From the NCBI GenBank assembly GCA_049976425.1, contig JBMFIG010000004.1, positions 26,503-90,502 on the forward strand: a stretch of 64,000 bases of DNA, read 5' to 3'. Below the pieces are notes generated by a model. That model worked only from the letters and a program-made list of their open reading frames with translations, was not told the DNA's origin and made no database searches. This document shows positions 1 through 64,000 of this stretch, one piece after another. The position numbers and the translations under genes are program-made. The stretch comes from Thermoproteus sp. (GTDB taxonomy: Archaea; Thermoproteota; Thermoprotei; Thermoproteales; Thermoproteaceae). Positions within the stretch are counted from its first letter, which is position 1; each line of letters starts with the position of its first letter.

Positions 1-644
1 GAGTTCATGGCGTAGCCCATCAACGGTACCCACGACGCGTTTAGGACCTCCCTCAAATAGCGGCGGAGCGAGCCCGGCGCGTAGTAGCGCGAGGCGTAGT
101 AGAGCCCGTAGAGGGCGGGAGCCGCCGATATGGCCACGGAGCTCCAGAGCACCGCGGACACGGACCATCTGGCCGCGTAGATGGCGCCTACAGCCGCCAG
201 CTTGACGCCGGCCTGTAGCAGATTCGAGACGACGAAGCGCCCTCTGTCCTTGACCATAAGTATCGAGGACGCCACCGACGAGATATACGCCGAGGCCTCG
301 GCGGCTAGGGCGGCGAACGCCACCAACGGCCCGTAGGGCCCCATCTCCTCCCAGACGGCGGCCAGATACGCGGCGGTCAAGCCGGCAGACGCCGTGAAGA
401 AGAGCGTCGAGGCCCCCAAGGCGGACCTTATGTCCAGCCCGCCGTCCCTCGCGGCTATTCTGGGCAGGGCGAATCCCAGGATCGCGTTGGGGAGCAACGA
501 GAAGGCCGTGGACGCGTTGAGGAGCGTGACGAGCCCCAGATCGTTTATGGGCAGTTTGCGCGTTATCGCTATGTTGTACAACAAGCCGACCGCGAGCGTC
601 AAGAGAGACGTCGAGATCCCCAACAGCCTCACGTGTCTAGCCAC
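1..644 (-). CDS. Polytopic membrane protein, Wzx flippase/MATE-like (partial, runs off the window start)
   Basis: Manual translation from GTG 644: VARHVRLLGISTSLLTLAVGLLYNIAITRKLPINDLGLVTLLNA...; many hydrophobic helices; AT-rich TATA-like element at 661-670; absent from the ORF track because the stop lies outside the window. Confidence 0.6.
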   Translation of the reverse strand, partial: MARHVRLLGISTSLLTLAVGLLYNIAITRKLPINDLGLVTLLNASTAFSLLPNAILGFALPRIAARDGGLDIRSALGASTLFFTASAGLTAAYLAAVWEEMGPYGPLVAFAALAAEASAYISSVASSILMVKDRGRFVVSNLLQAGVKLAAVGAIYAARWSVSAVLWSSVAISAAPALYGLYYASRYYAPGSLRRYLREVLNASWVPLMGYAMN

Positions 645-683
645 GCTGTGGAGGCCGCCGGTTAATAAATCCTCAACGCCGGC

Positions 684-2315
684 CTACCTCCTGACGGCCC
701 GCAACAGCTCCTCCCTCAAGCCCATCCTCCCAGGCCTGAAGATCCTCCTGTCCATCTCCTCGAGGCCGCCGACAACGGGCTTGAAGGCCATGCGCGACAA
801 CACGTCGCGCTCCAGATCCACGCCGGGCGCTATCTCGGCCAGCGCGAGGCCGCTGGGCGTCAGCTTGAACACGGCGCGTTCCGTGATGTACACGACCTCC
901 TTGCCCTCCTCCAATGCGTACCTCCCGCTGAACACTACCTTGTAGACCGAGTCCACGAACTTCACTATGTTTCCGTCCGCCTTGATCTTGACGCCGCCGT
1001 CGGCCACCTCGATCGACCTCCTGCCGGCGGTGAACTCGCCTGCGAAGTAGACCCTGGGCGAACCTATGGCTATGACGGGGAAGCCGCCGGGGCCCGTCAT
1101 GCGGCCTGGTATAAACGCGGGGTTTACGTTCCCCTGGGCGTCCACCTCCAAGAACCCGAGCGAGGTTGCGTCTATGGCCCCGCCCTCGTAGAGGAGGAAC
1201 TGGTCGGGCATGGGTATAACCGCGTAGTGGCCCAGCACTGCGCCGAAGTCGGCGCCGGTCAAGGCGTAGCCGCCCCACTGGCCGGACTCCACCGTTATGT
1301 GTATGAACTCCTCCACGTCCTCCTCCCTTATCACGTCCGCCGCGACTGCGGGTATGCCGATGCCTAGGTTGACCACCACGGGCCTGCCCAGCCTCTCGAC
1401 AAGCCCCGCCAGCTCCAGCACGACCCTCCTCGCTATGGCCTTATCCACGTCGAGCGGCCGCGGCTCGTAAGACGCCCTATACGGCGCGTCGCCGCTCACT
1501 ATGGGGTTGTAGTCGAAGCTGTAGGTCTGCCAATGGAACCGCTCCGCCTCGTTTCCCCTCGGCGCCACCACCACGCAGTCCACCAAGGGGCCCGGCACGA
1601 AGACCAACTTCGGGTGTATCTCGCCGGCCGTCACGACGCGGAGCACCTGCGCCGCGACCAGCCCGCCGGGGTGGGCCTTGGCCGCCTGCACCATGGCGAG
1701 GACCGACCCGTACATGGCCTCGCGCTCCATGGAGAGGTTGCCGATCTCGTCAGCCGTCGTGGCTCTGACAAACGCGACGTTGGGCTTAGGGGCCCTATAG
1801 AGCAGGTATTCCTTCCCGTCTATCGTTACCACCTCGACCCTGGCGGTCCTCCTCTCCTTGGCCAGGTCGTTCAACATACCGCCGTCTTGTCTCGGGTCGA
1901 TGAAGGTGCCGAGCCCGACGCGGGATATCACGCCCGGCGCCCCCGCCGCTACGTCTCTGAGCCATCTCGTGACTATCCCGATGGGCCAGGTATATGCCTC
2001 GACCAAATTCCGCGCGGCGGCTGTCTGGAGCGAGGGGGCCCAGCCGTAGAACGGCAGTAGGAATCCCCTGACGAGCCGCTGGTCGGGGTGCTCCAACACG
2101 TAGCGGCCGATCTCGTCTAGCCCGAAGCCGGGGACTGCGGGAAGGGCGTCGGATACTATGAACAGATCCCTCGGTCTGCCGACCTCCTCGTAATGCCTCA
2201 AGAGGGCGTGTATGAGGTAGAAGGGGGCAGTGGCCGCGTTGAAGCCCGATATCGCTACGACGGAGCCGTCTCCGATTCTCTCGAGCACGCGTTCCAGGTC
2301 GAAACACTTAGCCAC
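684..2315 (-). CDS. Family I acyl-CoA:acetate/propionate CoA-transferase (fused alpha/beta, YdiF/Pct-like)
   Basis: SRVGLGTFIDPR, NLGIGIP, TVESG (catalytic Glu) and GPGGF motifs. Confidence 0.9.
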   Translation of the reverse strand: MAKCFDLERVLERIGDGSVVAISGFNAATAPFYLIHALLRHYEEVGRPRDLFIVSDALPAVPGFGLDEIGRYVLEHPDQRLVRGFLLPFYGWAPSLQTAAARNLVEAYTWPIGIVTRWLRDVAAGAPGVISRVGLGTFIDPRQDGGMLNDLAKERRTARVEVVTIDGKEYLLYRAPKPNVAFVRATTADEIGNLSMEREAMYGSVLAMVQAAKAHPGGLVAAQVLRVVTAGEIHPKLVFVPGPLVDCVVVAPRGNEAERFHWQTYSFDYNPIVSGDAPYRASYEPRPLDVDKAIARRVVLELAGLVERLGRPVVVNLGIGIPAVAADVIREEDVEEFIHITVESGQWGGYALTGADFGAVLGHYAVIPMPDQFLLYEGGAIDATSLGFLEVDAQGNVNPAFIPGRMTGPGGFPVIAIGSPRVYFAGEFTAGRRSIEVADGGVKIKADGNIVKFVDSVYKVVFSGRYALEEGKEVVYITERAVFKLTPSGLALAEIAPGVDLERDVLSRMAFKPVVGGLEEMDRRIFRPGRMGLREELLRAVRR

Positions 2316-2414
2316 AGGTTAAAGTATATCGTTATTTTATATATCTTATTTCGTTTCTATGTAAAATATTTTTTCGACAATATAAAAGCTCTATTCGCCG
2401 GAAGCGTGGAATAC

Positions 2415-3572
2415 CTAGCACTTGAGCTTTACCCTCCCCGGCGTCTCCGACATCATGTAGGGCGTCCCGGGCACCAAGATCTTCCTGCCCCTACACTCCA
2501 TCTCGACTATGGCGCCTCTCATACGCCAGTGCGGCTGGGACGCGATCCACTCCACGGACTTGACCACGGCTATCGGCGGCCTCCCCTTCTCCCGACTCGC
2601 CTTGACCAAGTCCTCGGCCTTGTACTTGGCGACCTCGGCAAATACCTCCTTCTCCAGCTCCTTCAACTGTCCCGGATCCTTCTCCCAGACCTCAAGGGCC
2701 TTTTTCCACCTCTCTGCCAGATCGGGCCTCCCGATGATTTCGAAAAACGCCTCGACCTCCGGCCATATCACTGTGGCCAGCGCCACGAAGCCGTCGCTGG
2801 CCCTCGCCGTGGTGTACGTAACCAAGATATTCGCGTCGATTGTGGGAGATCTCTGGCGAGGCGCGCCGAGGACGAAGGGGGCCCCTATCTGGTAGGGGTG
2901 GTCGACCGACAAGACCTCGTTTATGGCCACGTCTATGAACTGCCCCTTGCCGCTCCTCATCCGAGCCCAGTAGGCGGCTAGGGCTGATAGGGCGCCCGCC
3001 GCGCCGGCGAACGCCCAGGCAAGCCATATCCCGGCTCTTATGGGGTAGGAATAGGGCTCGGGAAGCGCCGGGTTCCCCAACATGGCCATGTACCCGTTGT
3101 AGGCCTGGCCCGTCAAGTCGGAGTCGGGCATATCGGCGTACTCCTCGGCCTTCCTCCCGTAGTGCCCGAACTGGGATATGGCCACGTAGATGAGCTTGGG
3201 GTACCTCTCGGCCAACTGCGGGTAGCCCAGGCCTCTTGAGTAGAGCTTCCCCGGCCCAAGCCCGTCTATGAGTATGTCGAGCTCGGGCAACAGCTTCGGC
3301 ACGTCCTCCAACGCCACCTCGCGCTTCCCGCGGCCCTCCACGAAGTAGGGTATCCCGACGCCCTCGATCGTGGCTCCGTGGGGCGTTATCCTTTTGGCGT
3401 CCTCGTCGGGCACCGTGTAGACCTCTGCTCCGAGCTCAGACAAGAGCGACCCCGCGATTCTGCACCCGAAGTTGGTCCCGCATATCTCGACCGCCTTGAC
3501 GCCCTCAAGAGCCTCCGGCTTGGCCTCCCTATCGCCGAACAGCTTCCTGAGGATCTCCTCTCTGTCGCTCAT
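2415..3572 (-). CDS. Family III (CaiB/BaiF) CoA-transferase subunit
   Basis: LEGVKAVE, LSELGAEV, GLGYPQL, ISQFGHYG and GKGQFIDVA motifs. Confidence 0.85.
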   Translation of the reverse strand: MSDREEILRKLFGDREAKPEALEGVKAVEICGTNFGCRIAGSLLSELGAEVYTVPDEDAKRITPHGATIEGVGIPYFVEGRGKREVALEDVPKLLPELDILIDGLGPGKLYSRGLGYPQLAERYPKLIYVAISQFGHYGRKAEEYADMPDSDLTGQAYNGYMAMLGNPALPEPYSYPIRAGIWLAWAFAGAAGALSALAAYWARMRSGKGQFIDVAINEVLSVDHPYQIGAPFVLGAPRQRSPTIDANILVTYTTARASDGFVALATVIWPEVEAFFEIIGRPDLAERWKKALEVWEKDPGQLKELEKEVFAEVAKYKAEDLVKASREKGRPPIAVVKSVEWIASQPHWRMRGAIVEMECRGRKILVPGTPYMMSETPGRVKLKC

Positions 3573-4900
3573 GGCTCCACCTCGTCTTTTTCTCCCCTAA
3601 ACACGGGGTCGCTTTCGGCGCTCCATCCGGGCGGCGGCATGTTGCCGAGCTGTCCATCCCAGTACCCCACCACGCCCTCTCTCTCCAGCCTTTCGACCTC
3701 GGCCGGCGGGAGCCCCAGCTTCCTCGTGAGCACCAGCTTGTTGTGGTAGCCCACGGGCCTAGCCACCCATCTGACGGCCAGCGGCGTCCCGCTCATCTTG
3801 ACTATGGGGCCCGGCACCACGATCTCGCCGTACAGCCTATCCCTTATCTTGAGGACGGACCCCCTCTCGGCCCTCCAGGGATCGTCGAGGACCTCCTTGT
3901 CGTTGAGCACCGGCTGTATCGGGACGCCGGCCTTCTTGCCGAACTCCAGAAGCTCGTCGAGGGTCTTGCCGGAGGCCCACGCCTTCACGGCCTCGTACTT
4001 CCTCCAGAGCGACTCGGCGTCTCTGGCCTCCCTCAGACCTCTGAGGCCCGGCACGACCTCGGCCAAGGCGTCGTACTGACGCTGTGTCATGGCCGCCAGC
4101 GCCGCGAACTTCCCGTCCGCCGTCTTGAAGACCCCCGAGACGTAGGCCGAGGGGTCTATGAAGCCGCTTCTCTTGAGCCTGGACCCGGTCAACGACATGT
4201 AGGTGAAGTGGTACATGAACCGCTGCATGCTCGCCGCCTGAGAGAGGTCTATGTACTGCCCCTTGCCGGTCCTCTCCCTGTATATCAACGCAGCTATTAT
4301 CGCCGATACGGCCATAGTGGACGGGAGCCAGTCGCCGGGATAGTCGGGCAGTCTGTAGGCCTCGTTGACCCCGTCCTCCCATCCGGTTATGTCTATCATG
4401 CCGGACTCCGCCTGGCCTATGATGTCGTAGCTGGGCAACTTAGAGAGAGGCCCCCAGTTGCCATAACCGCTGGCGCTCACATAGATAAGCCTCGGGTTGA
4501 CCTCCCTCAGCTGTAGATAGCCCAGTCCGTACTTGTCGAGGGTGCCCGGCTCCATGTTCTCCACGAACACGTCGGCCCTCTTGGCCAACTCGACCACAAG
4601 CTTCCTGCCCTCCTCCTTCCTGAAGTCGATGCCGACGAAGTACTTGTTAGAGTTCAAGTAGAGGTAGTCTATCCTCATGCCCTTGTAGAAGCCCTTGCCG
4701 CCCCACATGGACGCGTACTTCCACCGATCGCCGCGTGGCGGCGGCTCTATCTTTATCACCTCGGCCCCTAGCTGGGCCAGAAGCCTCGGTATGTTGGGGC
4801 CGAGTATGTAGTGGGAGAACTCGACAACCTTGACCCCCTCCAGCGGCGGCGATCCTCCTGCGTTTTTTATGAGATTTTCTATTATTCCGAAGTAGCTCAT
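3569..4900 (-). CDS. Family III (CaiB/BaiF) CoA-transferase
   Basis: PLEGVKVVEF, LGAEVIKIEPP, ADVFVEN, SGYGNWGP and GKGQYIDLS; stop overlaps the next start (ATGA). Confidence 0.9.
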   Translation of the reverse strand: MSYFGIIENLIKNAGGSPPLEGVKVVEFSHYILGPNIPRLLAQLGAEVIKIEPPPRGDRWKYASMWGGKGFYKGMRIDYLYLNSNKYFVGIDFRKEEGRKLVVELAKRADVFVENMEPGTLDKYGLGYLQLREVNPRLIYVSASGYGNWGPLSKLPSYDIIGQAESGMIDITGWEDGVNEAYRLPDYPGDWLPSTMAVSAIIAALIYRERTGKGQYIDLSQAASMQRFMYHFTYMSLTGSRLKRSGFIDPSAYVSGVFKTADGKFAALAAMTQRQYDALAEVVPGLRGLREARDAESLWRKYEAVKAWASGKTLDELLEFGKKAGVPIQPVLNDKEVLDDPWRAERGSVLKIRDRLYGEIVVPGPIVKMSGTPLAVRWVARPVGYHNKLVLTRKLGLPPAEVERLEREGVVGYWDGQLGNMPPPGWSAESDPVFRGEKDEVEP

Positions 4901-4987
4901 ATAGCTAAGAAAATTTTTATTTTAAAGTATTCACTTTTATAGACAACGTAGGCGGCGCAATACGTTTATACCGGCCATAGATATGAC

Positions 4988-5278
4988 ATGGCCAGCGCGT
5001 TGGGGTACGGCCTGCTGGCGGTCGGGATAATACTGATCGCAACCGCCGTATTCATGGTCTACGCCGCTCTGGCGGGCTACGTGGAGCCGTTCCACATATT
5101 CTCCTTCAGCGACGTCGTGGTGGACTACGGCTCTGCCCATATCAAGGTGCTCGACGGGAGCCAGCTGAGCAAGATGGCCGACCTCTCCTTCTGGGCCCTT
5201 CTGGCCGCCTTCGTCGCATCCGCAGGCGGGAAGTTGGCGGACCTAGGCGTGAGGCTGATAGCCGGCTCTGAGAAGTGA
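4988..5278 (+). CDS. Small two-helix membrane protein, hypothetical
   Basis: 96 aa with two hydrophobic segments; TTTATA about 25 nt upstream. Confidence 0.7.
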   Translation: MASALGYGLLAVGIILIATAVFMVYAALAGYVEPFHIFSFSDVVVDYGSAHIKVLDGSQLSKMADLSFWALLAAFVASAGGKLADLGVRLIAGSEK

Positions 5279-5308
5279 ATACTTATATATGCTAAATAGG
5301 CTGTCGCC

Positions 5309-6550
5309 ATGACTACATGGACGGAACATGTCTTTGCCAAGAAGCTGGGCAGGGCGCCGGCCCCCGGCGAGGTTGTTGAGCTGGTCCCCGATCTGGTAGC
5401 CTTCCACGACCTCACAGGCTACCACGTGCTCGAGATGATGGAGAAGATGGGCGGCGTCGAGGTGTTCGACAAGGACAAGCTGGTTGTGGCGTTCGACCAC
5501 CTGTCGCCCGCCCCCACTGTCAGAGCCGCTGAGATACAGGTCTACATCCGCCGCCACGTGAGGTCCCTCGGCCTAAAGAACTTCCACGACGTGGGGGAGG
5601 GTATAATGCACCAGCTGATCCTCGAGAAATACGCCATGCCGGGGCAGTTCGTCTTCGGCGCCGACTCCCACACGAACATGGCGGGCGCCGTCGGCGCGTT
5701 CGCGCAAGGCATGGGCGCCTCCGACATAGCCGCCATGTTGAAGCTCGGGAGGACTTGGCTAGTTGTGCCCCAGCCCGTGAAGATCGAGATAAGGGGGGAG
5801 CCCCCCAAGGCGGTCACCGGCAAGGACGTGGTGCTCCACCTACTGTCTGTCTACAAGGCGGAGGGGCTCAACGGCTACTCCGCCGACGTATACGTGGAGA
5901 GGCCCTCCGCGTTCCCCATGGACTACAGAGCCACGGTGGCCAACATGTCGACGGAGCTGGGCGCAGACGCGTTGATGTTCGTGCCCGATTCCGAGACGGC
6001 CGCGTTCCTCGAGAAGACCAGAGGCGCCGTCCCCAAGATAGACTTCGCGCCGGGCGGAAAATACTCCGACGAATACGCCGTCGAGCTCGGCAGGCTGGAG
6101 CCCCTAGTCGCCGCGCCGCACAGCGTGGACAACGTCAAGGCCGTGTCGGAGGTCGAGGGCGTCGAGGTCGACCAGGTCTTCATAGGTAGTTGCACCAACG
6201 GGAGGCTCAGCGACATAGAGGCGGCCGCCAAAATACTCAAGAGGGGTAGGGCCAAGGCCCGTTGTATAGCGATACCCGCCTCCTACTCGGTCTTCCGGCA
6301 GGCCTTGGAGGCCGGCTATATAGATATCTTGACCAAGGCAGGCTGTGTGGTGACCTACGGCACCTGCGGCCCTTGTATAGGAGGCCACTTCGGCGTCTTG
6401 GGCCCCGGCGAGGTGGCCGTGTCGACTAGCAACCGCAACTTCGTGGGCAGGATGGGCGCAAACGACTCCAAGGTGTACCTAGCCAACGCCTACACTGCGG
6501 CGGCCGCCGCGTTGGAGGGCAAGATAGTCGACCCGAGGAGGTATCTCTAA
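5309..6550 (+). CDS. leuC: 3-isopropylmalate dehydratase/homoaconitase large subunit
   Basis: [23 protein letters not shown] and STSNRNF aconitase-family motifs. Confidence 0.92.
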
Positions 6551-6564
6551 CGCCGGAAGCCTTT

Positions 6565-6595
6565 TAACTTGGGGTACCCCAAGTTACTTGGGGTA
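6565..6595. promoter_or_regulatory. Perfect 22-bp palindrome TAACTTGGGGTACCCCAAGTTA plus a third half-site ACTTGGGGTA; putative operator
   Basis: Read directly from the sequence; abuts the ATG at 6595. Confidence 0.6.
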
Positions 6596-6645
6596 TGTTG
6601 TTTAGCGTCGAGCCCAAAAGCAGAAGGGTGAATCTATATCAATAG
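6595..6645 (+). pseudogene. 5' remnant of an archaeal ATPase-family gene (MLFSVEPKSRRVNLYQ*)
   Basis: Resembles the MLFxxxPKxxxxDL(F/Y)DRE N-terminus typical of archaeal AAA ATPases; truncated after 16 codons. Confidence 0.45.
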
Positions 6646-6679
6646 CGGATCCCGTCTATAGGCTGGCGGCGTCGCGGCT

Positions 6680-7369
6680 CTAACATATCGCGAGCGCCCT
6701 CGCCGGCCCTCCCTCGCCTCCCCTTATCTTTATGGGAGCGAAGACGAAGAGAGCCTCGCCGCCGCATTCGCGCAACACCGACTCCAAATTAGCCAAGTTC
6801 TCTACGATGATCACGCCGCTCGACAATAGCCTGTGGTGGACGTAGACCACGTCGTCCTTAGAGACCCGCGGTGGGTACGGGAAGCCCTCGACGCCTGCAT
6901 AGCCGGCGACAGACATGCCCTCCACACCCACGGCCGCAACGCCGGCATTTGCTAGGTAGTCCGCCGCGTCTCTGTCCAGATAGGGCCAGTCGTAGAGGAA
7001 CTCCTCAGTGCCGTATTTGGACGAGAAGCCCGTGTATATCATGACGGCCCTCCCCCTAGATATCTTGTCGGAGAATCTCGAGAGGTCCGAGGCCGTTATG
7101 GCCTCGCCGGGCCTCTTCCAGCTGAGGTCCAAAACGTGGCCCCTCACGACGAACCTCTCCAGAGGGATTCTCTCTATGGTGTCGCCGCCGGGCACGAAGT
7201 GGGCAGGGGCGTCTATATGGGTCCCCGTGTGGCTGCCCATCTCGAGCCTGGACAGTGTCACCTCGCCGTACTTCTTGGCCAGGGACACGTACTCGTGCCT
7301 ATACGGCGGATCGCCGGGGTAGGTCTGCATACCGTTGTACAGCTCCCGCGAGAGGTCTATGACCTTCAT
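6680..7369 (-). CDS. Cyclase-family metal hydrolase (kynurenine formamidase KynB-like)
   Basis: HTGTHIDAPAHF motif; IVENL; PIKIRGGEGGPARA. Confidence 0.88.
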   Translation of the reverse strand: MKVIDLSRELYNGMQTYPGDPPYRHEYVSLAKKYGEVTLSRLEMGSHTGTHIDAPAHFVPGGDTIERIPLERFVVRGHVLDLSWKRPGEAITASDLSRFSDKISRGRAVMIYTGFSSKYGTEEFLYDWPYLDRDAADYLANAGVAAVGVEGMSVAGYAGVEGFPYPPRVSKDDVVYVHHRLLSSGVIIVENLANLESVLRECGGEALFVFAPIKIRGGEGGPARALAIC

Positions 7370-7384
7370 GGAGGGAGATGGGAT

Positions 7385-8529
7385 CTATAAAAATACGGGA
7401 ACTCCTCTGAACTCCTCCACAAAGGCCTTGATCGCCTTTTCGTCCACGGGCCTCTTCCTTGCGGCGTAGTCCTTGACGCGCCTCAAGATATAGTCGACGA
7501 GCTCTGGGCTGGGCTCCAGCCCCATCTGCTTCAAGGCCCACTCGACGGAGTGCCTCCCCGAGTGCTTCCCCAGCACTATCCTCCTCCTGTTCCCCACGGC
7601 CTCGGGCATCATGGGCTCGTAGGTGAAGGGGTTGTTGAGGACGCCGTGGACGTGGATGCCGGACTCGTGGCTGAAGGCGTTGTCGCCCACGACTGCTTTG
7701 TTGGGCTGTAGCTGGATCCCGAAGAGCCTAGCCACCAGCCGCGACGTCTCGTAGAGCCGCTCCATCCTAAGGCCGACCTCGCGGCCCAGCAGAAAGCGGG
7801 CGGCGGCGGCCACCTCCTCCAGCGCCGCGTTGCCGCCCCTCTCGCCGAACCCGTTGACAGTGACTTGGGCCACCTCGGCGCCCGCCTCTATCGCGGCGAT
7901 GGTGTTGGCCACCGCCATGCCGAAGTCGTCGTGGCAGTGCACGTGCATGGGGACCGGCGGGAGCTCGGCCTTGAGGTGCTCCACCAGATACCTCATCCTG
8001 CTGGGCGTCATCACGCCGACGGTGTCGGGCACGTTTATCTCGTCGGCGCCTGCCTCTATCGCCGTTCTGAACGCCTCGACGAGGAAGCCCAAATCGCTCC
8101 TGGTGGCGTCCTCGGCGCTGAAGAGAACCCTAACCCCTCTGGACTTGGCGTACTCCACAGACTCAGCGATCCTCCGCAACACCTCGTCCCGCGTCATCCT
8201 CAGCTTGTACTTCATGTGTATATCGCTCGTCGCTATGAAGACGTGGACCATGTCCACATCGGCGTCGACGGCGGCGTCTATGTCGGCCTTGTTGGCCCGC
8301 GCCAGGCTGGCCACCTCTGAATACGCCGCGTCCCGCGCTATTCTCCTCACCGCCTCGGCCTCCTCGGGCGACACGGCCGCGAAGCCGGCCTCTATATAGT
8401 CCACCTTTAGTTCGTCCAACGCCATGCCTATCTGGACCTTCTCTTCGACGGTCAGAGAGATGCCGGGCATCTGTTCGCCGTCTCTGAGGGTGGTGTCGAA
8501 GAACCTCACCCGGTGAGCCCCGAATCCAT
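7385..8529 (-). CDS. leuA: 2-isopropylmalate synthase lacking the C-terminal regulatory domain; proposed start ATG 8529 with a -1 frameshift at about 8521-8518 (in-frame GTG at 8509 is an alternative start)
   Basis: [23 protein letters not shown] and HESGIH motifs; Leu codon in the leader supports the Leu-pathway assignment. Confidence 0.85.
8506..8529 (-). promoter_or_regulatory. leuA leader ORF MDSGLTG* with slip site TCG-GGG-CTC(Leu)
   Basis: ATG GAT TCG GGG CTC ACC GGG TGA; TTTTATATA at 8555-8547; -1 frame reads [17 protein letters not shown]. Confidence 0.8.
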
Positions 8530-8615
8530 ATAGCCCAGAAGCGATCTATATAAAAGGTTTTCGCCCTATATAATAGTTCACATCCGTGCTTATAAATAGA
8601 AGTCGGGTAGGCGTC

Positions 8616-9176
8616 ATGCTGAAGAAGGAAGGAGTCGAAAAGGCGGAGGCCGCCGTAACGTCCTTGTTGATCCACCTCGGCGAGGATCTATCGAGGCCCG
8701 GCGTGGCCAACACGCCGAAGCGCTTCGTCAAGGCCATGGAGGAGCTCACGAGGGGGTTGAGGGAGCCGGCGCCCGAGGTGGTCTTCTTCCCTCTGGAGTA
8801 CGAGGCGGATCCGGGCCCCGTCGTCATCGAGAACATAAGGGCGGTATCCCTCTGCGAACACCACCTGCTCCCCATAGTGCTCAACATATCTGTGGCCTAC
8901 CAGCCCGGCGACGCCGTGCCGGGGCTCAGCAAGGTGATAAGGCTGGTCAAGTGGGCCGCGGCGAGGCCCATAATGCAGGAGAGGTTCACCGAGTGGCTGG
9001 CCGACCTCCTCATGGACAGGCTGAAGGCCAAGGCGGTCAAGGTCAAGGTGTGCGGCGTCCATATGTGCTCCTTCATAAGAGGCGTCAAGGACGAGCACCA
9101 CACGATGATCACCGAGGCCAGGAGGGGCGATCTGGACGTAAGGCTCGACTGCAAACGCCCCCTGGCCTGTAGATGA
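8616..9176 (+). CDS. folE: GTP cyclohydrolase I (type IA)
   Basis: NTPKR, SLCEHHLLP, GLSK, QER and HMC..RGV motifs; TTATAAAT at 8590 supports ATG 8616. Confidence 0.9.
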   Translation: MLKKEGVEKAEAAVTSLLIHLGEDLSRPGVANTPKRFVKAMEELTRGLREPAPEVVFFPLEYEADPGPVVIENIRAVSLCEHHLLPIVLNISVAYQPGDAVPGLSKVIRLVKWAAARPIMQERFTEWLADLLMDRLKAKAVKVKVCGVHMCSFIRGVKDEHHTMITEARRGDLDVRLDCKRPLACR

Positions 9177-9847
9177 GGATAGTCGTAACGGGCGCCAGCG
9201 GCGGCATAGGCAACGCGTTGGTCGAGCTGGCGAAGTCCAGGGGGGATTTCGTCGTCGGCATTTCGAGGAGGCCCTCCAAGGCCGACCTCCACTACGCCTG
9301 CGACGTCCTGGACCTCGAATGCCTCAAGACAGCCGCGGAAAACGTCGGCGCCGTCGACGGCTTGGCGCTACTGCACGGACACGGCGATCCGGCGGTATGG
9401 AACAAGGGCGTGGAGGAGCTAGACGCCCGCGACCTCCTCACAGTCTTCGAGGTGGACGTGGTGGGTAGCCTCAACGTTGTGAAGGCGTTTATGAGGAACC
9501 TCAGAAGCGGCTCCTCCATAGTCTTCGCCGCGTCGACGCCTGCCTTGGTGGGCGACCGCTACGGGATACCCTACGCTGTTGCTAAAGGCGCTCTGGTGGC
9601 CCTCGCCAAGAGCCTTGCCAAGGCCCTAAGCCCCGTGAGGGTCAACGCCGTGGCGCTGGGCCCCATAGCCACCCGGTGGACGGCTTGGATATCGGAGGAG
9701 GAACTCGCAGGCTTTAGGGAAAGGACTCTGTTGAGGAGGCTGGGCGATCCCAGAGAGGCCGCCGAGGCGATCTACTGGCTCCTCTCGCCGGCGTCCAGCT
9801 ACGTCACGGGCCAGGTGCTGGTCGTAGACGGCGGGGAGTCCCTCTAG
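9173..9847 (+). CDS. Short-chain dehydrogenase/reductase
   Basis: TGASGGIG, YAVAK (YxxxK), VRVNAVALG and SSYVTGQVLVVDGG; ATGA overlap with folE. Confidence 0.88.
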   Translation: MRIVVTGASGGIGNALVELAKSRGDFVVGISRRPSKADLHYACDVLDLECLKTAAENVGAVDGLALLHGHGDPAVWNKGVEELDARDLLTVFEVDVVGSLNVVKAFMRNLRSGSSIVFAASTPALVGDRYGIPYAVAKGALVALAKSLAKALSPVRVNAVALGPIATRWTAWISEEELAGFRERTLLRRLGDPREAAEAIYWLLSPASSYVTGQVLVVDGGESL

Positions 9848-10935
9848 GGCCTGTACGACTGGAAGAAGCGCTCCACCTCCGGCGATAGGGCCACGCCGAA
9901 GGTGGGGTCGTTCCAGGCCCAGATGCCGACGTATTTGGGCCGCACCGCCGAGACGAGCTGCGGTATGACTTGTCCGAAGAACTGGATGGTGGCGGAGCAG
10001 TTGCGCTCCTTTATGGGTATGGTCCAGTTCCACGGCTGTATATAGCCCTGGGCGTCGCACACCCTGAAGCCCACCTCGCCAACCATAACCTGCAGACCCG
10101 AGGCCCTCAGAGCCTCCATGTTCTTCACGAAATAGCCGGGCACCTCCAAGACCCCGTTGGAGTATACGTAGTCGTAGATATCCTCGCCCACTAGATTCAA
10201 GCCGGCGGCCTTGGCGAGCGCCAGTATGTCCGAGGGCGACTCCGAGGACGTCCCGTAGTAGAAGAGGGAGGCCTCCGGGAACACCTCCTTCAACTCCCTA
10301 TAGGCCTGGGCCAGCTCCGCCCTGCAAGCAACGTCGGCGACGCATGTGGACATCTCGCTGAAGCCTATGTAGACACCAGATCCGTTTCCCAGATATAGCT
10401 TAAGGGCGTTGAGGAACGTCGAAGCGTAGGAGAGATCCACCTGTCTGAGCTCGCCCCTCCAGCCGGAAGCCGCGCAGAAGAGGTTTACGAAGAGAGGCGA
10501 CGCCGATCTGTACTGCTGTATGAAGGCCAGCGAGAGCTCGAATTGGTTGAAGTCGGCGCCGGTCTCCGGGGTACAGGGGATTACGACAACGATGCCTGGC
10601 GCCGAGCATTTAGGCACGGGCGGCACGTCGGCTCTGCCCCACGGCACAATCCAGAATATCAGCTCGGTCGGCCCTTCTTCGCAGGAGGTCGCGGAGCTAT
10701 TCACGGCCGCCGACGAGGACGTCGTGGTTTCGCGGGAGGTTGTGGATACTGGCGTAGCAGTCGTTGTGGTGGTTGTGGACCTCGATGTGGCGCTCTGCGT
10801 CGTGGACAGCGGCAACTTGCTGGAGCTTGAGGAAGCCGGAGGGGGCGGAGCCCGCGTTTGTTGCAATTCTACTATAGATATAATTACCAGGATAAGGACG
10901 GCTATAAGCAACGCTAGGGCAGGTCCTCTCGACAT
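9844..10935 (-). CDS. Membrane-anchored extracellular protein with Ser/Thr linker and putative glycoside-hydrolase-like TIM barrel
   Basis: N-terminal TM helix, long S/T tract, then a domain with GFSE, DIYDY, MVGEVG and GIWAW; last gene of the ABC operon. Confidence 0.6.
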   Translation of the reverse strand: MSRGPALALLIAVLILVIISIVELQQTRAPPPPASSSSSKLPLSTTQSATSRSTTTTTTATPVSTTSRETTTSSSAAVNSSATSCEEGPTELIFWIVPWGRADVPPVPKCSAPGIVVVIPCTPETGADFNQFELSLAFIQQYRSASPLFVNLFCAASGWRGELRQVDLSYASTFLNALKLYLGNGSGVYIGFSEMSTCVADVACRAELAQAYRELKEVFPEASLFYYGTSSESPSDILALAKAAGLNLVGEDIYDYVYSNGVLEVPGYFVKNMEALRASGLQVMVGEVGFRVCDAQGYIQPWNWTIPIKERNCSATIQFFGQVIPQLVSAVRPKYVGIWAWNDPTFGVALSPEVERFFQSYRP

Positions 10936-10938
10936 GCA

Positions 10939-11885
10939 TCAGCCGTAGAGGTGGCACGCCACTAGGTGTTGCTTCTCGGCCTCCACGATCCTCGGCTTCA
11001 CGTTTCTGCACGTCTCCGTGGCGTATGGACATCTATCGGCGAATGGGCAACCTCTGCCTGCCAGAGAGAACTCTATCGTCACACTGGTTATCCTAGAGCC
11101 CCACCGCTCCTTGACCTTGGGCACGGACGACAGAAGCAGTTGCGTGTATGGATGCAGAGGCTTGCCGAACACGGCGTCCACAGGCCCGTACTCGACCATG
11201 AGGCCCTTGTAGAGGACCAGTATCTTGTCGCCTATATAGGACGCGAGGCCCATGTCGTGCGTTATGAAGAGCACCGTGAGGCCCATCTTCTCCCTTATCT
11301 CGTGGAGGAGGTTCAGCACGGAGACCCTCAGAGAGGCGTCTATCATGGAGACCGGCTCGTCGGCAAGCAACACCTTCGGCTGTATCAACAAGGCCCTCGC
11401 TATGGATATCCTCTGCAGTTGGCCGCCGGAGAACTGATGGGGGTACTTCCCCATCACGTCCCTAGGCGTGAGGCCCACGAAGGTGAGCGTCTCCTCTATC
11501 AGCTTGGTTCTATCGGCCTCTGACAGCTCAGGCCTATATTTCTGCAAGGTCTTGTGGAGTATGCGATCGACCCTATAGAACGGGTTGAAGGACGAGTACG
11601 GATCCTGTAGGACTGCTTGAACCTCGCGCCAGTAGTCCCTAGTCCTCCACTCCCTTAGGGGGCGGCCTCTGTATTTTATCTCGCCCGACGTCGGCTCCAG
11701 CGCCTTCAGAAGTATCCTCAACAGGGTGGTCTTCCCGCTACCCGACTCGCCCACTATGGACAAAATCTCGCCCTCGTTTACGTCGAAGCTCACGCCGTCT
11801 AGCGCCAAGATATTCACAGTCCGCAGAAATCCGGTCGCGAATACCTTTGTCAGATCCCTTACTTCGTATATCCTCTCGCCGGAGC

Positions 11886-11889
<4 letters not shown>
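10939..11889 (-). CDS. Opp/Dpp-type ABC transporter ATP-binding subunit (OppF-like)
   Basis: GESGSGKT, FSGGQLQR, DEPVS, HPYT and C-terminal CPFADRC...ACH. Confidence 0.92.
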
Positions 11890-12872
<983 letters not shown>

Positions 12873-12873
12873 A

Positions 12874-13734
12874 TCACTCCTCCCTCAGCCTCGGGTTGAA
12901 CGCCTTGTCCATGGACATCGCTATCATGGAAAGCGCGGTTGTGGCCAACATGACTATTAGGCCGGGCGGGAGGAACCACCACCACGCGCCGTAGCTAGGC
13001 GCGCTGAACGCAACGGCCCAGAACAACATAAAGCCTATCGTCATCGTCTTGTAGGGCAGTAGGCCCAAGGCTTCCAAGCCTATATCGGCCACTATGGCGC
13101 CGCTGAACTGGAGCACGAAGACGAGGAATATATAGGCCAACATCTGCGGCATGACCTCGGTGAAGGCCACCTCTATGGGGGTCTCGCCGCTCAACTTAGC
13201 GACGAGTATGAACTCGCGCCCCCTTATGCTCATGGCTATGGCCCTCACTGCTCTGGCCGACCAAGGCCAGGAGAAGAGACCTATTAAGAGGCCTAGAGTC
13301 GTCGTGGTGATCCAGCTACGGGGCATGTATATGGCTATTAGAAGAATTATCACCACGTTGGGTATCGTGAGGATGGTGTTGGTCAAGAAGTTGAGGACGA
13401 CGTCCGCCTTCCCTCCGAAGTAGCCCGCTATAAGGCCTATGGAGACGCCTATTGCAGTGGCCAAGAGGCCCGCCACCAAGGCTATGTATAGGCTGTTGCC
13501 GAGCCCGTAGACCAGCTGGGAGTAGACACTTCGGCCGAACGCGTCGGTTCCGAGCCATAGTTGCCAATTAGGCGGCCCGTAGGCCTGCCCGACTACGTCG
13601 AAGGGGCCGTACTTGGTGGTGAACGGCCCCACTATGGCGAACACGACGAGAGCCGCCAAGATGGCCAAGCCCGCCTTGAAGTAGCCCTCTCTGAATAGGC
13701 TTAGGAAGAGTTCCTTGTAGAGGGGGGCGCTCAT
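12874..13734 (-). CDS. ABC transporter permease (OppC-like)
   Basis: LGTDAFGR, EAA-like loop, WWWFLPPG and NPRL. Confidence 0.92.
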   Translation of the reverse strand: MSAPLYKELFLSLFREGYFKAGLAILAALVVFAIVGPFTTKYGPFDVVGQAYGPPNWQLWLGTDAFGRSVYSQLVYGLGNSLYIALVAGLLATAIGVSIGLIAGYFGGKADVVLNFLTNTILTIPNVVIILLIAIYMPRSWITTTTLGLLIGLFSWPWSARAVRAIAMSIRGREFILVAKLSGETPIEVAFTEVMPQMLAYIFLVFVLQFSGAIVADIGLEALGLLPYKTMTIGFMLFWAVAFSAPSYGAWWWFLPPGLIVMLATTALSMIAMSMDKAFNPRLREE

Positions 13735-14741
13735 GATACGGCGGCTCTAATCCTCGGGTCTATGAACGCATATACCACCTCAATTATGAAGTTCATTATC
13801 AGTATCATCGTCACCACAAAGAAGAACACGCCCTGTATCAGGAAATAGTCGTAGTTGCCTATGGCGTTGCCCAATATGAGGCCGACGCCGGGGTACTGGA
13901 AGGTGAACTCGAGCACGGCGTTTCCGGCGACTATGTAGCCGAGGCTTATCGCGAGGCCCGTGATCTGCGGAAGTATCGCGTTCTTGTAGGCGTACCTCCT
14001 CAATACGCTCCGCGTGAGGCCGAGCGCCTCGCCGTACGCCATGTAGTTGCTCCTGACTTCGCCGAGCATGTTCTGCCTCATGCCGATGGCCCAGCCCCCG
14101 AGGGACACAATGAAGAGGGACAGGAACGGGAGGGCCATATGCCTTAAGAAATCCGAAATATAGGACCAGGACAGCGACGGTATCATGGAATACGGAGTGC
14201 CCGTCGGCGGGAATATCGGTATGTACGACGCGAATATGAGTATCAGGAGAAGCGCGAACCAGAAGTACGGCGCGTTGTTTAGGGCGTAGAAGGCGGGGAG
14301 GGCTACCTTGTCAGTCAAGGCACCTCTCTTGTCGAAACCCAAGTAGGCGCCGAGCTTATTGCCCACATACCAAGACAACAATATTGCGGGGACGAGTAAG
14401 ACTATGTCGTAGGGAAGAACCCTAAGTATTATCTCCGATACAGGGGTGCCGAATAGCCAGACGGAGACCCCGAGATCTAGATGGAGGGCGTTCCAGATAA
14501 AGAGGAGGTACTGCATGTAGAGCGGCTGGTTGAGGCCGAACATGGCCTCGATATGGTTCACGAGCTCCTGCAACGCCTGGGGCGTCATATAGCCCGTTCC
14601 CGCCGACATTATCCTGGACACCATGACCTTGACAGGATCTATAGGCAGTAGCCTAGGCAGTATAAAATCTAGGCTTATAGCTACATACCAAGTAATGATA
14701 TATTCTACTGCTCTCCTACCGATATACTTCCAAATAGTCAT
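13731..14741 (-). CDS. ABC transporter permease (OppB-like)
   Basis: FGLNQPLYMQY, DLGVS, KNAILP, YPGVG and DPRI. Confidence 0.92.
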   Translation of the reverse strand: MTIWKYIGRRAVEYIITWYVAISLDFILPRLLPIDPVKVMVSRIMSAGTGYMTPQALQELVNHIEAMFGLNQPLYMQYLLFIWNALHLDLGVSVWLFGTPVSEIILRVLPYDIVLLVPAILLSWYVGNKLGAYLGFDKRGALTDKVALPAFYALNNAPYFWFALLLILIFASYIPIFPPTGTPYSMIPSLSWSYISDFLRHMALPFLSLFIVSLGGWAIGMRQNMLGEVRSNYMAYGEALGLTRSVLRRYAYKNAILPQITGLAISLGYIVAGNAVLEFTFQYPGVGLILGNAIGNYDYFLIQGVFFFVVTMILIMNFIIEVVYAFIDPRIRAAVS

Positions 14742-14773
14742 AAGAAATAAGAAAAATCTTATTTAAAAATTTA

Positions 14774-17281
14774 TCACCTACGCCTCAGAGCCAGTACCGC
14801 CACTACTATTATGACTACTATTAGGAGGCCTACTACGCCCCATACCCAAGACGGCACTGCAGAGACGGTGGTAGTGGCTACGGAGGTGACCACGCTAGTC
14901 ACAGGCACGGAGGTAGTCACAGTGACAGGCACAGTCGTCGTGGTGCCCGATATCACAGTAGTCGAATAAGTAGTGGTGACGGTCGTCGAGTATGTTGTGG
15001 TCACGGTCGACACAGCCAACGAGGCCGGTTTGAGGTGCAACACGACTAGTATGTCGTCGGGCGGCGACCAGGCAGGTACAAACACCGGAGCTGGGTTGCT
15101 CGCATTAGGCCAGCCCGTCCAGTAGGTGGTGTCGTAGGCATACCAGTAGGCGCCGGAGAGCAGAGGTATCGCTGGAGCGCACTCGAAATACGCCTTAATC
15201 AGCTCTGTGTAGTATTTCTGCAGAGTCTGGTAGTCGGTGATCGGGGTGGCCATTATCTTCAAGAATATGTCGTATATCCCGGACTTGTAGAACCTCTCGT
15301 AGTCTCCCCACGTCGCCTGGCCCGGCGGAACAGGTGCGCCGTTAGTGCCTGTCGGATACATAACCTCCTGGAAGTACGGGAACGGAGTGAAGCCGGTCCA
15401 GCTCCACATAATTACGGCGGAGAAAGTGCCTTGCTGGACGTTGGTCCACCACGCGCTGAACTGTGGCGCGGCCATCTCGGCCTTTATTCCGAAGGCGCTC
15501 AGCTGATCTGCCAACATCTGCGCCATCTGCATCCAGTCGGTCCAGCCATAGGGAACGGCTATGGTCAGGCTGAGGATCGTCCCGTTAGGCGTACGCCAGT
15601 AGCCGTCGGAGCCCTTGTAGAAGCCGAGGCTCTGCAGTATCTGGGCGGCCTTCTGCGGGTTGTAGCTCCAGCCGTATTGCTGTACGTCAGTCCAGTTTAT
15701 GTAGGGAGCCCAGGAGTTCTCGAATACAGTGCCGGTAATACAGAGCGGATCCTTGCACGGCAGTTCGTATCCGAACTCGGCTACCTGGGACAGCGGCGTC
15801 GCGTTTATCACCATCGCGACGGCGCGACGCACAGCGCAGATATTCCACGGATAGGTATTATTAGCTATCATCAACATGACGGAAGGATACTGGAGGAAGT
15901 AAGGCGGATTCGGCAGATATGTATACATTCTATATTTGGTGAAGGTCTGTATGTTAGGCACGAAGAAGCTGTTCCAGTCTAGCATATGTTGCTGGATCAT
16001 TGTCGGGACCAACGCATTGGACGTCACGTAGAGCTGGACGAGGTACTTGGGCGGATAAGCGGGGTTCAGCCCGAACAACTTCCAGCCCCACCAGTTATCC
16101 CACTTGATAAAGACAACCTCTGTCTGGCCTAGGTAGAAGGCCTTGTAGGGACCGCTACCGACCGGGTTGGGGTTAGTCCAAGTCAACGGCGTTGACACGT
16201 TGTACCATATATGTTGCGGCAGTATCGGGTAGTATCTGAGCTGAGTCGCTAGCCAGTTGTCCATGTTGGGCGTGCCGTTGAATACGAATATCGCGGTCGT
16301 GGTGTTGTAGGGCAACACCGAGATTAAGTTGCCGCCGAACGAAGATGGACCCCATATCCAAGAGTTGCCCAGCTCGGGGTGCTGTAGCTCGTAGTAGAAC
16401 GAGAAGGCTACATCTTGGCTGGTTATGGGCTGGCCGTCCTGCCAGTACTCGCCCGGCCAGAGAGTCACTACGAGGAACGCTCTATCGAAGCTCAACGTCA
16501 CTGGCAGAGTGGTCTGGGTCACGCCCGTTAGATTCATCACTATGAACTTGGACGCGGTGACTTTGAATGGGGCGGTGAACACGGGCAGGCCGGTGCGGGG
16601 CACCGGCGTTATCTTGAACACGTCGCCGGGTGCGTAGTAGGCCAGCAGGGTGTACTCGTTGCTGACCTGCAACTGGGTTGGGTAGACAACCGTCACGTTG
16701 AAGAAGACGGGGTTCGATGCGCTGACCGTCACGGTCTTGGTAGACGTAGAGCCGACCACGGCGGTTATGTTGACCACGGTGATAGTGACGTTACCTCTGG
16801 TGGTTATCCCTATGAACTGCGGCGATCCGCCCTTGATATTGCCTATATATTTATACGCCGGCCAGTTAACCGTCGGCACGTTCGCCAAGTTTATCCGCGT
16901 GGTGTACACCTGAACGTTGGTCGCATTGACGGTTATCGTCGCCGACCCTCCGCTGACCGATATCTGTATCGGGACGTTGGCCGAGTACGAGGAGAACTGC
17001 CACCCGTACCACTTGCCCAGCGCCGGGAGCAGGAGGCCTTGATACGGATTCCAGAAGAACAAGGGCCAGTAGACGTAACCGAATACCCCGTAGGCGGCAC
17101 CGGAGGCCCAGAGCTGGGCGAGCGGGTTCCAGTTGGTCGGCGTGTACCACATAGCGCCGCCGGCGTACAGAGTTTCGTTCCTGGGGAGGGAGATCGCCGT
17201 AGTTGTGGTCGTGGTCTGGGCGTATAGGTTAATCGCCAACAGCCCGAGCACCAACAGGAGTGTGGTGTATACCTTGTGCAT
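14774..17281 (-). CDS. Family 5 solute-binding protein (likely oligosaccharide-binding) with signal peptide, large insertion, S/T linker and C-terminal TM anchor
   Basis: LPRNETLY, WQDGQPITSQDV, PVGSGPY and VPYGWTDW motifs typical of carbohydrate-binding family 5 proteins; start 17281 chosen from TATA spacing. Confidence 0.88.
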   Translation of the reverse strand: MHKVYTTLLLVLGLLAINLYAQTTTTTTAISLPRNETLYAGGAMWYTPTNWNPLAQLWASGAAYGVFGYVYWPLFFWNPYQGLLLPALGKWYGWQFSSYSANVPIQISVSGGSATITVNATNVQVYTTRINLANVPTVNWPAYKYIGNIKGGSPQFIGITTRGNVTITVVNITAVVGSTSTKTVTVSASNPVFFNVTVVYPTQLQVSNEYTLLAYYAPGDVFKITPVPRTGLPVFTAPFKVTASKFIVMNLTGVTQTTLPVTLSFDRAFLVVTLWPGEYWQDGQPITSQDVAFSFYYELQHPELGNSWIWGPSSFGGNLISVLPYNTTTAIFVFNGTPNMDNWLATQLRYYPILPQHIWYNVSTPLTWTNPNPVGSGPYKAFYLGQTEVVFIKWDNWWGWKLFGLNPAYPPKYLVQLYVTSNALVPTMIQQHMLDWNSFFVPNIQTFTKYRMYTYLPNPPYFLQYPSVMLMIANNTYPWNICAVRRAVAMVINATPLSQVAEFGYELPCKDPLCITGTVFENSWAPYINWTDVQQYGWSYNPQKAAQILQSLGFYKGSDGYWRTPNGTILSLTIAVPYGWTDWMQMAQMLADQLSAFGIKAEMAAPQFSAWWTNVQQGTFSAVIMWSWTGFTPFPYFQEVMYPTGTNGAPVPPGQATWGDYERFYKSGIYDIFLKIMATPITDYQTLQKYYTELIKAYFECAPAIPLLSGAYWYAYDTTYWTGWPNASNPAPVFVPAWSPPDDILVVLHLKPASLAVSTVTTTYSTTVTTTYSTTVISGTTTTVPVTVTTSVPVTSVVTSVATTTVSAVPSWVWGVVGLLIVVIIVVAVLALRRR

Positions 17282-17299
17282 ATACATGAGAAGTACTGA

Positions 17300-17515
17300 G
17301 TATATAAGCATTGTTCCTAATATATGTAAAGTTAAAATATATTAAAGTAAAGGGAATCCTAAATTATTCAAAATAATTTATTTATATATTTATAATAGAT
17401 TTTTTAAATTCTAAGACAGCTATTGTTTTTATCATGATATATTTAGTGTCAGATAAACTGCATTTGCTGATGTTTTTATCGTTGGAATAATGATATACCT
17501 AATGTATATAACCGG
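17300..17515. promoter_or_regulatory. Very AT-rich divergent promoter region between the ABC operon and the beta-glycosidase
   Basis: Extreme AT content against the GC-rich surroundings; TATA-like boxes near 17302-17308 (-) and 17505-17510 (+). Confidence 0.6.
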
Positions 17516-17531
17516 GTGTAGTTCAACATGT

Positions 17532-19013
17532 ATGCGGAAGTTCCCAAGTGGATTCAGATGGGGCTGGTCGGGCGCCGGCTTCCAGTTCGAGATGGGCCTC
17601 CCCGGGTCGGAGGATCCCAACACGGACTGGTTCGCGTGGGTGCACGATCCCGAAAACATAGCAGCTGGCCTCGTAAGCGGCGACTTCCCGGAGAACGGAG
17701 TGGCCTACTGGCACCTCTACAAGCAGTTCCACGACGACACGGTCAAAATGGGGCTCAACACGATCCGCTTCAACACCGAGTGGTCGAGGATATTCCCTAA
17801 GCCGACCTTCGACGTCAGGGTCCACTACGAGGTTAGAGAGGGCAGAGTAGTGTCGATAGACATTACGGAGAAGGCGCTGGAGGAGCTCGACAAGCTGGCC
17901 AACAAGGACGCCGTGGCCCACTACAGGGAGATTTTCTCCGATATAAAATCGCGGGGGCTGTACTTCATACTGAACCTATACCACTGGCCTATGCCGTTGT
18001 GGGTGCACGACCCCATAAAGGTGAGGCGAGGCGATCTCTCGGGGAGGAACGTGGGCTGGGTCGCCGAGACGACGGTGGTGGAGTTCGCGAAGTACGCGGC
18101 ATACGTTGCGTGGAAGTTCGGCGACCTGGCCGACGAGTTCTCGACGTTTAATGAGCCCAACGTGACGTATAACCTGGGGTTCATAGCCGTCAAGGCGGGC
18201 TTCCCTCCGGGCTACCTCAGCTTCCAGATGGCGAGGAGGGCCGCGGTGAATCTGATAACTGCGCACGCCAGGGCGTATGACGCAATTAGGCTGACCTCCA
18301 AGAAGCCCGTCGGCGTCATATACGCGGCGTCGCCCGTATATCCCCTCACCGAGGCCGACAAGGCCGCGGCCGAGAGGGCGGCGTACGACGGGCTGTGGTT
18401 CTTCCTCGACGCGGTGGCAAAAGGCGTCTTGGACGGAGCTACCCAGGACGATCTGAAGGGCAGGCTGGACTGGCTCGGCATAAACTACTACAGCAGGTCC
18501 GTTGTGGTCAAGCGCGGCGACGGCTACGCCGGGGTGCCCGGCTACGGCTTCGCCTGCGAGCCCAACTCGGTGAGCAGAGACGGCAGGCCCACCAGCGACT
18601 TCGGCTGGGAGATATACCCGGAGGGCCTCTACGATATATTGACCTGGGCCTGGCGGCGTTATGGGTTGCCTCTCTATGTGACCGAGAACGGCATAGCCGA
18701 CCAACACGACAGATGGAGGCCGTACTACCTCGTCTCGCATCTGGCCCAGCTACACAGGGCCATACAAGATGGGGTCAACGTCAAGGGCTATCTGCACTGG
18801 TCGCTGACCGACAACTACGAGTGGGCGTCCGGCTTCTCGAAGAAGTTCGGCCTCATATATGTGGACCTCTCAACCAAGAGGCATTACTGGAGGCCCAGCG
18901 CGTACATATACAGAGAGATAGCCGCGTCGAACGGCATACCCGACGAGCTGGAGCACCTAGAAAAAGTGCCGGTTGCCTCCCCCGAGGTCTTGAGGGGCCT
19001 CAGATCGCTTTAA
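17532..19013 (+). CDS. GH1 beta-glycosidase (Sulfolobus LacS/Pyrococcus CelB type)
   Basis: GFQFEMG, EWSRIFP, TFNEP (acid/base), VTENG (nucleophile) and DNYEWASG. Confidence 0.95.
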
Positions 19014-20062
19014 CCGGACCACCTCATTTTTAGAGTCCACCTAAAGGCGGCCTCCGTGGTGAACGGACTGCCGAACTCCGAGCCCAGCTCCACGTCGTTG
19101 AGCCACATGTCGGGGTAGTTGGACAAGGCGGTGTAGGCCGCGGCGGCCCTTATGAAGTCGGCCAGTCTGAAAGACACAGAGCCCGATCTCATGGGCTTGC
19201 TCAATACGAAGGCGATATACTCCCAAGGCATGCCCTCCTTCCTGTACACGTGGAAGACGGCCTCCACGGGCGATCCGTTAACCACGAGGGGTATGCGGAC
19301 CTCGCCGACTTTCTCGCCGGCGGGTATCAGTTGCTGGTAGTAGAGCCATATCATTATCTCTTGCTCCCCCTGTCCCACCGACCTCTCGCCGGTCGATTTC
19401 GTTACCCAGAGATCGAACGCGAAGTCGAAGGGCAGAGTAGGATCGGGCACCTCCACGCTGTACTCCACAGATATGGTGAAGTTCGACGACTCGGCGGCAG
19501 ATATCTTGATAGGGAACGGCGAGTTCGGGGACGCCGCGCCTGCCCAGGGCTTGTACCCCAGCCATATCTCGGGATATCCGGCTACCCACGCGTTGGGATC
19601 GGCCTCGGCTATGTCCTTGAGGGCTTGTTCGTAGTAGAAGACGCCGTCGCAGTAACGCATGGTGGCCGTGCCCGATGCGGACTTGATGTTCCACATATTG
19701 ATCTGCATTATGTAGCCGCCGACGCTGGCCGTCGGGTACTGGGACGGGCCCGTCCACGTCAGCACTACGCAACCGCCGGAGGTCTGCGTTGCGGACGCGG
19801 AGGTAGTGGCTGTGGCTGAGCTATTCACGGACGTCTGGTTGCTCTGAGTTATAGTCGTTACGGCTGTGGAGCTCGGCCCGACCGACGTGGTGTTTTGATT
19901 TGGAACAACAGACGTGGAGCTCTCTGTGGAGATCTGCGGCGCAACCGAGGCGTTTGTCCGCGGCTCGACGGGCGGCGCCGTCGATCTATAGATTACTAAT
20001 AGCATAACTAGGACGGCGGCCGCGGCTAATACGATGACAGCGGCTAGAGCCTTCGGCATCAT
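19010..20062 (-). CDS. GH12 endo-beta-1,4-glucanase, membrane-anchored with S/T linker
   Basis: [24 protein letters not shown] and ELGSEFG GH12 motifs. Confidence 0.9.
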
Positions 20063-20101
20063 GGGTATGCATGACGATATACAAAAACGTTTTCGGCAAG
20101 G

Positions 20102-20989
20102 TTAGTAGACGGGGGTCAGCCAAGCTAGGTACTTCTCCTCCTTGCCCAGCACAATCCGCCTATACGTCTCGGCTATCTTCTGCGTTATGGGGCCCTTCTG
20201 CAACACCCTTCCGTCTATTTCTATTATCGGCGTGATCTCGGCGGCTGTCCCGACGAAGAACGCCTCGTCGGCCGCGTAGAGCTCCTCCCTCGTTATGCTC
20301 TTCTCCAGGAGCGGTATCCCCAGATCGCCCGCTATCGAGATGACCGTCTCCCTAGTTATGCCCTCGAGGATGCCGTCCTCCAGAGGAGGCGTCATGAGGA
20401 CCCCGCGGCGCACTATAAATATATTCTCGCCGGACCCCTCCACGACCTTGCCCTCGGCGTTCAGCATTATGGCCTCGTCGTATCCCCTGGCCCTCGCCTC
20501 GACGGCCGCCATTATGGAGTTGAGGTATATGCCGGTCGCCTTGGCCATGACGGGCATCATGGAGGTGTGGACCCTCCTCCAGCTCACCACGGCCGCCCTC
20601 ACGCCCTCGACCTTCAGGTACTTGCCGAAGGGTATAGCCGCTATGGCCACAGACGCCTGTAGCCCCCTAACGTCTAGGCTGATCTGGGGCTTGGATATGT
20701 ACGCCACCGGCCTTATGTAGAGGTCCTCCTTGAACCCGTTGGCCCTCACAGTCTCGACGACGGCCTTGGAGAGCTCCTCAGCCGTGTAGGGCACGTCGAG
20801 GCCTATTATCTTGGCGGATCTCAGAAGCCTCTCCATGTGGTCCCTCAGCCTGAAGACGTAGAGGTTCTCGCCGTTCCAGTAGGCCCGGATCCCCTCGAAC
20901 ACGCCGAAGCCGTAGTTGAGGCTCGGCGAGAGCACCGTCACCTTGGCCTCCTCCTCATCCACAAGCCTCCCGTCCAGCCAGACCTTCAT
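20102..20989 (-). CDS. ilvE: Branched-chain amino acid aminotransferase (fold type IV)
   Basis: [38 protein letters not shown] and GTAAEI. Confidence 0.95.
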
Positions 20990-21972
20990 CTCCCTCCGAA
21001 CATCAACCTCCTTATCTCCTCGCCGACCTTCTCGGCGGGATGTCCCCTAATCTCCTCGAGCATCCTCTTGAGGTTGGGCGCGCCTCTGGAGTACTCCTCG
21101 ACCCACTCCCGGGCGAACGACCCGTCTCTGACCCTGGCCGCCGCCTCCTTCATCCTCTGCTTCACTGAGTCGTCTATCACCTTGGGCCCGACGGTCAGCC
21201 CTCCGTATCTGGCCGTCTCGCTCACGCCGGTCAACATGCCGTAGAAGCCCCTCTGCCAGATGAGGTCCATGATGAGCTTGGCCTCGTTTATGGCCTCGAA
21301 ATACGCCACCTCGGGCTGGTAGCCCAGCTCCACCAACACCTCGAAGCCCTTCCTCAGAAGCTCCAGGAGGCCTCCGACGAGGACGTTCTGCTCCCCTATG
21401 AGGTCCGTCTCGGTCTCCTCCTTGAACGTCGTCTCTATCACGCCGGCTCTGGTGGCCCCTATGCCTTTGGCTATCGCCAAGGCGTACTCCATGGCCCTCC
21501 CCGAGTAGTTCTGGTGGACCGCGACCAAGGCGGGGACGCCGCGGCCCGCCAAGAACTCGTCGCGGACCAGCCGCCCCGGCCCCTTGGGCGCCACCATCAC
21601 TACGTCGACGTTGGCGGGCGGCTTTATCAAGCCGAAGTGTATGTTGAAGCCGTGTGCGAAGTCGACCACCGCGCCGGGCTTCAGATTGGGCTCTATCTGC
21701 TCGCGCCAGATCTTGGGCTGCTCCATGTCGGGCAGTAGGACCAGCAACACGTCCGCCCTCTTTACCGCCTCGCCCACCTCGTACACCTCGAACCCCTCCG
21801 CCTTGGCTTGGTCCCAGGACTTCCCCCTCCTGACGCCCACCACGACGTTCAGCCCCGAGTCTCTGAGGTTCAAGGCCTGCGCCCTTCCCTGGATACCGTA
21901 GCCGAGAACCGCTATGGTCTTGCCCTTGAGCGGCTCGAGGGAGGCGTCCTTGTCCGTATATATCCTCGCCAT
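20986..21972 (-). CDS. ilvC: Ketol-acid reductoisomerase
   Basis: [26 protein letters not shown] and [10 protein letters not shown]; own TATA-like box near 21998. Confidence 0.95.
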
Positions 21973-22000
21973 GGCCCTCAATAGGCTATGTTTTTAACAG

Positions 22001-22264
22001 TCATCGCCTCTCCCTCAACGCCACGGCCATCGCGGGCGCAGTCTGTAGCTTGCCTATCTCGAGGACCTCCGGCAGTTTGTCCAGCTTGGCCACCAGCCAG
22101 TTTATCTCGTCGGCCGGGCCCTCCACGTCCATAACTATGTGGTACGTCGAGTCCCTCGCCTCTATCTCCATGCGCCTCACGAACACCTTCGCCCTCCTCA
22201 CTATGCTGACGACCCTCCCGACGTAGTCCATCGAGGAGGGTATCCTTATGCTAATGGCGCTCAT
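22001..22264 (-). CDS. ilvN: ACT-domain acetolactate synthase small subunit
   Basis: 87 aa ACT-like protein (KLDKLPEV); overlaps the ilvB stop. Confidence 0.75.
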   Translation of the reverse strand: MSAISIRIPSSMDYVGRVVSIVRRAKVFVRRMEIEARDSTYHIVMDVEGPADEINWLVAKLDKLPEVLEIGKLQTAPAMAVALRERR

Positions 22265-24025
22265 ACCTCAACGACACGTCCTCCATCCCCTCGGGCAGAA
22301 TTGCTTGGGTTAGCCAATCGCCGGGCTTCACCCAAGGCAACACGATGTCCTTGTCCTCGTCTATGGTCACGTCTATCACTATAGGCTCGTTGTTCCTCAC
22401 AGCCCACGACACGGCCCTCTCCAGCTCCTCGTAGGTCGACGGCTTGACGCCCTCTATCCCGTAGGCCTCCGCTATCTTCAAGAAGTCGGGGTTCCTCGCG
22501 AACCTCACGGCGATCTGCCTATTGCCGTACATGTAGACCTGCCACTGCTTGACCAGCTGTAAGGACGCGTTGTCGAATATCACCTCGACAAAGGGCAGAT
22601 CGTACTCCCTCACCAGCGCGAGGTTGTTGAAGGTCATCTGGAACGACCCGTCGCCGTCTATACACACGACGGGCCTAGAGCGGTCGGCGAGCTTGGCGCC
22701 GAGAGCCGCAGGTATGCCGAAGCCCATCGTGCCCAGGCCGGCCGACGTTATGAAGGTCCCCGGCTCGTACACCTCCCACCAGATCTCCGACCACATCTGG
22801 TGTCCCCCCACGCCCGTCACGGTGACGGCGTTCGGCGGCGTGGCCCTCCTCACCGCCTTTAGCACCTTCCAGGGCGCGAAGTACTTGAACTTGCCGGCGG
22901 CCTTCTCCATGGCCTCTTCGTACCTCCTCCTGATCTCGTAAAGCCAGGCGAGGAACTTGGGGCTCCTCGCGGCGGCCGACGGCATTAGGTCCAGCATCTC
23001 CCTAAGAGCCTCCTTGGCGTCCGCTATTATGCCGACGGTGGGCTTCACGTTCTTCCCCACCTCGCTTCGGTCGATATCTATATGGATCAGCTTGACCTCG
23101 CCCGACCTAACCATCTCCTGGAGCTCCTTGAACCTCCCCCAAGTCCTGTCGCTGAACCTGGTCCCCACGGCCACCACCACGTCGGCGTTTGCCAAAGCCG
23201 CGTCCGCCTCGGCCCTCCCGTGCATCCCGGCCGGCCCCATATACAGCGGGTGGTTGTGGGGGATGGCGGCCTTCCCGGGCAAGGTCGACACGATGGGCGC
23301 ATTGAGCCTCTCGGCGAGCTCCAGCACCTCCTTGGTGGCGCCCGACCACAACACTCCGCCTCCCGCCAGCACCACCGGCCTCTCCGCCTCCAAGATCATC
23401 TTGACGGCCTTCGCCACGTCCTCCTCCCTGGGCTTGGGAGGTATGAACTTTGCCGCGTTTATCTGTATCTTGGCCTCGCCCCTATACTCCATCAGCTGGA
23501 GATCCCTCGGCAGATCCACCAAGGTCGGTCCGGGCCTCCCCAGCATCGAGATCTCGTAGGCGATCTTGACGGCGGCCGTGGCCTCCTCCGGCCTCTTCAC
23601 CTGGTACACCCACTTGGTTATAGGCGTCGCCACCCCCAATATGTCGGTCTCCTGGAACCCATCCCTCCCGAACACCCACGTGGCTACCTGCCCCGTTATC
23701 GCCGCGACGGGCACCGAGTCCATGTAGGCGTCGGTCAAGCCAGTCACCAAGTTCGTGGCGCCGGGGCCGCTCGTAGCGGCCACCACGGCGGGCCTCCCCG
23801 CTACTCTGGCGTAGCCCTCGGCTGCGTGCACGGCGCCCTGCTCGTGGCGGAACATGACCACCTCTATGTCGTCTACGAAATACGCCGCGTCGAATAGGGC
23901 CATTATAGAGCCGCCCGTTATTCCGAGGATGTGCCTTACCTTGAGCTCCCTAAGCGTGTCGATTATTCTGTCGACGACTCTATTGGGGCGATCCCCTCGA
24001 GCCCCGAAGCGACCCCCGAATCCAT
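22251..24025 (-). CDS. ilvB: Acetolactate synthase large subunit; proposed start ATG 24025 with a -1 frameshift in the leader
   Basis: [32 protein letters not shown] and DGDGSF; the only in-frame start (TTG 24032) lies upstream of the expected transcription start. Confidence 0.92.
23963..24025 (-). promoter_or_regulatory. ilvB leader [23 protein letters not shown] with three slip sites G-GGG-GTC(Val), G-GGG-CTC(Leu), G-GGG-ATC(Ile)
   Basis: ATG GAT TCG GGG GTC GCT TCG GGG CTC GAG GGG ATC ... TAA; TTTAAATA at 24052-24045. Confidence 0.85.
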
Positions 24026-24128
24026 ACGGCAACTATTTAACCTATATTTAAAGATTGTCTTCCTACATAAAAGGCGGAGGAGGCGCCGTACGAGCGGAAT
24101 GCTTAAAAGCTATATAGATACCTGCGCC

Positions 24129-24617
24129 ATGGAGATAAGAGGTCGGGCACTGGTCTACGGCGATAAGATAGACACCGATATAATCATACCGGCCCGCTAT
24201 CTGGTATACACCGACCCCAAGATCTTGGGCGAACACGCCATGGAGCCTCTGGACCCCGACTTCCCCAAGAAGGCCAAAGGCGCCATACTGGTGGCCGGCA
24301 GGGCCTTCGGGATGGGCAGCAGCCGCGAGCAGGCGGCGACGGCCCTCAAGGGCGCCGGCGTCTTAGCCGTCGTGGCCGAGTCCTTCGCCCGCATATTCTT
24401 CCGCAACGCCGTCAACGTAGGCCTTCCCGTCCTTCAAGCCCCCGCCAGGAGCAGAGTGAGAGAGGGCGACGAGCTCCTCGTGAGGCTGGACGCGGGCGAG
24501 GTGGTGAACCTCACCACTGGCGAGGTCATCAAGGGGAAGCCGCTCTCCGGCTTGGTCCTCGACATAATAAAAGCGGGCGGCCTCGTGGAGTACCTAAAGG
24601 CCAGGCCCCGTATATAG
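24129..24617 (+). CDS. leuD: 3-isopropylmalate dehydratase/homoaconitase small subunit
   Basis: [38 protein letters not shown] and GGL. Confidence 0.92.
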
Positions 24618-24666
24618 AGCGAATATAGTCGGCGCTAGGCTTAAATATCCCGCGGCCTCTGCCGCC

Positions 24667-24687
24667 ATGCGTTCGGGGAAAACGTAA
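24667..24687 (+). promoter_or_regulatory. Homocitrate synthase leader ORF MRSGKT* with slip site TCG-GGG-AAA(Lys)
   Basis: ATG CGT TCG GGG AAA ACG TAA; CTTAAATA at 24640-24647; -1 frame reads GENVKILDSTLREGEQ. Confidence 0.85.
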
Positions 24688-26060
24688 AGATCCTCGACTC
24701 GACGCTGAGGGAAGGCGAGCAGACCCCCGGCGTCGTCTTCTCCGAAGATTGGAGGATTAGGATCGCCAAGGCCCTCTCAGATGCCGGCGTCCACATGATA
24801 GAGGTGGGCGATCCCAACGTGGCGCCCGACATAAGGTCGGCCATAGCGAAGATAGTGGCCATGAAGAGAGACGGCGAGATAGCCGGCGAGATCGTGGCCC
24901 ACAGCAGATCGGTCAAGGCAGATATAGAGAACGCCGCGTCGCTCGAGCCCGACAGGGTGGCTATATTCTACGGCGTGAGCGACATACACTTGAAGCACAA
25001 GCACAGGAAGTCGAGGGAGGAGGCCCTGTCCATAATTGCGGAGCACGTGGAGTTCGCGAGGAGCCACGGAGTGCGCGTGAGGTTCACTGCCGAGGACGCC
25101 ACGCGGGCCGACCCCGACTACTTAATACAGGTGGTCAAGACGGCGAGGGATGCGGGAGCCGACAGGGTGAGCATCGCCGACACCGTGGGTATCTTGACGC
25201 CCGAGAAGGCGCGGCGGCTGTTCGCCGAGGTCAAGGAGGCCGTGCCCGACGTGGGGCTCGACATACACGCCCACAACGACCTCGGCATGGCGGTGGCCAA
25301 CTCCTTGGCGGCCGTCGAGGGGGGAGCCGACGTGGTCCACACGACGGTGAACGGCCTCGGCGAGAGGGCAGGGATAACGCCGCTCCAGACGTTCGCCGCG
25401 GCGTACTACTACCACAGGGGGGTGAAGCTGATAGATCTGACTAAGTTGCCCTACCTGGCCTCCTTGGTGGAGGCGGCCAGCGGCATAGCGCAGATGCCCA
25501 CGTTCCCCGTGACCGGCGACAACGCCTTCACGCACAAGGCCGGGGTCCACCAGGCCGGCGTGTTGGCGAGCCCCGAGACCTACGAGCCGTTCCCTCCCGA
25601 GGTGGTGGGCCGCACGAGGGACTTCTCGTTGGACAAATACAGCGGGAGGAAGGCCGTCGCCCACAGGCTCGAGAGGCTCGGCGTCAAGGTCGACGAGGAG
25701 GTCTTGGGGAAGCTCGTGGAGGAGCTGAAGTCCACCAACGCGCGGAGGCTACGCGACGAGGATCTCCTCGAGATGTTGGAGAAGATAACCGGGATGAGGT
25801 ACAGGGCGCAGGTCAACAAGCACATAGAGGCGTACGTCTGGGTGAAAGTCGACGAGAACGTCTACACGACGTCGGTGGCCAGGAGGATCATGGCGATAAG
25901 GGGCGTGACCGGCGTCGGCGAGGTGACGGGCGAGTTCGACATAGTGGCCAAGATATCGGCCGAGAACGCCGAGGAGCTGAACAGGATAATCGAGGAGGTG
26001 AGGGCCGTCAAGGGCGTCAAGTCGACGCTCACCAATATAGTCCTGAAACAGCTTTCATAA
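24667..26060 (+). CDS. Homocitrate synthase with C-terminal Lrp/AsnC (RAM) domain; start ATG 24667 requires a -1 frameshift at 24675-24678
   Basis: DSTLREGEQ motif lies upstream of the first in-frame ATG (24795); HAHNDLG, GLGERAG and HKAGVH; C-terminal VTGEFDIVAKI RAM domain as in Sulfolobus HCS. Confidence 0.88.
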
Positions 26061-26080
26061 ACCCCTCCGTCCCGCATCGA

Positions 26081-26755
26081 GTGCCCCTGGTTTCTTGGGA
26101 CGAGGTTACGCCGGAGGAGCTCAAGCGTAGATATAGGGGAGGGCCTCTGCTGATACTGACCCACTGCACCAAGACCAAGAACGTCGAGTGGCGCGCCGTC
26201 GCTGACGCGTTGGCGTCCGCCGGGCTCCCCACGCCCGGCATGGATCTAGAGAGGGAGGAGCTCTATAGATCCGCCTTGAGGGATTTCGTCAAGCCCGCGG
26301 CTGAAATGTATGGGGGCTCCTTCAAGAGGGTCAGGGAAATCGCCGAGGCGGTCGCCAGATGCCTCCCCGTCGACCTCTATATACTGAGCGCGAGATACGG
26401 CTTGATAAGGGCCGACGAGATCGTGGTGCCCTACGAAGCCACGCTGAACGGACTGAGCGCGGCTGAGCTGGAGCGGTGGGCCGAGGCCAGAGGCGTCTGG
26501 GACAAGGCGGTCGAGCTTCTGGAAAAGGGGTACGGGATGGCCGTGGCCTTCCTCCCCGGCAATTATGCCAGAGCCCTCGGGCCGGCTCTAGGCAAGATGC
26601 TGGCCTCGGAGAACGCCCTTCTGTTGATCCCCCAGAGGCTGGCAGGACGTAGCCCCAGAGCGCTTGTGGTGAAGAACAGAGGGATTTTCAGCAGATACGG
26701 CGATCTGTCCAACGCCAGACGCCTTCTAGAGAAAGCCCTCTGCGATCAATATTAA
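26081..26755 (+). CDS. Hypothetical protein, DUF6884/YaaA-like
   Basis: PAAEMYGG...LYILSARYGLI...PYEATL motif. Confidence 0.6.
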   Translation: MPLVSWDEVTPEELKRRYRGGPLLILTHCTKTKNVEWRAVADALASAGLPTPGMDLEREELYRSALRDFVKPAAEMYGGSFKRVREIAEAVARCLPVDLYILSARYGLIRADEIVVPYEATLNGLSAAELERWAEARGVWDKAVELLEKGYGMAVAFLPGNYARALGPALGKMLASENALLLIPQRLAGRSPRALVVKNRGIFSRYGDLSNARRLLEKALCDQY

Positions 26756-26774
26756 AAGGGGGCTTTACCGATAC

Positions 26775-27755
26775 ATGAAGCTCGCGGTCATCCCAGGCGA
26801 CGGCATAGGGCCCGAGGTGGTGTCGGCCGCGATGAGGGTCGTCGAGGCCGCGGCTAGGAGGTTCTCCATAGACATAGAGGCCAAATACGTCGAGGCGGGA
26901 GACGCGGCGTTGAGGAAGTACGGCAGAGCCATGCCCGACGACGCCTGGCGCGTCGTGGACTCGGCCGACGCCGTCCTCAAAGGCCCCGTCGGCGAGATCG
27001 CATACGACGTCACCTCGGCTATAAGGATGAAGTACGTCCTCTACGCCAACATAAGGCCGGCCAAAAGCCTTCCGGGGGTGCCCTCGGTGAAGCCCATAGA
27101 CTGCGTCTTCATTAGAGAGAACGTCGAGGACGTATACGTGGGGGCCGAGTACAAGGTCGGCGACGTGGCCATCGCGCTCAAGGTCATCACGGGGCAGGGC
27201 ACCAGGAGAGTCGCCAGGATGGCCAGACGCTACGCGGAGATGAGGAGGAGGAAGGTCACCATAGTCACCAAGTCCAACGTGTTGAGGGTGGTGGACGCCT
27301 TCTTCAGAGATGTGGCGAAGGAGGAGCTCAAGGGGCTTGAGGTCGAGGAGATGTACGTGGACGCGGCTGCCATGGAGCTCGTGAGGAACCCCGCCCGCTT
27401 CGACGTGGTGCTCACGACCAACCAATACGGCGATATACTCACCGACCTCGCGGCGCAGGTGGCCGGAAGCCTCGGGCTGGCGCCGTCGGCAAATATAGGG
27501 GACTCCAAGGCCATGTTCGAGCCGGTCCACGGAGCCGCGTTCGACATAGCCGGCAAGGGCATAGCGAATCCCGTGGCGACCATACTCTCGACGGCTTTGA
27601 TGTTCGAGTGGATGGGGCGCAACGACGCGGCGGCGGCCGTGAGGAGGGCTGTGGAGGAGGCTCTGAGGCGCGGCGTCGCTACGCCGGACGTGGGAGGCCG
27701 CTCCACCACCGAGGAGGTGGGCAAATATATAGCATCCCTCGTCGAAAATATATAA
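26775..27755 (+). CDS. leuB: 3-isopropylmalate/homoisocitrate dehydrogenase family
   Basis: PGDGIGPEV, RENVED, NQYGDILTD, FEPVHGAAFDIAGKGIANP. Confidence 0.9.
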   Translation: MKLAVIPGDGIGPEVVSAAMRVVEAAARRFSIDIEAKYVEAGDAALRKYGRAMPDDAWRVVDSADAVLKGPVGEIAYDVTSAIRMKYVLYANIRPAKSLPGVPSVKPIDCVFIRENVEDVYVGAEYKVGDVAIALKVITGQGTRRVARMARRYAEMRRRKVTIVTKSNVLRVVDAFFRDVAKEELKGLEVEEMYVDAAAMELVRNPARFDVVLTTNQYGDILTDLAAQVAGSLGLAPSANIGDSKAMFEPVHGAAFDIAGKGIANPVATILSTALMFEWMGRNDAAAAVRRAVEEALRRGVATPDVGGRSTTEEVGKYIASLVENI

Positions 27756-27775
27756 CTCGGCGTAGGACATATAGA

Positions 27776-28048
27776 ATGGACTGCGCGTCTATCTGCGGCG
27801 TCTCCTTCTCCGCAGATTTCGGCGAGGACGAGGCCTCGTTGTTGAGGGCCATCTATGCCGCCGCGATCCGCCTCGGCCCTCCGGGCGCTTGCTACGTGAT
27901 ATGCAAGTCCGTCGAGAGGCTGTGCGGGATCTCGGGCGACTGCAACGCAGCCCTTAGGGAATTCGTCAAGAAATACCCCAAGGCGGCCGAGCTCTACCGG
28001 TCCGAGCTCCTACGTATCGCCGCTGGCGTGCGGGAGAAGCCGGCTTAA
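27776..28048 (+). CDS. Small Cys-rich hypothetical protein (90 aa)
   Basis: ATG 27776 downstream of ATATATAA; genome-typical codon usage. Confidence 0.55.
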   Translation: MDCASICGVSFSADFGEDEASLLRAIYAAAIRLGPPGACYVICKSVERLCGISGDCNAALREFVKKYPKAAELYRSELLRIAAGVREKPA

Positions 28049-28558
28049 CGCCTGCGAGAAGTAGTCGACGAAGCCCTCCTGTTCGAATAGAGGAGGCAGA
28101 AGCTTTCCGCGGCAACCGGCGTCCCGCCAAGCCGCCTCGATCCTGTCGTATATGATACCCCTCGTCAGAACCACCGGGGCCGCCAAATCTCTACAAGAGG
28201 ACTGCTGTATAGACGGCTCGCCTTCTAGGAATACGTAGGGAAGGCCTAGGGACTTCACATCGGATATGTACTCCTCGTCGTCGCCGCCGTGGAATATGTA
28301 GAGATAGGCGCCCAAGCTCCTCAGATAGTCGCCGAACCCCGGCCAGCGCGCGAGAGGCGGTATGGAGGACCCCGCCAACGCCGCCGCCCTCTTGTAATCC
28401 CCGCCGCCCGCCACGAACACGGGCACGTAGAGCGCTCCCGACGGCTTCGTGGGCTCGTTAAGGAAGGCGTATCTGACGCCGAGCCTCTCGGCGAAGGCCT
28501 TTACCGACTCCTTATATCTGGGATCGCGCGATCCGTGGAGAAGGAGGACGATATCCAC
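28010..28558 (-). CDS. CbiX/SirB-like chelatase family protein
   Basis: VLLLHGSRDP N-terminal motif; second FHG repeat; GEPS. Confidence 0.6.
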   Translation of the reverse strand: MDIVLLLHGSRDPRYKESVKAFAERLGVRYAFLNEPTKPSGALYVPVFVAGGGDYKRAAALAGSSIPPLARWPGFGDYLRSLGAYLYIFHGGDDEEYISDVKSLGLPYVFLEGEPSIQQSSCRDLAAPVVLTRGIIYDRIEAAWRDAGCRGKLLPPLFEQEGFVDYFSQALSRLLPHASGDT

Positions 28559-28630
28559 GCGGCTTTCCCGACTGATCTTGAAAAGCCTTAATGTCATGGT
28601 GGACAGGAATCTATATACTAGGCGGGGAAG

Positions 28631-28795
28631 TTATGTAACTTCTATATGTTCGGTGAGCAACTCCGTGCCGCAACGGGGACAGCAATAGGTCACCAGTATG
28701 TACCTTTTGGATAGGGATTTCCTGCTACATTCTTTGGGCTTCACCGGACGTTTGCAGTTCGGGCATACGACCGTGGAGAGTCTGCGTTCCCCCAT
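28631..28795 (-). CDS. Small zinc-ribbon protein (54 aa), not in the ORF track
   Basis: MGERRLSTVVCPNCKRPVKPKECSRKSLSKRYILVTYCCPRCGTELLTEHIEVT; two CPxC knuckles; TATATAAA upstream. Confidence 0.7.
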   Translation of the reverse strand: MGERRLSTVVCPNCKRPVKPKECSRKSLSKRYILVTYCCPRCGTELLTEHIEVT

Positions 28796-28936
28796 CGACG
28801 TCTAGAGAGCCTCCCTTTATATAGCTTTTTATCCCTTTTTCTAGAGTAATATCGATCTCTATATAGAGACTCTCAAAGAAAATTATAAGCAATTTTCAAA
28901 GTTAATACTATAATAAATAACTTTATTATTAGAGTT

Positions 28937-30159
28937 TTATTTCTTATCCATAGATCTTTTACTTAACGCCGTCAAGCTATGTAGCGACCACATCTCTATG
29001 AACCCCCTCGCCTCCTCGTCGGTCGGGTACCACCCCTTGGAGTAGTCCGCCAGCTCCTTGCTGTAGGTGCCGTATTTGGAGTCCCTGGCGACTATCTGCA
29101 CAGATCCCTTGTAGAGCTTCGCCTTCACCCACCCGTCGACCCACCTCTCCATCTCGCCGGCGGCCGCCTCGATGGCGAGCCTGAGCGGCTCCACCCACAG
29201 CCCCTGGTAGACTAGGTCTGCCCAGTAGGGGTCGAGGACGTTGTGCTTGAACCTGAGCTCCCTCGGCGTGAGGACCAGCTTCTCGAGATCCCTATGCGAC
29301 TCGAAGAGTATGACCGCGGCGGGGGCCTCGTACACCTCTCTGCTCTTGAAGCCCACCAGCCTGCTCTCGATGTGGTCTATCCTCCCGACCCCCGCGGCTC
29401 CGCCTATCTGGTTAAGCGCCTTCACGAGGGAGAGCATGTCCATGCGCTCGCCGTTGATAGCCCTAGGCAGGCCCCCCTCGAACTCTATCTCCACGTAGGT
29501 TGGCTGGTCGGGCGCCTTCTCGGGCTGGACGGTCCACTTGAAGGCGTCCTCGGGCGGCTCGAGCCTCTGGTCGTCGACGGGCCCTCCCTCTATGGAGCGG
29601 CTCCAGAGGTTCTCGTCTATGCTGTACTTCTTGTGGGCCTCCGGCACAGGTATGCCGTGCTTCTTGGCGTACTCGATCTCCTGCTCCCTGCCCATGCCCC
29701 AAACCCTCGCGGGGGCCAACACCTCCAAGTCGGGCGCAAGGGCCTTTGCGGTGACGTCGAAACGGACCTGGTCGTTTCCCTTGCTGGTGCTCCCGTGGGC
29801 TATGGCGTCAGCCCCCTCGCGCCTCGCCACCTCGACGGTCTTCGCGACAATCAGCGGCCTGGCCAACGCAGTGCCTAGGGGGTACTTCCCCTCGTACATG
29901 GCGTTCATGAGGACGGCCCTGCCGACGTACTCCTCGGCGAATTCCCTCTTGGCGTCTATGGTGTAGTGCTTGACCGCGCCGGCCTTATAGGCCCTCGCCT
30001 CGACCTCCGAGAAGTCCTCCTCCTGCCCTACGTCGACCGTGACCGTGATAACCTCGGCGTTGTACTTCTCCGAGAGCCACTTGATGGCGACCGTGGTGTC
30101 GAGCCCGCCCGAGTAGGCGAGCGCGATCCTGCTTATTCTCGCCCCGACTTACTCGCCAT
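28937..30159 (-). CDS. argG: Argininosuccinate synthase; proposed start ATG 30159 with a -1 frameshift at about 30145-30142
   Basis: N-terminal LAYSGGLDT motif is in frame but has no ATG/GTG/TTG before it; YPLGTALARP, HGSTSKGNDQVRF and KSREVYEAP. Confidence 0.92.
30133..30159 (-). promoter_or_regulatory. argG leader ORF MASKSGRE* with slip site TCG-GGG-CGA(Arg)
   Basis: ATG GCG AGT AAG TCG GGG CGA GAA TAA; ATG overlaps the lysW 3' end after a purine-rich tract; -1 frame reads GARISRIALAYSGGLDT. Confidence 0.85.
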
Positions 30160-30334
30160 AGTCCTCCACATCCCCCTTGAACTCCTCTAGGGTTACCGAG
30201 CCGCCCTTGAGCCTCACAATATACCGGGTCCCGCACGTGGGGCAACTGGCTATCTCGCCGTCCATCACGTCCTCCGGCAACTCGAACTCCGTGCCGCAGA
30301 CCTTGCACTGGACCACCAGCTTTTGGGTTGCCAT
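30149..30334 (-). CDS. lysW: Amino-group carrier protein LysW
   Basis: 61 aa; CKVCG...GEIASCPTCG zinc ribbon; C-terminal EDYGE (canonical EDWGE). Confidence 0.92.
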   Translation of the reverse strand: MATQKLVVQCKVCGTEFELPEDVMDGEIASCPTCGTRYIVRLKGGSVTLEEFKGDVEDYGE

Positions 30335-30404
30335 ATGGGCGAGTTCTGGGGTATATAAAACCTTTACCGACAAGGCCGGGCGGCCTCGCCGCGGGCGGCC
30401 AGCC

Positions 30405-31388
30405 TCAGCCGGTCCGCCTCAACGCCAGCTTGACCAGCTCGCGGTGGAGCGGCGTCTGCCACGCGTAGTCCTTCCCCACCCCGAGATCCTTACCTCCCTC
30501 GATCGGGGCTAGGGGATCCACGATCTTTACCACTAAGTTTTTCGAGACCAGATATCTAATGAGCTCTCTGGGGGCATCCAGCAGAACGTCGGGGTCGGCC
30601 AGCGCCTCCTCGACGACCTTTCTATACTTCGCCAGCAACTGCACGTCGATACCCCTAACCTTATACATCTTCTCCACAAGCCTCTCGACCGACCAGCCCT
30701 CCCCGGCGAGCAGCTCAACTAATCTAGGGTTGCCGCCCGCGGCGCTCCAGAGCCGCTCCGCGTCTTGGCCTGCATCGGGTATCTGCCCCACCAGCTCCTT
30801 GAAGCCCGCCTTGTTGAGGTTCCAGATAGTCCTCACGTCGGCCCACAGATGCCGGCCGATGGCCTCGAGGCTTTCTCCCTCAGACGAGGCCAAGATCACG
30901 AATATCTTCCCCACCTCCACGGGCGGGTGCTCGGCTAAGTTGAGAGCCTTCTTTACGTATAGCTCTGCGTTGCTTACTGACTGAAATACGTCGTCTAGGA
31001 GCAATGCGAGGCTGTCTATCCTCCTCACGCCTAGCCTTCTGGCGAATATCTCGCCGATCGCCAACACGGCCTCGGCCACGGCCGAGGCGAGTTCTCCTCC
31101 AACGGCGCGGGCGAGGGACGTGACGGCCTTCTTTACGTCGTCTGGCGCCGTCAGCCCCTCCTCGGGGCCGTATAGCGGGGAGTAGTAGATCACGTAGTCG
31201 TAGGACCCGGAAAGCCTCTTGTGCAAGTACCTCAGAAGGGAGGTCTTGCCGCACCCCTCGGGGCCGTATATGACCAGAGGCACCGAGCGGCCGCGCTGGG
31301 CGAGGTCCAACAGCCTCTCTGTCTCGTCGCCGCGGTCGGCGAAACAGACGTAACGCCCCAAGAACTTCACCCTAAAGCCGCAGTCCAC
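30405..31388 (-). CDS. Archaeal ATPase (Thermoproteaceae-expanded family)
   Basis: FADR, YGPEGCGKT, LDDVFQ, SSEG, GGNPR and GVGKDYAWQTP; GTG 31388 lies 26 nt from TTTATA. Confidence 0.85.
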   Translation of the reverse strand: MDCGFRVKFLGRYVCFADRGDETERLLDLAQRGRSVPLVIYGPEGCGKTSLLRYLHKRLSGSYDYVIYYSPLYGPEEGLTAPDDVKKAVTSLARAVGGELASAVAEAVLAIGEIFARRLGVRRIDSLALLLDDVFQSVSNAELYVKKALNLAEHPPVEVGKIFVILASSEGESLEAIGRHLWADVRTIWNLNKAGFKELVGQIPDAGQDAERLWSAAGGNPRLVELLAGEGWSVERLVEKMYKVRGIDVQLLAKYRKVVEEALADPDVLLDAPRELIRYLVSKNLVVKIVDPLAPIEGGKDLGVGKDYAWQTPLHRELVKLALRRTG

Positions 31389-31444
31389 CGGCGTAGAGGG
31401 GACAACGATATAAATCTTTGGCGGGACCTTCGGCAGGCCGCGCG

Positions 31445-32224
31445 CTACCCGACCACGTGGGTCCCCGCGCCGTTGAGGGCAACATCTATGGGGGCCTCCA
31501 CCAAGCCGCTGGATATTATCACCTCGATCCCGGCCTTGGCGGCCTCTGCGGCCATCAACAGCTTCCTCTTCATGCCGCCTTTGACCTCCTCGTTCTGGAC
31601 AAGCCGCTCCGCCTCTTCGGCCGTGAGGCGCGGCACCACCCTCCCGCCGATATAGAGGCCCTCGACGTCGCTGAGGAGCACCAGCTTCTCGGCGCCTGTC
31701 CTTTTGGCCACGTCGAACGCCAGCTGGTCGCCGTCTATGTTCAGGAGCTCGCCCCTCTCCGACACGGCGATGGGGGCCAGCACCCTCAACGGCGGCGGCG
31801 CCAGCTTGGAGGCGTCTATCTCTGTTATACGGCCCACGTAGCCCCCGTCCACGACCCTCTGCCTCCCCCTCTCGTCGACCACCAGCACCTTCTCCTTGCG
31901 CTTGGCCCTCACCACGCCTAGATCGGCCCCGGTTAGGCCCAGCGCCGGCACGCCCATGCCGTGTAGCGAGGCGACTATGGACTTGTTTATCCAGCTCATG
32001 GCCATGACGAAGGCCTTTAAGGTCTCCCAGTCCGTGTAGCGGCTTACGAGCCCGCCGGGGTGCGTGAGGAATTTCGGCTCTATCCCCATCCTCTTCATCA
32101 ACTCGTTGACAAGACACCCCCCGCCGTGGACCACGACCGCCTTGTCGGCGTATTTGGGCAGGTTGCGGATCGCCATCGAGGCGTCCTTGCAGATAACGGA
32201 TCCTCCTATCTTGATCACGATCAT
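31445..32224 (-). CDS. lysZ: [LysW]-aminoadipate/[LysW]-glutamate kinase
   Basis: [32 protein letters not shown] and GGMKRKL. Confidence 0.92.
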
Positions 32225-33276
32225 ATGGGGTGGGGAGGTATGTACCTAAGCCCTTGATCCTCGGGGAACCCCGCCGCTATGTTGAACGCCTGCACGGCCT
32301 GCCCGGCGGCCCCGCGCACCAAGTTGTCTATGGCCGAGAACGCGACGACCCTCCTCATCCTGGGATCTATCTCGAAGCCCACGTCGACTATGTTGGTGCC
32401 CAGTACATATTTTATATTTGGATAGCGCGCTAGGCCCAGCTTGTCCTTCACGATCCTCACGAACTTCGAGTCGCCGTACATGGCCCTATACGCCTTCCAC
32501 AACGTCGGCTCGTCCACGTCGCGTTCGGTGAACACGTGCGCCGTGGAGAGTATGCCCCTCACGGCGTCGACGGCGTGCGGCGTGTAGGCCACCCTCACCT
32601 CCCTCCCCGCAAGCCGCGAGAGCTCCTGCTCCACCTCCGCCGCGTGTCTGTGGTGAACCGGCTCGTAGGGCCTTATGACGTAGGTGCGGTGGCTGTGCAT
32701 GTCGAGGACCGACCCCTCGGCCCCGGCGCCTGAGGAGCCCATCTTCACGTCGATTACCGGCGGGAGGGGGCCTAGAAGCCCGTATTTGGCCAGAGGCGCG
32801 AGCGCCATTATGGATGCAGTGGCGGTGCACCCGGGAGACGCTATGAGCTTGGCGCCGGGTAGCTCGTCCTTGTGCAGTTCGGGGAGGCCGTAAACCGCCT
32901 TCTTCAAGAGATCGGGGTAGGGATGCGGCTGCGGCCACTTATACCACTCCACGTAGGCGTTGGGATCCTTCAGCCTGAAGTCGGCCGACAGGTCGACCAC
33001 CATGAGGCCGTGCTCGTACAGCTGGGGGACCCACTTGACCGACTCGCCGTGGGGAAGCGCCAGGAAGACCACGTCGGCCTTCAACGCGGCGTCGATGCTG
33101 GGCTCCACGAACTTGAGGTTTGTGAATCCCCTGAGGTTTGGGTGGATCCTGTAGACGTACTCCCCCTTGAACTTCCTAGAGGTGGCGCAGACTATCTCGA
33201 CCCCTCCGTGCTGTAGCAAGATGCGCAACAGCTCTCCGCCGGTGAATCCGGAGGCCCCCACTACGCAAGCCTTCAT
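32221..33276 (-). CDS. lysY: [LysW]-aminoadipyl/glutamyl-phosphate reductase (ArgC family)
   Basis: [34 protein letters not shown] and [12 protein letters not shown]. Confidence 0.93.
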
Positions 33277-33958
33277 GCCTCCTCCAGCCCGACCTCGGCC
33301 AGGAGCCTCGCCCTAGCCTCGTCCAGCTCCGGCACGGGGTCTACGTCTATCACGCGCTCCCCGTCGTCGTAGACGCCGAGCGTGATCTCAGCGTACTTGA
33401 GGCCCAGCGACCTCAACACCTCGCCCGCTATCCCGTCGATCCCGGGCACGGCGAACACCTTCCTGACCTCTCTGGGCTTGGGCATGGCGATGCTACCCTT
33501 GGCCAGGGGGTTCCTCATGTAGTTGCGGTGCTCCACGACGCTTTTGGCCCCCTCTACGCTAGTCACCGACACGTCTAGGCCCAGGCGCCAGACGGTCGCG
33601 AGGAGCCACGGCGGCTTGAAGTCCACCTTCTCCACGGCCTCCTCGTCGGAGAACACGAAGAAGTGGGGGCCGTATTTGGGCAACCAGTACAGCCTATTGA
33701 GCGCGTTGTATATGGCGTATGAGGGGTTTATCGATCTGCGGAACAGGGAGGCGTACACAGCGCCGAGGTACTGGTTCCTCGTCCTTATGAAGACGGTGAA
33801 GTCCCCGCCCTCGACATGTCCCTGGGATATATCGAGGATATCGGCATGCGCGCCGCGGGCCGATAGGAGCTTGGCGAGAAGCCTCTCGCCTAGCTCGGGC
33901 TTCTCGGATAGTATGAGTATCCTCGCCCCGTTGGCCCCGCTTTCCCCGCAAGGTCCAT
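33273..33958 (-). CDS. Degenerate LysX/ArgX (RimK ATP-grasp)-like protein, about 228 aa; start ATG 33958 requires a -1 frameshift
   Basis: Open frame RILILSEKPELGERLL...FIRT...SINPSYAI..ALNR...IDVDPVPEL parallels LysX (IN...I...D; EVN.VPEF); first gene of the lysY-lysZ operon with ATGA overlap. Confidence 0.6.
33890..33958 (-). promoter_or_regulatory. Leader ORF MDLAGKAGPTGRGYSYYPRSPS* with three slip sites G-GGG-AAA(Lys), G-GGG-CCA(Pro), G-GGG-CGA(Arg)
   Basis: ATG GAC CTT GCG GGG AAA GCG GGG CCA ACG GGG CGA ... TAG; TTTATATA at 33986-33979. Confidence 0.85.
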
Positions 33959-34017
33959 ATAGGCTGGGCTGGGGACTATATATAAACTTAACGGGCTATT
34001 ACGCAAAAACCGATTTC

Positions 34018-34284
34018 TCAGTTGCCTATCGCCTTTCTCTGTAGCCACTTGGCGTACATTATCATGAATACGTCTGCGTTGTGTTTTCCTACGGCTTTGG
34101 ATAGGGCTTGGTAAATCTCGTCGGGTTTTTCTAGGGCTATCTCCTCGAAGGTCTTCCCCAAGACTCTAGCCAGCCTCACGTCCAGCACAGCCCTATAGCT
34201 GTTATCCAGAGAGCTGTAGAACTCCAACAACCTCCCTCTAGACATCCTCACATCACCAGCCCAAGTCCTCACAACCGCCGTCAT
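34018..34284 (-). CDS. Small helical hypothetical protein
   Basis: 88 aa ORF with an upstream TTTTTAAA box. Confidence 0.6.
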   Translation of the reverse strand: MTAVVRTWAGDVRMSRGRLLEFYSSLDNSYRAVLDVRLARVLGKTFEEIALEKPDEIYQALSKAVGKHNADVFMIMYAKWLQRKAIGN

Positions 34285-34351
34285 GCCTCCACTTTACCTT
34301 TAAAAATAAAAACTTGCGAAGCGCCGAGAGAACACATCCCACATATAAAAA

Positions 34352-34978
34352 TTACGGAGTTGCGCGCCGGCACGCGCTCGGGTCTGCGCCCGATATTGAG
34401 AACCAGAAGGAGCATTCGTACGTCTGTATAGCCCGCGCCACGAATAGATAGCGCTGGCGGTCGTAGTACCTCTCGGCTATGCGCTCCGCTACGGCCTCCA
34501 TGTCCTCGTAGGGCCGCGAGAAGAGGTCGAGGAACTCGGTCGACTTGAACCCGTTGGATTTAAGCCAGGCCGAGAGCCGGGCGCATGCGCGGCCCCAGAC
34601 GGGCAGATTCACCGTCATGGCGACGGCCAGATCGCCCATGGTGCCGTTCAGGGCCAGCCAAGAGAGGAAGTGCGTGTACGCTACGGCAAATGGGTCGAGC
34701 GCATCCCAGCTGAACGCGACGCCGAGCTCTCTCGCCATCTCGCCGAGGGCCTTAAGGGCGGCGTAGTCGCCGTCCACGAGCGCCTTCAAGAAGGCCAGCT
34801 CGACGCCGTCGCCGGCCCTCCCCATGGCGGCCGAGAGCGCCCTCAAGTCGTACTGCACTATATAGAGCTGGTTCGCCACAAACCTCTTCACAGAAGCCGT
34901 GTCGGGGCTCCGCAACGCCGGCGCCTCGAAGATCCTCTCGTTCAACGCCGCCAGCTCCCGCCTAAGCTCCTCGATCAT
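34352..34978 (-). CDS. TenA/THI-4 family protein lacking the catalytic Cys
   Basis: FVANQLYIV..D, AYTHFL, NLPVWG and YECSFW; ATGA overlap with the upstream tenA. Confidence 0.75.
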   Translation of the reverse strand: MIEELRRELAALNERIFEAPALRSPDTASVKRFVANQLYIVQYDLRALSAAMGRAGDGVELAFLKALVDGDYAALKALGEMARELGVAFSWDALDPFAVAYTHFLSWLALNGTMGDLAVAMTVNLPVWGRACARLSAWLKSNGFKSTEFLDLFSRPYEDMEAVAERIAERYYDRQRYLFVARAIQTYECSFWFSISGADPSACRRATP

Positions 34979-35628
34979 GCCGGCCATGCCTCCCCCGAAT
35001 AGGCGGCGTTCCAGAAGGCCAGCTCGTAGAGCGAGGCGGTCTTGAAGGGCCCCCACACCTCGTCGAACGGCGGGGAGAGCGCATCGAGGAGATCTCTGAG
35101 CTTTTTGACAAGCGATCTGTACCCCTCCGAGAGGTAGACAGAGGCCCACCTCCTATATACGGAGACGGGGTTCTCAGCGAGGAGGCCGCGGTGGGCCTCC
35201 GCGATCTCCATATACGTCCAGAAACACGGGAGAAGCGCCGAGAGGCATTGGGCGAAGGTCCCCAGAGCGCAGGTCGAGGCGAGGTAGGACATATAGCCGA
35301 CGTTGGTGGGGCTCGGGCGGGCCCTCGCGGCGTCCTCCAGCGACAGGCCCAGCTCCCCCAGTAGCGCCTCGTAGCTCGCCAGCTCGCCCGTCAACTCGCC
35401 GTAGGCCAGCTCGGCCATGGCCCTCATCGACCTCACGTCGGGCGCTCTGGCCGCGGCCAAGGCGAGAGCCCGGGAGAACCCGACCAAGTAGCTGTAGTCC
35501 TGGAGGACGTAGTTCTTGAACTTCTCCAGAGGGAGATCGCCTCTGTAGAGGCCGACCACGAACGGGTGGCGCAGTATGGCGGACCATATATCGTCTGCGG
35601 ATCGCCTCAGCCTCTCGGTAAGAGACAT
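34975..35628 (-). CDS. tenA: Thiaminase II / aminopyrimidine aminohydrolase
   Basis: HPFV, YVLQDY, LLPCFWTY (catalytic Cys) and YELAFW. Confidence 0.88.
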   Translation of the reverse strand: MSLTERLRRSADDIWSAILRHPFVVGLYRGDLPLEKFKNYVLQDYSYLVGFSRALALAAARAPDVRSMRAMAELAYGELTGELASYEALLGELGLSLEDAARARPSPTNVGYMSYLASTCALGTFAQCLSALLPCFWTYMEIAEAHRGLLAENPVSVYRRWASVYLSEGYRSLVKKLRDLLDALSPPFDEVWGPFKTASLYELAFWNAAYSGEAWPA

Positions 35629-35680
35629 ATAACTTATCGTAAGTCAATTAATAAATTTTTGGCGTCGCAAGCCTTTAAGC

Positions 35681-36604
35681 ATGGCCGTGACGCCGTCTGT
35701 GGGATACCTCGGCTCCCTCCTCCTCCGCGAGCTGGAGCGTATGGGGCTCGGCAGGCCGGCGGTCCCGAGGAGGCTTAGGTGCAGATACGAGCCGGAGCAG
35801 TGCGCGGCTGTGAGGATACTCCTCGGGGGGTACCGGCTCTGCAGGTTCCCCGACGGCGTCGCGTTGGTGCGGGAGGGCCGGCCGTGTCCGGAGCCCGTCG
35901 AGGTGCGGCTGGAGCCTCCGGAGACGCCGAGGATATACATAGACCTGGGGCTTTGGGATATCCACACCGACTCCGAGAAGAACGAGCTGGTGGAGCAAGT
36001 CGTGGCCTCCATAGCGGCTGTGAGGAGGCAGCTGTGGGACGGCAACCTCTATCTGTCTAGGGCGCCTCCCGAGTTCTTGGAGAGGTTCCGGAGGGCGGCC
36101 CGCGGCATGAGGCACGCCGTGAGGTTCCAGGAAGGCCCCCCTCCGCCTACCAGCCTCGTGCTGGATCCCGAGGGGCCGTGCGCCGCCGACGAGGAGGTCT
36201 TGAGGAGCGCCTCGGACATAGTCCTGGGCGGGATAGTCGACAAGGAGCGGGTCTACAAGGGCGCGACGGCCCGCCTAGCGGCGTCTATAGGAGTCCCCGA
36301 CCGGCGCCGTTGCAGGATAGAGCTGAGGGGCTCCACGGTGGGCGTGCCGGACAGGATAAACAAGATCGTGGAGATAGTCCTGTCGGTGAGATTTGCCGGA
36401 GTCTCTCTAGAGGACGCCATAATAGGTGCCCAGGCCAAGAGGGACAAGGTGTATAGGCTGATGCGGGAGTTCCAGAAGGCGGGCAGGTGCGTGGACCCGG
36501 CGCTGGCCGACGAGCTGGCCAGGTGGCTGAAGGCGGATCGCAAGGCGGTGGAGCTGGCCGCCGCCAAGGCCCACGTGAAGATCGGTTGCAATCTATATAA
36601 ATAG
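35681..36604 (+). CDS. trm10: tRNA (purine-9-N1) methyltransferase, SPOUT Trm10 family
   Basis: VLDP, LGGIVDK and GVPDRINKIVEI motifs of archaeal Trm10. Confidence 0.75.
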   Translation: MAVTPSVGYLGSLLLRELERMGLGRPAVPRRLRCRYEPEQCAAVRILLGGYRLCRFPDGVALVREGRPCPEPVEVRLEPPETPRIYIDLGLWDIHTDSEKNELVEQVVASIAAVRRQLWDGNLYLSRAPPEFLERFRRAARGMRHAVRFQEGPPPPTSLVLDPEGPCAADEEVLRSASDIVLGGIVDKERVYKGATARLAASIGVPDRRRCRIELRGSTVGVPDRINKIVEIVLSVRFAGVSLEDAIIGAQAKRDKVYRLMREFQKAGRCVDPALADELARWLKADRKAVELAAAKAHVKIGCNLYK

Positions 36605-36621
36605 CCGCCGCGGCTATGCAT

Positions 36622-37428
36622 ATGAAGCTGGCGATATTGGTGGACAACTACCTCACACAGCCCTCCTCCCTCCGCCTGAGGCTCCTCGGCGAGTGGGGCT
36701 TCTCCGCCTACGTCTACGACTGGAGGATACTCTACGACACCGGCCTCTCGGGCACCGCCCTCCTCAACAACATGAAGGCCCTCGGTATATCCCCCGACGA
36801 CCCCGACGTCTTGGTAATCAGCCATAGGCATATAGACCACACGGGCGGAGTTAAGGCGTTGCTCTCGGCGAGGTCTAGACCCCTCACCGTGGTGGCCCAC
36901 GAGAACCTCTTCGCCAAGGCGTACGCCAAGGACGAGATGGGGGAGGTGGAGATAGGGGTCGACTTCACCCGCGACTTCCTCGAGTCGAGGGGCGCCAGGC
37001 TTGTGCTGATAAGGGAGCCCTACAAGATCGCCGAGGGGGTCTGGGCCTCCGGCGAGATCCCGCGGAGGTGGGGCCCGTCGCACACCGGCGCCGTCTCCGA
37101 CCTTGTGCCTGACGACATGGCCCTCTACATAAGACATCCCAAGGGCTTGGTGGCCCTCACCGGTTGCGGACACGCAGGCGTGGAGAACATAGTGGAGTAC
37201 GGGCTACAGGTGACCGGCGCCGATAGGCTCTACGCGATTATCGGCGGGCTACACTTCATGGGGTTGCCCGAGGCTAGGGTGAGGGAGGCCGCCGGCTATT
37301 TGAGGTCGAAGAGCCCCGGACTCGTCGTGGGGACCCACTGCACCGGCGTGGCCGGCATCGCGGCGTTGCAAGCCGCTCTGCCGGACGTAGCCAAGGCAGG
37401 AGGGGCCGGCGCTGTCTTCGAGATATAG
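36622..37428 (+). CDS. Metallo-beta-lactamase fold hydrolase (MJ0301/dihydropteroate synthase-like subgroup)
   Basis: EWGFS, LYDTG, SHRHIDHTGG, TGCGHAG, GGLH and HCTG. Confidence 0.82.
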   Translation: MKLAILVDNYLTQPSSLRLRLLGEWGFSAYVYDWRILYDTGLSGTALLNNMKALGISPDDPDVLVISHRHIDHTGGVKALLSARSRPLTVVAHENLFAKAYAKDEMGEVEIGVDFTRDFLESRGARLVLIREPYKIAEGVWASGEIPRRWGPSHTGAVSDLVPDDMALYIRHPKGLVALTGCGHAGVENIVEYGLQVTGADRLYAIIGGLHFMGLPEARVREAAGYLRSKSPGLVVGTHCTGVAGIAALQAALPDVAKAGGAGAVFEI

Positions 37429-37455
37429 CCCTTTAAGGGATGTCTTTTTCCCTTC

Positions 37456-37884
37456 ATGTACCCGCTCGACGTAGAGAGGGCCAACTCGGTTATCTGGGAG
37501 ACGGAGCCCATAATGGCGTTTATAGGCTATAGGGTGGTCGAGATATCGCATGGGCGGGCATGCGCCGAGTTCGGCCACGGCAAGAACGTCCAGAGGATAG
37601 GCGGCGTGCTGCACGGCGGGGTCATCGCGGCTGTGCTGGACGAGACCTTGGGGATGGCTGTACTCACGGTCAACGACGGCGCCGATCAAGTCACCGTGGA
37701 GCTCAAGGTGAACTTCTTGGAGGCCGGGAGGGAGGGGCCGTATAGGGTCTGCGGACAGGTCGTGAGGAGGGGAGGGAGGATCGTGGTAGCTGAGGGCGAG
37801 GTCCGGGACGCCTCCGGGAGGCTGGTGGCCAAGGCCCTGGGCACTTGGTACATCTTGAGGAGGGAGGTCGGCGCCGGGCGATGA
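37456..37884 (+). CDS. PaaI-family hotdog thioesterase
   Basis: [14 protein letters not shown] and TVELKVNFL. Confidence 0.88.
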
Positions 37885-38420
37885 AGGCCACGATAGGCAT
37901 ACTCTTGATAACCGCCGCCGGCTTCGCCGTCGGCGCGGCCGTCTACTCCTCGAACCCCTATCTGCTCCCCTACCTGGTATTGTACAACAAGGCCGTCCTT
38001 TCCGGATACTACTACGAGCTCGTGACAGGCATGTTGGTGACGCCGTCGCTCGCCGACTTTCTCCTCAACGCCGTGTCTCTATACGCCATATACGTCATAT
38101 TCGGCGGCGAGGCCGGTAGGTACGAATACGCCGTCTTCTTCGCCTCCGGGATCTTGGGGAATGTGCTGACGGTGCTCCTCTACCCTCCGAACATAATGTC
38201 GGCGGGGGCGTCCGGCGGCATATTCGGGCTGTTGTCCTTCTACGTAGCCAGAGGGATGGCCCTATCCCGCGACTTCAGCTGGGTGGGGCCGGCCCTCCTG
38301 GCCGCGGTCTTCCTGGCGTCGTCGATATTGCCCAACGTGAACTACGTAGCCCACGTGGGAGGGATAATAGGGGGCGTAGTTATGGGGCTTCTAGAACCCC
38401 GTAGACTCAGCCGTGGATGA
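37881..38420 (+). CDS. Rhomboid intramembrane serine protease
   Basis: GASGGIFG (catalytic Ser) and AHVGG (catalytic His). Confidence 0.85.
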
Positions 38421-40596
38421 GCTTGTATATCTCCTCGGGAGTCACCGGGGTCGACCTAAGCCTCACCCTCCTCCCCGTGGCCCTCCTAATGGCGTCCTCA
38501 AGGGCCTTTATGGCGGCGGCCGCGGAGGCGACCGTGGGGGCCTCGCCGACTCCCTTAGTGCCCGTCGGGTGGTCCGACCTATGGGGCGTCTCGGCCAGAC
38601 GCGGCTCGTACCGCGGAGCCTCCGTGGCCTTGGGCACGTGGTAGAAGGCGAAGTTCGGCGTGGCCAGATTGCCGTCTTGGTCGTAGACCACCTGCTCGTA
38701 GAGCACTTGGGAGATGCCCTGTAGCGCCCCTCCGTGTATCTGGCCCTCCACGAGCAACGGGTTGACGACGACCCCGATGTCGTCGTAGGACCTGTACAGC
38801 AGAGGCCTCGCGAGGCCCGTCTCGGGGTCGAGCTCGACAACGACCACGCCGACGCCGTAGGGGAACGTGGCCCTCGCCTTATACACCTCCATGGCCTCCA
38901 GCTGGGCCCTCACCTTGCCCCTATAGACGGCCTCGACGACCTCTCCTATGGTCACGGACTTTTCGCCGGACTTGAACGTCCCGTCCGAGTAGGTCGCGGG
39001 GCCTCCCAACAGCTCCTCGGCGGCCTTCTTGAGCTCCTCGAGCAGGCGCCTGGCGGCCAGAAGAGCGGCCGAGCCGCCCGCGGTGATGGACCTGCTCCCG
39101 TCTGTGCCTATCCCGTCGGGGACCACGTCGGTGTCGCCCCACACAACCCTCACTCGCTCTATCGGCACCTGGAGCTCGTCGGCGACCAGCTGGGCTATGC
39201 CCGTGGCGTCTCCCTGGCCGTGCGGCGCGATGCCCACGGCGACCGTGAAGCTCCCGTCCCTCTCCGCCCTGACTATAGCCACCTCGTGCCCGTAGGTGGT
39301 TATCTCTATGTAGAAAGACATGCCCACGCCCAGCACTCTGCCCCTGGCCTTCTCCGCCTCGGCGTTTCTAACTAGATCGTAGTAGCCCGTGGCGGCGATG
39401 CCCCTCTCTAATGTGGCCAGATACTCGCCGGAGTCGTAGTGGAGGCCCAACGGGTTGTCGTAGGGGCCGGCCGGCACCAGGTTCCTCCTCCTCACCTCGA
39501 CGGGGTCGAGGCCTGTCTCGTCGGCTATCAAGTCCATGATCCTCTCGATGAAGAACGTCGCCTCGGGCCTCCCGGCGCCTCTATAGGGCCCCAACGGCGG
39601 CTTGTTCGTCAACACGGACACGGCGTCTATGTCGAGGTCCCTCACCTTGTAGGCGGCGGGCAACATGGTGGCGGCAGTCGCGGCCAAGTCGAAGCCGAAC
39701 CAGTCGTAGGCGCCCGCGTCGGCTATCACCTCGCCCTTGATGGCCTTGAGCACGCCGTCTCTAGTGAAGCCCGCCTTGTACCTAAGCACCAGCCCTCTGC
39801 CGTACGTCGTCATCTTGAAGTCCTCGCTCCTGGTTGCTACCCACTTGACCGGCCTCCTCAACGCCACGGCCGCCGCGGCCACCCTGATCTCCTCGGGGTA
39901 GACCTGTATCTTAGAGCCGAAGCCGCCGCCGACGTCGGGCTGGATCACGCGGACGGCGGCCAGCGGCACGTCGAGGCTCCTCGCCACCTCGCGCCGCACT
40001 ATATGGGGCTTCTGCGTCGAGTCGTATATGAGGAGGGTCTTGCCGTCGTGGGACGCCAACACTCCGTGGGGCTCCATGGCCGAGGGCACCACTCTGTTGG
40101 TGGCGAGCTCCTCCTCCACCACCTTGTCCGAGGACGCCAGGGCCCTCTCGGCGTCTCCAGAGGCGTACTTCTCCCTGCGCGATACGTTGGTGCCCAGCGA
40201 CTCGTCCACGAGAGGCGCGCCGGGCTCCATGGCCTTCACGGGATCCACGACGGCCGGGAGAGGCTCGTAGTCCACGTACACCTTCTCCAAGGCGTCGTAG
40301 AGGGCGTATCTGTCGACGGCCACCACCATGGCGACCGCCTCGCCTTGGTATCTGACCTTGCCGCCGGGCGCGAAGTCGAACGGCTTGCCCGACTGCGGCG
40401 TGAAGACGGCCACGACGCCCGGCATCGAGAGCGCCTCCGACGCGTCTACTCTTCTAACTCTGGCGTGGGCGTACGGCGATCTGACGAAGCCCGCATAGAG
40501 CATCCCGGGCAACTCTATATCGTCGACGTAGCGGGCCTGCCCGTAGAGCAGGTGGTAGTCCTCCAGCCTGGGCAGGGGCTTTCCTACGTACCTCAT
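38407..40596 (-). CDS. Xanthine dehydrogenase-family molybdopterin subunit (CoxL/CutA-like aldehyde oxidoreductase)
   Basis: GGGFGSK, YRGAGR active-site loop, GQIHGG and KGVGE. Confidence 0.9.
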   Translation of the reverse strand: MRYVGKPLPRLEDYHLLYGQARYVDDIELPGMLYAGFVRSPYAHARVRRVDASEALSMPGVVAVFTPQSGKPFDFAPGGKVRYQGEAVAMVVAVDRYALYDALEKVYVDYEPLPAVVDPVKAMEPGAPLVDESLGTNVSRREKYASGDAERALASSDKVVEEELATNRVVPSAMEPHGVLASHDGKTLLIYDSTQKPHIVRREVARSLDVPLAAVRVIQPDVGGGFGSKIQVYPEEIRVAAAAVALRRPVKWVATRSEDFKMTTYGRGLVLRYKAGFTRDGVLKAIKGEVIADAGAYDWFGFDLAATAATMLPAAYKVRDLDIDAVSVLTNKPPLGPYRGAGRPEATFFIERIMDLIADETGLDPVEVRRRNLVPAGPYDNPLGLHYDSGEYLATLERGIAATGYYDLVRNAEAEKARGRVLGVGMSFYIEITTYGHEVAIVRAERDGSFTVAVGIAPHGQGDATGIAQLVADELQVPIERVRVVWGDTDVVPDGIGTDGSRSITAGGSAALLAARRLLEELKKAAEELLGGPATYSDGTFKSGEKSVTIGEVVEAVYRGKVRAQLEAMEVYKARATFPYGVGVVVVELDPETGLARPLLYRSYDDIGVVVNPLLVEGQIHGGALQGISQVLYEQVVYDQDGNLATPNFAFYHVPKATEAPRYEPRLAETPHRSDHPTGTKGVGEAPTVASAAAAIKALEDAIRRATGRRVRLRSTPVTPEEIYKLIHG

Positions 40597-41039
40597 AGCG
40601 CCGCCGACTTAACAGCCTCTACTATGTTCTGGTACCCCGTACATCTGCAGAGGACGCCGCTGATGCCCTCGCGTATCTCCTCCTCTGTGGGCTTGGGCTT
40701 GTTCTTGAGGAGGGCGTAGGAGGCGAGCAGCATGCCAGAGGTGCAGAAGCCGCATTGGAGCGCGTGGCGTTCGTGGAAGGCCCGCTTGAGCCTCTCCATG
40801 AGCTCGTCGCTGTAGTCGGCGGTTATTATCTCGGAGCCGTCAGCCTGGACCGCGAGCAGGTTGCAGCTCTTGACGGGCTTCCCGTCCAGCAACACGGTGC
40901 AGGCTCCGCAGTTGCCCGTGTCGCATCCGACCCTCACGCTCTTTATGCCCAAGTCGTCCCTCAAGAAGTGGACTAGAAGCTTCCGGGGCTCCACGTCGCG
41001 CTCGTACCACACCCCGTTGACCTTGACCCTGATCCTCAT
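40593..41039 (-). CDS. 2x[2Fe-2S] small subunit (CoxS/CutC-like)
   Basis: GCDTGNCGACTV, QCGFCTSG and CRCTGY. Confidence 0.92.
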   Translation of the reverse strand: MRIRVKVNGVWYERDVEPRKLLVHFLRDDLGIKSVRVGCDTGNCGACTVLLDGKPVKSCNLLAVQADGSEIITADYSDELMERLKRAFHERHALQCGFCTSGMLLASYALLKNKPKPTEEEIREGISGVLCRCTGYQNIVEAVKSAAL

Positions 41040-41875
41040 AGCCCCAACGCCCTCCTAACAGCCCTCCTAGCCGCGACGCCGGCCATAGCCCTCCGGTATT
41101 CCGCCGAAGCCCTCACGTCGGATACGGGCTCCACCTCCTTGGAGGCGGCCTCGGCCACCTCCGCCAGGAGATCCCCGGAGATTTTCCTGCCCCTAACGGC
41201 CTCCTCGGCCTTCCTGAGCCTGACCGGCCTGAGCCCCACGCCTGTGGCGGCCAGCCTCACGTCCTCCACGGCGCCGTCCTTGACCCACACAGCCGCGGCG
41301 ACTCCGGCTATGGCGAAGTCGTTGTAGGCCCGGGCTATCTTGACATATGATGCCTTGGGGGGACATCGGGGTATGGAGATCTCGACGACGATCTCGCCTT
41401 GTTGTAGGGCGGTGGAATAGGGCCCTTGGAAGAACTCCTCGGCCGGTATCTCGCGGACGCCTGAGGGGCCTCTCGCCTTCACGACCGCGTCTAGGGCCAA
41501 CACGACGGCGGGCCAGTCGGCGGCCGGATCGGCGTGCGCGAGGCTGCCGCCTATGGTGCCCACAGACCTTATCTGGGGATCGCCTATCTGCCTAGCCGCC
41601 TCGGGGAGGACCCCGCAGGGGCCCGACCACCTCTCCAGCTCGGCGTGTGTGGCCAAAGCGCCGATGGCCAAGCCGTCCCCTGTCTGCCTGACGTAGCGGA
41701 GCTCCTTGAGCCGGCCTATGTCCACGAGCTTGCTGGGAGCGACCGCGCGGAGCTTCAGCAAAGGGATCAAGCTCTGCCCGCCTGCGAGGACCTTGGCGTT
41801 GGGGTCCTCGGACAGCGCCTTGACGGCCTCGTCTATAGAAGAGGCCCGGACGTAGTCGAACGGGGGCGGAATCAT
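41036..41875 (-). CDS. FAD-binding medium subunit (CoxM/CutB-like)
   Basis: LAGGQSL, GTIGGSLAHADPAAD and SAEYRR. Confidence 0.92.
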   Translation of the reverse strand: MIPPPFDYVRASSIDEAVKALSEDPNAKVLAGGQSLIPLLKLRAVAPSKLVDIGRLKELRYVRQTGDGLAIGALATHAELERWSGPCGVLPEAARQIGDPQIRSVGTIGGSLAHADPAADWPAVVLALDAVVKARGPSGVREIPAEEFFQGPYSTALQQGEIVVEISIPRCPPKASYVKIARAYNDFAIAGVAAAVWVKDGAVEDVRLAATGVGLRPVRLRKAEEAVRGRKISGDLLAEVAEAASKEVEPVSDVRASAEYRRAMAGVAARRAVRRALGL

Positions 41876-41912
41876 TAGAATTCAGCCGGCCTCCTTGCTT
41901 TTAAGCGTTTCG

Positions 41913-42953
41913 CTATTCTATGGACAGCACCGTCTTTATATCGTCGTGCGTCCAGCTGTAGGCCTCCTGGTAGTTCTCCAAGGTCGCCGTCTTCGTTATG
42001 AGCTTCTTGGGCCAGCCGCCGAAGCGGTCGTCCGCCTCCTTCAAATGCCTCAAAGCCGCCTCGAAGTGCCTAAGCCCGGCGTTGACGGAGCCCACCACGA
42101 GCTTGTTGTTGAGGACGGCGTCTGTGAGGAGCTTCCCCACGTCGTCGAGCCGCCCGCCGGGCGGGTAGACGCCAAGGAGGACCTCGACGCCGCCGGGGCC
42201 GAGCCTTTCGAGCCCCTCCAGCGCCACCGCCGACGCGCCGGTCGCCTCGACCACTAGGTCGTAGGTCCCCGAGATCCTCTCGTGCGCCGCGTCCACGTAC
42301 GCGCCGCCGAGCTCCTTGACGAGCCTCGCCTTCAAGCTGTCGGGGGGCCTCGTCGCCACGGCTGTGACGGACAGGCCCATGAGCCTCAAGACCATGGCCG
42401 CGAGAAGGCCCACGGGCCCGGCGCCGAGCACCAACGCTGTCTCCGGCCTTCTGCCGAGCCTGGACTGGTAGAGGTTGAGCCCCAGCTCCACGCCCTTCTC
42501 GACCACCGAGAGGGGCTCTGTCAAGACAGCTATGTCGGCGATCTCCTTGGGGACCTTGACCAGATACGCGGCGTCGGTGACCGAGTACTCGGCCGCGTGT
42601 CCGTGGAGTCCCCATATGCCGTGCTCCAGATATCTCCCCACGGGGCAGTAGTCTACGGGGAGGCCGCAGTTGAGGGGCCTCCTGACCGTGGGGACCACGA
42701 GGTCGCCCGGCGACACGTTGTCCACGCCCGGCCCCAGCTCCGCGACCTCGGCCAAGGCCTCGTGGCCCAGAATCAAGTAGTCGCTACCCTCGGGGGCCTT
42801 GCCGTACTTCCCCTCTATTATCTCCTTGTCGGTGCCGCAGACCCCCACCTTGAGAGGTCTGAGGAGGACCTGCCCCGGCCCTGGAGACGGCTTGGGGACA
42901 TCCCTAAGCCTCAGAGACTCGGGAACTCCCGGCATCACGGTCACCGCCTTCAT
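41913..42953 (-). CDS. gdh: Zn-dependent glucose 1-dehydrogenase (archaeal Entner-Doudoroff pathway)
   Basis: GVCGTD, LGHE, VPTVRR, GAGPVG, GSVNA and DIKTV. Confidence 0.88.
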   Translation of the reverse strand: MKAVTVMPGVPESLRLRDVPKPSPGPGQVLLRPLKVGVCGTDKEIIEGKYGKAPEGSDYLILGHEALAEVAELGPGVDNVSPGDLVVPTVRRPLNCGLPVDYCPVGRYLEHGIWGLHGHAAEYSVTDAAYLVKVPKEIADIAVLTEPLSVVEKGVELGLNLYQSRLGRRPETALVLGAGPVGLLAAMVLRLMGLSVTAVATRPPDSLKARLVKELGGAYVDAAHERISGTYDLVVEATGASAVALEGLERLGPGGVEVLLGVYPPGGRLDDVGKLLTDAVLNNKLVVGSVNAGLRHFEAALRHLKEADDRFGGWPKKLITKTATLENYQEAYSWTHDDIKTVLSIE

Positions 42954-43025
42954 GGCCCCTCCACCTCCCCAATATAAATTGTGCCCCGCCGCGTCACCTT
43001 CTTATAGGCGTGTGCGGGTTGGGCA

Positions 43026-45248
43026 GTGCGCCTCATCGTAGTGTCGAACAGACTGCCGGTGACCGTCGCCGTAAAGGACGGCGAGGTTTCCGTGAGGGAG
43101 TCAGTCGGCGGCCTGGCGACCGCCATGAAGACGCTCCTCGCCGCCACCGACGGGGGCAGAGCCTTGGGCTTCGACGGTGTCCTCTGGGTCGGCTGGCCCG
43201 GTCTGGCGGGCGATGCTCTGGATCCCAAGATCTCTGAGGCGCTCAGATCGCAGGGGCTAGAGCCAGTGCCGTTGGGGAGGGACGAGGTGGAGAAGTTCTA
43301 CGAGGGGTTCTGCAACTCCACGCTCTGGCCCCTCTTCCACGGCTTCACGACCTACACGGTCTATAGGGACGATTTCTGGGACTCCTACGTCTCGGTCAAC
43401 AAGAAGTTCGCCGACGTCCTCGCGTCCGTAGCCAAGCCGGACGACTACGTCTGGGTCCACGACTACCACTTCATGCTCCTCCCCCTCTACTTGAGAGGCC
43501 AGATGCCCGACCTGGGCGTCGGCTTCTTCCTCCACATACCGTTCCCCCCTCCCGAGATACTCCAGCTGATGCCGTCGTCTTGGCGGAACGAGATACTCGA
43601 CGGGCTCCTCGCCTCGGACCTCGTGGGGTTCCACACCCACGAGTACTCCTACAACTTCGTGAGGAGCGTCGTGAGGTTTTTGGGCTACGGCGTGGAGCTC
43701 GACGTAGTAAAGTCGAGGCACGGCTACACCAAGGTCGGGGTCTTCCCCATAGGCATAGACTACGAGAGGTTCCACAACTCCGGCGCCGATCCGCAGGTGG
43801 CGAAGGAGATAGAGGAGGTGAGGCGTCTCCTGAGAGGCCTCAAGGTGGTCTTCTCCATAGACAGGCTGGACTACACCAAGGGCGTCATAAACAGGGTATA
43901 CGCCTGGGAGAGGTTCTTGAAGTCCAGGCCGGAGTGGCGGAGGAAGGCCTCCTTCGTCCTCGTCGTGGTGCCGTCGAGGGCCGGAGTGCCGCAGTACGAG
44001 GCGATGAAGAGGCAGATAGACATGGAGGTGGGCAGGATAAACGGCGAGCTGGGCGAGCTGGATTGGGTCCCCATAATATACCTCTACAGGTTCCTCCCGA
44101 CGCCCACGTTGCTGGCCATGTACAATCTGGCCGACGTCGCGTTGATAACGCCCTTGAAGGACGGCATGAACCTCGTCTCCAAGGAGTACGTCGCGTCGCG
44201 GAGGGACTGCCGCGGCGTCTTGATACTGAGCGAGACGGCGGGGGCCGCCAAGGAGTTGACCGAGGCCATCATCGTCAACCCCAACGACGTGGAGGGGATG
44301 GCCAAGGCCATAGAGAAGGCCTTGACCATGCCGGAGGAGGAGCAGTGCAGGAGGATCCAGGAGATGCAGAGGAAGCTAAAGGCGCAGGACGTGGTGAAGT
44401 GGGGCGTCGACTTCATACAGAGCTTGATGGGGGCAAGGCTGGAGAGGGCCGAGAGGGAGAGGAGGCTGGCGACGGCCATACCGCTGGAAGGCGAGGAGCT
44501 CGACCGCATGGCCGCCGCGTACCGGTCCGCCTCCGTCCGCCTGCTGTTCCTCGACTACGACGGCACCCTCGTCCCCCTCTACCCCTACGCCTACCAGGCG
44601 GTGCCCGACGAGGAGCTCCTGCACCTCCTCGCCGAGCTTGCGCGGCAGGGAGGGACCTACGTCGTTGTGGTGAGCGGGAGGCCCAAGGACTTCCTGGACA
44701 GCTGGTTCGGGAAACTGCCCGTATACCTCATCGCCGAGCACGGGTTCTGGCTCAAGGAGCCGGGCGGCGGCTGGGCCCCCACGGCTAGAGTCGACCTATC
44801 CTGGAAGCTGAAGGTCAGGAAGGTGATGGAGGAGTTCGTGGAGAGGGTGCCGGGGACGTACATAGAGGAGAAGGAGTCGTCGATAGCCTGGCACTACAGA
44901 AACGCCGAGCTGGAGGCCGGCGAGAGGGCCGCGCTGGAGCTCGCCGACAGCTTGACCGCGATGTTGACCGGTAGCGGCGTGGTGGTTATGAGGGGGAAGA
45001 AGGTGGTTGAGGTGAAGCCGGCGGGCGTGAGCAAGGGCACCGCCGCCAGGTCGTTGGTGGAGCTGAAGAGGCCCGACTTCGTCCTCGCCGCAGGAGACGA
45101 CGAGACGGACGAGACCATGTTCGCCGCCCTCCCGCAGACGGCCTACACAGTCAAGGTAGGGCCAGGCAGATCTCTGGCGAAGTACTACCTCCCCAACTAC
45201 AAGGCCTTGAGATCTGTCCTCAGGCGGCTCGTCGAGAGCCAGCACTGA
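43026..45248 (+). CDS. tpsp: Bifunctional trehalose-6-phosphate synthase/phosphatase
   Basis: [33 protein letters not shown], plus HAD motifs DYDGTL and GDDETDE. Confidence 0.93.
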
Positions 45249-45316
45249 TCTGCGGCCGGCCCGCCGCTCTGTCGGGGCCGGACGAGTTGCTTTTAATCCG
45301 GGGTCCGGAGAGTTCC

Positions 45317-46519
45317 ATGGCCTACCTCCCCCTGGAGGGCGTCCGGGTTGTCGACCTCACCTCGGCCATGGCGGGTCCGTTCGCCACCATGTTGCTGGCG
45401 GATCTCGGCGCCGAGGTGATCAAGGTGGAGCCGCCCGAGGGCGACCAGTCTAGGGACTGGGGCCCGCCGTTCTACGGGGAGAAGTACAGCGCCTACTTCG
45501 CCAGCGTCAATAGGGGGAAGAAGTCGGTGGTGGTGAACCTCAAGAACGAGGACGGGAGGCGCGTCGTCTATAGACTGGCCGAGAGGGCCGACGTCTTCCT
45601 CGAAAACTTTAGGCCCGGCACGGCGGCTAGGCTCGGCGTGGACTACCAGACCCTCCGCAAGTTGAACCCCAGACTGATCTACTGCTCCATATCGGGCTTC
45701 GGGCAGTACGGCAGATATAGGGACCAGCCCGGCTACGACCTCATCGCGTTGGCTATGAGCGGCTTGATGGACCTCACGGGGGAGCCCGACGGGCCTCCCG
45801 TCAAGTTCGCCGTGCCTATAGCCGATATAGTCACCGGCATGTACTGCGCGGTCGCGGTGCTCGCGGCGTTGAGGGCCAGGGAGAGGACGGGCGAGGGGGC
45901 TTACATAGACATGGCTCTCCTGGACAGCGCCTTGGGCATATCCACGCACCAATCCGCCTCCTATCTGGCCAGCGGGAGGGTGCCGCGGAGGCTGGGCAGC
46001 GCCCACTCCAGCATAGCGCCCTATCAAGCCTTCAAGGCGGGTGACGGGAGGTACTTCATCGTGGCGGTCGGCACCGAGAAGCTGTGGAGGGACTTCTGCA
46101 GGGCCATAGGGAGGGAGGATCTCGCCGACGACCCCCGCTTCGAGACTAACGACAAGAGGGTGATTAATAGAGGACTACTCGAGAAGGAGCTTGAGAGGGT
46201 CTTCTCCCAGAGGCCTGCGTCCCACTGGGTCGAGATCCTCAGAGCGGCGGGGATCCCCGCCGCGCCTATATACAACATCGCCGAGGCCCTCAGCGACGAG
46301 AACACTAGGGAGAGGGGCATGTTGCTGGAGTACGCCACCGCTCTAGGCGCCGTGAGGGTGGTGGGGAGCCCTATAAAGATCGACGGCAAGCCGCTGGCGG
46401 CCTCGGCCCCGCCGCCGCTCCTCGGCCAACACACCGTCGAGGTGTTGAGGGAGCTGGGCTACTCGGACGAGGAGATAGAAAGGTTAATAAGGGAGGGGGC
46501 GGTGGGGACATGGCGGTGA
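45317..46519 (+). CDS. Family III (CaiB/BaiF) CoA-transferase
   Basis: [29 protein letters not shown] and PLLGQHT. Confidence 0.92.
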
Positions 46520-47235
46520 TAAAGGAGAGGGTAGGCGACGTGTTGGTGGTCAAGCTGAGCCGGCCCGAGAAGAGGAACGCGTTCAACCTCGACATGGCCC
46601 GCCGCGTCTTGGAGGCCCTAGACGAGGGGTGCGCCGCGGGCGGCGTCGTCATAACGGGGTCGGGGGGCTTCTTCTCCTCGGGCCTCGACCTCGCCGAGAT
46701 ATACGGGCTTAGGAGCTTGGAGAGCTCCCTCGAGTTCTTCGGGACGGTCAACAGGGTCTCCAAGAGGATCGTCGAGTGCCCTAAGCCCGTGGCGGCCTTC
46801 GTCAACGGGCCGGCCTTGGGCTACGGCACCGAGATGCTGTACTTCGTGGACTACGCCGTGGCCGTGAAGTCGGCCTACTTCTCGCTCCCCGGCGTTAGGT
46901 ACGGCCTCATGACGGCGACTCCAGTAGTGGCGCCGCTCTTGCTGGGGCCGAGGGCCCGGTCCTTCCTCGACTGGGAGTTCAAGCTGACGGCCGAGGAGGC
47001 GCTGGAGTGGGGCCTGGTTCAGAGGCTTGTCGACGACGAGAGGCAGGGCGTGGAGGTTGCCGTAAACATGGTTAAGAAAATAGGCGAGGTCCCCAACTCC
47101 TCGGCGATAAAGAGGTACTTCAAGGCCGTCCTCAAGCTGGTGGAGAGAGACTGGGCGGAGTTCGAGAGGTTCGTCGCCGAGGCCGCCGTGAACCGCGAGG
47201 TGAAGTCCAAGATAGAGCTCTTCCTAAGGCGATGA
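46510..47235 (+). CDS. Enoyl-CoA hydratase/isomerase family protein
   Basis: [24 protein letters not shown] and [10 protein letters not shown]. Confidence 0.88.
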
Positions 47236-48584
47236 TAGACGAGAGAAAGATCCTGGATCTGTTGACCGAGCCTAGCTTCCGGCCCGGCCTCGTCAGGGTA
47301 GTCGACGATGTGCGTAGAGGCGTCGCGGACCCCGTCGAGGTCGTGTCTAGGTCTCTCGACGCCGCTAGGCGCTACTCCCACTTGAACGCCTACATAACGC
47401 TCCTGGACGACGTCGCGATGGAGAGGGCCGAAAGCCTCAGAAAGGCGCTGAGACGGGGCCTCGATAGGGGGCGTCTCTTCGGGGCGCCCGTGTCTCTGAA
47501 GGACAACATATTGACCCGTGGAGTGAGGACCACTATGGGTTCCCGCATATTCCAGAGCTATGTGCCGGCCATCAACGCCAGCATAGTCGACGTACTCGAG
47601 TCCCAGGGCGCCGTGGTGGTGGGCAAAGCTAATCTCCACGAGTTCGCCTCTGGCGTCTCTAACAAGAGCTCCGCGGCAGGCCCGGCCCGCAACCCCCACG
47701 ACCCCTCCCGTATATCCGGCGGCTCCAGTGGCGGCTCCGCCGTGTCCGTGGCAGTCGGCTCCGCGTATGTCTCGGTCGGGACGGATACGTCAGGCTCCGT
47801 GAGGATTCCCGCAGCCCTATGCGGCATAGTGGGCTATAAGCCCACATACGGCTTGATAGATATTTGGGGAGTGTTCCCTCTGGCGTGGACACTCGATACG
47901 ATCGGCGTGTTGGCGAGGAGCATCTCCGACGTTGCCTATTTTCTATACGCCGTCACCGGCGATCCCGACTACGTGCTCCGTATCTCCACCGATTTAGATA
48001 CGAGGAAGATCGCTATAGGCTATTTGGAGCTCGACGAGAATAACAAAGTTGAAAAATATATTATGGATATTATCTCAAAAATAAATAGTGAAGGCTATAA
48101 TATAAGAAAAATTTCTATAAATGTTGAAAAATATATTGAGACGCAGAGAGTGATAAGGCTCGCCGAGGCCTCCGCCGTACATAGAGAGCTCTATAGGGAA
48201 TATAGGGACCTCTACTCGCCCGATGTGGCAAACCTCATAGAGCAAGGCTTTAGATATTCGGCTGTGGACTACCTCACGGCGCAGAGAAACCGCAACAATC
48301 TGACGCAGAGCTACAAGAGGGTATTTAAGTCCGTGGACGCCGTCGTGACGCCCACAGTCCCCGCAGTGGCTCCGCCCGTAGAGCAACTAGACGAGATGGC
48401 GTTTAGGGCCCTCGCGACTAAATACACCACCGTGGCCAACCTAGTCGGCTCCCCTGCACTCTCCTTGCCTGTAGGCTTTGTAGAGGGGTTGCCCGTGGGT
48501 CTCCAGCTCCTAGGCGATATAGGCCATGACGGCGAGCTCCTTGCGATAGCCAGGTCGATAGAGGCCGTGGTCTCCAAGACGTAG
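47232..48584 (+). CDS. Amidase signature family enzyme
   Basis: LKDN, GGSSGGS, GTDTSGSVRIPA and GLPVGLQL. Confidence 0.9.
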   Translation: MIDERKILDLLTEPSFRPGLVRVVDDVRRGVADPVEVVSRSLDAARRYSHLNAYITLLDDVAMERAESLRKALRRGLDRGRLFGAPVSLKDNILTRGVRTTMGSRIFQSYVPAINASIVDVLESQGAVVVGKANLHEFASGVSNKSSAAGPARNPHDPSRISGGSSGGSAVSVAVGSAYVSVGTDTSGSVRIPAALCGIVGYKPTYGLIDIWGVFPLAWTLDTIGVLARSISDVAYFLYAVTGDPDYVLRISTDLDTRKIAIGYLELDENNKVEKYIMDIISKINSEGYNIRKISINVEKYIETQRVIRLAEASAVHRELYREYRDLYSPDVANLIEQGFRYSAVDYLTAQRNRNNLTQSYKRVFKSVDAVVTPTVPAVAPPVEQLDEMAFRALATKYTTVANLVGSPALSLPVGFVEGLPVGLQLLGDIGHDGELLAIARSIEAVVSKT

Positions 48585-48626
48585 CGGTCTTAAACAGATG
48601 GCGGCTATCGCGTCGCCTGCCTTTGA

Positions 48627-49796
48627 TCACTGCGCCGCGACTTCGACGAACCCTCCGAAGGCGTCAACGCTCACTTTCACCACCCCCTTGCCGCCCGGCT
48701 TGTTCTGGGGCAACTTGACGTAGCCGCCCGCCGAGTTGCTCGATGTCAAGAGGCCGACCTCCTCGGGCAGCTTGAGGGCTATCTTGGCCATCCCGCCCGA
48801 CACCTTCAAGCCCACCGACGCCTCGCCCTCGAAGGGCCTGTAGCCGAGCTCTGCCGAGAGGAGGCCTCCCTCCACGTCCGCAACGACCTCCGACTTGCCC
48901 AGCTCCGCCTTGAGCTCGACGACGCCCCCCTCCACGTCTAGGTCGGCCTTGCCGAACTGGATCCCCTCGACCTCCACCTTGCCTCCCTCGACCACTATCT
49001 TGAGCTCGTCGAGCTCGCCCACCTCCAGGACGACCTCGCACCCGTCCGCCTCGACGCGGCCGGGCCCTATCTCGAAGTCCTCCTCGTCTCCGCAGAGGGC
49101 CCTCGCCCGGCCGGCCCCAGGCCTTATCTCGATCTTGGACCCCTCCGCCTCGACGGCGAGCGACCTGCCGTGGGCGAAAGGCCCGTCGTAGACCACCTTC
49201 TCGGCTTTCCGGATCCCCTTGAAGGCCCCCAGCCGGAGCACCGACCCCAAGAGGCTTACACCCTCCGTCAGCAGATGCGCCAGTCCCCCCTCGCCGATTA
49301 GCCCGACGTCTTTGGCCTTCAGCTCCACGTACGGCCTAAGGCCCTTGGGCGCCTTGACGAGCGCCACGTCTCTGATGGACTCGACGACGTCCATGAAAAG
49401 CCCGGGATCCACGTCGTCTGCTATCTCGACTATCGCAGAGTCCTGCACCACGAGCTTCCTGCCCTGTCTCTTGGCGTATTCCAGGAGCTCCTTGTTTATC
49501 TTGGCTACCATCCTGTCTCCGAGGACTAGAGGCGGCTCGGGCCCCTTCGCCTGCCCGCCGCCCTCCGCCTGGAGCGATCTCACTACCTCGAGCGCTCTGG
49601 CCCCCATCTGGGTCAGCCTGTAGAAGCCCTTCTCGTCCTTCTCCACGAGGCCGTCGAGCCTCTTGAGGTGGAAGGCCAGCGTCGGGCTGTCCACCGACAG
49701 CGCGTCCATCAGCTCCGAGTAGAGGCGCGGCCTATCGGCCAACAGCTCCAGTATCCTGCGCCTTAGGGGATTCGCGAGGGCCTCGAAGATGTCCAT
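48627..49796 (-). CDS. ArsR-type winged-helix regulator fused to a C-terminal beta-repeat domain
   Basis: FEALANPLRRRIL...LAFHLKRL...YRLT; C-terminal repeats of VEGGxV. Confidence 0.75.
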   Translation of the reverse strand: MDIFEALANPLRRRILELLADRPRLYSELMDALSVDSPTLAFHLKRLDGLVEKDEKGFYRLTQMGARALEVVRSLQAEGGGQAKGPEPPLVLGDRMVAKINKELLEYAKRQGRKLVVQDSAIVEIADDVDPGLFMDVVESIRDVALVKAPKGLRPYVELKAKDVGLIGEGGLAHLLTEGVSLLGSVLRLGAFKGIRKAEKVVYDGPFAHGRSLAVEAEGSKIEIRPGAGRARALCGDEEDFEIGPGRVEADGCEVVLEVGELDELKIVVEGGKVEVEGIQFGKADLDVEGGVVELKAELGKSEVVADVEGGLLSAELGYRPFEGEASVGLKVSGGMAKIALKLPEEVGLLTSSNSAGGYVKLPQNKPGGKGVVKVSVDAFGGFVEVAAQ

Positions 49797-49928
49797 GGAA
49801 GGCTGAACGCGGAGGGAAAAGAGTTTTTCCGTAAAGTCGGCTGGACATCGCCGGGTCGGAGCGCCGGCCTTTTGTCGAGAAGAATAGACAAAGGCGCGAA
49901 GCATATAAACGCGCCTTTACGTATCTAC

Positions 49929-50462
49929 ATGCGCGCGTTGTTCCCGGGCAGGTTCCAGCCGCCGCATTGGGGCCACGTCAAGGCCGTGAAGGCGATACTG
50001 GAGGAGGTCGACGAGGTCGTCGTGTCTGTGGGATCGGCGCAGTTCAACTACATACTCAAGGATCCCTTCACCGCCGGCGAGAGGATCTGGATGTTGAGGG
50101 AGGGGTTGAGGGAGGGCGGCGTCGATCTGTCCAGGGTGATCATAATCCCCATACCCAACGTGGAGAACAACCTGGAGTGGCTGGGCCGCGTGCGGTCCTA
50201 CGCGCCTCCCTTCGAGGTGGTCTACACGGGCAACCCCTTCGTGGCCAGGCTGTTCAGAGACGCGGGGTACGAGGTGAGGCAACAGCCCATGTTCGAGAGG
50301 GATCGCTACGTCTCCACGCGCGTCCGCGAGCTTATGCTGGCCGGCGACCCGAGGTGGGAGGAGCTCGTGCCGAGGTCGGTCGCCGAGATCGTGAAGAGGA
50401 TCGGCGGGGTCGAGAGGTTGAGGATAGCGGCTGGGGGAGAGGCGGAGCCCCACATGTGGTGA
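49929..50462 (+). CDS. nadM: Nicotinamide-nucleotide adenylyltransferase
   Basis: GRFQPPHWGH, GSAQ, PFTAGER and STRVR. Confidence 0.92.
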   Translation: MRALFPGRFQPPHWGHVKAVKAILEEVDEVVVSVGSAQFNYILKDPFTAGERIWMLREGLREGGVDLSRVIIIPIPNVENNLEWLGRVRSYAPPFEVVYTGNPFVARLFRDAGYEVRQQPMFERDRYVSTRVRELMLAGDPRWEELVPRSVAEIVKRIGGVERLRIAAGGEAEPHMW

Positions 50463-51997
50463 TGAGGCCCGTCCTCGCGCTCCTGGCTCTGGCCGCGCTG
50501 GCACTCGCGACGGCGACGCCCATATCGCACGTGGTGATAGTGGTCGAGGAGAATAGGGCGTTCGACAACCTCTTCGGCCTCTACCCCTTCGGCTGTCCCC
50601 CCATCGTGAACAACATAACGCTATCCGTCATGTGGCCCTACGGCCTATACGACAACTACAGCCAGCTGGAGCGCAGTTGCGCCGAGATCCCGTGGATATC
50701 GGTGCCGGAGGTCCCCTGGGCTCCTTGGCTGGGCCAGAGACATCCCCGCTACGCGGGATCGGCGGTCGAGGATAACCCCGCCGAGGGCTGGACGCAGTAC
50801 CACGGCGACTACTGGTTCGGCAAGCCTGTGGGCTTCGTCCTCTACTCCGGCCCGCAGTCCCTCGAATACCTCTCCTATCAACAAGTCTGGCCTCTCTGGG
50901 ATCTCGCCGAGGAGTACGTCCTGGCCGACGCGTTCTTCGCCCCCGTCCTGGGCCTCACGGAGCCCAACAGGGTGGCCGACCTCATAGGGAGGCCGCCCGG
51001 CTTCTACACCGACAGCGCCGTCGGCGTCGTGCCGTTCGAGCAGTCTGTGATGTACCAGCTCGAGAAAGCCGGCGTGTCTTGGGGCTACTACGTCTACGGC
51101 TACCGAGGAGGGGTGCCGTATCCCCTCACGGCCTTCTCCGGCGCCGAGAGGTATATAGGCCACTACGGAGACTACGGCGACTTCCTGGCGAGGCTCGGCA
51201 ACTGCTCCATACCGGCGGTCTCCTGGGTCATGTTCTTCGGCGGCTCCAGCGACGAGTACGACATGCACCCGCCGCACAACGCAACCGCCGGCGCCCTCGC
51301 CGTCTTGAGGCTCGTGGAGGCGGTGGAGCGCAGCCCTTGCTGGAACTCCACGGCCGTGTTCATAACCTTCGACGAGGGCGGGGGCTTCTACGACCAGGTG
51401 GCGCCGCCCGCCGTGGACCCCTTCGGGCTGGGCCAGAGAGTGCCTCTCATAATAGTGTCGCCGTACGCCAAGGAGGGCTACGTGGACAACCACACCATGA
51501 GCGACTACACCATCCTCGCCTTCATAGACTACAACTGGGGCCTGCCCTACCTGACGCCCGAGGTCGCCGACAGCGATCTGCAAGGCCTCCTAGACGCCTT
51601 TAACTTCTCCGCGCCGCCGCGGCCCCCGCTCGAGCCGTCCAACTGGACCTACCCGTTGCCTCTCCAGTACCCAGTCCACTACGGCTATATAGCCGCCGTG
51701 CCGAAATACGCCACCTACGCCGACGTCTACAGAGCCCCCGGCCTAGACGCGTTGCCGTGGCTCACAGCCGCCTTGCTGGCCCTCCTCGCGGCCTGGGCCG
51801 TCTCGCGGAGGAGGCCTCTCGCCTACGCCGCCGCGGCCATCTCGGCGGTCGAGGCGCCGCTCTCGGCCTATATCTACTACGCCTGGCCCATGTACCAGTT
51901 CGTCGCGCAGTACTACGTCGCCGTCTCCGGCCTGGCGCTGGGCGGATTCGCCCTATGGACGCTGGGCCGGATAGCCAGAAGGCCCCGGCGCGGCTAG
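50462..51997 (+). CDS. Secreted, C-terminally anchored phosphoesterase (phospholipase C/AcpA family)
   Basis: Signal peptide; ENRAFDNLFG, TEPNR, DMHPP, TFDEGGGFYD and GQRVP; C-terminal TM helices. Confidence 0.85.
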   Translation: MRPVLALLALAALALATATPISHVVIVVEENRAFDNLFGLYPFGCPPIVNNITLSVMWPYGLYDNYSQLERSCAEIPWISVPEVPWAPWLGQRHPRYAGSAVEDNPAEGWTQYHGDYWFGKPVGFVLYSGPQSLEYLSYQQVWPLWDLAEEYVLADAFFAPVLGLTEPNRVADLIGRPPGFYTDSAVGVVPFEQSVMYQLEKAGVSWGYYVYGYRGGVPYPLTAFSGAERYIGHYGDYGDFLARLGNCSIPAVSWVMFFGGSSDEYDMHPPHNATAGALAVLRLVEAVERSPCWNSTAVFITFDEGGGFYDQVAPPAVDPFGLGQRVPLIIVSPYAKEGYVDNHTMSDYTILAFIDYNWGLPYLTPEVADSDLQGLLDAFNFSAPPRPPLEPSNWTYPLPLQYPVHYGYIAAVPKYATYADVYRAPGLDALPWLTAALLALLAAWAVSRRRPLAYAAAAISAVEAPLSAYIYYAWPMYQFVAQYYVAVSGLALGGFALWTLGRIARRPRRG

Positions 51998-53160
51998 ACC
52001 ACGCCGTACCTCCTGGCAATATCCCTCGCCATCTCGACGAGCTCGCGAGGCCCTAGAGAGAGATCGGCGACGTCCGGCGGAGTCTCGGCCAGGCTGACGA
52101 GCCCGGCCTTTTCTGCCACCTTCCTCAGCCTGGACGCGGCCTCCTTCGCCTCGCCCGCGGTGAACGGGCCCATCTTGACCTCGAAGGCCCATATACGCCT
52201 CCTCCCCCTGGTCAAGACCACGTCTACGTCCTCGCGGGGCGAGTACCTCTGCGTGGCGCCGAAGTGCTCGGCCAGCATCTCGCCGACGGTGAACTGGGCC
52301 TCCCTCCCCAGAGGGAGCTCCGGCGGGGTCGAGCCCAGATCGCTCACGTTGTATTTGGCCTCGGCGTAGAGGATCAGAGACAGAGCCGGCGATCTGACAG
52401 CGTAGTACCGCTCCCTCCCCAGCGTGGGGATCGCCCTCAACACGCCCATCTTGGCGAGCCGCGCCAAGATCGATGAGGCCGAGGCGAGGCCGCCCCTCAG
52501 CCCGAGCGCCCCGGCCACGTCGGAGCTCTTCCAGTACCCCGCCGCGACAAGCAAGATAGCCCTCCAGTAGATCTCGGTCAACTCCCTATCCTCCTCTGCG
52601 AAGACCTCGCCCACAAGCCCTCTCGCGGCCAGCGCGAGGTCCCGCGCCCTCGCCTTCAACTCCTCGGCGCTCCCGATATGCGGTATCAACCAAGGATCTC
52701 TCCACAACATGGAGAGGACGGGGTCCCCAACCTGGGGCAGGATGTCGCTGTAGGCTATGATATCGACGTGGAAAGGCGCGAAGAGGCCCAAGAGGGGGCT
52801 CGAGCGGTCGAAGACCTTGCCGAGGACGCCGTGGCTGGAGCCGCTGGCCACGAGCACCCCGTTGGGCGCCCAGCTGGCCAGAAGATCCCAAAACCTCGCG
52901 GGGAGGCGCTGGAACTCGTCCACCACGGCTACGCCGCCCCGCCGCAGAGCTACGCCGACCTCTCTGAGGGCCGACTCCACCGGCACCAGCTCCCCGCCCA
53001 ACACCGCGGCGCCGCCGCCTTGGCCGACCAACATATAGACGTCGTGGCGGACGCAGTTCTTGACCAAAGTGGTCTTCCCGACCTTGCGCCTGCCGTACAG
53101 CAGAACCCAGCCTGAGAGCTTGGAGAGCGCGGCGCACTCCCTCCGTTTAATTAGTCTCAT
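51994..53160 (-). CDS. Archaeal ATPase with winged HTH and C-terminal PD-(D/E)xK nuclease-like domain
   Basis: YGRRKVGKT, VVDEFQ, SGS; HTH segment SSDVAGAL...LARLAKMG; EDVDVV...FEVK. Confidence 0.82.
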   Translation of the reverse strand: MRLIKRRECAALSKLSGWVLLYGRRKVGKTTLVKNCVRHDVYMLVGQGGGAAVLGGELVPVESALREVGVALRRGGVAVVDEFQRLPARFWDLLASWAPNGVLVASGSSHGVLGKVFDRSSPLLGLFAPFHVDIIAYSDILPQVGDPVLSMLWRDPWLIPHIGSAEELKARARDLALAARGLVGEVFAEEDRELTEIYWRAILLVAAGYWKSSDVAGALGLRGGLASASSILARLAKMGVLRAIPTLGRERYYAVRSPALSLILYAEAKYNVSDLGSTPPELPLGREAQFTVGEMLAEHFGATQRYSPREDVDVVLTRGRRRIWAFEVKMGPFTAGEAKEAASRLRKVAEKAGLVSLAETPPDVADLSLGPRELVEMARDIARRYGVV

Positions 53161-53186
53161 CAGACTAGTCCAAATAGACTAGTCTA
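53150..53186. promoter_or_regulatory. Three phased GACTAGTC-type palindromes overlapping the ATPase start; putative operator
   Basis: TAGACTAGTCTA (53175-53186), GACTAGTC (53163-53170) and half-site TAGTCT (53152-53157); centres 14 bp apart. Confidence 0.6.
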
Positions 53187-53202
53187 AAAAGTTTAGTGAC
53201 GG

Positions 53203-53541
53203 CTAGAACCTCCTCTCGTTCTTCTCCAGCTTCTCGAAGTAGGCCTTCTCGAGGTCCATCCCCAGAAGCCCCGCTATGGTGAGGACGTAGATGAAGACGT
53301 CGGTTATCTCCTCCTCGACATCCCGCCGCACGTCCTCCAGCCTCAAGGTGCCGTGGCCGTAGACCGTGCTCCTGACGACCTTCTTCACCAGATTAGCCGC
53401 CTCGCCCACCTCCCCCGCCAAGGCGTTTGTCAGATACTCCAGGCGGAGGGCCAGCTCCCGCTCGTCTCCGATCTCCCAAAAACGGGGGAACTTCCTCCGC
53501 GAAAACTCGGTCTGGATCTCCACTAGCTTTTTGAGATCCAC
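53203..53541 (-). CDS. MazG-like nucleotide pyrophosphohydrolase
   Basis: LAGEVGEAAN...EEEITDVFIY...KLEKNERRF. Confidence 0.85.
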   Translation of the reverse strand: MDLKKLVEIQTEFSRRKFPRFWEIGDERELALRLEYLTNALAGEVGEAANLVKKVVRSTVYGHGTLRLEDVRRDVEEEITDVFIYVLTIAGLLGMDLEKAYFEKLEKNERRF

Positions 53542-53685
53542 GTGTCCGGCGGATGCCGTAGCTATAACGCCTATTCGTAAAACTGTGCCGAGAGATAGCG
53601 AGCGCAGAACTCGCGGTGCAATTAAGGGATTATATACTCTTAATAAAATTTCGTAAAATATAAATAGTCTGACTATTGGTGTTCT

Positions 53686-54984
53686 ATGTTACAGAGGGAG
53701 GTTGTGCTGTCAAAGAAGTGGAAATATATACTGCCAATAATATGGGTTGCATACCTCCTCGCCTTCATCGACAGAGTGAACATAGGTATCGCGAGTTTGG
53801 GGATGAAACAGAGCTTGGGCCTCACAGACGCCGATCTAGGGTTCGCCGCCGGCATCTTCTTCATAGGGTACTTCATACTTGAGATCCCGGGCACATATAT
53901 CGTCGAGAGGTACAGCGCCAGGAAGTGGATCGCCAGAATCCTCATAAGCTGGGGCTTAATCGCCTCGCTCACGGGCTTAGTCCAGGACAAATTCCAGCTG
54001 TACGCCGCCAGATTCGCGTTGGGCCTCGCCGAGGCCAGCTTCTTTCCCGGCATCATAGTCTACCTAACCCACTGGTATCTGGAAGACGAGAGGAGCAGGG
54101 CCGTCGGGCTCTTCATGAGCGCCATAGCTGTGGCGAACATAATCCTTTCCCCTATCTCGGGTCTCCTCCTCACGGTAAATTGGCTGGGGCTGGAGGGCTG
54201 GCGGTGGGTGCTGATACTGGAAGGCATACCGGCGGTCCTGTGGGGCTTCGTCGTGTTGTTCCTCCTGCCCGACTGGCCTAGAGAGGCCAACTGGCTGACT
54301 CCCGAGGAGAAGGCGTGGTTGGAGGAGGAGTTGAGGAAAGAGCGCGAGTCGCATCCGCCCGAACGGGTCGTCTCGTGGATAGCCGGCCTCAAGATACCTG
54401 AGGCTTGGCTCCTCGCCTTGATCTACTTCACTGCGACGAGCGGCCTTTACGGCATCACGTTCTGGTCGCCGCAAGTTCTCAAGGCTCTAACCGGCGGAAA
54501 CTCTGTCGTCATAGGCTTGCTCAACGCGGTCGTGTACCTAGTCGCGTTTGCCGCCATGGTATTCGTAGGCAGATCCTCGGACAAGAGCGGCGAGCGGTTT
54601 CTCCATTCTGCTGTACCGCTGTTGGTGGGGGCCCTCGGGCTAATCGCCGTGGCTCCCCTTGCTCATACGCCCTCGCTGGCCTTCGCCGCTCTAGTGCTCG
54701 CCGCGGCCGGGATATACGGATTCTATCCGCCGTTCTGGCCAATACCGCAACGGATGTTGGCTGGTGTGGCGAGGGCCGTGGCGATTGGCCTTATAAACTC
54801 GGTAGGCAACTTGGGCGGCTTTGTGGGGCCTTACATAGTCGGCTATCTCAACACGTTGGCCAACTCCAGCTACGCAGGTCTGGTCTACCTCGCAGGTTCG
54901 GCCGTCGCGTCAAGCGTCTTGTTGATAGTCGCACGGCGTGTGTTGCTACGCAGATTGAGTAGCCCCGCCAAAGTTTTCGGCTAG
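53686..54984 (+). CDS. MFS transporter, anion:cation symporter type (TtuB/HpaX-like)
   Basis: FIDRVNIG, EIPG, RFALGLAEASFFPG, GWRW...EGIP and INSVGNLGGFVGP. Confidence 0.9.
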   Translation: MLQREVVLSKKWKYILPIIWVAYLLAFIDRVNIGIASLGMKQSLGLTDADLGFAAGIFFIGYFILEIPGTYIVERYSARKWIARILISWGLIASLTGLVQDKFQLYAARFALGLAEASFFPGIIVYLTHWYLEDERSRAVGLFMSAIAVANIILSPISGLLLTVNWLGLEGWRWVLILEGIPAVLWGFVVLFLLPDWPREANWLTPEEKAWLEEELRKERESHPPERVVSWIAGLKIPEAWLLALIYFTATSGLYGITFWSPQVLKALTGGNSVVIGLLNAVVYLVAFAAMVFVGRSSDKSGERFLHSAVPLLVGALGLIAVAPLAHTPSLAFAALVLAAAGIYGFYPPFWPIPQRMLAGVARAVAIGLINSVGNLGGFVGPYIVGYLNTLANSSYAGLVYLAGSAVASSVLLIVARRVLLRRLSSPAKVFG

Positions 54985-55099
54985 CGCAGTCGCTGGATCG
55001 GCGAACCCTGCTCTAGAGAGAACTATTTACTGTGTTAAAGTTGTTTTCGATAGATTATCCGATAGATAAACTTTTTATAGTAACAGTGTTAATTGGCAC

Positions 55100-56797
55100 A
55101 TGGCGAGGAGGATGGCGCTCGTCGGTCCGCCCAACGTCGGGAAGTCGACGCTGTTCTACGCCTTGACCGGGCGGTACGTCAAGACGGCTAACTACCCCGG
55201 AAAGACTCTGGAGATGAACGTGGGGAGGATCAGAGGGACGGAGGTGGATCTCGTGGATCTCCCAGGCGTCTTCAACCCCCAGAGCCCCAAGGACGAGGAC
55301 GAGGCGCTGGCTCTGCGGGAGGCGCTCGAGGGGCCCTACGACGGCGTCGTGGTGGTCGGCGCGCCCCACGCGATCAAGGAGGCGCTTGCTCTGGCCGAGT
55401 ACATAGGCAGAAGCCGGCCGGTCGCCCTCGTCGTAAACATGGTCGACCTCGGCGCTCCGGAGATCCCCTCAGAGGAGCTGTCGGCGAAGATGGGAATCCC
55501 GGTCTTCTATACGTCTGCAATAAAGGGCCTCGGAATCCCCCAGCTCCGGCGCTTCCTGGCCAGTTGGGCCCCCGCTGGGCCGACTCCCGTGAAGGCCGTG
55601 GACATCCCAGTAAGGCCCTCAGCCAGGCTGGCCGGGGCCTTGTTCTCCCGCCCGTCCCTAGCGCTCGCCGGCGCCCTCGCGCTGTCGATAGCCACAGTCG
55701 TCGCCCTCTTCGCCGCCTTGGAGGGGGCCGGGCCTTGGCCGGGCATCCTCTCGTATATAGAGCCGGCGCTCGACGGCGTGTCGGACGCGATAACGTCGGC
55801 TGGGTTGCCGCCGGCGCTCGCCTCCTTCCTGGCCGACGGGCTGTGGCTAGGCGTGTCGGCGTTCGTGGGTTTCCTGCCCTATATACTCATCGCCCTGTCG
55901 CTCGTAGTGCTTTACGAGGAGACGGGCATCATAGGGCTGCTCGGCAGAATGCTGGAGGCCAAGATGGTGTCCCTCGGCGTCCCCGGCCGGGGGCTCCTCT
56001 GTCTGATGGTCGCCTCGGCGTGCAACGTGCCGGCGCTCTCCACCGTGAGGGTCATGTGGGGCAGGGGCAACAGGCTCATGTCGGCTCTACTGGTGCCCTA
56101 CGTGCCGTGCGCCGCCAGGCTCTCCCTCTTCGTGGCCGTGTCCGCCGCCGTCTTTTCGGCCAGGCCCTACTTGGTGCCTCTCGCGGTCTTCGTCCCATAC
56201 GGCGTCGCCGCCCTCGCCGTATTGGCCGCCTCGCTGATCTACAGAAAGGCCTTCCGCGTGGTCCCCCGCGTGGAGGGGCTCCCGCCGACGCCTCTCATGG
56301 TCCCCAACTTGAGGATATACGCGTTGAAGGTGTGGACGGGCTTCAAGGACTTCCTAGTCAAGGCGGGCCTCTTGATAGCGCTGTTCCCCGCAGTTATATG
56401 GCCCCTCACGCACTTCGGGCCGTCGGGCTTCGTCTCGGATATCTCGGAGAGCTGGCTCGCCGAGGCCGGGAAGGCCTTCGGCGCCCTCCTCGCGCCCGCG
56501 GGCATCCCCTGGCAGATATCGACGTCGTTGATAGCGGGGTATATCTTCAAGGAGGTGGTGTGGGGCTTCATGGCCGCCCTCGGCGCCGATGCCCTCCTGC
56601 CCAGCCTGTCTATCCCCGCCGCGCTCGCCCTCATGGCGTTTATGGCTATCTACTCCGCATGCGTCGCCACGGTGGGGGCCATGGTCAGGCTAGTCGGCTG
56701 GAGGCTGACCGCCCTCTCCTTGGCGATCCAACTCGCCGTGGCCTTGGCGGCGGCCTACGCGGTGTACGCGGCGGCCTCGGCGTTGATGTATATTTAG
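55100..56797 (+). CDS. feoB: Ferrous iron transporter B
   Basis: GPPNVGKS, NYPGKT, DLPG and NMVD G-domain motifs; CNVPA, PCAARL and KEVV membrane motifs. Confidence 0.88.
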   Translation: MARRMALVGPPNVGKSTLFYALTGRYVKTANYPGKTLEMNVGRIRGTEVDLVDLPGVFNPQSPKDEDEALALREALEGPYDGVVVVGAPHAIKEALALAEYIGRSRPVALVVNMVDLGAPEIPSEELSAKMGIPVFYTSAIKGLGIPQLRRFLASWAPAGPTPVKAVDIPVRPSARLAGALFSRPSLALAGALALSIATVVALFAALEGAGPWPGILSYIEPALDGVSDAITSAGLPPALASFLADGLWLGVSAFVGFLPYILIALSLVVLYEETGIIGLLGRMLEAKMVSLGVPGRGLLCLMVASACNVPALSTVRVMWGRGNRLMSALLVPYVPCAARLSLFVAVSAAVFSARPYLVPLAVFVPYGVAALAVLAASLIYRKAFRVVPRVEGLPPTPLMVPNLRIYALKVWTGFKDFLVKAGLLIALFPAVIWPLTHFGPSGFVSDISESWLAEAGKAFGALLAPAGIPWQISTSLIAGYIFKEVVWGFMAALGADALLPSLSIPAALALMAFMAIYSACVATVGAMVRLVGWRLTALSLAIQLAVALAAAYAVYAAASALMYI

Positions 56798-56813
56798 GCG
56801 ATTCGGGAGGTGC

Positions 56814-57737
56814 GTGAGGTATAGGCACTACGGCGACTTGAGGGTGTCGGAGATAGGGTTCGGCGCTTGGGTGCTCGGCGGGATGTACGGCGAGTTGGGG
56901 GAAGGCGAGGCCAGGAGGCTTGTGGAGAAGGCCTTGGACCTCGGCATAAACTTCTTCGATACCGCAGACGTCTACGGCAGAGGGAAGTCGGAGGAGCTTC
57001 TGGGCAAGCTCCTGGCCGGGAGGGACGGCGTCTACGTCGCGACCAAGGTGGGGTACGACTTCTACTCGAGCCCGGAGAGGCCGGCCCGCCGCTACGACGC
57101 CGAGTATCTGGAGCTCGCCTTGAGGAGATCCGCGGAGAGGCTGGGCAGGAGGCCCGACCTCGTCCAGCTCCACAACCCGCCCAGAGAGGAGGTGGAGAGG
57201 GCGGCGGCGCACTTACTCAAGATGAGGGGGGTGTGGGCCAGATACGTGGGCGCCGCGCTGGGGCCGGAGGTGCAGGTTCTGGAGGAGGGGAGGGCGGCTC
57301 TTAGGGCCGGCTACGACTCCATAATGTTCGTCTTCAACATACTGGAGCAGGAGCCCGGGAGGATCTTGATAGAGGAGGGGCGGGGGAGGATGCTCTTGGC
57401 GCGTGTCCCCCACGCCAGCGAGGTGTTGACGGATAGATTCAAGCCGTCGTTCCCCCAAGGCGACCACCGCTCGTTGAGGCGCGCCGAGTGGCTGAGGAGG
57501 GCTAGGGAAATCGCCGAGAGGGAGGTGGCGCCGCTGGCCAGAGAGCTCGGGCTGACGCTGGGCCAATACGCTCTCAAGTTCGTCCTCTCGTTCCCCGTCA
57601 CGTCAGTCCTAGTCACGGCGACCTCGGTGGAGGAGCTTGAGGAATACGCCGAGGCCAGCGACGGCAAGCCGCTCCCGGAGCACCACCTGGAGGCCCTCGC
57701 CGAGCTGTGGAGGAGGCACGGAAAGGAGCTGGCGTAG
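56814..57737 (+). CDS. Aldo/keto reductase
   Basis: VSEIGFGAW, GINFFDTADVYG, ATKVG and QLHNP. Confidence 0.9.
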   Translation: MRYRHYGDLRVSEIGFGAWVLGGMYGELGEGEARRLVEKALDLGINFFDTADVYGRGKSEELLGKLLAGRDGVYVATKVGYDFYSSPERPARRYDAEYLELALRRSAERLGRRPDLVQLHNPPREEVERAAAHLLKMRGVWARYVGAALGPEVQVLEEGRAALRAGYDSIMFVFNILEQEPGRILIEEGRGRMLLARVPHASEVLTDRFKPSFPQGDHRSLRRAEWLRRAREIAEREVAPLARELGLTLGQYALKFVLSFPVTSVLVTATSVEELEEYAEASDGKPLPEHHLEALAELWRRHGKELA

Positions 57738-57864
57738 ACACACTTTCCATGCTCTGGGCGTCCCGGGGGCCCGTGCGAGTGCGGAGATTAAGGGGAAAGG
57801 GGTCGGTTCTGATCCAGCCCCTCAGATAAATCAATTACCCATATACAAGGGCCGCAACGGAGCG

Positions 57865-58356
57865 CTACGTCTTAATTCTCTGGAGCACTTCTCTACACCT
57901 GGCCAAGAAAAGCTTGAGATCTTCGACCGCCAGCTCTAGGGAGGTGTACCTGCTGAGCAGAGCCTCTCTATCCACGCCGTTGTACTGAAATTCGTGGAGA
58001 TTCAAGGCGAGGTCTGTTAGAGACACCACGTCGAAGTCTACTGCGTCTCTGAGCCTCTGGGCAACCTCCCGCAATTTACTGGACGGCATGTAGGCTATTA
58101 GCCAATCCACTCTGGCCACCGCCCGGCCGTCGCGCGTCTTGACAACTCCGGGGTAGTGCCTGGCCAACGCCTCTCTGTGTACAGCCGCCAGAGCCGCCAT
58201 CAACGACTTCCAAGCCTGAAACGCCTTGCCAGCCGCGTTTCTGTACATCTCCTCTCCAACAAACTTCTCGGCAAGCTCAAGCTCGTACCTCGCCTCCTCA
58301 AGCCTAATCTCCACATACCTCCCCAAATCCCTCCAAGGGTGGACTAACAAAGTCAC
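57865..58356 (-). CDS. PaREP1 family (HEPN-like) protein
   Basis: RNAAGKAFQAWKS and ALNLHEFQYNG motifs. Confidence 0.8.
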   Translation of the reverse strand: MTLLVHPWRDLGRYVEIRLEEARYELELAEKFVGEEMYRNAAGKAFQAWKSLMAALAAVHREALARHYPGVVKTRDGRAVARVDWLIAYMPSSKLREVAQRLRDAVDFDVVSLTDLALNLHEFQYNGVDREALLSRYTSLELAVEDLKLFLARCREVLQRIKT

Positions 58357-58514
58357 AGATGAGAAGGCCTCCCCTTTTTAAAAATCCTTAAACGGCCAGT
58401 AATTGTGCCAGAAAGCGTAGGAGAAGATTAGATGGGCTAGCGGCCGCTTGAGAAGTAGAGCTGTAGGTGGCTGGGCTGCGGGAGGCGCGGTTCGGGCCAC
58501 GGTCGGCGTGGCTG

Positions 58515-58700
58515 TGGGACTAGGAGATGTTCGTGGAGGCCGGCACCCCCGCCAGGACCTCGCCCATATGGCCACAGGTCTAGAGGCCCCTAAACGAGAT
58601 AATTGCAAAATACTTCATGAATCAGATCACCGCGGAGGCGGCTGTAAAGGAGATGCATAAGCTACTAGTGACCCACAGCAAAGAGGCTGGCTTAATTAGG
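58515..58700 (+). pseudogene. Possible degraded fragment of a solute-binding protein C-terminus
   Basis: Frame with internal stops: ...PIWPQV*RPLNEIIAKYFMNQITAEAAVKEMHKLL; lower GC than flanks. Confidence 0.3.
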
Positions 58701-58828
58701 TTTACATCTACGGACAGATTTGATTTTTGTCTTCCTAGTGTTCGCACTGCGATCCCCAAACCACGGCCATGACGCGTAGCGGACAGAGCCCGAGAATTCT
58801 TAAAACCGAGAGGCCGCTCTAAATTGGA

Positions 58829-59851
58829 ATGAAGAAGGTAAAGTTGAGCTTGACGAGGGGGCTTTCAGTCGATTTTATAGACCGCGAAGTAGCCCTCAAG
58901 CGCGTGGAGGAGTGGGCTGAGAGGGGCATGGTGGTCGTCCACATGGTTTTCGGGCCGGAGGGTTGTGGGAAGTCGGCTTGGCTTAGGCAGTCTGCGGAGC
59001 TTCTTAGGGAGTTGGGCTTCGACGTCCTATACGTAAATCCCCTCCAGAGGGAGTACATCGCCTACATAGATCTTAAGGAGGTAGTCAAGAGGTTTGCCGA
59101 AGCCGCCGCGGCCAGGACAGGCATAGCCGAGATCAAGCTGGCCGATCTAGCTGTGCAGATGGCGATATACGCCATAAAGAAACGCAGGAGAAAGATTGCG
59201 GTGTTGGCAGACGACGTATTCCAAGCCATCGGCCTCGACAAGGCGGCTAGCTACGTCAAGTGGATGCTCGGCGTGATCGAGTACCCGCCCGGCGAGTACG
59301 AGAGGATCGTCGCAGTGGCCGCGACCAGCGAAGGCCTCACCAGAAGGGAGATCGGGAGGCATATGTGGGCAGACCACTACCCTATGTGGAATATGTCGAG
59401 AGAAGGCTTCAGACAACTGTACGACCAGATACCCGGCCACAAGCCCCCATTCGAGGACGTCTGGAGGCTGACCGGAGGAAACCCCAGATTGCTAGGTCAG
59501 CTGTACGAGGCGGGGTGGGACGTGGATAAGGTTGTCGAGATGTTTATGAGGGGGAAGGAGCTGAACTCCCCGGATTTGTCTAGGTGGAGGGGTTGGCTTG
59601 AGAAGGCCCTCGAGGACCCCGACGTGCTCTGGACGGTCGAGGCGCCTGAGGGGCTCCTCGACAGACTCGTCGAGAGGAATCTGGTGGTCCACAACCTACA
59701 CGACAGAGATCCCAGCTTCTGGGTCGACGCGCCTCCGCCGGAGAGGGACCCCGAGCTGGGCGTGGGGAAGTACGTCGCGTGGCAGACGCCGCTCCACAGA
59801 GAGGCCGTCAGGAGGGCGCTGGGGTCTAGCTCCCCGCCACGGCTTTCTTGA
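58829..59851 (+). CDS. Archaeal ATPase (paralogue of 30405-31388)
   Basis: FIDRE, FGPEGCGKS, DDVFQAIG, TSEG, GGNPR and GVGKYVAWQTP. Confidence 0.88.
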   Translation: MKKVKLSLTRGLSVDFIDREVALKRVEEWAERGMVVVHMVFGPEGCGKSAWLRQSAELLRELGFDVLYVNPLQREYIAYIDLKEVVKRFAEAAAARTGIAEIKLADLAVQMAIYAIKKRRRKIAVLADDVFQAIGLDKAASYVKWMLGVIEYPPGEYERIVAVAATSEGLTRREIGRHMWADHYPMWNMSREGFRQLYDQIPGHKPPFEDVWRLTGGNPRLLGQLYEAGWDVDKVVEMFMRGKELNSPDLSRWRGWLEKALEDPDVLWTVEAPEGLLDRLVERNLVVHNLHDRDPSFWVDAPPPERDPELGVGKYVAWQTPLHREAVRRALGSSSPPRLS

Positions 59852-61736
59852 GCTCCTCCACGCTCTCCTCGTCCTCTATCGTGCTGAGGTCGCCCGGCGG
59901 CTGTCCGGCCGCCATGGCTCTCAGAACCCTCCTCATGACCTTGCCCGTCCTCGTCTTGGGCAGTCTGCTCAATATGGCTATCTTCCCCACGACAGCTACG
60001 GGGCCTAGAGCCCTCTTGAGGTGCGCCGCGACCTCCTCCTCGGTTATCTTGGCCCCGTCCTTGGGCACTACGAAGACGCCCAACACCTCGCCGCGGACGG
60101 GGTCGGGGATGCCGACGACTGCGGCCTCGGCGATGGCCGGATGCGACGTCAGGAGGTCCTCGACCTCCCTCGTCGAGAGCCTGTGGCCCGCCACCTTTAT
60201 CACGTCGTCGGAGCGGCCCAGTATGTGGAGGTGCCCCTCCTCGTCTATGTAGCCCACGTCGCCTGTGTGGTAGTAGCCGGGGAACCTCGACCAGTAGGAG
60301 CGGACGTATCTGTCGGGGTCGCCCCAGAGGCTGTGGAGGAAGGCGGGGGGTAGCGGCGGCTTCGCGACCACGTGCCCCTTCTGCCCCGGCGGGAGCGGCC
60401 TCCCCTCGTCGTCCAATATCTCTATCCTCAGAGTCGGGTAGGGCAACCCCACAGACCCGTACTTGTATCTGAACCCCCCTAGGTTCATGGAGCCCGGCGC
60501 CGTGACGAAGCAAGCGGTCTCGGTCTGGCCCCAGATATCGGCTATCTGGCAGCTGGGCCTCCCCCCGCAGACCACGTCCCTCAGCCACTTGTACGCCTCC
60601 TCGTTTAGGACCTCGCCGGTGGGGTACAGAGCCATCAGACGGCTCAAGTCGTACCTCCTGGGCCACTCGTCCCCGTACTTCATCAAGAGCCTCACGGCGG
60701 TGGGCGAGAAGAGCATGTGGGTCGCGCCGTAGGCCTCCGCCAGCTCCCACCATATGCCTGGGCGGGGGTAGTCCGGCGCGTCCTCGTACCAGAGCACCGT
60801 CAGCCCGTTCAAGAGCGGGCCGTGGACCCCGTAGTGGTGGCCCGATATCCAGCCTATATCGGCCGTGGAGAAGAAGACTATGTCGTCTCTGAACTCCCTC
60901 TCGGCCCCCACCAGGTGGTTGAAGGCGTACCATATCCAGACCATGTAGGAGCCGTGCAGGTGCAGTATCCCCTTGGGCTTCCCCGTGGTGCCCGACGTGT
61001 AGAGGATGAAGAGGGGGGCGTCCCCGCCGACCCATTCAGGCTCCGCGTAGGCGCCGGGGGGTATACGCCTCAGCGCCTCGTGCCACCAGAGATCCCTCCC
61101 CTCCCTCATGGCCACGTCCATCCCCAGCCTTCTGTAGACCAAGACCGCCGCGTCGGCTCCGGCTATCCCCAGCGCCTCGTCCACCACCGGCTTTAGGGGG
61201 ATCGCCCTCCCCCTCCTCGTCATGCCGTCGGCCGTTATCACCAGAGAGGCCTTGGCGTCAGATATTCTGTCGGCCAGCGCCCGCGCGCCGAAGCCCGAGA
61301 AGACGACGGTGTGGACCGCGCCTATTCTGTTGACGGCCAGCATGGCGATCATGGCCTCCGGCACCATGGGCATATATATGGCGACCCTATCGCCCCTCCC
61401 CACGCCGAGGCTCCTCAAGAGGGCGGCCAGCCTGTTGACCTCCCTGTAGAGATCCCAGTAGCGGAGCACTCTGTACTCGCCAGACGCCGAGGCCCATATC
61501 AACGCGGCCTTGTTGCCTCTGCCCGACTTCACGTGTCTGTCGAGGGCGTTGTAGGATATGTTCGTCCTCCCGCCGACGAACCATTTATAGAACGGCGGGT
61601 TGGAGTCGTCGTACGTCCTCTCCCACCGCTCCCTCCAGTACAGCCTCCCGGCTTGCTCCTCCCAGAACCCCACTGGGTCCTCCAACGACTTCCTATACAC
61701 CTCCAAGAATTCCGAAGACATAAAGACAAATTTCAT
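59826..61736 (-). CDS. acs: AMP-forming acetyl-CoA synthetase
   Basis: YTSGTTGKPKG, ADIGW, WGQTE, GRSDDVIKVAGHR and PKTRTGK. Confidence 0.92.
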   Translation of the reverse strand: MKFVFMSSEFLEVYRKSLEDPVGFWEEQAGRLYWRERWERTYDDSNPPFYKWFVGGRTNISYNALDRHVKSGRGNKAALIWASASGEYRVLRYWDLYREVNRLAALLRSLGVGRGDRVAIYMPMVPEAMIAMLAVNRIGAVHTVVFSGFGARALADRISDAKASLVITADGMTRRGRAIPLKPVVDEALGIAGADAAVLVYRRLGMDVAMREGRDLWWHEALRRIPPGAYAEPEWVGGDAPLFILYTSGTTGKPKGILHLHGSYMVWIWYAFNHLVGAEREFRDDIVFFSTADIGWISGHHYGVHGPLLNGLTVLWYEDAPDYPRPGIWWELAEAYGATHMLFSPTAVRLLMKYGDEWPRRYDLSRLMALYPTGEVLNEEAYKWLRDVVCGGRPSCQIADIWGQTETACFVTAPGSMNLGGFRYKYGSVGLPYPTLRIEILDDEGRPLPPGQKGHVVAKPPLPPAFLHSLWGDPDRYVRSYWSRFPGYYHTGDVGYIDEEGHLHILGRSDDVIKVAGHRLSTREVEDLLTSHPAIAEAAVVGIPDPVRGEVLGVFVVPKDGAKITEEEVAAHLKRALGPVAVVGKIAILSRLPKTRTGKVMRRVLRAMAAGQPPGDLSTIEDEESVEELKKAVAGS

Positions 61737-61959
61737 AATAATTAAAAATTTTTCTCTAATTTATTTAAATATAGAATCATTATAGTTTAATATAATGATA
61801 AATAAATAGAGAGGAAGCAATGCGGCAGATCCGGCGGCCGCGGGGAGGCGGGCTTCGCTTAACGCCGCGGCTCTCGAAGACGCCCGTCCCTGTCCGCGAG
61901 CCGTGGAAAACCTCCGGTCGGGCGATCGGCGTAGGTCAACGGCCCGCGGCGCTTCAACA

Positions 61960-62167
61960 CTGCGGGTCCGGCCGCCAGTAGGTTGGGGGACCGCCGCCAT
62001 GACGATAGCCACGGCGACGGGGCGAGGCGCTACATGGCCGACTGGAGGGAGGTGGAGGGCTAGATAGAGGCGGCCGGGCTCCGGCCGGCGAGGAGCGTCC
62101 CGAGGAACCTCCGCATCGCGGTTAGGCGGAACGGGACCTATATAGGCCTCTTCGAGCCACGCGGATA
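61960..62167 (+). pseudogene. Degraded fragment resembling the C-terminus of the neighbouring methyltransferase-like gene
   Basis: GARRYMADWREVEG*IEAAGL aligns by eye with GAKHVFRWKDVESLLEAAGF of 62453-63412. Confidence 0.35.
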
Positions 62168-62212
62168 GATCCCCGCTGCGTAAGTTTTTTAAGTACATAC
62201 GCACGGAGTTGC

Positions 62213-62422
62213 ATGTCCTTCCAGGAAAGGGTAAGGAAGGAGGCCGCGGCGGTCCAATCGGTCGCCGACTGCGAGGTCAGCGACTTCGATGCCTTCTCGT
62301 CCTTGGTGCCGCCGACTCTCCAGAACGCCGTGCTCGACGCCTTGAGGGCCGGCTCGATCCCGCCGGAGCTCCAGCCGCTCTTCAGAAGGCTGAGGGAAGC
62401 CGGGATCCTCGTCTGCACCTGA
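62213..62422 (+). CDS. Small hypothetical protein (69 aa)
   Basis: ATG about 26 nt after TTTTTAAG; typical codon usage. Confidence 0.55.
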   Translation: MSFQERVRKEAAAVQSVADCEVSDFDAFSSLVPPTLQNAVLDALRAGSIPPELQPLFRRLREAGILVCT

Positions 62423-62452
62423 CATGGCGCCGGCCCGCAGGCGGGGACCGCC

Positions 62453-63412
62453 ATGAGCTTCTCCCTAGACGACATCAACGCCCTTAGGCACTACGGCCGT
62501 TTCATAAAGGCGGGGGGCGGGATAGGCGAGGTGAGGAAGGCGCTGGCCTGGAGCCTCTGGTACGCCGTCAAGTGGTGGGACGAGCTGAGGCACGAGTTCG
62601 GCGTAGACGCCGGCAAAAGCATCTTCGGCAGAGCCCTCTACATGGCGTTGAGGGCCAGAGGCGTCGTGGACGACGAGGGGAAGATAGTCAAGAGGGTGGA
62701 GAGGCCGGAGAGGCCCGTCAACCCCTACGCGGCTGAGTTCGTGGAGCTGCACGAGGCCTTCGACGCGCTCGGGGCCGCGAGCGTGGCCAGAGGGACCGTC
62801 GACCGCGAGAAGCTGAGGATCCTCTACTCCTCCATGCTGGCCCAGGGCTGGTACAACATCATGAGGGACACGTTCCTGGACGTCGTCAAGATAGAGAGGT
62901 TCGGCAAGATAGTGGAGCCCCACTGCAAGGAGGGGCAGATGGCCTACGCGGTGCTGAGGCGCCACTCGCCCGACAAGTACTTCGCCTACGACCCCGAGCC
63001 CGACGACGCGGAGGCCGCCGCGGCTCTGCTCGGCGCCTCCCCCAACGCGTGCGGCGAGAGGATATGCGTGGTCCAGACGCCCACCATCTGCGACCCCTAC
63101 GCCGCCGAGACGGCGAGGAAGTTCGCCGGCCAGTTCGACGCCGCGCTGGTCTTCCACACGCTGTACTGGATGCCCGACCCCCTCACGGAGCTCTCCTGCC
63201 TCAAGAAGACCTTGAAGCCCGGCGCCGCGGTCCTCGTAGGCCAGCAGGTGGTCGAGTCGACGCCGGGCCTCCTCGCCATAGTGGTCTCCTTCGGCGCCAA
63301 GCACGTATTCCGCTGGAAGGACGTGGAGTCCCTGCTGGAGGCCGCCGGCTTCAAGAAAGAAAAGAGGTACACGAGGTACTCGCCCTACTACATCGCGGTC
63401 TGGCGGGCCTAG
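62453..63412 (+). CDS. Class I SAM-dependent methyltransferase-like protein with a degenerate motif I
   Basis: FDAALVFHTLYWMPDP...LKPGA; motif I region reads VEPHCKEG. Confidence 0.65.
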   Translation: MSFSLDDINALRHYGRFIKAGGGIGEVRKALAWSLWYAVKWWDELRHEFGVDAGKSIFGRALYMALRARGVVDDEGKIVKRVERPERPVNPYAAEFVELHEAFDALGAASVARGTVDREKLRILYSSMLAQGWYNIMRDTFLDVVKIERFGKIVEPHCKEGQMAYAVLRRHSPDKYFAYDPEPDDAEAAAALLGASPNACGERICVVQTPTICDPYAAETARKFAGQFDAALVFHTLYWMPDPLTELSCLKKTLKPGAAVLVGQQVVESTPGLLAIVVSFGAKHVFRWKDVESLLEAAGFKKEKRYTRYSPYYIAVWRA

Positions 63413-64000
63413 TACAGCCCGTCGTCGGCTAGGCGGTACTGTATCTTGACGTCGGGAGGCATGCCGGGCACGTCGAGAGGCCACATGTGGCCTTCCGGCT
63501 TCTGCTTGGAGGGCCTCGCCATCATGAAGCGGGCGTTCACGGCGTGGGCCAGCACGTTCCCCCCGGCAGGCCTCTTGAGGCCCGTCATGAAGGCCTCGGG
63601 GACGTCCATCACCTGGTTCGTGAAGACCACTAGGGCGTTGAAGACCCTGGCGTGCCTCCTGAACCAGTCCACGAGGTAGTGGAGCCTCTGCTGCCTCTCG
63701 GCGAGGCTCTCCCTCCCCACGAACTCCGCCCTGTAGAGCGCCGTTATGGTGTCCACCACGACCGTCCTGGCCCCCTCCTTGAGGTGCGCCGGGAGCTCGG
63801 ACTTGACGAAGGCCTCTAGGGCCGACACGTTGTCCGGCACGTAGACCGATATCCTGTCCAGGACCGCGGCCGGATCGGCCCCGAACCTCCTCGCCATCCT
63901 CTCGGCGAGGGCGGGGCTGAAGGTGCCCTCGGTGTCTATGTAGACGACGTCGCCGAAGCCCTCGGCGATGGATTTTACGGATATCTGGTGGGCCAGCATG
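63409..64000 (-). CDS. RadA-family recombinase or paralogue (partial, 5' end outside the window)
   Basis: YIDTEGTF, LYRAEFVGRESLAERQQ, TNQV and GGNVLAHA. Confidence 0.85.
   Translation of the reverse strand, partial: MLAHQISVKSIAEGFGDVVYIDTEGTFSPALAERMARRFGADPAAVLDRISVYVPDNVSALEAFVKSELPAHLKEGARTVVVDTITALYRAEFVGRESLAERQQRLHYLVDWFRRHARVFNALVVFTNQVMDVPEAFMTGLKRPAGGNVLAHAVNARFMMARPSKQKPEGHMWPLDVPGMPPDVKIQYRLADDGLY

Follow-up and report, generated by a model that had tools for sequence, protein, structure and literature searches.

Putative amino-acid-sensing −1 frameshift leaders on biosynthetic genes of a Thermoproteus and its relatives

Five biosynthetic genes within a 64,000-nucleotide stretch of Thermoproteus sp. 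DNA (here called the window; its source assembly is a 96-contig draft) carry an ATG that lies one base off the enzyme frame: a leuA-like gene, ilvB, the homocitrate synthase (HCS) gene, argG and an ArgX-like gene. This raises the question how the enzymes are translated. An earlier note on this DNA had proposed that ribosomes slip back by one base into the enzyme frame when the end product of the pathway is scarce. Our analysis supports this interpretation: the leaders are probably programmed −1 ribosomal frameshift switches which sense the supply of aminoacyl-tRNA, and we infer from the codon pattern both the slippage and its rise when the cognate aminoacyl-tRNA is short.

Anatomy of the leaders

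Leader anatomy was seen directly, and every leader element claimed for the five genes was found in its place. The leader ORFs comprise 6–22 codons, and in each a codon specifying the pathway product comes directly after NNG-GGG. All nine sites in the window follow this pattern, eight of them as NCG-GGG, and at all nine a −1 slip on GGG leads into the enzyme frame, as assigned via Pfam or NCBIfam matches (for the ArgX-like protein by predicted fold only). The enzyme frames are uninterrupted over their full length. An 8-base TATA-like box begins 27–28 nt 5′ of four leader ATGs, a spacing identical to that of folE, an ordinary neighbour gene with its ATG at 8616. Ordinary in-frame ATG starts were found, as had been stated, for the leuC-like (5309), leuD-like (24099) and leuB-like (26775) genes as well as for ilvC, ilvE and lysW. 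For HCS, argG and the ArgX-like gene the claim that no in-frame ATG, GTG or TTG precedes the N-terminal regions also held: the first such codons are residue 51 of a 471-codon open frame, residue 81 of 403 and residue 80 of 240, respectively, within or past the conserved N-terminal domain. No Rfam family was detected anywhere in the window.

The leuA-like gene encodes a member of the 2-isopropylmalate/homocitrate synthase family with HMGL-like and HCS_D2 domains (enzyme frame 7385..8518, minus strand). Its TATA-like box (CTTTTATATA, 8547..8556, minus strand) lies 27 to 18 nt 5′ of the leader ATG. The leader ORF, ATG GAT TCG GGG CTC ACC GGG TGA (8506..8529, minus strand; 7 codons and a stop), is in the +1 frame relative to the enzyme and was kept in all 24 loci of family f1. 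The slip site with its Leu sensor, TCG GGG CTC (8515..8523, minus strand), occurs as unchanged TCGGGGCTC in 17 of 18 aligned orthologues and as ACGGGGCTC in the remaining one; a −1 slip would enter the enzyme frame at GCT (8518).

The gene ilvB encodes the acetolactate synthase large subunit with TPP_enzyme N/M/C domains (enzyme frame 22251..24014, minus strand) and is followed by ilvN (ACT domain), ilvC and ilvE. A TATA-like box (TTTAAATAT, 24044..24052, minus strand) precedes a leader ORF of 20 codons and a stop (23963..24025, minus strand), which was kept in all 25 loci of family f1. This leader contains three sensors on the minus strand, TCG GGG GTC for Val (24011..24019), TCG GGG CTC for Leu (23999..24007) and GAG GGG ATC for Ile (23990..23998). 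All 9 loci of the own genus (g1) have the Ile sensor, as do 6 of 14 loci of genus g3; a second Val sensor replaces it in one further g3 locus. Both the leuA-like gene and ilvB keep in-frame starts (GTG at 8509 and TTG at 24032, respectively), as the wording of the earlier note had implied.

The HCS enzyme frame (24678..26060, plus strand) includes a C-terminal AsnC/RAM-type ligand-binding domain. Its leader ORF ATG CGT TCG GGG AAA ACG TAA (24667..24687, plus strand), with the slip site and Lys sensor TCG GGG AAA (24673..24681, plus strand), was kept in 24 of 25 loci of family f1, the 25th not being evaluable. A public gene call of 471 amino acids (P0020) begins at an ATA codon within the TATA-like box of this gene (CTTAAATAT, 24640..24648, plus strand).

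The leader ORF of the argininosuccinate synthase gene argG, ATG GCG AGT AAG TCG GGG CGA GAA TAA (30133..30159, minus strand), overlaps the 3′ end of lysW, which encodes a carrier protein and starts at an ordinary ATG (30149..30331, minus strand). The leader ATG was located within the last codons of lysW, as claimed, and a TATA box of its own was not found at this locus. The slip site and Arg sensor TCG GGG CGA (30139..30147, minus strand) lead into an enzyme frame spanning 28937..30142 (minus strand).

The fifth gene heads an operon with the TATA-like box TTTATATA (33979..33986, minus strand) and a leader ORF of 22 codons and a stop (33890..33958, minus strand). Its three sensors, all on the minus strand, are GCG GGG AAA for Lys (33941..33949), GCG GGG CCA for Pro (33932..33940) and ACG GGG CGA for Arg (33923..33931). 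The previous label 'lysX-like' was not borne out, as the encoded protein (33273..33944, minus strand) had no match in Pfam and NCBIfam searches and no BLASTP similarity to the real LysX of this genome. An AlphaFold2 model (pLDDT 92) gave ArgX 3vpb as best Foldseek match (E 6e-13, TM 0.85), so that the predicted fold places the product closest to the ArgX/LysX ATP-grasp ligases. Downstream in the same operon follow lysY (argC-type reductase; 32221..33276, minus strand) and lysZ ([LysW]-aminoadipate/[LysW]-glutamate kinase; 31445..32224, minus strand), both with an ordinary ATG. The annotation name of lysZ is that of a bifunctional Lys/Arg kinase, and ornithine was proposed as proline source in the T. 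tenax genome paper, as far as its excerpt shows; this pathway logic counts in favour of a sensor switch with Lys, Pro and Arg units.

Conservation of the leaders in related genomes

Conservation was likewise observed directly. Eight gene families were compared in g1 and g3, the related genera with the best sampling (23 genomes); the +1-frame ATG and a cognate unit are kept at 176 of 179 loci, and many carriers are one-contig complete genomes. As anticipated, the 5′ ends of orthologues of the five genes retained the out-of-frame ATG and NNG-GGG-cognate unit in these genera: argG in 22 of 22 loci (each with NCG GGG CGA), HCS in 22 of 23, ilvB in 23 of 23, leuA in 22 of 22 and the ArgX-like gene in 23 of 23. 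The match of the single missing HCS locus starts at query residue 86, with the 5′ end outside the view. The slip codon is GGG at 274 of 279 sites and GGA at 5; the constancy of the G ahead of it is partly circular, as the leader detector demands NNG-GG(G/A). The sensor amino acid is constant and its codon varies synonymously (Val: GTA 16, GTC 9, GTT 2; Leu: CTC 44, CTT 5; Ile: ATT 30, ATC 13; Thr: ACA 17, ACG 6). The codon ahead of GGG occurs in ten types, spacer and leader length are also variable, and the order of the ArgX-like units is Lys-Pro-Arg in g1 versus Pro-Lys-Arg in g3.

In family f2, which is more distant, most loci lack the device; it is also absent from argG, IleRS, TrpRS and ThrC in genus g2, and from CysRS and, mostly, trpE in g3. 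The possibility raised before, that orthologues are simply in frame, applied to family f2 and to single genes in g2 and did not apply elsewhere. The in-frame N-termini in f2 and g2 are colinear with the predicted trans-frame products. IleRS of genome G015 begins in frame with M-S-R-G-D-F-K-L, and its relatives carry ATG GGG ATT TTA AGC, which after a −1 slip would read M-G-D-F-K-L. Similarly, the in-frame argG of one g8 genome begins with M-S-R-I-G-R-I-V-L-A-Y-S-G-G, and the window argG frame reads A-R-I-S-R-I-A-L-A-Y-S-G-G right after the slip site.

In-frame canonical starts ahead of the conserved domain were present in only 5 of 22 argG, 7 of 23 ArgX-like and 7 of 23 ThrC loci of g1 and g3. 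An in-frame ATG occurs in 15 of 20 leader-bearing IleRS loci, and in 21 of 21 TrpRS leaders a G together with the TG of the Trp sensor forms an in-frame GTG. A conserved downstream RNA structure was not found in 24 leuA and 24 HCS 5′ ends (mean folding z −0.4; RNAalifold covariation term −0.15 kcal/mol), in line with what slippage at an empty A site would predict.

Sensor codons across the genome

A blind genome scan in which TATA box, ATG, short ORF, G-GGG and long −1 ORF were all required returned 25 distinct ORFs, 16 of which are amino acid biosynthesis or synthetase genes with a cognate codon. With argG and aroD-chorismate mutase, added from a looser scan list, 18 genes were obtained, 13 of them further cognate cases beyond the five window genes. 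These are thrC (Thr), citramalate synthase (Ile), trpE and trpB2 (Trp), pheA (Phe), carA (Arg), lysX (Lys), aroD-chorismate mutase (Tyr), transketolase (Tyr/Trp), a cysteine-synthase-like gene (Cys) and the aminoacyl-tRNA synthetases IleRS, TrpRS and CysRS with their cognate sensors. As anticipated, the motif thus precedes genes of other pathways, here three synthetase genes together with thr, trp, cys and aro genes; in the scan of this genome, the device was not found for His, Met, Ser or the remaining amino acids. The eight extra biosynthetic cases showed the device at 40 of 40 loci in five complete genomes, one locus (L351) being doubtful. In four of five transketolase leaders of these genomes Tyr, Trp and Phe codons occur together; the excerpt of the T. 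tenax genome paper locates a split transketolase in the aromatic gene cluster.

The match of sensor codon and pathway, also a direct observation, comprises 22 of 23 sensor codons across the 18 genes of this genome, with cognate calls made by textbook pathway knowledge. Shuffling of leaders among the 18 genes yielded a mean of 3.7 matches, and 22 matches were reached in none of 200,000 shuffles. Rare codons serve as sensors (AAA, 15% of Lys; CGA, 5% of Arg; CCA, 6% of Pro; ACA, 10% of Thr) and the commonest Ile (ATA) and Val (GTG) codons are never used, a choice which fits slow decoding. The tRNA genes called by ARAGORN were unreliable, as intron-rich tRNAs were missed, so that the argument from single isoacceptors is general background and no result of this analysis.

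Proposed mechanism and alternative explanations

The best reading of these sequences is that starvation would trigger P-site slippage at a 'hungry codon', which would act as an ON switch, functionally analogous to attenuation and to T-box regulation. On what is probably a leaderless mRNA, translation would begin at the 5′ ATG, one base off the enzyme frame. Within 1 to about 11 codons, glycyl-tRNA would be positioned on GGG in the P site, with one end-product codon in the A site. With plentiful matching aminoacyl-tRNA this codon would be read, translation would end at the nearby stop and only a peptide of 3–26 residues would result (gene OFF). With scarce aminoacyl-tRNA the A site would stay empty, tRNA-Gly could re-pair one base back on G-GGG and the enzyme frame would be translated (gene ON). 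Leaders with several units (Val/Leu/Ile; Lys/Pro/Arg) may work as OR gates in branched pathways. In leuA, ilvB, TrpRS and most IleRS genes an in-frame start near the slip site could yield some enzyme without slippage. If true, this looks like a previously undescribed means of sensing amino acid shortage in this archaeon and its relatives, with many biosynthesis and tRNA-synthetase genes predicted to be readable only via a −1 slip at G-GGG.

A leader peptide without frameshifting might produce a similar pattern if pausing at the cognate codon controlled an independently initiated enzyme ORF, be it by making an internal start accessible, by translational coupling or through the stability of the mRNA, with the enzyme starting at an in-frame or non-canonical codon. 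Bacterial attenuators use cognate codons in this manner, as do the leaderless Cys-rich short ORFs of mycobacteria (excerpt of bioRxiv 10.1101/834739), in-frame GTG, TTG or ATG codons are present in leuA, ilvB, TrpRS and most IleRS genes, and public gene calls picked ATA or internal starts. We nevertheless regard this explanation as unlikely, because it accounts neither for the G-preceded GGG immediately 5′ of every sensor codon nor for an enzyme in the −1 frame at 176 of 179 loci. Furthermore, HCS, argG, ThrC and the ArgX-like gene have no in-frame ATG, GTG or TTG ahead of the conserved domain in most genomes, the ATA 'start' called for HCS falls within the TATA box, and the trans-frame product lines up colinearly with in-frame relatives over the slip site. 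A restart after the leader is ruled out, since the leader stop comes after the SGG motif in the argG genes of G019 and G017 and after LDSTL in the HCS gene of G013, so that these essential motifs would be deleted.

Frameshifting might also be constitutive, giving low fixed expression or correcting an ancient deletion irrespective of amino acid supply. G-GGG is slippery in the P site regardless of the next codon, and frameshifts which 'correct' indels are known (excerpt of PMC5009743); this explanation has little probability, as it fails to account for 22 of 23 cognate A-site codons, a number that none of the 200,000 shuffles reached, for cross-genus conservation of the amino acid rather than the nucleotide sequence, and for several units with different amino acids on branched pathways. 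Correction could instead occur at the RNA level if RNA polymerase slipped on the G run and added one G, which, read from the sequence, would yield a protein identical to that of a −1 ribosomal slip. Known transcriptional slippage sites are longer homopolymers, and the G runs described here are just four long, or five before Val codons. Slippage during transcription is known to occur in place of ribosomal frameshifting (excerpt of PMC5009743); we consider it very improbable at these sites, since it would give neither the cognate codon behind the run nor the conservation of that codon a function, and would make several units per leader pointless. Finally, the window stems from a draft assembly, and deletion of one G would mimic the picture at any single site. 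Errors of sequencing or assembly in G homopolymers, or decaying pseudogenes, have next to no probability, given that 176 of 179 loci share the out-of-frame design across two genera and 23 genomes, one-contig genomes included, and that the enzyme frames are intact end to end; sequencing error is excluded by conservation across many independently sequenced genomes. A public run, possibly related to the source sample, supplied independently assembled contigs that differ from the window through scattered substitutions; these also had no indel at the four leaders covered.

Relation to known systems

Searches of the literature found no description of such putative amino-acid-sensing frameshift leaders. 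In bacterial leader-peptide attenuation of trp, leu, ilv, thr, his and pheA operons, ribosome speed at end-product codons sets expression. The leaders described here share with it a 5′ short ORF with end-product codons and multivalent leaders for branched pathways (ilv: Val, Leu, Ile). Unlike attenuation, where a terminator or antiterminator is chosen, the predicted readout is a change of reading frame; each sensor is one codon instead of a codon run, the leader overlaps the enzyme and would be fused to it, no conserved RNA structure was found, and the hosts are archaea with probably leaderless mRNAs. T-box riboswitches of Gram-positive bacteria are structured 5′ UTR RNAs which bind uncharged tRNA directly. 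Their regulon of synthetase and amino acid biosynthesis genes is very similar, one codon sets specificity and uncharged cognate tRNA turns the genes on, as predicted here. In contrast to T-boxes, the present genes probably lack a 5′ UTR, no Rfam family was detected in the window, and sensing would take place in the ribosomal A site.

In prfB, the gene of release factor 2 (RF2), a stop codon that RF2 itself reads serves as sensor, and a Shine-Dalgarno-like stimulator is involved. This autoregulatory +1 frameshift (excerpt of PMC12421855) resembles the present leaders in its early short ORF, a slowly decoded A-site codon and a P-site slip into the productive frame, with shortage of the decoding factor turning the gene on (here predicted). 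It differs in direction, stop-codon sensor, stimulator and restriction to one gene, whereas the slip proposed here is −1 and regulon-wide.

Hungry-codon −1 frameshifting was described in starved E. coli by Gallant and Lindsley (excerpts of PMC8211752 and PMC5009743). There, as proposed here, a single P-site tRNA slips when the A-site aminoacyl-tRNA is limiting, the P-site codon can re-pair one base back and no downstream stimulatory structure is needed. According to these excerpts it is a laboratory phenomenon, a reporter error, whereas about 18 archaeal operons appear to carry it as a conserved programmed 5′ device whose A-site codon fits the pathway of the gene. For functional trans-frame products from hungry-codon slippage, the excerpt of the 2016 review (PMC5009743) states that 'no examples are known'. 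The sole −1 case reported for Archaea, according to the excerpt of a 2021 review (PMC8211752), is the programmed frameshift of fucA1 of Saccharolobus solfataricus (PMC8211752 and PMC1616953, excerpts). Here too, the full-length archaeal enzyme is predicted to require a −1 ribosomal frameshift; unlike our leaders, the slippery sequence of fucA1 joins two long ORFs mid-gene, in a single gene and, in these excerpts, with no link to amino acid sensing. Mycobacterial leaderless polycysteine short ORFs, described as attenuating downstream genes (excerpt of bioRxiv 10.1101/834739), likewise stand at the start of a leaderless mRNA and sense one amino acid through their cognate codons, but consist, as described there, of Cys-codon runs without frame change and without fusion of leader and enzyme.

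Out-of-frame leaders of five biosynthetic genes

The window region, with a G+C content of approximately 60%, encodes amino-acid biosynthesis genes. For five of them, namely a leuA-like gene, ilvB, the homocitrate synthase (HCS) gene, argG and an ArgX-like gene heading lysY-lysZ, the earlier note described an ATG in the +1 frame relative to the enzyme together with NNG-GGG and a cognate codon, and this arrangement is present in the sequence. Each ATG opens a short leader ORF of 6–22 codons which carries one to three units composed of NNG-GGG and a sensor codon. The leuA-like leader contains TCG GGG CTC (Leu), the ilvB leader TCG GGG GTC (Val), TCG GGG CTC (Leu) and GAG GGG ATC (Ile), the HCS leader (24667–24687 region) TCG GGG AAA (Lys), the argG leader (30133–30159) TCG GGG CGA (Arg), and the leader of the ArgX-like gene GCG GGG AAA (Lys), GCG GGG CCA (Pro) and ACG GGG CGA (Arg). 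All nine sites read G-GGG, so that a tRNA located on GGG and moved back by one base meets GGG again, and the codon following such a −1 re-pairing belongs to the enzyme frame.

A TATA-like octamer begins 27–28 nt 5′ of four of the leader ATGs, and folE, a gene with an ordinary start, shows the same spacing; argG lacks a separate TATA box, its leader ATG being located inside the 3′ end of lysW. The TATA spacing suggests that the leader ATG is placed at or very near the 5′ end of the transcript. Leaderless transcription was first described in Pyrobaculum, as stated in a passage of PMC6028130 citing Slupska 2001.

HCS, argG and the ArgX-like gene had also been claimed to lack an in-frame ATG, GTG or TTG ahead of their N-terminal regions. 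Indeed, the first such codons are found at residues 51, 81 and 80 of the respective open frames, where they fall inside or past the conserved N-terminal domains. ORF reading likewise bore out the ordinary starts of the neighbouring leuC-, leuD- and leuB-like genes, ilvC, ilvE and lysW.

The C-terminus of HCS (25830–26057, residues 396–469) was identified as an AsnC/RAM-type ligand-binding domain (Pfam PF01037, E 1.3e-15), and from this domain HCS may be subject to allosteric control on top of the proposed translational switch. Between HCS and the leuB-like dehydrogenase lies an ORF matching DUF6884 (E 2.4e-11; 25445–26752 (+) and 26081–26755 (+)). Long open frames with no Pfam match are located at 9844–10938 (−), 26688–27788 (−) and 28010–28630 (−); that at 26688–27788 overlaps the leuB-like gene on the opposite strand and is probably not a gene.

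The fifth gene had been named lysX-like, a designation which holds for the modelled fold and not for the sequence. Comparison of its product with the LysX protein of this genome by BLASTP revealed no similarity (E=14), and no match was obtained in Pfam at E≤0.1 or in NCBIfam at E≤1e-8. Structural comparison by Foldseek of an AlphaFold2 model, calculated from a 19-sequence alignment (pLDDT 92.3), returned as top matches ArgX of Sulfolobus tokodaii (3vpb; E 6e-13, TM 0.85), bifunctional LysX/ArgX of Thermococcus (5k2m) and LysX of Thermus (3vpd), all about 60 residues longer than the ArgX-like protein. By its predicted ATP-grasp fold, the protein is closest to an ArgX/LysX-type ligase. As the gene is followed by lysY and by a kinase named bifunctional for lysine and arginine, such a ligase would explain the presence of both Lys and Arg sensors in the leader.

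Conservation among related archaea

Orthologues were collected from 40 related genomes, covering the own genus (g1), two other genera of its family f1 (g3 and g2) and, within the order, two additional families. Leaders were detected by frame, and the detector required NNG-GG(G/A), so that the invariance of the G preceding GGG is partly circular. The out-of-frame ATG combined with a cognate NNG-GGG unit, hereafter called the device, was found at the orthologous 5′ ends of 176 of 179 g1 and g3 loci from eight gene families, many of them in single-contig assemblies, in agreement with the conservation expected from the earlier note. It was detected in all loci of argG (22/22), ilvB (23/23), leuA (22/22), the ArgX-like gene (23/23), TrpRS (21/21) and ThrC (23/23), in 20 of 22 IleRS loci and in 22 of 23 HCS loci, the missing HCS being a match from residue 86 onwards whose 5′ end lies outside the match. 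IleRS is in frame in two genomes, G015 (locus L184) and G022 (locus L182).

Among 279 units of family f1 the slip codon was GGG in 274 cases and GGA in five, and the preceding codon, for which the detector demanded a final G, occurred in ten forms with TCG in 138 units. The sensor amino acid is fixed for each gene and its codons vary synonymously (Val GTA/GTC/GTT, Leu CTC/CTT, Ile ATT/ATC, Thr ACA/ACG), while the leaders differ freely in their spacer codons, in length and in where the stop lies. The units of the ArgX-like gene are ordered Lys-Pro-Arg in g1 versus Pro-Lys-Arg in g3. The Ile unit of ilvB was found in 9/9 g1 loci and in only 6/14 g3 loci; in one g3 genome (L094) it has decayed to CGA GGG ATT, at which slippage is impossible and which the detector left uncounted. 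ThrC carries a Thr unit alone in g1 and Ile and Thr units in most g3 loci. The g3 Ile unit (GAG or GCG GGG ATT) is located directly 5′ of the Thr unit in L233, L235–L239, L241, L243 and L244. Apparently, what selection maintains is neither a nucleotide motif nor a peptide but a slippery GGG followed by a codon for a given amino acid.

The distribution differs between lineages. Eight CysRS loci of g1 were evaluable and seven of them carry the device, which is absent from all 14 g3 loci; for trpE it was found in 9/9 g1 loci and 1/14 g3 loci, the g3 gene being mostly located inside an operon. Genus g2 has the device for HCS, ilvB and leuA only; its argG (L024, L027) and ThrC (L247, L248) candidates are non-cognate or lie beside an in-frame ATG and were treated as absent, the summary table still counting L027 as 1/2. 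Among the genes examined in the more distant family f2, an out-of-frame start occurs only in argG of genus g4 (2/2 loci) and in a doubtful case of genus g6. In g4 (L029, L030), an out-of-frame ATG is followed by CTG GGA CGA, a GGA variant of the slip site which keeps the Arg codon. The g6 locus (L026) has ACG GGA CGA after a 19-codon lead-in, within a 23-codon leader 125 nt upstream. The CysRS frame of this genome (L254, contig C14) is open for 813 codons and extends on the upstream side well past its TATA box and leader, which probably reflects an overlap with the frame of the upstream gene.

As a further comparison, contigs assembled independently from the public metagenome run X1 were aligned to 22200–34100 and revealed scattered substitutions and no indel at the four leaders covered; X1 is perhaps related to the source sample and provides weak independent support. 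X1 differs from the window by a 1-base insertion and a 15-base deletion (30362–30377), the latter located just upstream of lysW, and by a 4-base deletion at 30898.

Enzyme N-termini and the proposed frame change at the slip site

In-frame relatives indicate which N-terminus a frame change would produce. The in-frame IleRS of the g3 genome G015 begins with M-S-R-G-D-F-K-L, and its relatives carry ATG GGG ATT TTA AGC, which after a −1 slip reads M-G-D-F-K-L. The N-terminus of the G015 enzyme thereby corresponds to what a −1 slip is predicted to yield in its relatives, as though a one-base change had locked the switch in the ON state. Similarly, the in-frame ArgG of a genome of genus g8 begins with M-S-R-I-G-R-I-V-L-A-Y-S-G-G, and the argG enzyme frame of the window reads A-R-I-S-R-I-A-L-A-Y-S-G-G right after the slip site. 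The in-frame relatives match the predicted trans-frame products. In some genomes the leader stop lies past the SGG motif of ArgG or the LDSTL motif of HCS, and a restart after the leader would therefore delete essential residues. A conserved in-frame start was found in only 5/22 argG, 7/23 ArgX-like and 7/23 ThrC loci.

Genome-wide scan for further leaders

A blind scan of the 1.84-Mb genome looked for ATGs which have a 7/7 A/T match at −36 to −24 and open an ORF of no more than 45 codons containing NNG-GGG, with the −1 frame open for 120 codons or more. It yielded 26 ATGs ahead of 25 ORFs. Sixteen of these ORFs are amino-acid or synthetase genes with a cognate sensor. Besides four window genes, they encode threonine synthase (sensor Thr), citramalate synthase (Ile), anthranilate synthase I (Trp), a TrpB-like enzyme (Trp), prephenate dehydratase (Phe), the N-terminal transketolase subunit (Tyr, Trp), CarA (Arg), the genuine LysX located elsewhere in the genome (Lys only), a cysteine-synthase-like PLP enzyme (Cys), IleRS (Ile), TrpRS (Trp) and CysRS (Cys). 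From looser early scans, whose 401 and 98 hits were too noisy for counting, two genes were added, both from the 98-hit list: argG, which lacks a separate TATA box, and aroD-chorismate mutase (Tyr), whose TATA score is 6. In this genome the motif thereby also precedes trp, aro, thr and cys genes, for which the earlier note had proposed a scan. A relaxed scan (TATA 6/7, GTG/TTG starts, GGA slip codons) gave 118 further hits; among the matches listed, none was convincing for His, Met or Ser, and all except aroD-chorismate mutase, which looked real, were judged to be noise.

In total, the genome contains 18 such genes with 23 units, 22 of which are cognate by textbook pathways; the 23rd is the Pro unit on the ArgX-like/lysY/lysZ operon. 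When the leaders were reassigned to the 18 genes by shuffling, 3.7 cognate matches were obtained on average, and 22 matches were reached in none of 200,000 trials. According to a passage in the literature, the synthesis of proline from ornithine has been proposed for T. tenax, and the Pro unit fits this route.

The remaining nine of the 25 strict-scan ORFs are non-cognate and include genes for a proteasome beta subunit, RNase Z, a macro-domain protein and an MBL-fold hydrolase as well as three with no family match, one with an in-frame ATG 4 nt downstream. Family scans covered the strict-scan hits, with C5:20595 and C38:7747 outside them, and the hits of control motifs were counted only. These controls amounted to 13 for C-CCC, 11 for A-AAA, 6 for T-TTT, 12 for G-GGG with a +1 shift, 32 for a non-G base before GGG and 218 for any codon with a −1 shift. 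The raw count of 26 for G-GGG is not striking by itself; the signal lies in gene function and conservation. For eight extra biosynthetic genes, leaders were found in 40/40 loci of five complete genomes, one locus being doubtful. The transketolase leader carries Tyr, Trp and Phe units in four of these five genomes (L340–L343 in G013, G010, G003 and G016). Only Tyr and Trp units were found in this genome and in G002. A passage of the T. tenax genome paper describes a split transketolase in the aromatic gene cluster of that organism.

Proposed mechanism and alternative explanations

We consider it quite probable that the leaders act as an amino-acid-sensing −1 frameshift switch. Translation would begin at the leader ATG, and 1 to about 11 codons later the ribosome would carry peptidyl-tRNA-Gly on GGG, the sensor codon occupying the A site. 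If the cognate aminoacyl-tRNA is abundant, this codon would be decoded and the ribosome would terminate at the nearby stop, whereas a vacant A site would allow the P-site tRNA to re-pair on G-GG and the enzyme frame to be translated. Several units in one leader would operate as an OR gate. The regulatory sign would be right, with biosynthetic enzymes and synthetases made when their own amino acid is short.

The sensor codons AAA, CGA, CCA and ACA account for 15% (Lys), 5%, 6% and 10% of their codon families, respectively, and CGA, CCA and ACA are the rarest members of theirs; the commonest Ile (ATA) and Val (GTG) codons are never used as sensors. Rare sensor codons would be slow and sensitive. 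Such rare codons are probably read by a single isoacceptor. ARAGORN predicted no tRNA gene in the window and 16 in the genome, or 43 including implausible duplicates in intron mode; genes for Gly-CCC and Gly-UCC tRNAs are among these unreliable calls.

Slippage by a single P-site tRNA would be expected to proceed with no stimulatory RNA structure. The 24 leuA and 24 HCS 5′ ends displayed no excess folding stability over mononucleotide shuffles (mean z −0.4), RNAalifold revealed no conserved structure in 18 of 24 leuA leaders (−5.9 kcal/mol, covariation term −0.15), and no downstream hairpin or pseudoknot was found at leuA and HCS. A two-tRNA slip on a canonical X XXY YYZ heptamer is excluded, because the −1 A-site codons (GAA, GCG, GCC, GCT, GGT and GAT) pair with no sensor tRNA. 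A T-box or other known cis-regulatory RNA was rejected since no Rfam family reached the gathering threshold in the whole window. A transcription attenuator was rejected as well, as the leader overlaps the enzyme ORF and provides no spacer for a terminator or antiterminator, and leuA has no conserved structure.

Other readings of the leaders have to be weighed against the proposed switch. A leader peptide acting with no frameshift at all would equally account for the cognate codons and may contribute in part at leuA, ilvB, TrpRS and IleRS, where in-frame starts are retained; it leaves the obligatory G-GGG and the constant −1 relation unexplained and appears unlikely. A frameshift that occurs constitutively leaves the sensors unexplained, and we regard this possibility as somewhat less likely still. 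If RNA polymerase inserted a G at the slip site, the same protein would result; yet sensors and multiple units would have no role, which makes this explanation very improbable. The concern that resequencing might reveal an extra base at these sites was not substantiated: homopolymer sequencing error is excluded because many relatives share the device (176/179 loci) and the X1 contigs have no indel at four leaders, and a sequencing error or pseudogene origin, refuted by the comparative data, retains a negligible probability.

The occurrence of the leaders is thus confirmed and greatly extended beyond the five genes of the window, and the reading of the earlier note as amino-acid-sensing frameshifting is supported by sequence comparison, namely by conservation, the regulon and the cognate sensors. 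It is likely that, in archaea of the Thermoproteus/Pyrobaculum type, starvation-induced −1 slippage at G-GGG with a single cognate sensor codon switches on a regulon which would comprise here at least 18 operons for the supply of Leu, Val, Ile, Lys, Arg, Pro, Thr, Trp, Tyr, Phe and Cys together with IleRS, TrpRS and CysRS.

Relation to known systems and annotation

The proposed switch would share with hungry-codon slippage the re-pairing of a single P-site tRNA and the lack of a stimulatory structure; passages of a 2021 review (PMC8211752) describe a one-tRNA "hungry" route in E. coli that is independent of such a structure and mention fucA1 as the single archaeal −1 case. With attenuation leaders it shares a short ORF with cognate codons, but here one codon per unit replaces tandem runs; attenuation leaders, T-boxes and the prfB frameshift follow a similar logic. 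A passage by Atkins and colleagues (2016; PMC5009743) stated of functional proteins derived from hungry-codon frameshifting that "no examples are known". The parts checked of a frame-transition survey of 1106 genomes do not mention these genes, nor do those of the T. tenax genome paper, supplements aside, mention their device. A search of full-text literature gave no description of it, although subscription-only papers and supplements may hold one. The device would be categorically new as a regulatory system.

If the proposed mechanism is true, it would represent the first natural use of hungry-codon frameshifting, a known translational error turned into a physiological mechanism, and would give archaea an equivalent of attenuation and T-box control independent of any UTR, RNA structure or protein factor. 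Post-transcriptional control of amino-acid biosynthesis in archaea with leaderless mRNAs has been little described. Among the amino-acid-sensing devices described, a one-codon sensor within the first few codons would be the simplest. It would also provide a testable code, in which the sensor codon predicts the controlling amino acid and the Pro unit would support the formation of proline from ornithine, and, for engineering, a small portable module by which expression at high temperature could be made to respond to amino acids.

Public databases disagree on the extent of these enzymes, with gene calls of 323, 382, 385, 393, 396 and 399 aa for ArgG and of 421, 425, 471 and 475 aa for HCS. As the public starts are inconsistent, truncated or placed at ATA, annotators seem not to have recognised the device. 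Inconsistent N-termini were noted in the public entries P0003, P0004, P0008, P0017, P0020 and P0032. The HCS entry P0020 (471 aa) starts at an ATA inside the TATA box (24640–24687 region), the ArgG entry P0004 (399 aa) starts at an ATA in the enzyme frame, the start of a T. tenax ArgG entry (P0003, 385 aa) lies beyond the SGG motif, and the ArgX-like entry P0032 is truncated to 192 aa.

Follow-up and report, generated by a model that had tools for sequence, protein, structure and literature searches.

In bacteria, passages of two reviews describe one-tRNA slippage by -1 in the P site, next to a vacant A site, as established under aminoacyl-tRNA limitation (PMC8211752, PMC5009743). The 'hungry codon' leftward frameshifting of E. 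coli (Gallant and Lindsley) is known, in the accounts drawn on here, from starvation experiments and constructs, and for trans-frame proteins of this type made under starvation the relevant passage of a 2016 review states that 'no examples are known' (PMC5009743). A related arrangement is found in bacterial prfB (RF2) and eukaryotic antizyme, where, according to sections of two papers, a short first ORF yields the full product through a shift of the P-site tRNA, and where the rate of shifting is set by slow A-site decoding and reports the supply of the very thing that is regulated (PMC5009743, PMC1874602). In Archaea, the fucA1 gene of Saccharolobus solfataricus requires a -1 frameshift for its full-length enzyme, and the pertinent part of a 2021 review names it as the sole -1 case reported (PMC8211752). 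Leaderless mRNAs, by the account given in portions of two articles, were first found in Pyrobaculum (PMC6028130, PMC2151090).

We analyzed a 64-kb stretch of Thermoproteus DNA (64,000 nt, hereafter the window), in which a sequence-only reading had placed a leucine-sensing leader at the 5' end of leuA. The leader was recovered on the minus strand (Table 1); its translation, MDSGLTG, comprises seven sense codons followed by a stop, and its ATG lies 19 nt downstream of the end of the TATA heptamer. Merely 9 nt precede the G_GGG tetramer, and the enzyme is encoded at -1 relative to the leader. A 13-mer said to be common to the leuA and ilvB leaders, TATGGATTCGGGG, indeed has exactly two copies in the window, at 8530-8518(-) and, upstream of ilvB, at 24026-24014(-). 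The accompanying description of the two leaders as nearly identical applies to their first four codons and fails for the rest, with 7 versus 20 sense codons. Because up to two mismatches were tolerated in counting the 13-mer, that statistic carries little information (2 matches versus 1.82 expected; 53 of 100 shuffles reach 2). The pattern ATGNNNTCGGGG gave 3 matches in the window versus 0.74 expected, a number reached in 6 of 100 shuffles. All three lie 19 nt past a TATA heptamer and at the 5' end of a gene for amino-acid biosynthesis whose frame is at -1, and it is because of this position, and not their count, that they stand out from chance.

Table 1. Positions in the window of the leuA leader, its parts, and the other leaders discussed in the text.
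Feature	Position	Strand	Remarks
leuA promoter	8547..8562	-	Purine-rich BRE-like stretch 8562-8556; TATA box 8555-8547
leuA leader ORF, 0 frame	8506..8529	-	Met-Asp-Ser-Gly-Leu-Thr-Gly-stop; ATG at leaderless-start position; codons ATG 8529-8527, GAT, TCG, GGG 8520-8518, CTC 8517-8515, ACC, GGG, TGA 8508-8506
leuA putative slip site G_GGG	8518..8521	-	0-frame Gly 8520-8518; identical -1 codon 8521-8519
leuA sensor codon CTC (Leu), candidate	8515..8517	-	Would be in the A site while the P site holds Gly-tRNA
In-frame GTG	8507..8509	-	Enzyme frame; overlaps leader stop TGA 8508-8506; possible non-conserved start
leuA enzyme frame	7385..8521	-	-1 versus leader; stop codon 7387-7385
ilvB (acetolactate synthase large subunit) leader	23963..24025	-	20 sense codons; three G_GGG, next codons GTC (Val, 24013-24011), CTC (Leu, 24001-23999) and ATC (Ile, 23992-23990); ilvB frame -1
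Homocitrate synthase leader	24667..24687	+	Met-Arg-Ser-Gly-Lys-Thr-stop; G_GGG 24675-24678; sensor AAA (Lys) 24679-24681
argG leader	30133..30159	-	Overlaps lysW end; Met-Ala-Ser-Lys-Ser-Gly-Arg-Glu-stop; G_GGG 30145-30142; sensor CGA (Arg) 30141-30139
argC/lysY-operon leader	33890..33958	-	Three G_GGG, followed by AAA (Lys), CCA (Pro) and CGA (Arg); long ORF at -1

We consider it likely that the leuA leader is a translational amino-acid sensor that acts by a -1 ribosomal frameshift. Translation of a leaderless leuA mRNA would begin at ATG 8529 and, after Met-Asp-Ser-Gly, would leave Gly-tRNA on GGG in the P site and CTC in the A site. With Leu-tRNA abundant, Leu-Thr-Gly would be read, the ribosome would stop at TGA, and the enzyme would not be produced. 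With Leu-tRNA scarce, the A site would be empty and the peptidyl-tRNA-Gly could move back one base on G_GGG with perfect re-pairing; the Ala codon GCT would then stand in the A site and reading would go on in the enzyme frame. The product would be an isopropylmalate synthase with the alternative N-terminus that the sequence-only reading had named as a point to check, and the sequence pattern fits that N-terminus as a -1 frameshift product. From sequence we infer the ribosomal shift at the leader, its course as slippage in the P site while the A site is empty, and its increase on starvation. At least four further amino-acid operons in the window appear to use the same device, each with its own end-product codon, and without a slip the leaders would yield only a peptide of 6-22 residues. 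More broadly, we lean towards a general 'frameshift attenuation' code in Thermoproteus and Pyrobaculum, in which a mini-ORF, leaderless or coupled, would bring Gly-tRNA onto G_GGG with an end-product codon in the A site, and a lack of that single charged tRNA would let the ribosome slide by -1 into the enzyme frame.

For leuA, the window was compared with six Thermoproteus/Pyrobaculum loci among the matches listed (71-88% protein identity; one family), and the leader was conserved in 7/7 of these loci. In all six relatives, TCGGGGCTC is invariant after the ATG and one free codon and is followed by an early stop. Across these loci, codon 2 occurs as five different codons while TCG, GGG, and CTC are fixed, TCGGGG is unchanged in 7/7, and two variable codons after CTC lead to a stop at the identical place in all seven leaders. 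The proposal that a Leu codon serves as the sensor gains from this comparison, since CTC is present in 7/7 leaders and the Leu of the enzyme motif TTLRDGEQ is encoded by five different codons in the same seven sequences, in which conserved enzyme residues use 2-5 synonymous codons. The BRE/TATA columns were likewise kept in 7/7 of these listed loci, with a TATA-to-ATG spacer that varies. Upstream of and at the slip site, the 0-frame codons are fixed and the enzyme-frame residue is variable (F/L/I); past the slip site, the enzyme frame is kept (Ala in 7/7, Arg in 6/7 as CGT and CGC) and the 0 frame varies. A leuA-type leader was found in 0/74 other leuA loci among the matches listed, from Caldivirga, Sulfolobales, Desulfurococcales, Nitrososphaeria, and bacteria.

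The codon equivalent to GTG 8509 is GTG in 2/7 leuA loci (the window and L002), GTA in 3/7, and ATA in 2/7, and in other archaea the enzyme has a conserved Val/Ile at this place, also where genes start further upstream. This codon is always GTR or ATA, which are allowed starts in NCBI table 11. A hairpin that CTCAC/GTGAG could form around GTG 8509 in the window is absent from the relatives' leuA sequences, and RNAalifold on the seven leaders gave no support for a conserved stimulatory structure (-8.32 kcal/mol; covariation term unfavourable at +1.02): in the main stem, invariant coding bases pair with the slip site itself. This lack of a stimulatory structure fits hungry-codon slippage, yet takes away one classical support for a frameshift. 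Terminator-like sites numbered zero in 8300-8700, as did Rfam families in the whole window.

We then surveyed the TATA-proximal ATGs of the window and of loci L001-L006 (n = 44). An in-phase G_GGG in codons 2-13 occurred at 12 of the 44 and at 0 of the other 32, of which 25 start ORFs of at least 100 codons. The distance from TATA heptamer to ATG was 19-20 nt at 12/12 leaders and at 24/32 ordinary long-ORF starts. All 12 G_GGG starts have a 0-frame ORF of at most 22 codons and a -1 ORF of at least 228 codons, with a frame relation of -1 in every case; the +1 relation, scanned for as a control, had 3 matches, none at a gene start. The base preceding GGG is G in 12/12 leaders, so that the P-site codon can re-pair one base back, and the E-site codon is TCG, GCG, ACG, or GAG. 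Scanning for ATG..G_GGG with a long -1 ORF also gave many matches inside ordinary genes (L001-L006, L010, and L018), and matches were retained only if 19-20 nt past a TATA box. One match in L004 at 5029, with a Trp codon after G_GGG, lay inside a gene with its own start and was dropped; the single match for GTG- or TTG-started leaders at the leaderless position lay inside an ordinary gene and was discarded. A short first ORF with an early stop, overlapped by a main frame without a canonical start of its own, was found for homocitrate synthase, argG, and 5/7 leuA loci.

At 8/9 sites in the window, the codon after G_GGG encodes the pathway's own product; the joint chance of such cognate codons is ~1e-7 by our own, post hoc arithmetic from amino-acid frequencies. 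The sensor codons AAA, CGA, and CCA are rare (10% of Lys, 3% of Arg, and 4% of Pro codons, respectively). Since those for Leu, Val, and Ile are common (29-41% of their codon families), rarity of the sensor codon is not general. The ilvB leader contains one Val, one Leu, and two Ile codons among 20, and one Ile alone stands directly after G_GGG. The sole canonical in-frame start near the ilvB N-terminus is TTG 24032, 12 nt past the TATA heptamer.

The sensor codon had also been said to separate two DRE-TIM paralogues, Leu in leuA and Lys in the leader at 24667, and this distinction was upheld: AAA is found in the latter and likewise in both recovered Pyrobaculum homocitrate synthases, so that Lys follows G_GGG in 3/3 homocitrate synthase leaders (window, L004, and L005). 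The homocitrate synthase frame is at -1 versus the leader and open from 24645, and its first canonical in-frame start, ATG 24795, would cost the enzyme ~35-50 N-terminal positions, the LDSTLREGEQ motif among them. The leader stop of L005 lies within the conserved LDSTLREGEQ-type motif, and therefore re-initiation downstream cannot yield a whole homocitrate synthase. The argG frame, at -1, encodes from 30148 the whole N-terminal HUP domain (PF00764, residues 7-167 versus 1-162 of 162) and has no canonical start before ATG 29908. Since no ATG, GTG, or TTG precedes the conserved catalytic N-terminal motifs in frame in homocitrate synthase (window and L005) or argG, both would need the shift. The argG leader is not family-wide, as Pyrobaculum islandicum-type argG proteins start with an ordinary-looking Met-Gly-Ala-Ser-Lys. 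Database argG entries of Thermoproteus/Pyrobaculum have at least five different start places, some of them GTR/ATA-type starts.

The argC/lysY operon consists of an unannotated 224-codon ORF and argC/lysY (argC by TIGR01850, 407.9 bits). In the frame of the 224-codon ORF, the first canonical start is at codon 79. Neither Pfam nor NCBIfam matched the ORF, even at E = 10 and 0.1, and in a protein atlas it fell among unnamed clusters only, with a RimK-N-terminal match as a weak lead (score 0.91, rank 24). The Pro codon of this operon's leader has no apparent link to its operon.

Read from GTG 8509, the leuA protein is encoded by 7385-8509 and has 374 aa. It contains only the Pfam domains HMGL-like (2-259) and HCS_D2 (273-352) and no LeuA_dimer domain, in agreement with the sequence-only reading, which had described an enzyme without the C-terminal regulatory domain. 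Of an IPMS profile with 504 positions, the protein covers 15-380; it matches the short Sulfolobales-type IPMS profile NF041069 end to end (1-366 on 1-367 of 371), with GTG 8509 aligned to position 1; Sulfolobales-type short IPMS resembles it in domain content and length, both being without LeuA_dimer. Scores were above cutoff for NF002085 (522.5 bits; cutoff 517) and TIGR02090 (isopropylmalate/citramalate/homocitrate synthases; 511.3 bits; cutoff 484.75). The NF041069 score of 500 bits is under the curated cutoff of 600, and therefore the protein is no formal member of that equivalog. The leuA product, lacking a regulatory domain, is predicted to be a DRE-TIM enzyme of the short 2-isopropylmalate synthase type, and as such would use 2-oxoisovalerate, as opposed to pyruvate or 2-oxoglutarate. 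The only pointer to its substrate specificity, an indirect one, is the Leu sensor codon, versus Lys in the leader of the paralogue. Leader control may have 'replaced' feedback inhibition in leuA, as had been suggested. Since the Lys paralogue carries both a RAM domain and a leader, however, a leader and a ligand-binding domain are not mutually exclusive.

Several other explanations bear on the same observations. If re-initiation after termination, or near-cognate initiation at the Val/Ile codon overlapping the leader stop, produced the enzyme, the leader would merely tune ribosome number. Consistent with this, the stop shares bases with GTG (GTGA) in the window and L002, the overlapping codon is ATA in argG and ilvB and GTA in the homocitrate synthase of the window, the short IPMS profile begins at the GTG 8509 residue, and NCBI-style argG annotations in Thermoproteus/Pyrobaculum adopt such starts. 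Indeed, since a canonical GTG is in frame in the window, frameshifting is not strictly required for leuA here, nor in L002. We nevertheless regard this explanation as unlikely. As the sequence-only reading had stated, the GTG at 8509 lies in the enzyme frame and overlaps with the stop of the leader, but the re-initiation or gating that it envisaged there is at odds with retention of GTG in just 2/7 loci, and the overlapping codon encodes a conserved Val/Ile also in archaea with gene starts further upstream. In 3/7 independent leaders (the L004 and L005 homocitrate synthases and the argC/lysY operon) the stop-overlapping codon is CTA, and the L005 leader stop falls within a catalytic motif. Re-initiation also leaves the invariant G_GGG and the cognate codon after it unexplained, as well as the conserved enzyme-frame Ala and Arg upstream of the GTG equivalent. 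Moreover, because a ribosome stalled at Leu would lower re-initiation, less enzyme would be made under amino-acid shortage, the opposite of what a biosynthetic gene requires. A constitutive, unregulated -1 frameshift, or tolerated and 'corrected' indels, with a fixed slip rate at G_GGG that sets low expression without sensing, would have an anatomy identical to that of the sensor, and G_GGN-type tetramers are, in the portion of the study cited, known -1 motifs in E. coli (PMC4066793). It appears quite unlikely, as it gives no account of the own-product codon at 8/9 sites, nor of Val, Leu, and Ile together in ilvB, and the sensor codon is fixed in 7/7 leuA and 3/3 homocitrate synthase leaders while its neighbours drift.

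The frames lie one base apart at a G run near the transcript start, where one added G, through transcriptional slippage or phase variation, would put the ATG in the enzyme frame, and G-tract length instability has reportedly been seen in Pyrobaculum aerophilum. However, the run comprises just 4 G (the first ilvB site has 5) and, unlike phase variation, shows the same 'off' length at leuA in all 7 genomes. The sites also differ in their distance from the start, the argG site is operon-internal, three sites follow one another in ilvB, and nucleotide supply offers no explanation for amino-acid-specific codons; we hold slippage of this kind to be very unlikely. Most improbable of all, in our estimate, is that the 13-mer is a DNA operator for a branched-chain transcription factor, or a chance repeat, and that the small ORF is untranslated. 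The exact 13-mer is found at two promoters of related pathways and coincides in part with the expected transcription start, a frequent binding place of archaeal repressors. In the relatives, however, TCGGGGCTC, downstream of the ATG, is alone invariant; the conserved unit keeps codon phase, in unrelated genes the variable base that follows it changes with the pathway product, and the conserved block has no dyad symmetry. The operator was rejected because both the TATA-to-ATG spacer and the second leader codon vary.

A leucine-responsive frameshift in the leuA leader, if true, would be the first natural example of a ribosomal frameshift that senses amino acids. A four-base slip site and one codon would then form a complete, portable amino-acid sensor, with no protein factor or RNA structure, and the sensor codon could label pathway specificity (IPMS versus homocitrate synthase; the ORF before argC/lysY). 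We know of no attenuation-like mechanism established in Crenarchaeota for matching amino-acid synthesis to supply, and our literature search found no description of an amino-acid-sensing frameshift leader of this kind. The main text of Antonov 2013 (PMC3711429) makes no mention of these genes. On this reading, gene callers mis-start or truncate such leader-bearing genes, as the varied starts of argG entries illustrate.

Among known systems, the bacterial leu, ilvGMEDA, and ilvBN attenuators resemble the arrangement proposed here in having a short leader ORF upstream with end-product codons. In the multivalent attenuation of E. coli, leader codons for several branched-chain amino acids occur together, as Val, Leu, and Ile do in the ilvB leader. 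Unlike attenuators, the leuA leader has no run of cognate codons, with one Leu codon among seven, and it overlaps the enzyme coding sequence, which therefore leaves no room for terminator/antiterminator hairpins; neither a terminator/antiterminator nor an Rfam leader was found. The read-out would be the reading frame and not transcription termination. The leaderless polycysteine short ORFs of mycobacteria, as described in part of a preprint, are similar as leaderless first cistrons whose cognate codons control downstream biosynthetic genes; they differ in being bacterial, in having runs of Cys codons, and in acting on a separate downstream gene, and frameshifting goes unmentioned in that part (bioRxiv 10.1101/834739).

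The shifts of prfB and antizyme are +1, at a stop codon (RF2) or polyamine-modulated, and the leuA-type shift would be -1 on G_GGG with a sense codon in the A site. Unlike theirs, the leader site is separated by 3-10 codons from the start of a leaderless mRNA, and neither a Shine-Dalgarno-like stimulator nor a structural one was found. Canonical -1 PRF uses the heptamer X_XXY_YYZ; leuA has T_TCG_GGG followed by C, where the tetramer G_GGG alone is slippery, and no hairpin or pseudoknot is conserved at leuA 5-9 nt away downstream. The slippery site of fucA1 is a heptamer, and to our knowledge its frameshift is not tied to amino-acid supply. In the account given in part of the 2021 review, the fucA1 frameshift joins two ORFs within one split gene (PMC8211752), whereas the leader site is a tetramer at the mRNA start; the leuA shift, if true, would add just a second -1 frameshift to those reported in Archaea. 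It would also give a natural function to the 'hungry codon' frameshift, for which that passage of the 2016 review knows no example (PMC5009743): in comparison with the E. coli shift, the Thermoproteus leader would serve biosynthetic enzymes as a natural switch that is conserved.

The leader at the 5' end of leuA comprises eight codons (8529-8506, minus strand; ATG, GAT, TCG, GGG, CTC, ACC, GGG, and TGA) encoding MDSGLTG before the stop, as the sequence-only reading had described, and the 13-mer singled out in that reading was found exactly twice in the window, in this leader and before ilvB (24026-24014, minus strand). The chance figure for the 13-mer (2 found vs. 1.82 expected) permitted 2 mismatches and is uninformative; ATGNNNTCGGGG gave 3 matches vs. 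0.74 expected, a number reached in 6 of 100 shuffles. The long leuA ORF (7385-8509) is at -1 with respect to the leader ATG and begins with a GTG that overlaps the leader TGA. Its protein exceeded the cutoffs for NF002085 (2-isopropylmalate synthase; 522.5 vs. 517) and TIGR02090 (511.3 vs. 484.75), and aligned end to end with NF041069, a 371-position model of the Sulfolobales enzyme, with a score of 500 that is below the cutoff of 600. Since Pfam searches returned only the HMGL-like and HCS_D2 domains, the protein lacks LeuA_dimer, in keeping with the earlier claim that the leucine-binding regulatory domain is missing. Short synthases without this domain are a form already known (NF041069).

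In the window and in six related Thermoproteus/Pyrobaculum leuA loci (L001-L006), we examined ATGs that follow a TATA heptamer (TTWWAWA). Of 32 ordinary ORFs of at least 100 codons, 24 started 19 or 20 nt past the heptamer (19 nt in 17/32, 20 nt in 7/32). The leuA leader ATG follows its TATA box (8555-8547, minus strand) by 19 nt and so appears to occupy the site expected for a leaderless gene start; the same 19-nt spacing separates the leader ATGs of ilvB and homocitrate synthase from their own heptamers. Leaderless mRNAs were first described in Pyrobaculum (PMC6028130; PMC2151090), and GTG 8509 would fall 20 nt within a leaderless leuA mRNA. An 86-nt divergent promoter region separates the leuA leader from folE (ATG 8616, plus strand) and holds a second TATA-like element, ATTATATAGGG (8563-8575, minus strand). 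The regular TATA-ATG spacing also helps to assign start codons in this group; for lysW, as an example, it makes ATG 30334 the most likely start rather than TTG 30373.

A genome scan for leuA yielded at least 80 loci, among them L001-L006 (71-88% identity). All six share one layout: a TATA box, 19-20 nt, ATG, one codon, TCG, GGG, CTC, two codons, and TAA or TGA, with leuA at -1. In a tblastn-anchored test among 80 listed loci, this arrangement was present in 6, exactly L001-L006, and in 0 of the other 74 (Caldivirga, Sulfolobales, Desulfurococcales, Nitrososphaeria, Thermoplasmata, and bacteria). When the window is included, leader codons 3, 4, and 5 do not vary among the 7 sequences, and codons 2, 6, and 7 take five, four, and six forms, respectively. 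As an internal control, conserved enzyme residues in the same 7 sequences use 2-5 synonymous codons (5 for the Leu of TTLRDGEQ). Since the base preceding TCG may be T, C, or A, conservation tracks the codon phase of the leader. Past the proposed slip site (G_GGG, in which GGG is the 0-frame Gly codon), the enzyme frame is kept (Ala in 7/7; Arg in 6/7, as CGT and CGC) and the leader frame drifts. The codon after the site also supports comparatively the earlier idea that it acts as a sensor: it is CTC in 7/7 leuA leaders and AAA before homocitrate synthase in the window, L004, and L005. Homocitrate synthases with a RAM domain occur in the latter two loci at 12113 (plus strand) and 7125 (minus strand), and their HMGL domains begin 3-5 residues past G_GGG. 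Other motifs were seen upstream of leuA elsewhere: GGGATCYGTATTGCT, ~45-60 nt upstream in Sulfolobales, Desulfurococcales, and Ignisphaera (L026, L030, L032, L033, and L035), GGTCTAGATTGCT in Caldivirga (L010 and L018), and CCTATTGTT in Pyrodictiaceae (L007 and L011). In each, TTG is followed directly by a Leu codon, and these motifs may represent a different Leu-responsive leader.

We scanned the window for an ATG followed within 12 codons by G_GGG, with a 0 frame that closes early and a long -1 ORF. Besides sites inside genes, five leaders were matched: that of leuA and those of four further genes with the same device.

Leaders in the window with the proposed slip site and sensor codons
Leader	Start	Strand	Slip site and sensor codon(s)	Position
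leuA	8529	-	G_GGG then CTC (Leu)	
homocitrate synthase	24667	+	G_GGG then AAA (Lys)	
ilvB	24025	-	three successive G_GGG, then GTC (Val), CTC (Leu), ATC (Ile)	
argG	30159	-	G_GGG then CGA (Arg)	overlaps end of lysW-like gene
unannotated 224-codon ORF + argC/lysY	33958	-	G_GGG then AAA (Lys), CCA (Pro), CGA (Arg)	

A mirror scan for the +1 frame relation gave 3 matches, 0 of them at a gene start. Among 44 TATA-proximal ATGs (spacing 18-20 nt; window and L001-L006), 12 had an in-phase G_GGG within codons 2-13, and all 12 opened a 0-frame ORF of at most 22 codons with a -1 ORF of at least 228 codons. The motif occurred in 0 of the remaining 32, 25 of which open ORFs of at least 100 codons. By our own post hoc arithmetic from codon-usage amino-acid frequencies, the cognate matches would occur jointly by chance with a probability of ~1e-7, counting Leu for leuA, Lys for homocitrate synthase, Arg for argG, 3/3 branched-chain codons for ilvB, and 2/3 Lys/Arg codons for the argC/lysY operon. 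In 39 genes (15,929 codons), AAA, CGA, and CCA are rare (10% of Lys, 3% of Arg, and 4% of Pro codons), unlike the common codons CTC, GTC, and ATC (38, 41, and 29% of their families). All three sites of the ilvB leader (23963-24025, minus strand) lead into the ilvB frame in the order Val, Leu, Ile, and the leader resembles a multivalent branched-chain sensor. The device is limited to some pathway genes, namely those for first committed enzymes, argG, and the gene that opens the argC/lysY operon; the large and small subunit genes of isopropylmalate/homoaconitate dehydratase (5309-6550 and 24131-24617, plus strand) have ordinary leaderless ATGs, with no G_GGG leader found at either.

As judged from their reading frames, some of these enzymes cannot be produced without a change of frame. 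Homocitrate synthase, which bears a C-terminal RAM/AsnC ligand-binding domain, has a frame open from 24645 (plus strand), with the earliest in-frame ATG, GTG, or TTG at 24795. The HMGL-like domain starts at residue 14 when the frame is read from stop to stop, and initiation at 24795 would lose the LDSTLREGEQ motif along with the N-terminal strand; this conserved N-terminus would be accessible only via the Lys leader at 24667. The argG frame, open from 30148 (minus strand), runs for 80 codons before it reaches a canonical start (29908-30148), a part comprising the whole N-terminal HUP domain with its AYSGGLDT loop (PF00764, residues 7-167 vs. profile 1-162). The argG frame is shared with the upstream lysW-like gene, whose TAA (30151-30149) is the sole separator. 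By protein similarity, argG matches a Thermoproteus uzoniensis entry at 98%, which assigns the window to that species or a near relative. The argG entries of Thermoproteus/Pyrobaculum start at many places: some have 396 aa and begin at an Ile codon, others have 390-391 aa and begin at a Leu codon, and truncated forms have 321-322, 341, or 366 aa. Such scatter is the behavior of gene callers where a start is missing. Since entries of the Pyrobaculum islandicum type open with an ordinary-looking Met, the argG leader (30133-30159, minus strand) is not universal. The sole canonical in-frame start near the ilvB N-terminus, TTG 24032, is probably not transcribed, since it lies 12 nt past the TATA heptamer. 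The unannotated 224-codon ORF (33273-33958, minus strand), which overlaps the argC/lysY start, has no canonical start for 79 codons; it matched nothing in Pfam or NCBIfam, and a weak atlas lead pointed to RimK-like ATP-grasp N-terminal domains.

The best-supported mechanism would be an amino-acid-responsive -1 frameshift common to several Thermoproteus/Pyrobaculum operons, and we infer the behavior of the ribosome at these leaders from sequence and comparison. Translation would begin at the 5'-terminal AUG and bring Gly-tRNA into the P site on GGG, with a codon for the pathway product in the A site. If the cognate aminoacyl-tRNA were scarce, the peptidyl-tRNA would slip back by one base to pair with an identical GGG, a codon with first base G (GCT, Ala, in leuA) would enter the A site and be filled, and the ribosome would proceed in the enzyme frame; if plentiful, a peptide of 6-22 residues would be completed instead. 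Shortage would thus give more enzyme, the correct regulatory direction, and at the ilvB leader Val, Leu, or Ile alone would suffice for a response. In bacteria, -1 slippage by a single tRNA is established when aminoacyl-tRNA limitation leaves the A site vacant, and it requires no stimulatory structure (PMC8211752); no supported structure was found downstream of the slip site in the 7 leuA leaders, no terminator at the leuA leader (8300-8700), and no Rfam family in the whole window.

The sequence-only reading had instead proposed gating with re-initiation at GTG 8509. Re-initiation or near-cognate initiation at a Val or Ile codon overlapping the leader stop may operate at the leuA of the window, which has GTG there. 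Beyond the window, however, only L002 keeps GTG at the equivalent position, which is GTA in three loci and ATA in two, so that the proposal is unsupported; it would also leave the invariant slip site and sensor codon unexplained and place regulation in the wrong direction. In L005, the homocitrate synthase leader stop lies inside the catalytic motif, and post-leader re-initiation is therefore excluded for that gene. A constitutive frameshift would use the same site but leaves the cognate codons unexplained. Transcriptional slippage or phase variation is unlikely with a run of only 4 G, which has the same length in 7/7 genomes and occurs at varied distances from the transcript start, once inside an operon. 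Neither does a DNA operator fit the conservation pattern, and it is disfavored since the TATA-ATG spacer of the leuA loci is unconserved.

A 2016 review of recoding stated that 'no examples are known' of trans-frame proteins induced by starvation (PMC5009743), and a 2021 review of archaeal recoding gives fucA1 as the single -1 case reported in Archaea (PMC8211752). A full-text literature search, in which most matches were listings or abstracts, returned no description of such a leader frameshift. The amino-acid-responsive leader frameshift would be a variant of sensor frameshifting. As in prfB and antizyme, a slow A-site codon would let the P-site tRNA slip and the product would relieve the slowness; unlike in those systems, the leaders described here would combine a -1 shift, a sense codon, and a leaderless mRNA.

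What the first reader, a model, noticed from the sequence alone, without database searches (positions are those of the whole stretch)
23963..24025. ilvB leader is a three-input OR gate for Val, Leu and Ile
SEEN: ATG GAT TCG GGG GTC GCT TCG GGG CTC GAG GGG ATC ... TAA ([12 protein letters not shown]). The three G-GGG sites are followed by exactly the three branched-chain amino acids whose synthesis needs acetolactate synthase. The -1 frame is open from all three sites into [12 protein letters not shown] (product about 591 aa). A single sequencing error cannot create this arrangement. INFERENCE: shortage of any one of the three switches on IlvB and the overlapping ilvN, paralleling multivalent attenuation of bacterial ilv operons.
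Basis: partly seen in the sequence, partly recalled or inferred. Interest (0 to 1): 0.93.

Follow-up and report, generated by a model that had tools for sequence, protein, structure and literature searches.

The report
Amino-acid-sensing frameshift leader of ilvB
The acetolactate synthase gene of this hot-spring archaeon can apparently be read only if the ribosome slips back one base at G-GGG sites that sit just before a valine, a leucine and an isoleucine codon, and the same trick is found on about eighteen other amino-acid genes of the genome, which points to a previously undescribed way of sensing amino-acid shortage.

Summary
On the minus strand, ATG 24025 opens a 20-codon frame with three G_GGG sites followed by GTC (Val), CTC (Leu) and ATC (Ile). 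ilvB lies in the -1 frame, open from before the ATG.

The TATA box is 27 nt upstream of this ATG, the modal leaderless spacing in this genome. TTG 24032 is only 20 nt from it.

In 25 of 25 Thermoproteaceae ilvB loci (Thermoproteus, Pyrobaculum, a third genus):
- The out-of-frame ATG is kept.
- The Val and Leu sites are kept, with synonymous third-base changes.
- The Ile site is kept in 14 of 25.
- 19 of 25 have no ATG/GTG/TTG in the ilvB frame.

The same design, with a cognate codon after G_GGG, precedes leuA (Leu), cimA (Ile), homocitrate synthase and lysX (Lys), thrC (Thr), argG and carA (Arg), trpE/trpB2 (Trp), pheA (Phe), and IleRS, TrpRS and CysRS.

Best reading: a hungry-codon, P-site tRNA-Gly -1 slip acts as an amino-acid sensor. 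Eight literature searches found no description of it.

The parts
24045..24052 (-). TATA box TTTAAATA of the ilvB-ilvN-ilvC promoter
   Evidence: invariant in the alignment of 17 orthologous leaders. The hexamer starts 27 nt before ATG 24025, inside the genome-wide leaderless peak of -28 to -25.
23963..24025 (-). Leader (sensor) ORF of 20 codons plus TAA, starting at the predicted leaderless ATG 24025-24023
   Evidence: An ATG in this frame, 27-30 nt after the TATA box where the scan found one (24 of 25; L009's CTTAAATA missed the pattern), is present in 25 of 25 family orthologs. Leader length is 9-20 codons.
24011..24017 (-). Slip site 1: G_GGG followed by GTC (Val sensor codon)
   Evidence: Conserved in 25 of 25 orthologs (24 G_GGG, 1 G_GGA), with GTC, GTT or GTA following.
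23999..24005 (-). Slip site 2: G_GGG followed by CTC (Leu sensor codon)
   Evidence: Conserved in 25 of 25 orthologs, with CTC (20) or CTT (5) following.
23990..23996 (-). Slip site 3: G_GGG followed by ATC (Ile sensor codon)
   Evidence: Present in 14 of 25 orthologs: 9 of 9 Thermoproteus and 5 of 16 others.
22251..24017 (-). ilvB reading frame (-1 relative to the leader), from the first slip site to the stop; biosynthetic acetolactate synthase large subunit
   Evidence: TIGR00118 scores 594.6 bits against a cut-off of 538.35, and the profile match starts at residue 22 of the TTG-ORF.
24030..24032 (-). In-frame TTG that a gene caller would take as the ilvB start; probably upstream of the transcript
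   Evidence: It lies 20 nt from the TATA hexamer, a spacing seen in 3 of 840 ORF starts. A TTG at this place is present in only 2 of 9 Thermoproteus loci, this genome and its 98%-identical relative.
22001..22264 (-). ilvN-like small (regulatory) subunit; overlaps the end of ilvB by 14 nt
   Evidence: Pfam ACT_5 PF13710 scores 47.6 bits. There was no NCBIfam hit at 1e-10.
20986..21981 (-). ilvC, ketol-acid reductoisomerase, on the same strand downstream
   Evidence: TIGR00465 scores 408.1 bits against a cut-off of 226.

Best explanation
ilvB (with ilvN and ilvC behind it) is transcribed as a leaderless mRNA that begins at or next to ATG 24025. Ribosomes start there, in a frame that is +1 relative to ilvB, and read a short sensor ORF.

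At each of three G_GGG sites, peptidyl-tRNA-Gly sits in the P site while the A site shows a Val (GUC), Leu (CUC) or Ile (AUC) codon.
- If the matching aminoacyl-tRNA is plentiful, the codon is read. The ribosome moves on and finally terminates at TAA 23965-23963, and no IlvB is made.
- If the tRNA is scarce, the A site stays empty. tRNA-Gly re-pairs one base back (GGG to GGG), and the ribosome continues in the ilvB frame to make a 591-aa enzyme.

The three sites in series act as an OR gate for the three end products of the pathway. The device is one member of a family-wide set of such sensors in Thermoproteaceae.

Shown here:
- The anatomy and the promoter spacing.
- The lack of a conserved in-frame start.
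- Nucleotide-level conservation.
- The match between sensor codon and pathway.

Inferred:
- The transcription start.
- The slip itself and its P-site mechanism.
- Its dependence on aminoacyl-tRNA supply.
For: 1. Promoter spacing. The TATA hexamer lies 27 nt before the ATG, in the genome's sharp peak of -28 to -25 (135 of 840 ORFs). TTG 24032 lies at -20 (3 of 840).

2. Orthologs. In 25 of 25 ilvB loci of the family (Thermoproteus, Pyrobaculum, a third genus; IlvB identity down to about 61-65%):
- The ATG is in the +1 frame, and lies 27-30 nt from the TATA box in the 24 loci where the scan matched one.
- The ilvB frame is open from before that ATG.
- 19 of 25 have no ATG/GTG/TTG in the ilvB frame.

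3. Sensor sites. G_GGG/A followed by Val and G_GGG followed by Leu occur in 25 of 25, and Ile in 14 of 25. Third bases vary synonymously in the leader frame (GTC/GTT/GTA, CTC/CTT, ATC/ATT), while the ilvB-frame residues over the same bases vary. In an alignment of 17 leaders, the invariant islands are the TATA box, TCGGGGGT and TCGGGGCT, against 57% mean column identity.

4. Regulon scan. A scan blind to gene identity (TATA, ATG, short ORF, in-frame G_GGG, -1 frame open for at least 150 codons) found 24 leaders. Controls with other tetramers or the +1 frame found 0-10.
- NCBIfam identified 14 of the -1 ORFs as amino-acid biosynthesis genes or aminoacyl-tRNA synthetases.
- In 14 of 14 the codon after G_GGG is cognate: thrC Thr; leuA Leu; cimA Ile; homocitrate synthase and lysX Lys; trpE, trpB2 and TrpRS Trp; IleRS Ile; CysRS and a CysK/M-like enzyme Cys; pheA Phe; carA Arg; transketolase N-subunit Tyr+Trp.
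- Added later: aroD-chorismate mutase Tyr and argG Arg.

5. Conservation in the family:
- leuA 28 of 28.
- cimA 24 of 24.
- Homocitrate synthase 28 of 28.
- thrC 23 of 25, with many Pyrobaculum adding an Ile site.
- Head gene of the lysY/lysZ operon 27 of 27, with Lys-Pro-Arg in Thermoproteus and the order permuted to Pro-Lys-Arg in Pyrobaculum.

6. Structure and known RNAs. There is no conserved stable structure after the sites at 85 C: the minimum free energy is 0.0 in 9 of 25 and never below -4.5 kcal/mol. There is no Rfam match. This fits one-tRNA 'hungry' slippage, which the review PMC8211752 (passages read) describes as independent of stimulatory elements.

7. Assembly check. The G runs are the same in an independent contig of a metagenome run, with 0 indels. 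That run may be the source sample.
Against: - There is no experimental support of any kind. No RNA run holds the stretch, so the transcription start, the absence of RNA-level G insertion, and the shifted protein are all untested.
- G_GGG is not avoided in codons 2-12 of 214 ordinary leaderless-type genes (9.35 per 1000 codons, against 8.4-9.35 further in). The TCG-GGG codon pair is not depleted (observed/expected 1.08). Nothing in codon usage therefore shows that the tetramer is intrinsically shifty, and a starvation-induced slip would also hit ordinary genes.
- The Val and Leu sensor codons of this genome (GTC 0.40, CTC 0.36 of their families) are common codons, unlike the Lys AAA, Arg CGA, Pro CCA and Thr ACA sensors.
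- This genome does have an in-frame TTG 7 nt upstream of the ATG. A minor upstream transcription start cannot be excluded.
- ValRS and LeuRS have no such leader.
- Pyrobaculum IleRS keeps an in-frame ATG 7 nt upstream of the out-of-frame one, so not every member must depend on slippage.
- A tRNA-Gly(CCC) gene could not be confirmed. ARAGORN finds only 15-28 tRNAs in this intron-rich genome, and none is a credible Gly.
Confidence: 0.78

Rival explanations
1. The -1 shift from the leaderless ATG is required but constitutive. It sets a fixed low translation rate of ilvB, and the following codons are not sensors.
For: - The need for a shift follows from the missing in-frame start in 19 of 25 orthologs.
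- Nothing measured here shows a response to amino acids.
- GTC and CTC are common codons in this genome.
Against: - It does not explain why the codon after G_GGG is cognate to the gene's pathway in 14 of 14 identified genes of the blind scan.
- It does not explain why that codon stays cognate through synonymous change and through permutation of the site order (Lys-Pro-Arg versus Pro-Lys-Arg).
Confidence: 0.08
2. Ordinary gene: in this strain ilvB starts at TTG 24032 and is translated without any recoding. The out-of-frame ATG and the G runs are incidental.
For: - The TTG-ORF is intact and 593 aa long.
- A TTG or GTG occurs 7-10 nt upstream of the ATG in 6 of 25 orthologs.
Against: - The TTG lies 20 nt from the TATA hexamer, a spacing found in 3 of 840 ORF starts.
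- No TATA-like box lies about 27 nt upstream of it.
- 7 of 9 loci of the same genus lack any in-frame start, yet keep the ATG and the sites.
Confidence: 0.05
3. Transcriptional slippage: RNA polymerase adds one G in a G4-G5 run, which puts the ATG in frame with ilvB at the RNA level.
For: - One extra G in any of the three runs would give the same products.
- No RNA data were available to exclude it.
Against: - The runs are short (4-5 G).
- The model gives no role to the codon after the run, which is cognate in 14 of 14 genes and conserved across the family.
- Sites with only G4 (Leu, Ile and the single-site leaders) are as conserved as the G5 site.
Confidence: 0.04
4. Assembly or sequencing error, or a pseudogene: one G was lost from a G6 run and the gene is really ATG-initiated in frame.
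For: A single G insertion in the first run would restore an in-frame ATG.
Against: - The same frame offset is found in 25 of 25 loci, several from single-contig genomes.
- A Logan contig at depth 16.8 shows 0 indels.
- The pattern is present once per genome in 26 of 28 other family genomes.
Confidence: 0.01

Closest known systems
Leader-peptide transcription attenuation of bacterial ilv operons (E. coli ilvBN: Val and Leu; ilvGMEDA: Leu, Val, Ile; thr operon: Thr and Ile). Recalled from textbook knowledge; no paper was read here.
   Same: - A short ORF translated ahead of the structural genes carries codons for exactly the end products of the pathway.
- Ribosome progress at those codons reports charged-tRNA supply.
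- Control is multivalent. Even the thrC leader here adds Ile to Thr in Pyrobaculum, as the E. coli thr leader does.
   Different: - There is no terminator/antiterminator RNA. The one terminator-like hit in 23800-24300 lies upstream of the ilvB promoter, not between leader and gene, and no conserved fold was found.
- There is one sensor codon per amino acid instead of runs.
- The leader overlaps the structural gene, which has no start codon of its own.
- The output is a change of reading frame, not transcription read-through.
Leftward (-1) frameshifting at hungry codons in starved E. coli (Gallant and Lindsley 1992, as cited in review PMC8211752; passages read)
   Same: [quoted passage not shown]
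- It is triggered by aminoacyl-tRNA limitation.
- It is independent of downstream stimulatory structure.
   Different: There it is an error seen in laboratory constructs under starvation. Here the arrangement is conserved, is placed at the start of biosynthetic and synthetase genes, and is required for their expression.
RF2 (prfB) autoregulatory +1 frameshift (cited in PMC6028130, passage read; mechanism recalled)
   Same: - An empty A site lets the P-site tRNA slip into the frame that encodes the full protein. In RF2 the A-site codon is a stop codon waiting for RF2.
- Supply of the decoding factor sets expression by negative feedback, as proposed here for IleRS, TrpRS and CysRS.
   Different: - The direction is +1, not -1.
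- It needs an internal Shine-Dalgarno stimulator.
- It senses a release factor, not amino acids.
- It involves a single gene, not a regulon.
Saccharolobus solfataricus fucA1 -1 programmed frameshift. Review PMC8211752 calls it the only -1 PRF reported in Archaea.
   Same: An archaeal gene whose full product needs a -1 ribosomal shift.
   Different: fucA1 joins two long ORFs at an internal slippery heptamer. It has no amino-acid sensor codon, no 5'-terminal position and no regulon.
Start-codon-associated ribosomal frameshifting (SCARF) in human cells (bioRxiv 10.1101/2023.02.15.528768; abstract read)
   Same: Frame change within the first codons, increased by amino-acid starvation.
   Different: It is eukaryotic and pervasive 'noise', controlled through eIF5B degradation. 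It has no dedicated slip site, no cognate sensor codon and no dependence of a specific enzyme on the shift.

Membership tests
Canonical -1 programmed ribosomal frameshift signal | Slippery heptamer X_XXY_YYZ that allows both the P-site and A-site tRNAs to re-pair | tested here: not met
   Only the tetramer G_GGG is conserved. The A-site codons (GTC, CTC, ATC and, elsewhere, AAA, ACA, TGG and others) cannot re-pair in the -1 frame.
Canonical -1 programmed ribosomal frameshift signal | Downstream stimulatory hairpin or pseudoknot 5-9 nt after the site | tested here: not met
   Folding of the first 80 nt of 25 orthologous mRNAs at 85 C gave a minimum free energy of 0.0 in 9 of 25 and never below -4.5 kcal/mol. 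No shared structure was found.
Canonical -1 programmed ribosomal frameshift signal | Two overlapping ORFs in a 0/-1 relation, conserved among relatives | tested here: met
   25 of 25 family orthologs.
Hungry-codon one-tRNA (P-site) -1 slippage | P-site codon allows full re-pairing one base upstream | tested here: met
   G_GGG occurs at all three sites of the window, and G_GGG/A at the Val and Leu sites of 25 of 25 orthologs.
Hungry-codon one-tRNA (P-site) -1 slippage | Shift depends on shortage of the aminoacyl-tRNA for the A-site codon | not testable with these tools
   There is indirect support only. The A-site codon is cognate to the gene's pathway in 14 of 14 identified genes of a blind scan.
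Leader-peptide transcription attenuator | Leader ORF carrying codons of the regulating amino acids | tested here: met
   [12 protein letters not shown]... has Val, Leu and Ile each placed right after a G_GGG.
Leader-peptide transcription attenuator | Alternative hairpins ending in an intrinsic terminator between the leader and a structural gene that has its own start | tested here: not met
   The leader overlaps ilvB. The one terminator-like hit in 23800-24300 is at 24193-24174, upstream of the promoter. 19 of 25 orthologs have no in-frame start.
T-box or other curated cis-regulatory RNA | Match to an Rfam covariance model | tested here: not met
   0 matches at E <= 1 in window 23800-24800, both strands.
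Biosynthetic acetolactate synthase large subunit (IlvB) | Score above the curated cut-off of the equivalog model | tested here: met
   TIGR00118 scores 594.6 bits against a cut-off of 538.35.

The most novel reading that the evidence does not exclude
Thermoproteaceae (Thermoproteus, Pyrobaculum and kin) use a family-wide translational regulon. At least 18 amino-acid biosynthesis and aminoacyl-tRNA synthetase genes or operons have no usable start in their own frame. They are entered only by a -1 slip of tRNA-Gly on G_GGG when the next codon, cognate to the pathway's product, is starved.

This would be an archaeal functional counterpart of attenuators and T-boxes, built from a frameshift. It allows multi-input gates: Val/Leu/Ile on ilvB, Lys/Pro/Arg on the lysY/lysZ operon, Thr/Ile on thrC.
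Probability: 0.72. Interest if true: 0.95.

Novelty: categorically new. Interest (0 to 1): 0.93.

Why it matters
No leader-peptide attenuation or T-box-like system is known in Archaea, and how crenarchaea match amino-acid synthesis to demand is largely open.

If the reading is right:
- A whole family solves the problem at the ribosome. One tetranucleotide plus one sensor codon is enough, and the device can be combined into logic gates.
- The only published archaeal -1 frameshift (fucA1) would become one of dozens.
- 'Hungry-codon' slippage would change from a laboratory error into a selected regulatory mechanism.
- It would explain why gene callers give these genes odd, non-conserved or missing starts.
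- It would offer a minimal, portable amino-acid sensor for synthetic biology in thermophiles.

The claim is directly testable in cultivable Thermoproteus and Pyrobaculum strains.

Tried and rejected
**RNA evidence.** The look-up of sequencing runs listed no RNA holder. It listed one DNA metagenome run holding 0.90 of the words and a second run of the same study holding next to none. Read laying on the first run gave one contig with 0 indels and 2 substitutions. This may be the window's own source, so it only shows that the G runs are not an assembler artefact.

**Stimulatory RNA structure.** None is conserved.

**Rfam.** Nothing was found.

**Sigma-70 and terminator scan.** It is not informative for an archaeon. 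It gave 0 promoter-like sites and 1 terminator-like site, upstream of the promoter.

**Selection against the motif.** I looked for selection against G_GGG or TCG-GGG in ordinary genes, as a sign of intrinsic slipperiness, and found none.

**tRNA-Gly(CCC) gene.** ARAGORN with and without intron options gave 43, 15 and 28 tRNAs, with either no Gly or Gly calls with implausible kilobase introns. This remains undetermined.

**Shine-Dalgarno reading.** I considered that GGGG is a Shine-Dalgarno-like box for a downstream in-frame start. I rejected it for two reasons:
- Most orthologs have no such start (19 of 25 ilvB loci; leuA, cimA and homocitrate synthase).
- It gives no role to the cognate codon.

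**Termination-reinitiation.** I considered reinitiation at the leader stop. An overlapping GTGA exists in only 5 of 28 leuA leaders, and stalling at the sensor would then lower expression, not raise it.

**Quadruplet decoding.** It would shift +1, not -1.

**ValRS and LeuRS.** Neither has a leader.

**Wider scan.** A scan without the TATA filter gave 25 candidate groups. Most are GC-rich shadow frames. argG was the one clear addition. A candidate in front of a 348-codon ORF (C3, ATG GGG CCG) was not followed up.

**Not run.** The search for homologous proteins, the search of protein representatives, the structure tools and the protein-atlas search were not used. I therefore did not check how public annotations start these genes.

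**Literature.** Eight full-text searches found no description of frameshift leaders in Thermoproteus or Pyrobaculum.
- Two reviews were searched by term (PMC8211752 and PMC5009743, the latter only its first 300,000 characters). Neither mentions either genus.
- The library lacks most subscription-journal papers, and supplements were closed, so 'not in print' is limited to these searches.
Full report
**1. What is in the window**

On the minus strand, the intergenic region between ilvB and a divergent LeuD/HacB-type small subunit gene (ATG 24129, plus strand) contains three elements:
- A TATA box, TTTAAATA, at 24052-24045.
- An in-frame TTG at 24032.
- An ATG at 24025.

The ATG frame reads ATG GAT TCG GGG GTC GCT TCG GGG CTC GAG GGG ATC ... 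TAA (23965-23963), which translates as [20 protein letters not shown].

The long ORF (TTG 24032 to 22251, 593 aa) is the -1 frame of this leader.
- It is a biosynthetic acetolactate synthase large subunit. TIGR00118 scores 594.6 bits against a cut-off of 538.35, and the profile match starts at residue 22.
- It is followed by an ACT-domain small subunit at 22001-22264, which overlaps ilvB by 14 nt (PF13710, 47.6 bits).
- Next comes ilvC at 20986-21981.

A -1 shift at any of the three G_GGG sites gives a 591-aa protein.

**2. Where translation probably starts**

In this genome, the hexamer TT[TA]A[TA]A starts 25-28 nt before the first ATG of 135 of 840 long ORFs. It is almost absent at other distances and before internal control ATGs. 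This is the signature of leaderless transcription. Leaderless transcription was first described in Pyrobaculum aerophilum (Slupska et al. 2001, as cited in PMC6028130; passage read).
- ATG 24025 sits at -27, in the peak.
- TTG 24032 sits at -20 (3 of 840), and no other TATA-like box serves it.

The transcription start itself is inferred, not shown.

**3. Relatives**

A search of 41 related genomes with IlvB gave 25 loci from the window's family, this genome included. Named records show the genera are Thermoproteus and Pyrobaculum; a third genus is unnamed here.

In all 25 loci:
- An ATG lies in the +1 frame relative to ilvB. It is 27-30 nt after the TATA box in the 24 loci where the scan matched one; L009 has CTTAAATA, which the pattern missed.
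- The ilvB frame is open from upstream of that ATG.

In 19 of 25 there is no ATG, GTG or TTG in the ilvB frame between the upstream stop and the conserved domain. In the other 6, this window among them, the in-frame start lies 7-10 nt upstream of the ATG (one locus has a further one at 40 nt), which is too close to the TATA box.

Leader frames:
- G_GGG (G_GGA once) followed by Val: 25 of 25. The codon is GTC in 7, GTT in 2 and GTA in 16.
- G_GGG followed by Leu: 25 of 25. The codon is CTC in 20 and CTT in 5.
- A third G_GGG/A followed by Ile: 14 of 25 (all 9 Thermoproteus, 5 of 16 others).
- One Pyrobaculum locus has a second Val instead.

The spacers between sites differ in length (0, 1 or 4 codons) and in sequence. 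The ilvB-frame residues across the region also differ: [27 protein letters not shown] and so on.

In an alignment of 17 leaders, the invariant islands are the TATA box, TCGGGGGT and TCGGGGCT, against a mean column identity of 57%.

The two-octamer pattern:
- Occurs in 26 of 28 other genomes of the family. The two misses are a variant, CCGGGAGTA..., and a 61%-complete genome.
- Occurs in 0 of 31 and 0 of 2 genomes of the sister families.
- Occurs in 2 of 58 genomes of the rest of the class.
- The reversed control pattern gives 3 hits in 120 genomes.

The five sister-family ilvB loci I read have an ordinary in-frame GTG or ATG start and no such leader.

Selection therefore acts on the nucleotides G_GGG and on the identity of the next codon in the leader frame, not on the IlvB N-terminus.

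**4. The same device elsewhere in the genome**

I scanned the whole assembly for this combination: a TATA-like box, an ATG, a leader of at most 45 codons, an in-frame G_GGG, and a -1 frame open for at least 150 codons. Gene identity was not used.

It found 24 leaders (29 sites). Controls with CCCC, AAAA or TTTT, or with the +1 frame, found 0-10.

I scanned 18 of the -1 ORFs with NCBIfam. Fourteen are amino-acid biosynthesis enzymes or aminoacyl-tRNA synthetases, and in 14 of 14 the codon after G_GGG is cognate:

| Gene | Sensor codon(s) | Amino acid |
|---|---|---|
| Threonine synthase | ACA | Thr |
| 2-isopropylmalate synthase | CTC | Leu |
| Citramalate synthase | ATC | Ile |
| Homocitrate synthase | AAA | Lys |
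| LysX | AAA | Lys |
| Anthranilate synthase I | TGG | Trp |
| TrpB2 | TGG | Trp |
| TrpRS | TGG | Trp |
| IleRS | ATT | Ile |
| CysRS | TGT | Cys |
| CysK/M-like enzyme | TGC | Cys |
| Prephenate dehydratase | TTC | Phe |
| CarA | CGA | Arg |
| Transketolase N-subunit | TAC and TGG | Tyr, Trp |

The other four scanned ORFs:
- One is a 224-aa protein of no family. It heads the lysY/argC-lysZ/argB operon and carries three sites, followed by Lys, Pro and Arg codons.
- Three look like chance: RNase Z, a macro-domain protein and one with no family.
- Four further hits were not scanned and look like GC-rich shadow frames.

Later scans added two more:
- AroD-chorismate mutase, behind ATG GGG TAC TGA.
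- argG, behind a mini-ORF that overlaps the end of lysW and is preceded by GGAGG rather than a TATA box: ATG GCG AGT AAG TCG GGG CGA GAA TAA.

carB shows a variant. A uORF, ATG TCG GCG GGG CGA ATA TAG, has a -1 frame that runs to just past carB's own ATG.

ValRS and LeuRS have no leader.

**5. Conservation of these other leaders in the family**

| Gene | Loci with the cognate site | Notes |
|---|---|---|
| leuA | 28 of 28 | TCG/ACG GGG CTC |
| cimA | 24 of 24 | G_GGG ATT/ATC |
| Homocitrate synthase | 28 of 28 with an intact 5' end | G_GGG AAA |
| thrC | 23 of 25 | TCG GGG ACA/ACG; many Pyrobaculum add G_GGG ATT (Ile) in front |
| Head gene of the lysY/lysZ operon | 27 of 27 in Thermoproteus and Pyrobaculum | See below |
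| IleRS | All 8 Thermoproteus loci | See below |

For the head gene of the lysY/lysZ operon:
- The order is Lys-Pro-Arg in 9 of 9 Thermoproteus loci.
- It is Pro-Lys-Arg in 16 of 18 Pyrobaculum loci.
- The codon before GGG varies freely apart from its final G.

For IleRS:
- Most Pyrobaculum loci have ATG GGG ATT/ATC in the +1 frame.
- They also keep an in-frame ATG 7 nt upstream.
- The sister family has none.

Two features argue that the amino-acid identity of the sensor codon is what is selected. Sites are permuted while their identity is kept. Specificity follows the branch: the shared enzyme IlvB carries Val+Leu(+Ile), leuA carries Leu only and cimA carries Ile only.

**6. Mechanism**

The simplest model is one-tRNA slippage. 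With GGG in the P site and the sensor codon unread in the A site, tRNA-Gly re-pairs with the GGG one base upstream. The new A-site codon is always GNN.
- No conserved structure follows the sites.
- No Rfam family matches.
- This is what the review PMC8211752 describes for 'hungry' -1 shifts.

Several sensors use the rarest codon of their family in this genome:
- AAA, 0.16.
- CGA, 0.06.
- CCA, 0.07.
- ACA, 0.10.
- ATT/ATC is used, and never the common ATA.

GTC (0.40) and CTC (0.36) are common.

For synthetases, the design gives negative feedback through charging of their own tRNA.

**7. What speaks against it, and what is missing**

- Nothing here is experimental. No RNA run holds the stretch.
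- G_GGG is as frequent in codons 2-12 of 214 ordinary leaderless-type genes as later in them, and TCG-GGG is not depleted. Codon usage therefore gives no sign that the tetramer is dangerous.
- I could not confirm the tRNA-Gly(CCC) gene.
- This strain's TTG, and the upstream in-frame ATG of Pyrobaculum IleRS, leave room for some shift-independent expression.
- The argG sensor is operon-internal, so a 5'-terminal position is not essential.

**8. Rivals**

- A plain TTG start fails on promoter spacing and on the lack of conservation.
- Transcriptional slippage and a constitutive shift both fail to explain the cognate codons.

**9. Comparison with what is known**

The device works like bacterial multivalent attenuation in what it senses, and like hungry-codon or RF2-type slippage in how the frame changes. 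It is a member of neither family:
- It has no terminator.
- It has no heptamer.
- It has no stimulator.
- The structural gene has no start of its own.

The 2021 review of archaeal recoding lists a single -1 frameshift in Archaea, fucA1. The 2016 frameshifting review mentions neither Pyrobaculum nor Thermoproteus in the 300,000 of its 449,034 characters that are held. Eight full-text searches found nothing on this. The library lacks most subscription-journal papers, and supplements were closed.

**10. Verdict**

- The finding is best seen as one gate of a family-wide frameshift regulon that appears to be undescribed.

Noticed in passing
window 24667-24687 (+), gene to 26060: Homocitrate synthase (TIGR02146, 514.5 bits) has no start in its own frame. 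It is preceded by a leaderless-type mini-ORF, ATG CGT TCG GGG AAA ACG TAA, whose TATA box lies 25-26 nt upstream. G_GGG followed by AAA (Lys) is conserved in 28 of 28 family orthologs with an intact 5' end.
   Followed up: yes
window 8506-8529 (-), gene to 7388: 2-isopropylmalate synthase lies behind ATG GAT TCG GGG CTC ACC GGG TGA. G_GGG followed by CTC (Leu) is conserved in 28 of 28 family orthologs.
   Followed up: yes
window 33958 (-) leader ATG; ORF to 33273; then 32221-33276 and 31445-32224 (-): A 224-aa protein with no Pfam or NCBIfam family heads the lysY/argC and lysZ/argB operon. Its leader has three G_GGG sites followed by AAA (Lys), CCA (Pro) and CGA (Arg). The order is Lys-Pro-Arg in Thermoproteus and Pro-Lys-Arg in Pyrobaculum. 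The protein's function is unknown.
   Followed up: partly
window 30133-30159 (-), argG frame 28937-30145 (-): argG has no canonical start after the lysW stop. A mini-ORF, ATG GCG AGT AAG TCG GGG CGA GAA TAA, overlaps the end of lysW and is preceded by GGAGG, not by a TATA box. It puts an Arg sensor in front of the -1 frame. This is an operon-internal version of the device. Relatives were not checked.
   Followed up: partly
G000 contig C34, about 542-640 (L126): Upstream of carB there is a uORF, ATG TCG GCG GGG CGA ATA TAG. Its -1 frame runs on and stops a few codons past carB's own in-frame ATG. This may be a coupling variant, in which the shift delivers ribosomes to a normal start.
   Followed up: no
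L057-L067 (Pyrobaculum IleRS loci): Two ATGs lie 7 nt apart and both are conserved. The upstream one is in frame with IleRS. The downstream one (ATG GGG ATT/ATC) is out of frame and sits at the leaderless distance from the TATA box. This suggests basal plus inducible expression of an essential gene.
   Followed up: no
G000 contigs C1:282236 and C22:13584 (L179, L180): ValRS and LeuRS lack any frameshift leader, and LeuRS has a plain leaderless in-frame ATG. Among the synthetases I looked at, only IleRS, TrpRS and CysRS carry the device.
   Followed up: partly
whole genome G000: ARAGORN finds only 15 tRNAs without introns, 28 with introns of up to 130 nt allowed, and 43 with unlimited intron length. 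No credible tRNA-Gly is among them. The tRNA genes here are evidently intron-rich or split, and they need a dedicated search.
   Followed up: no
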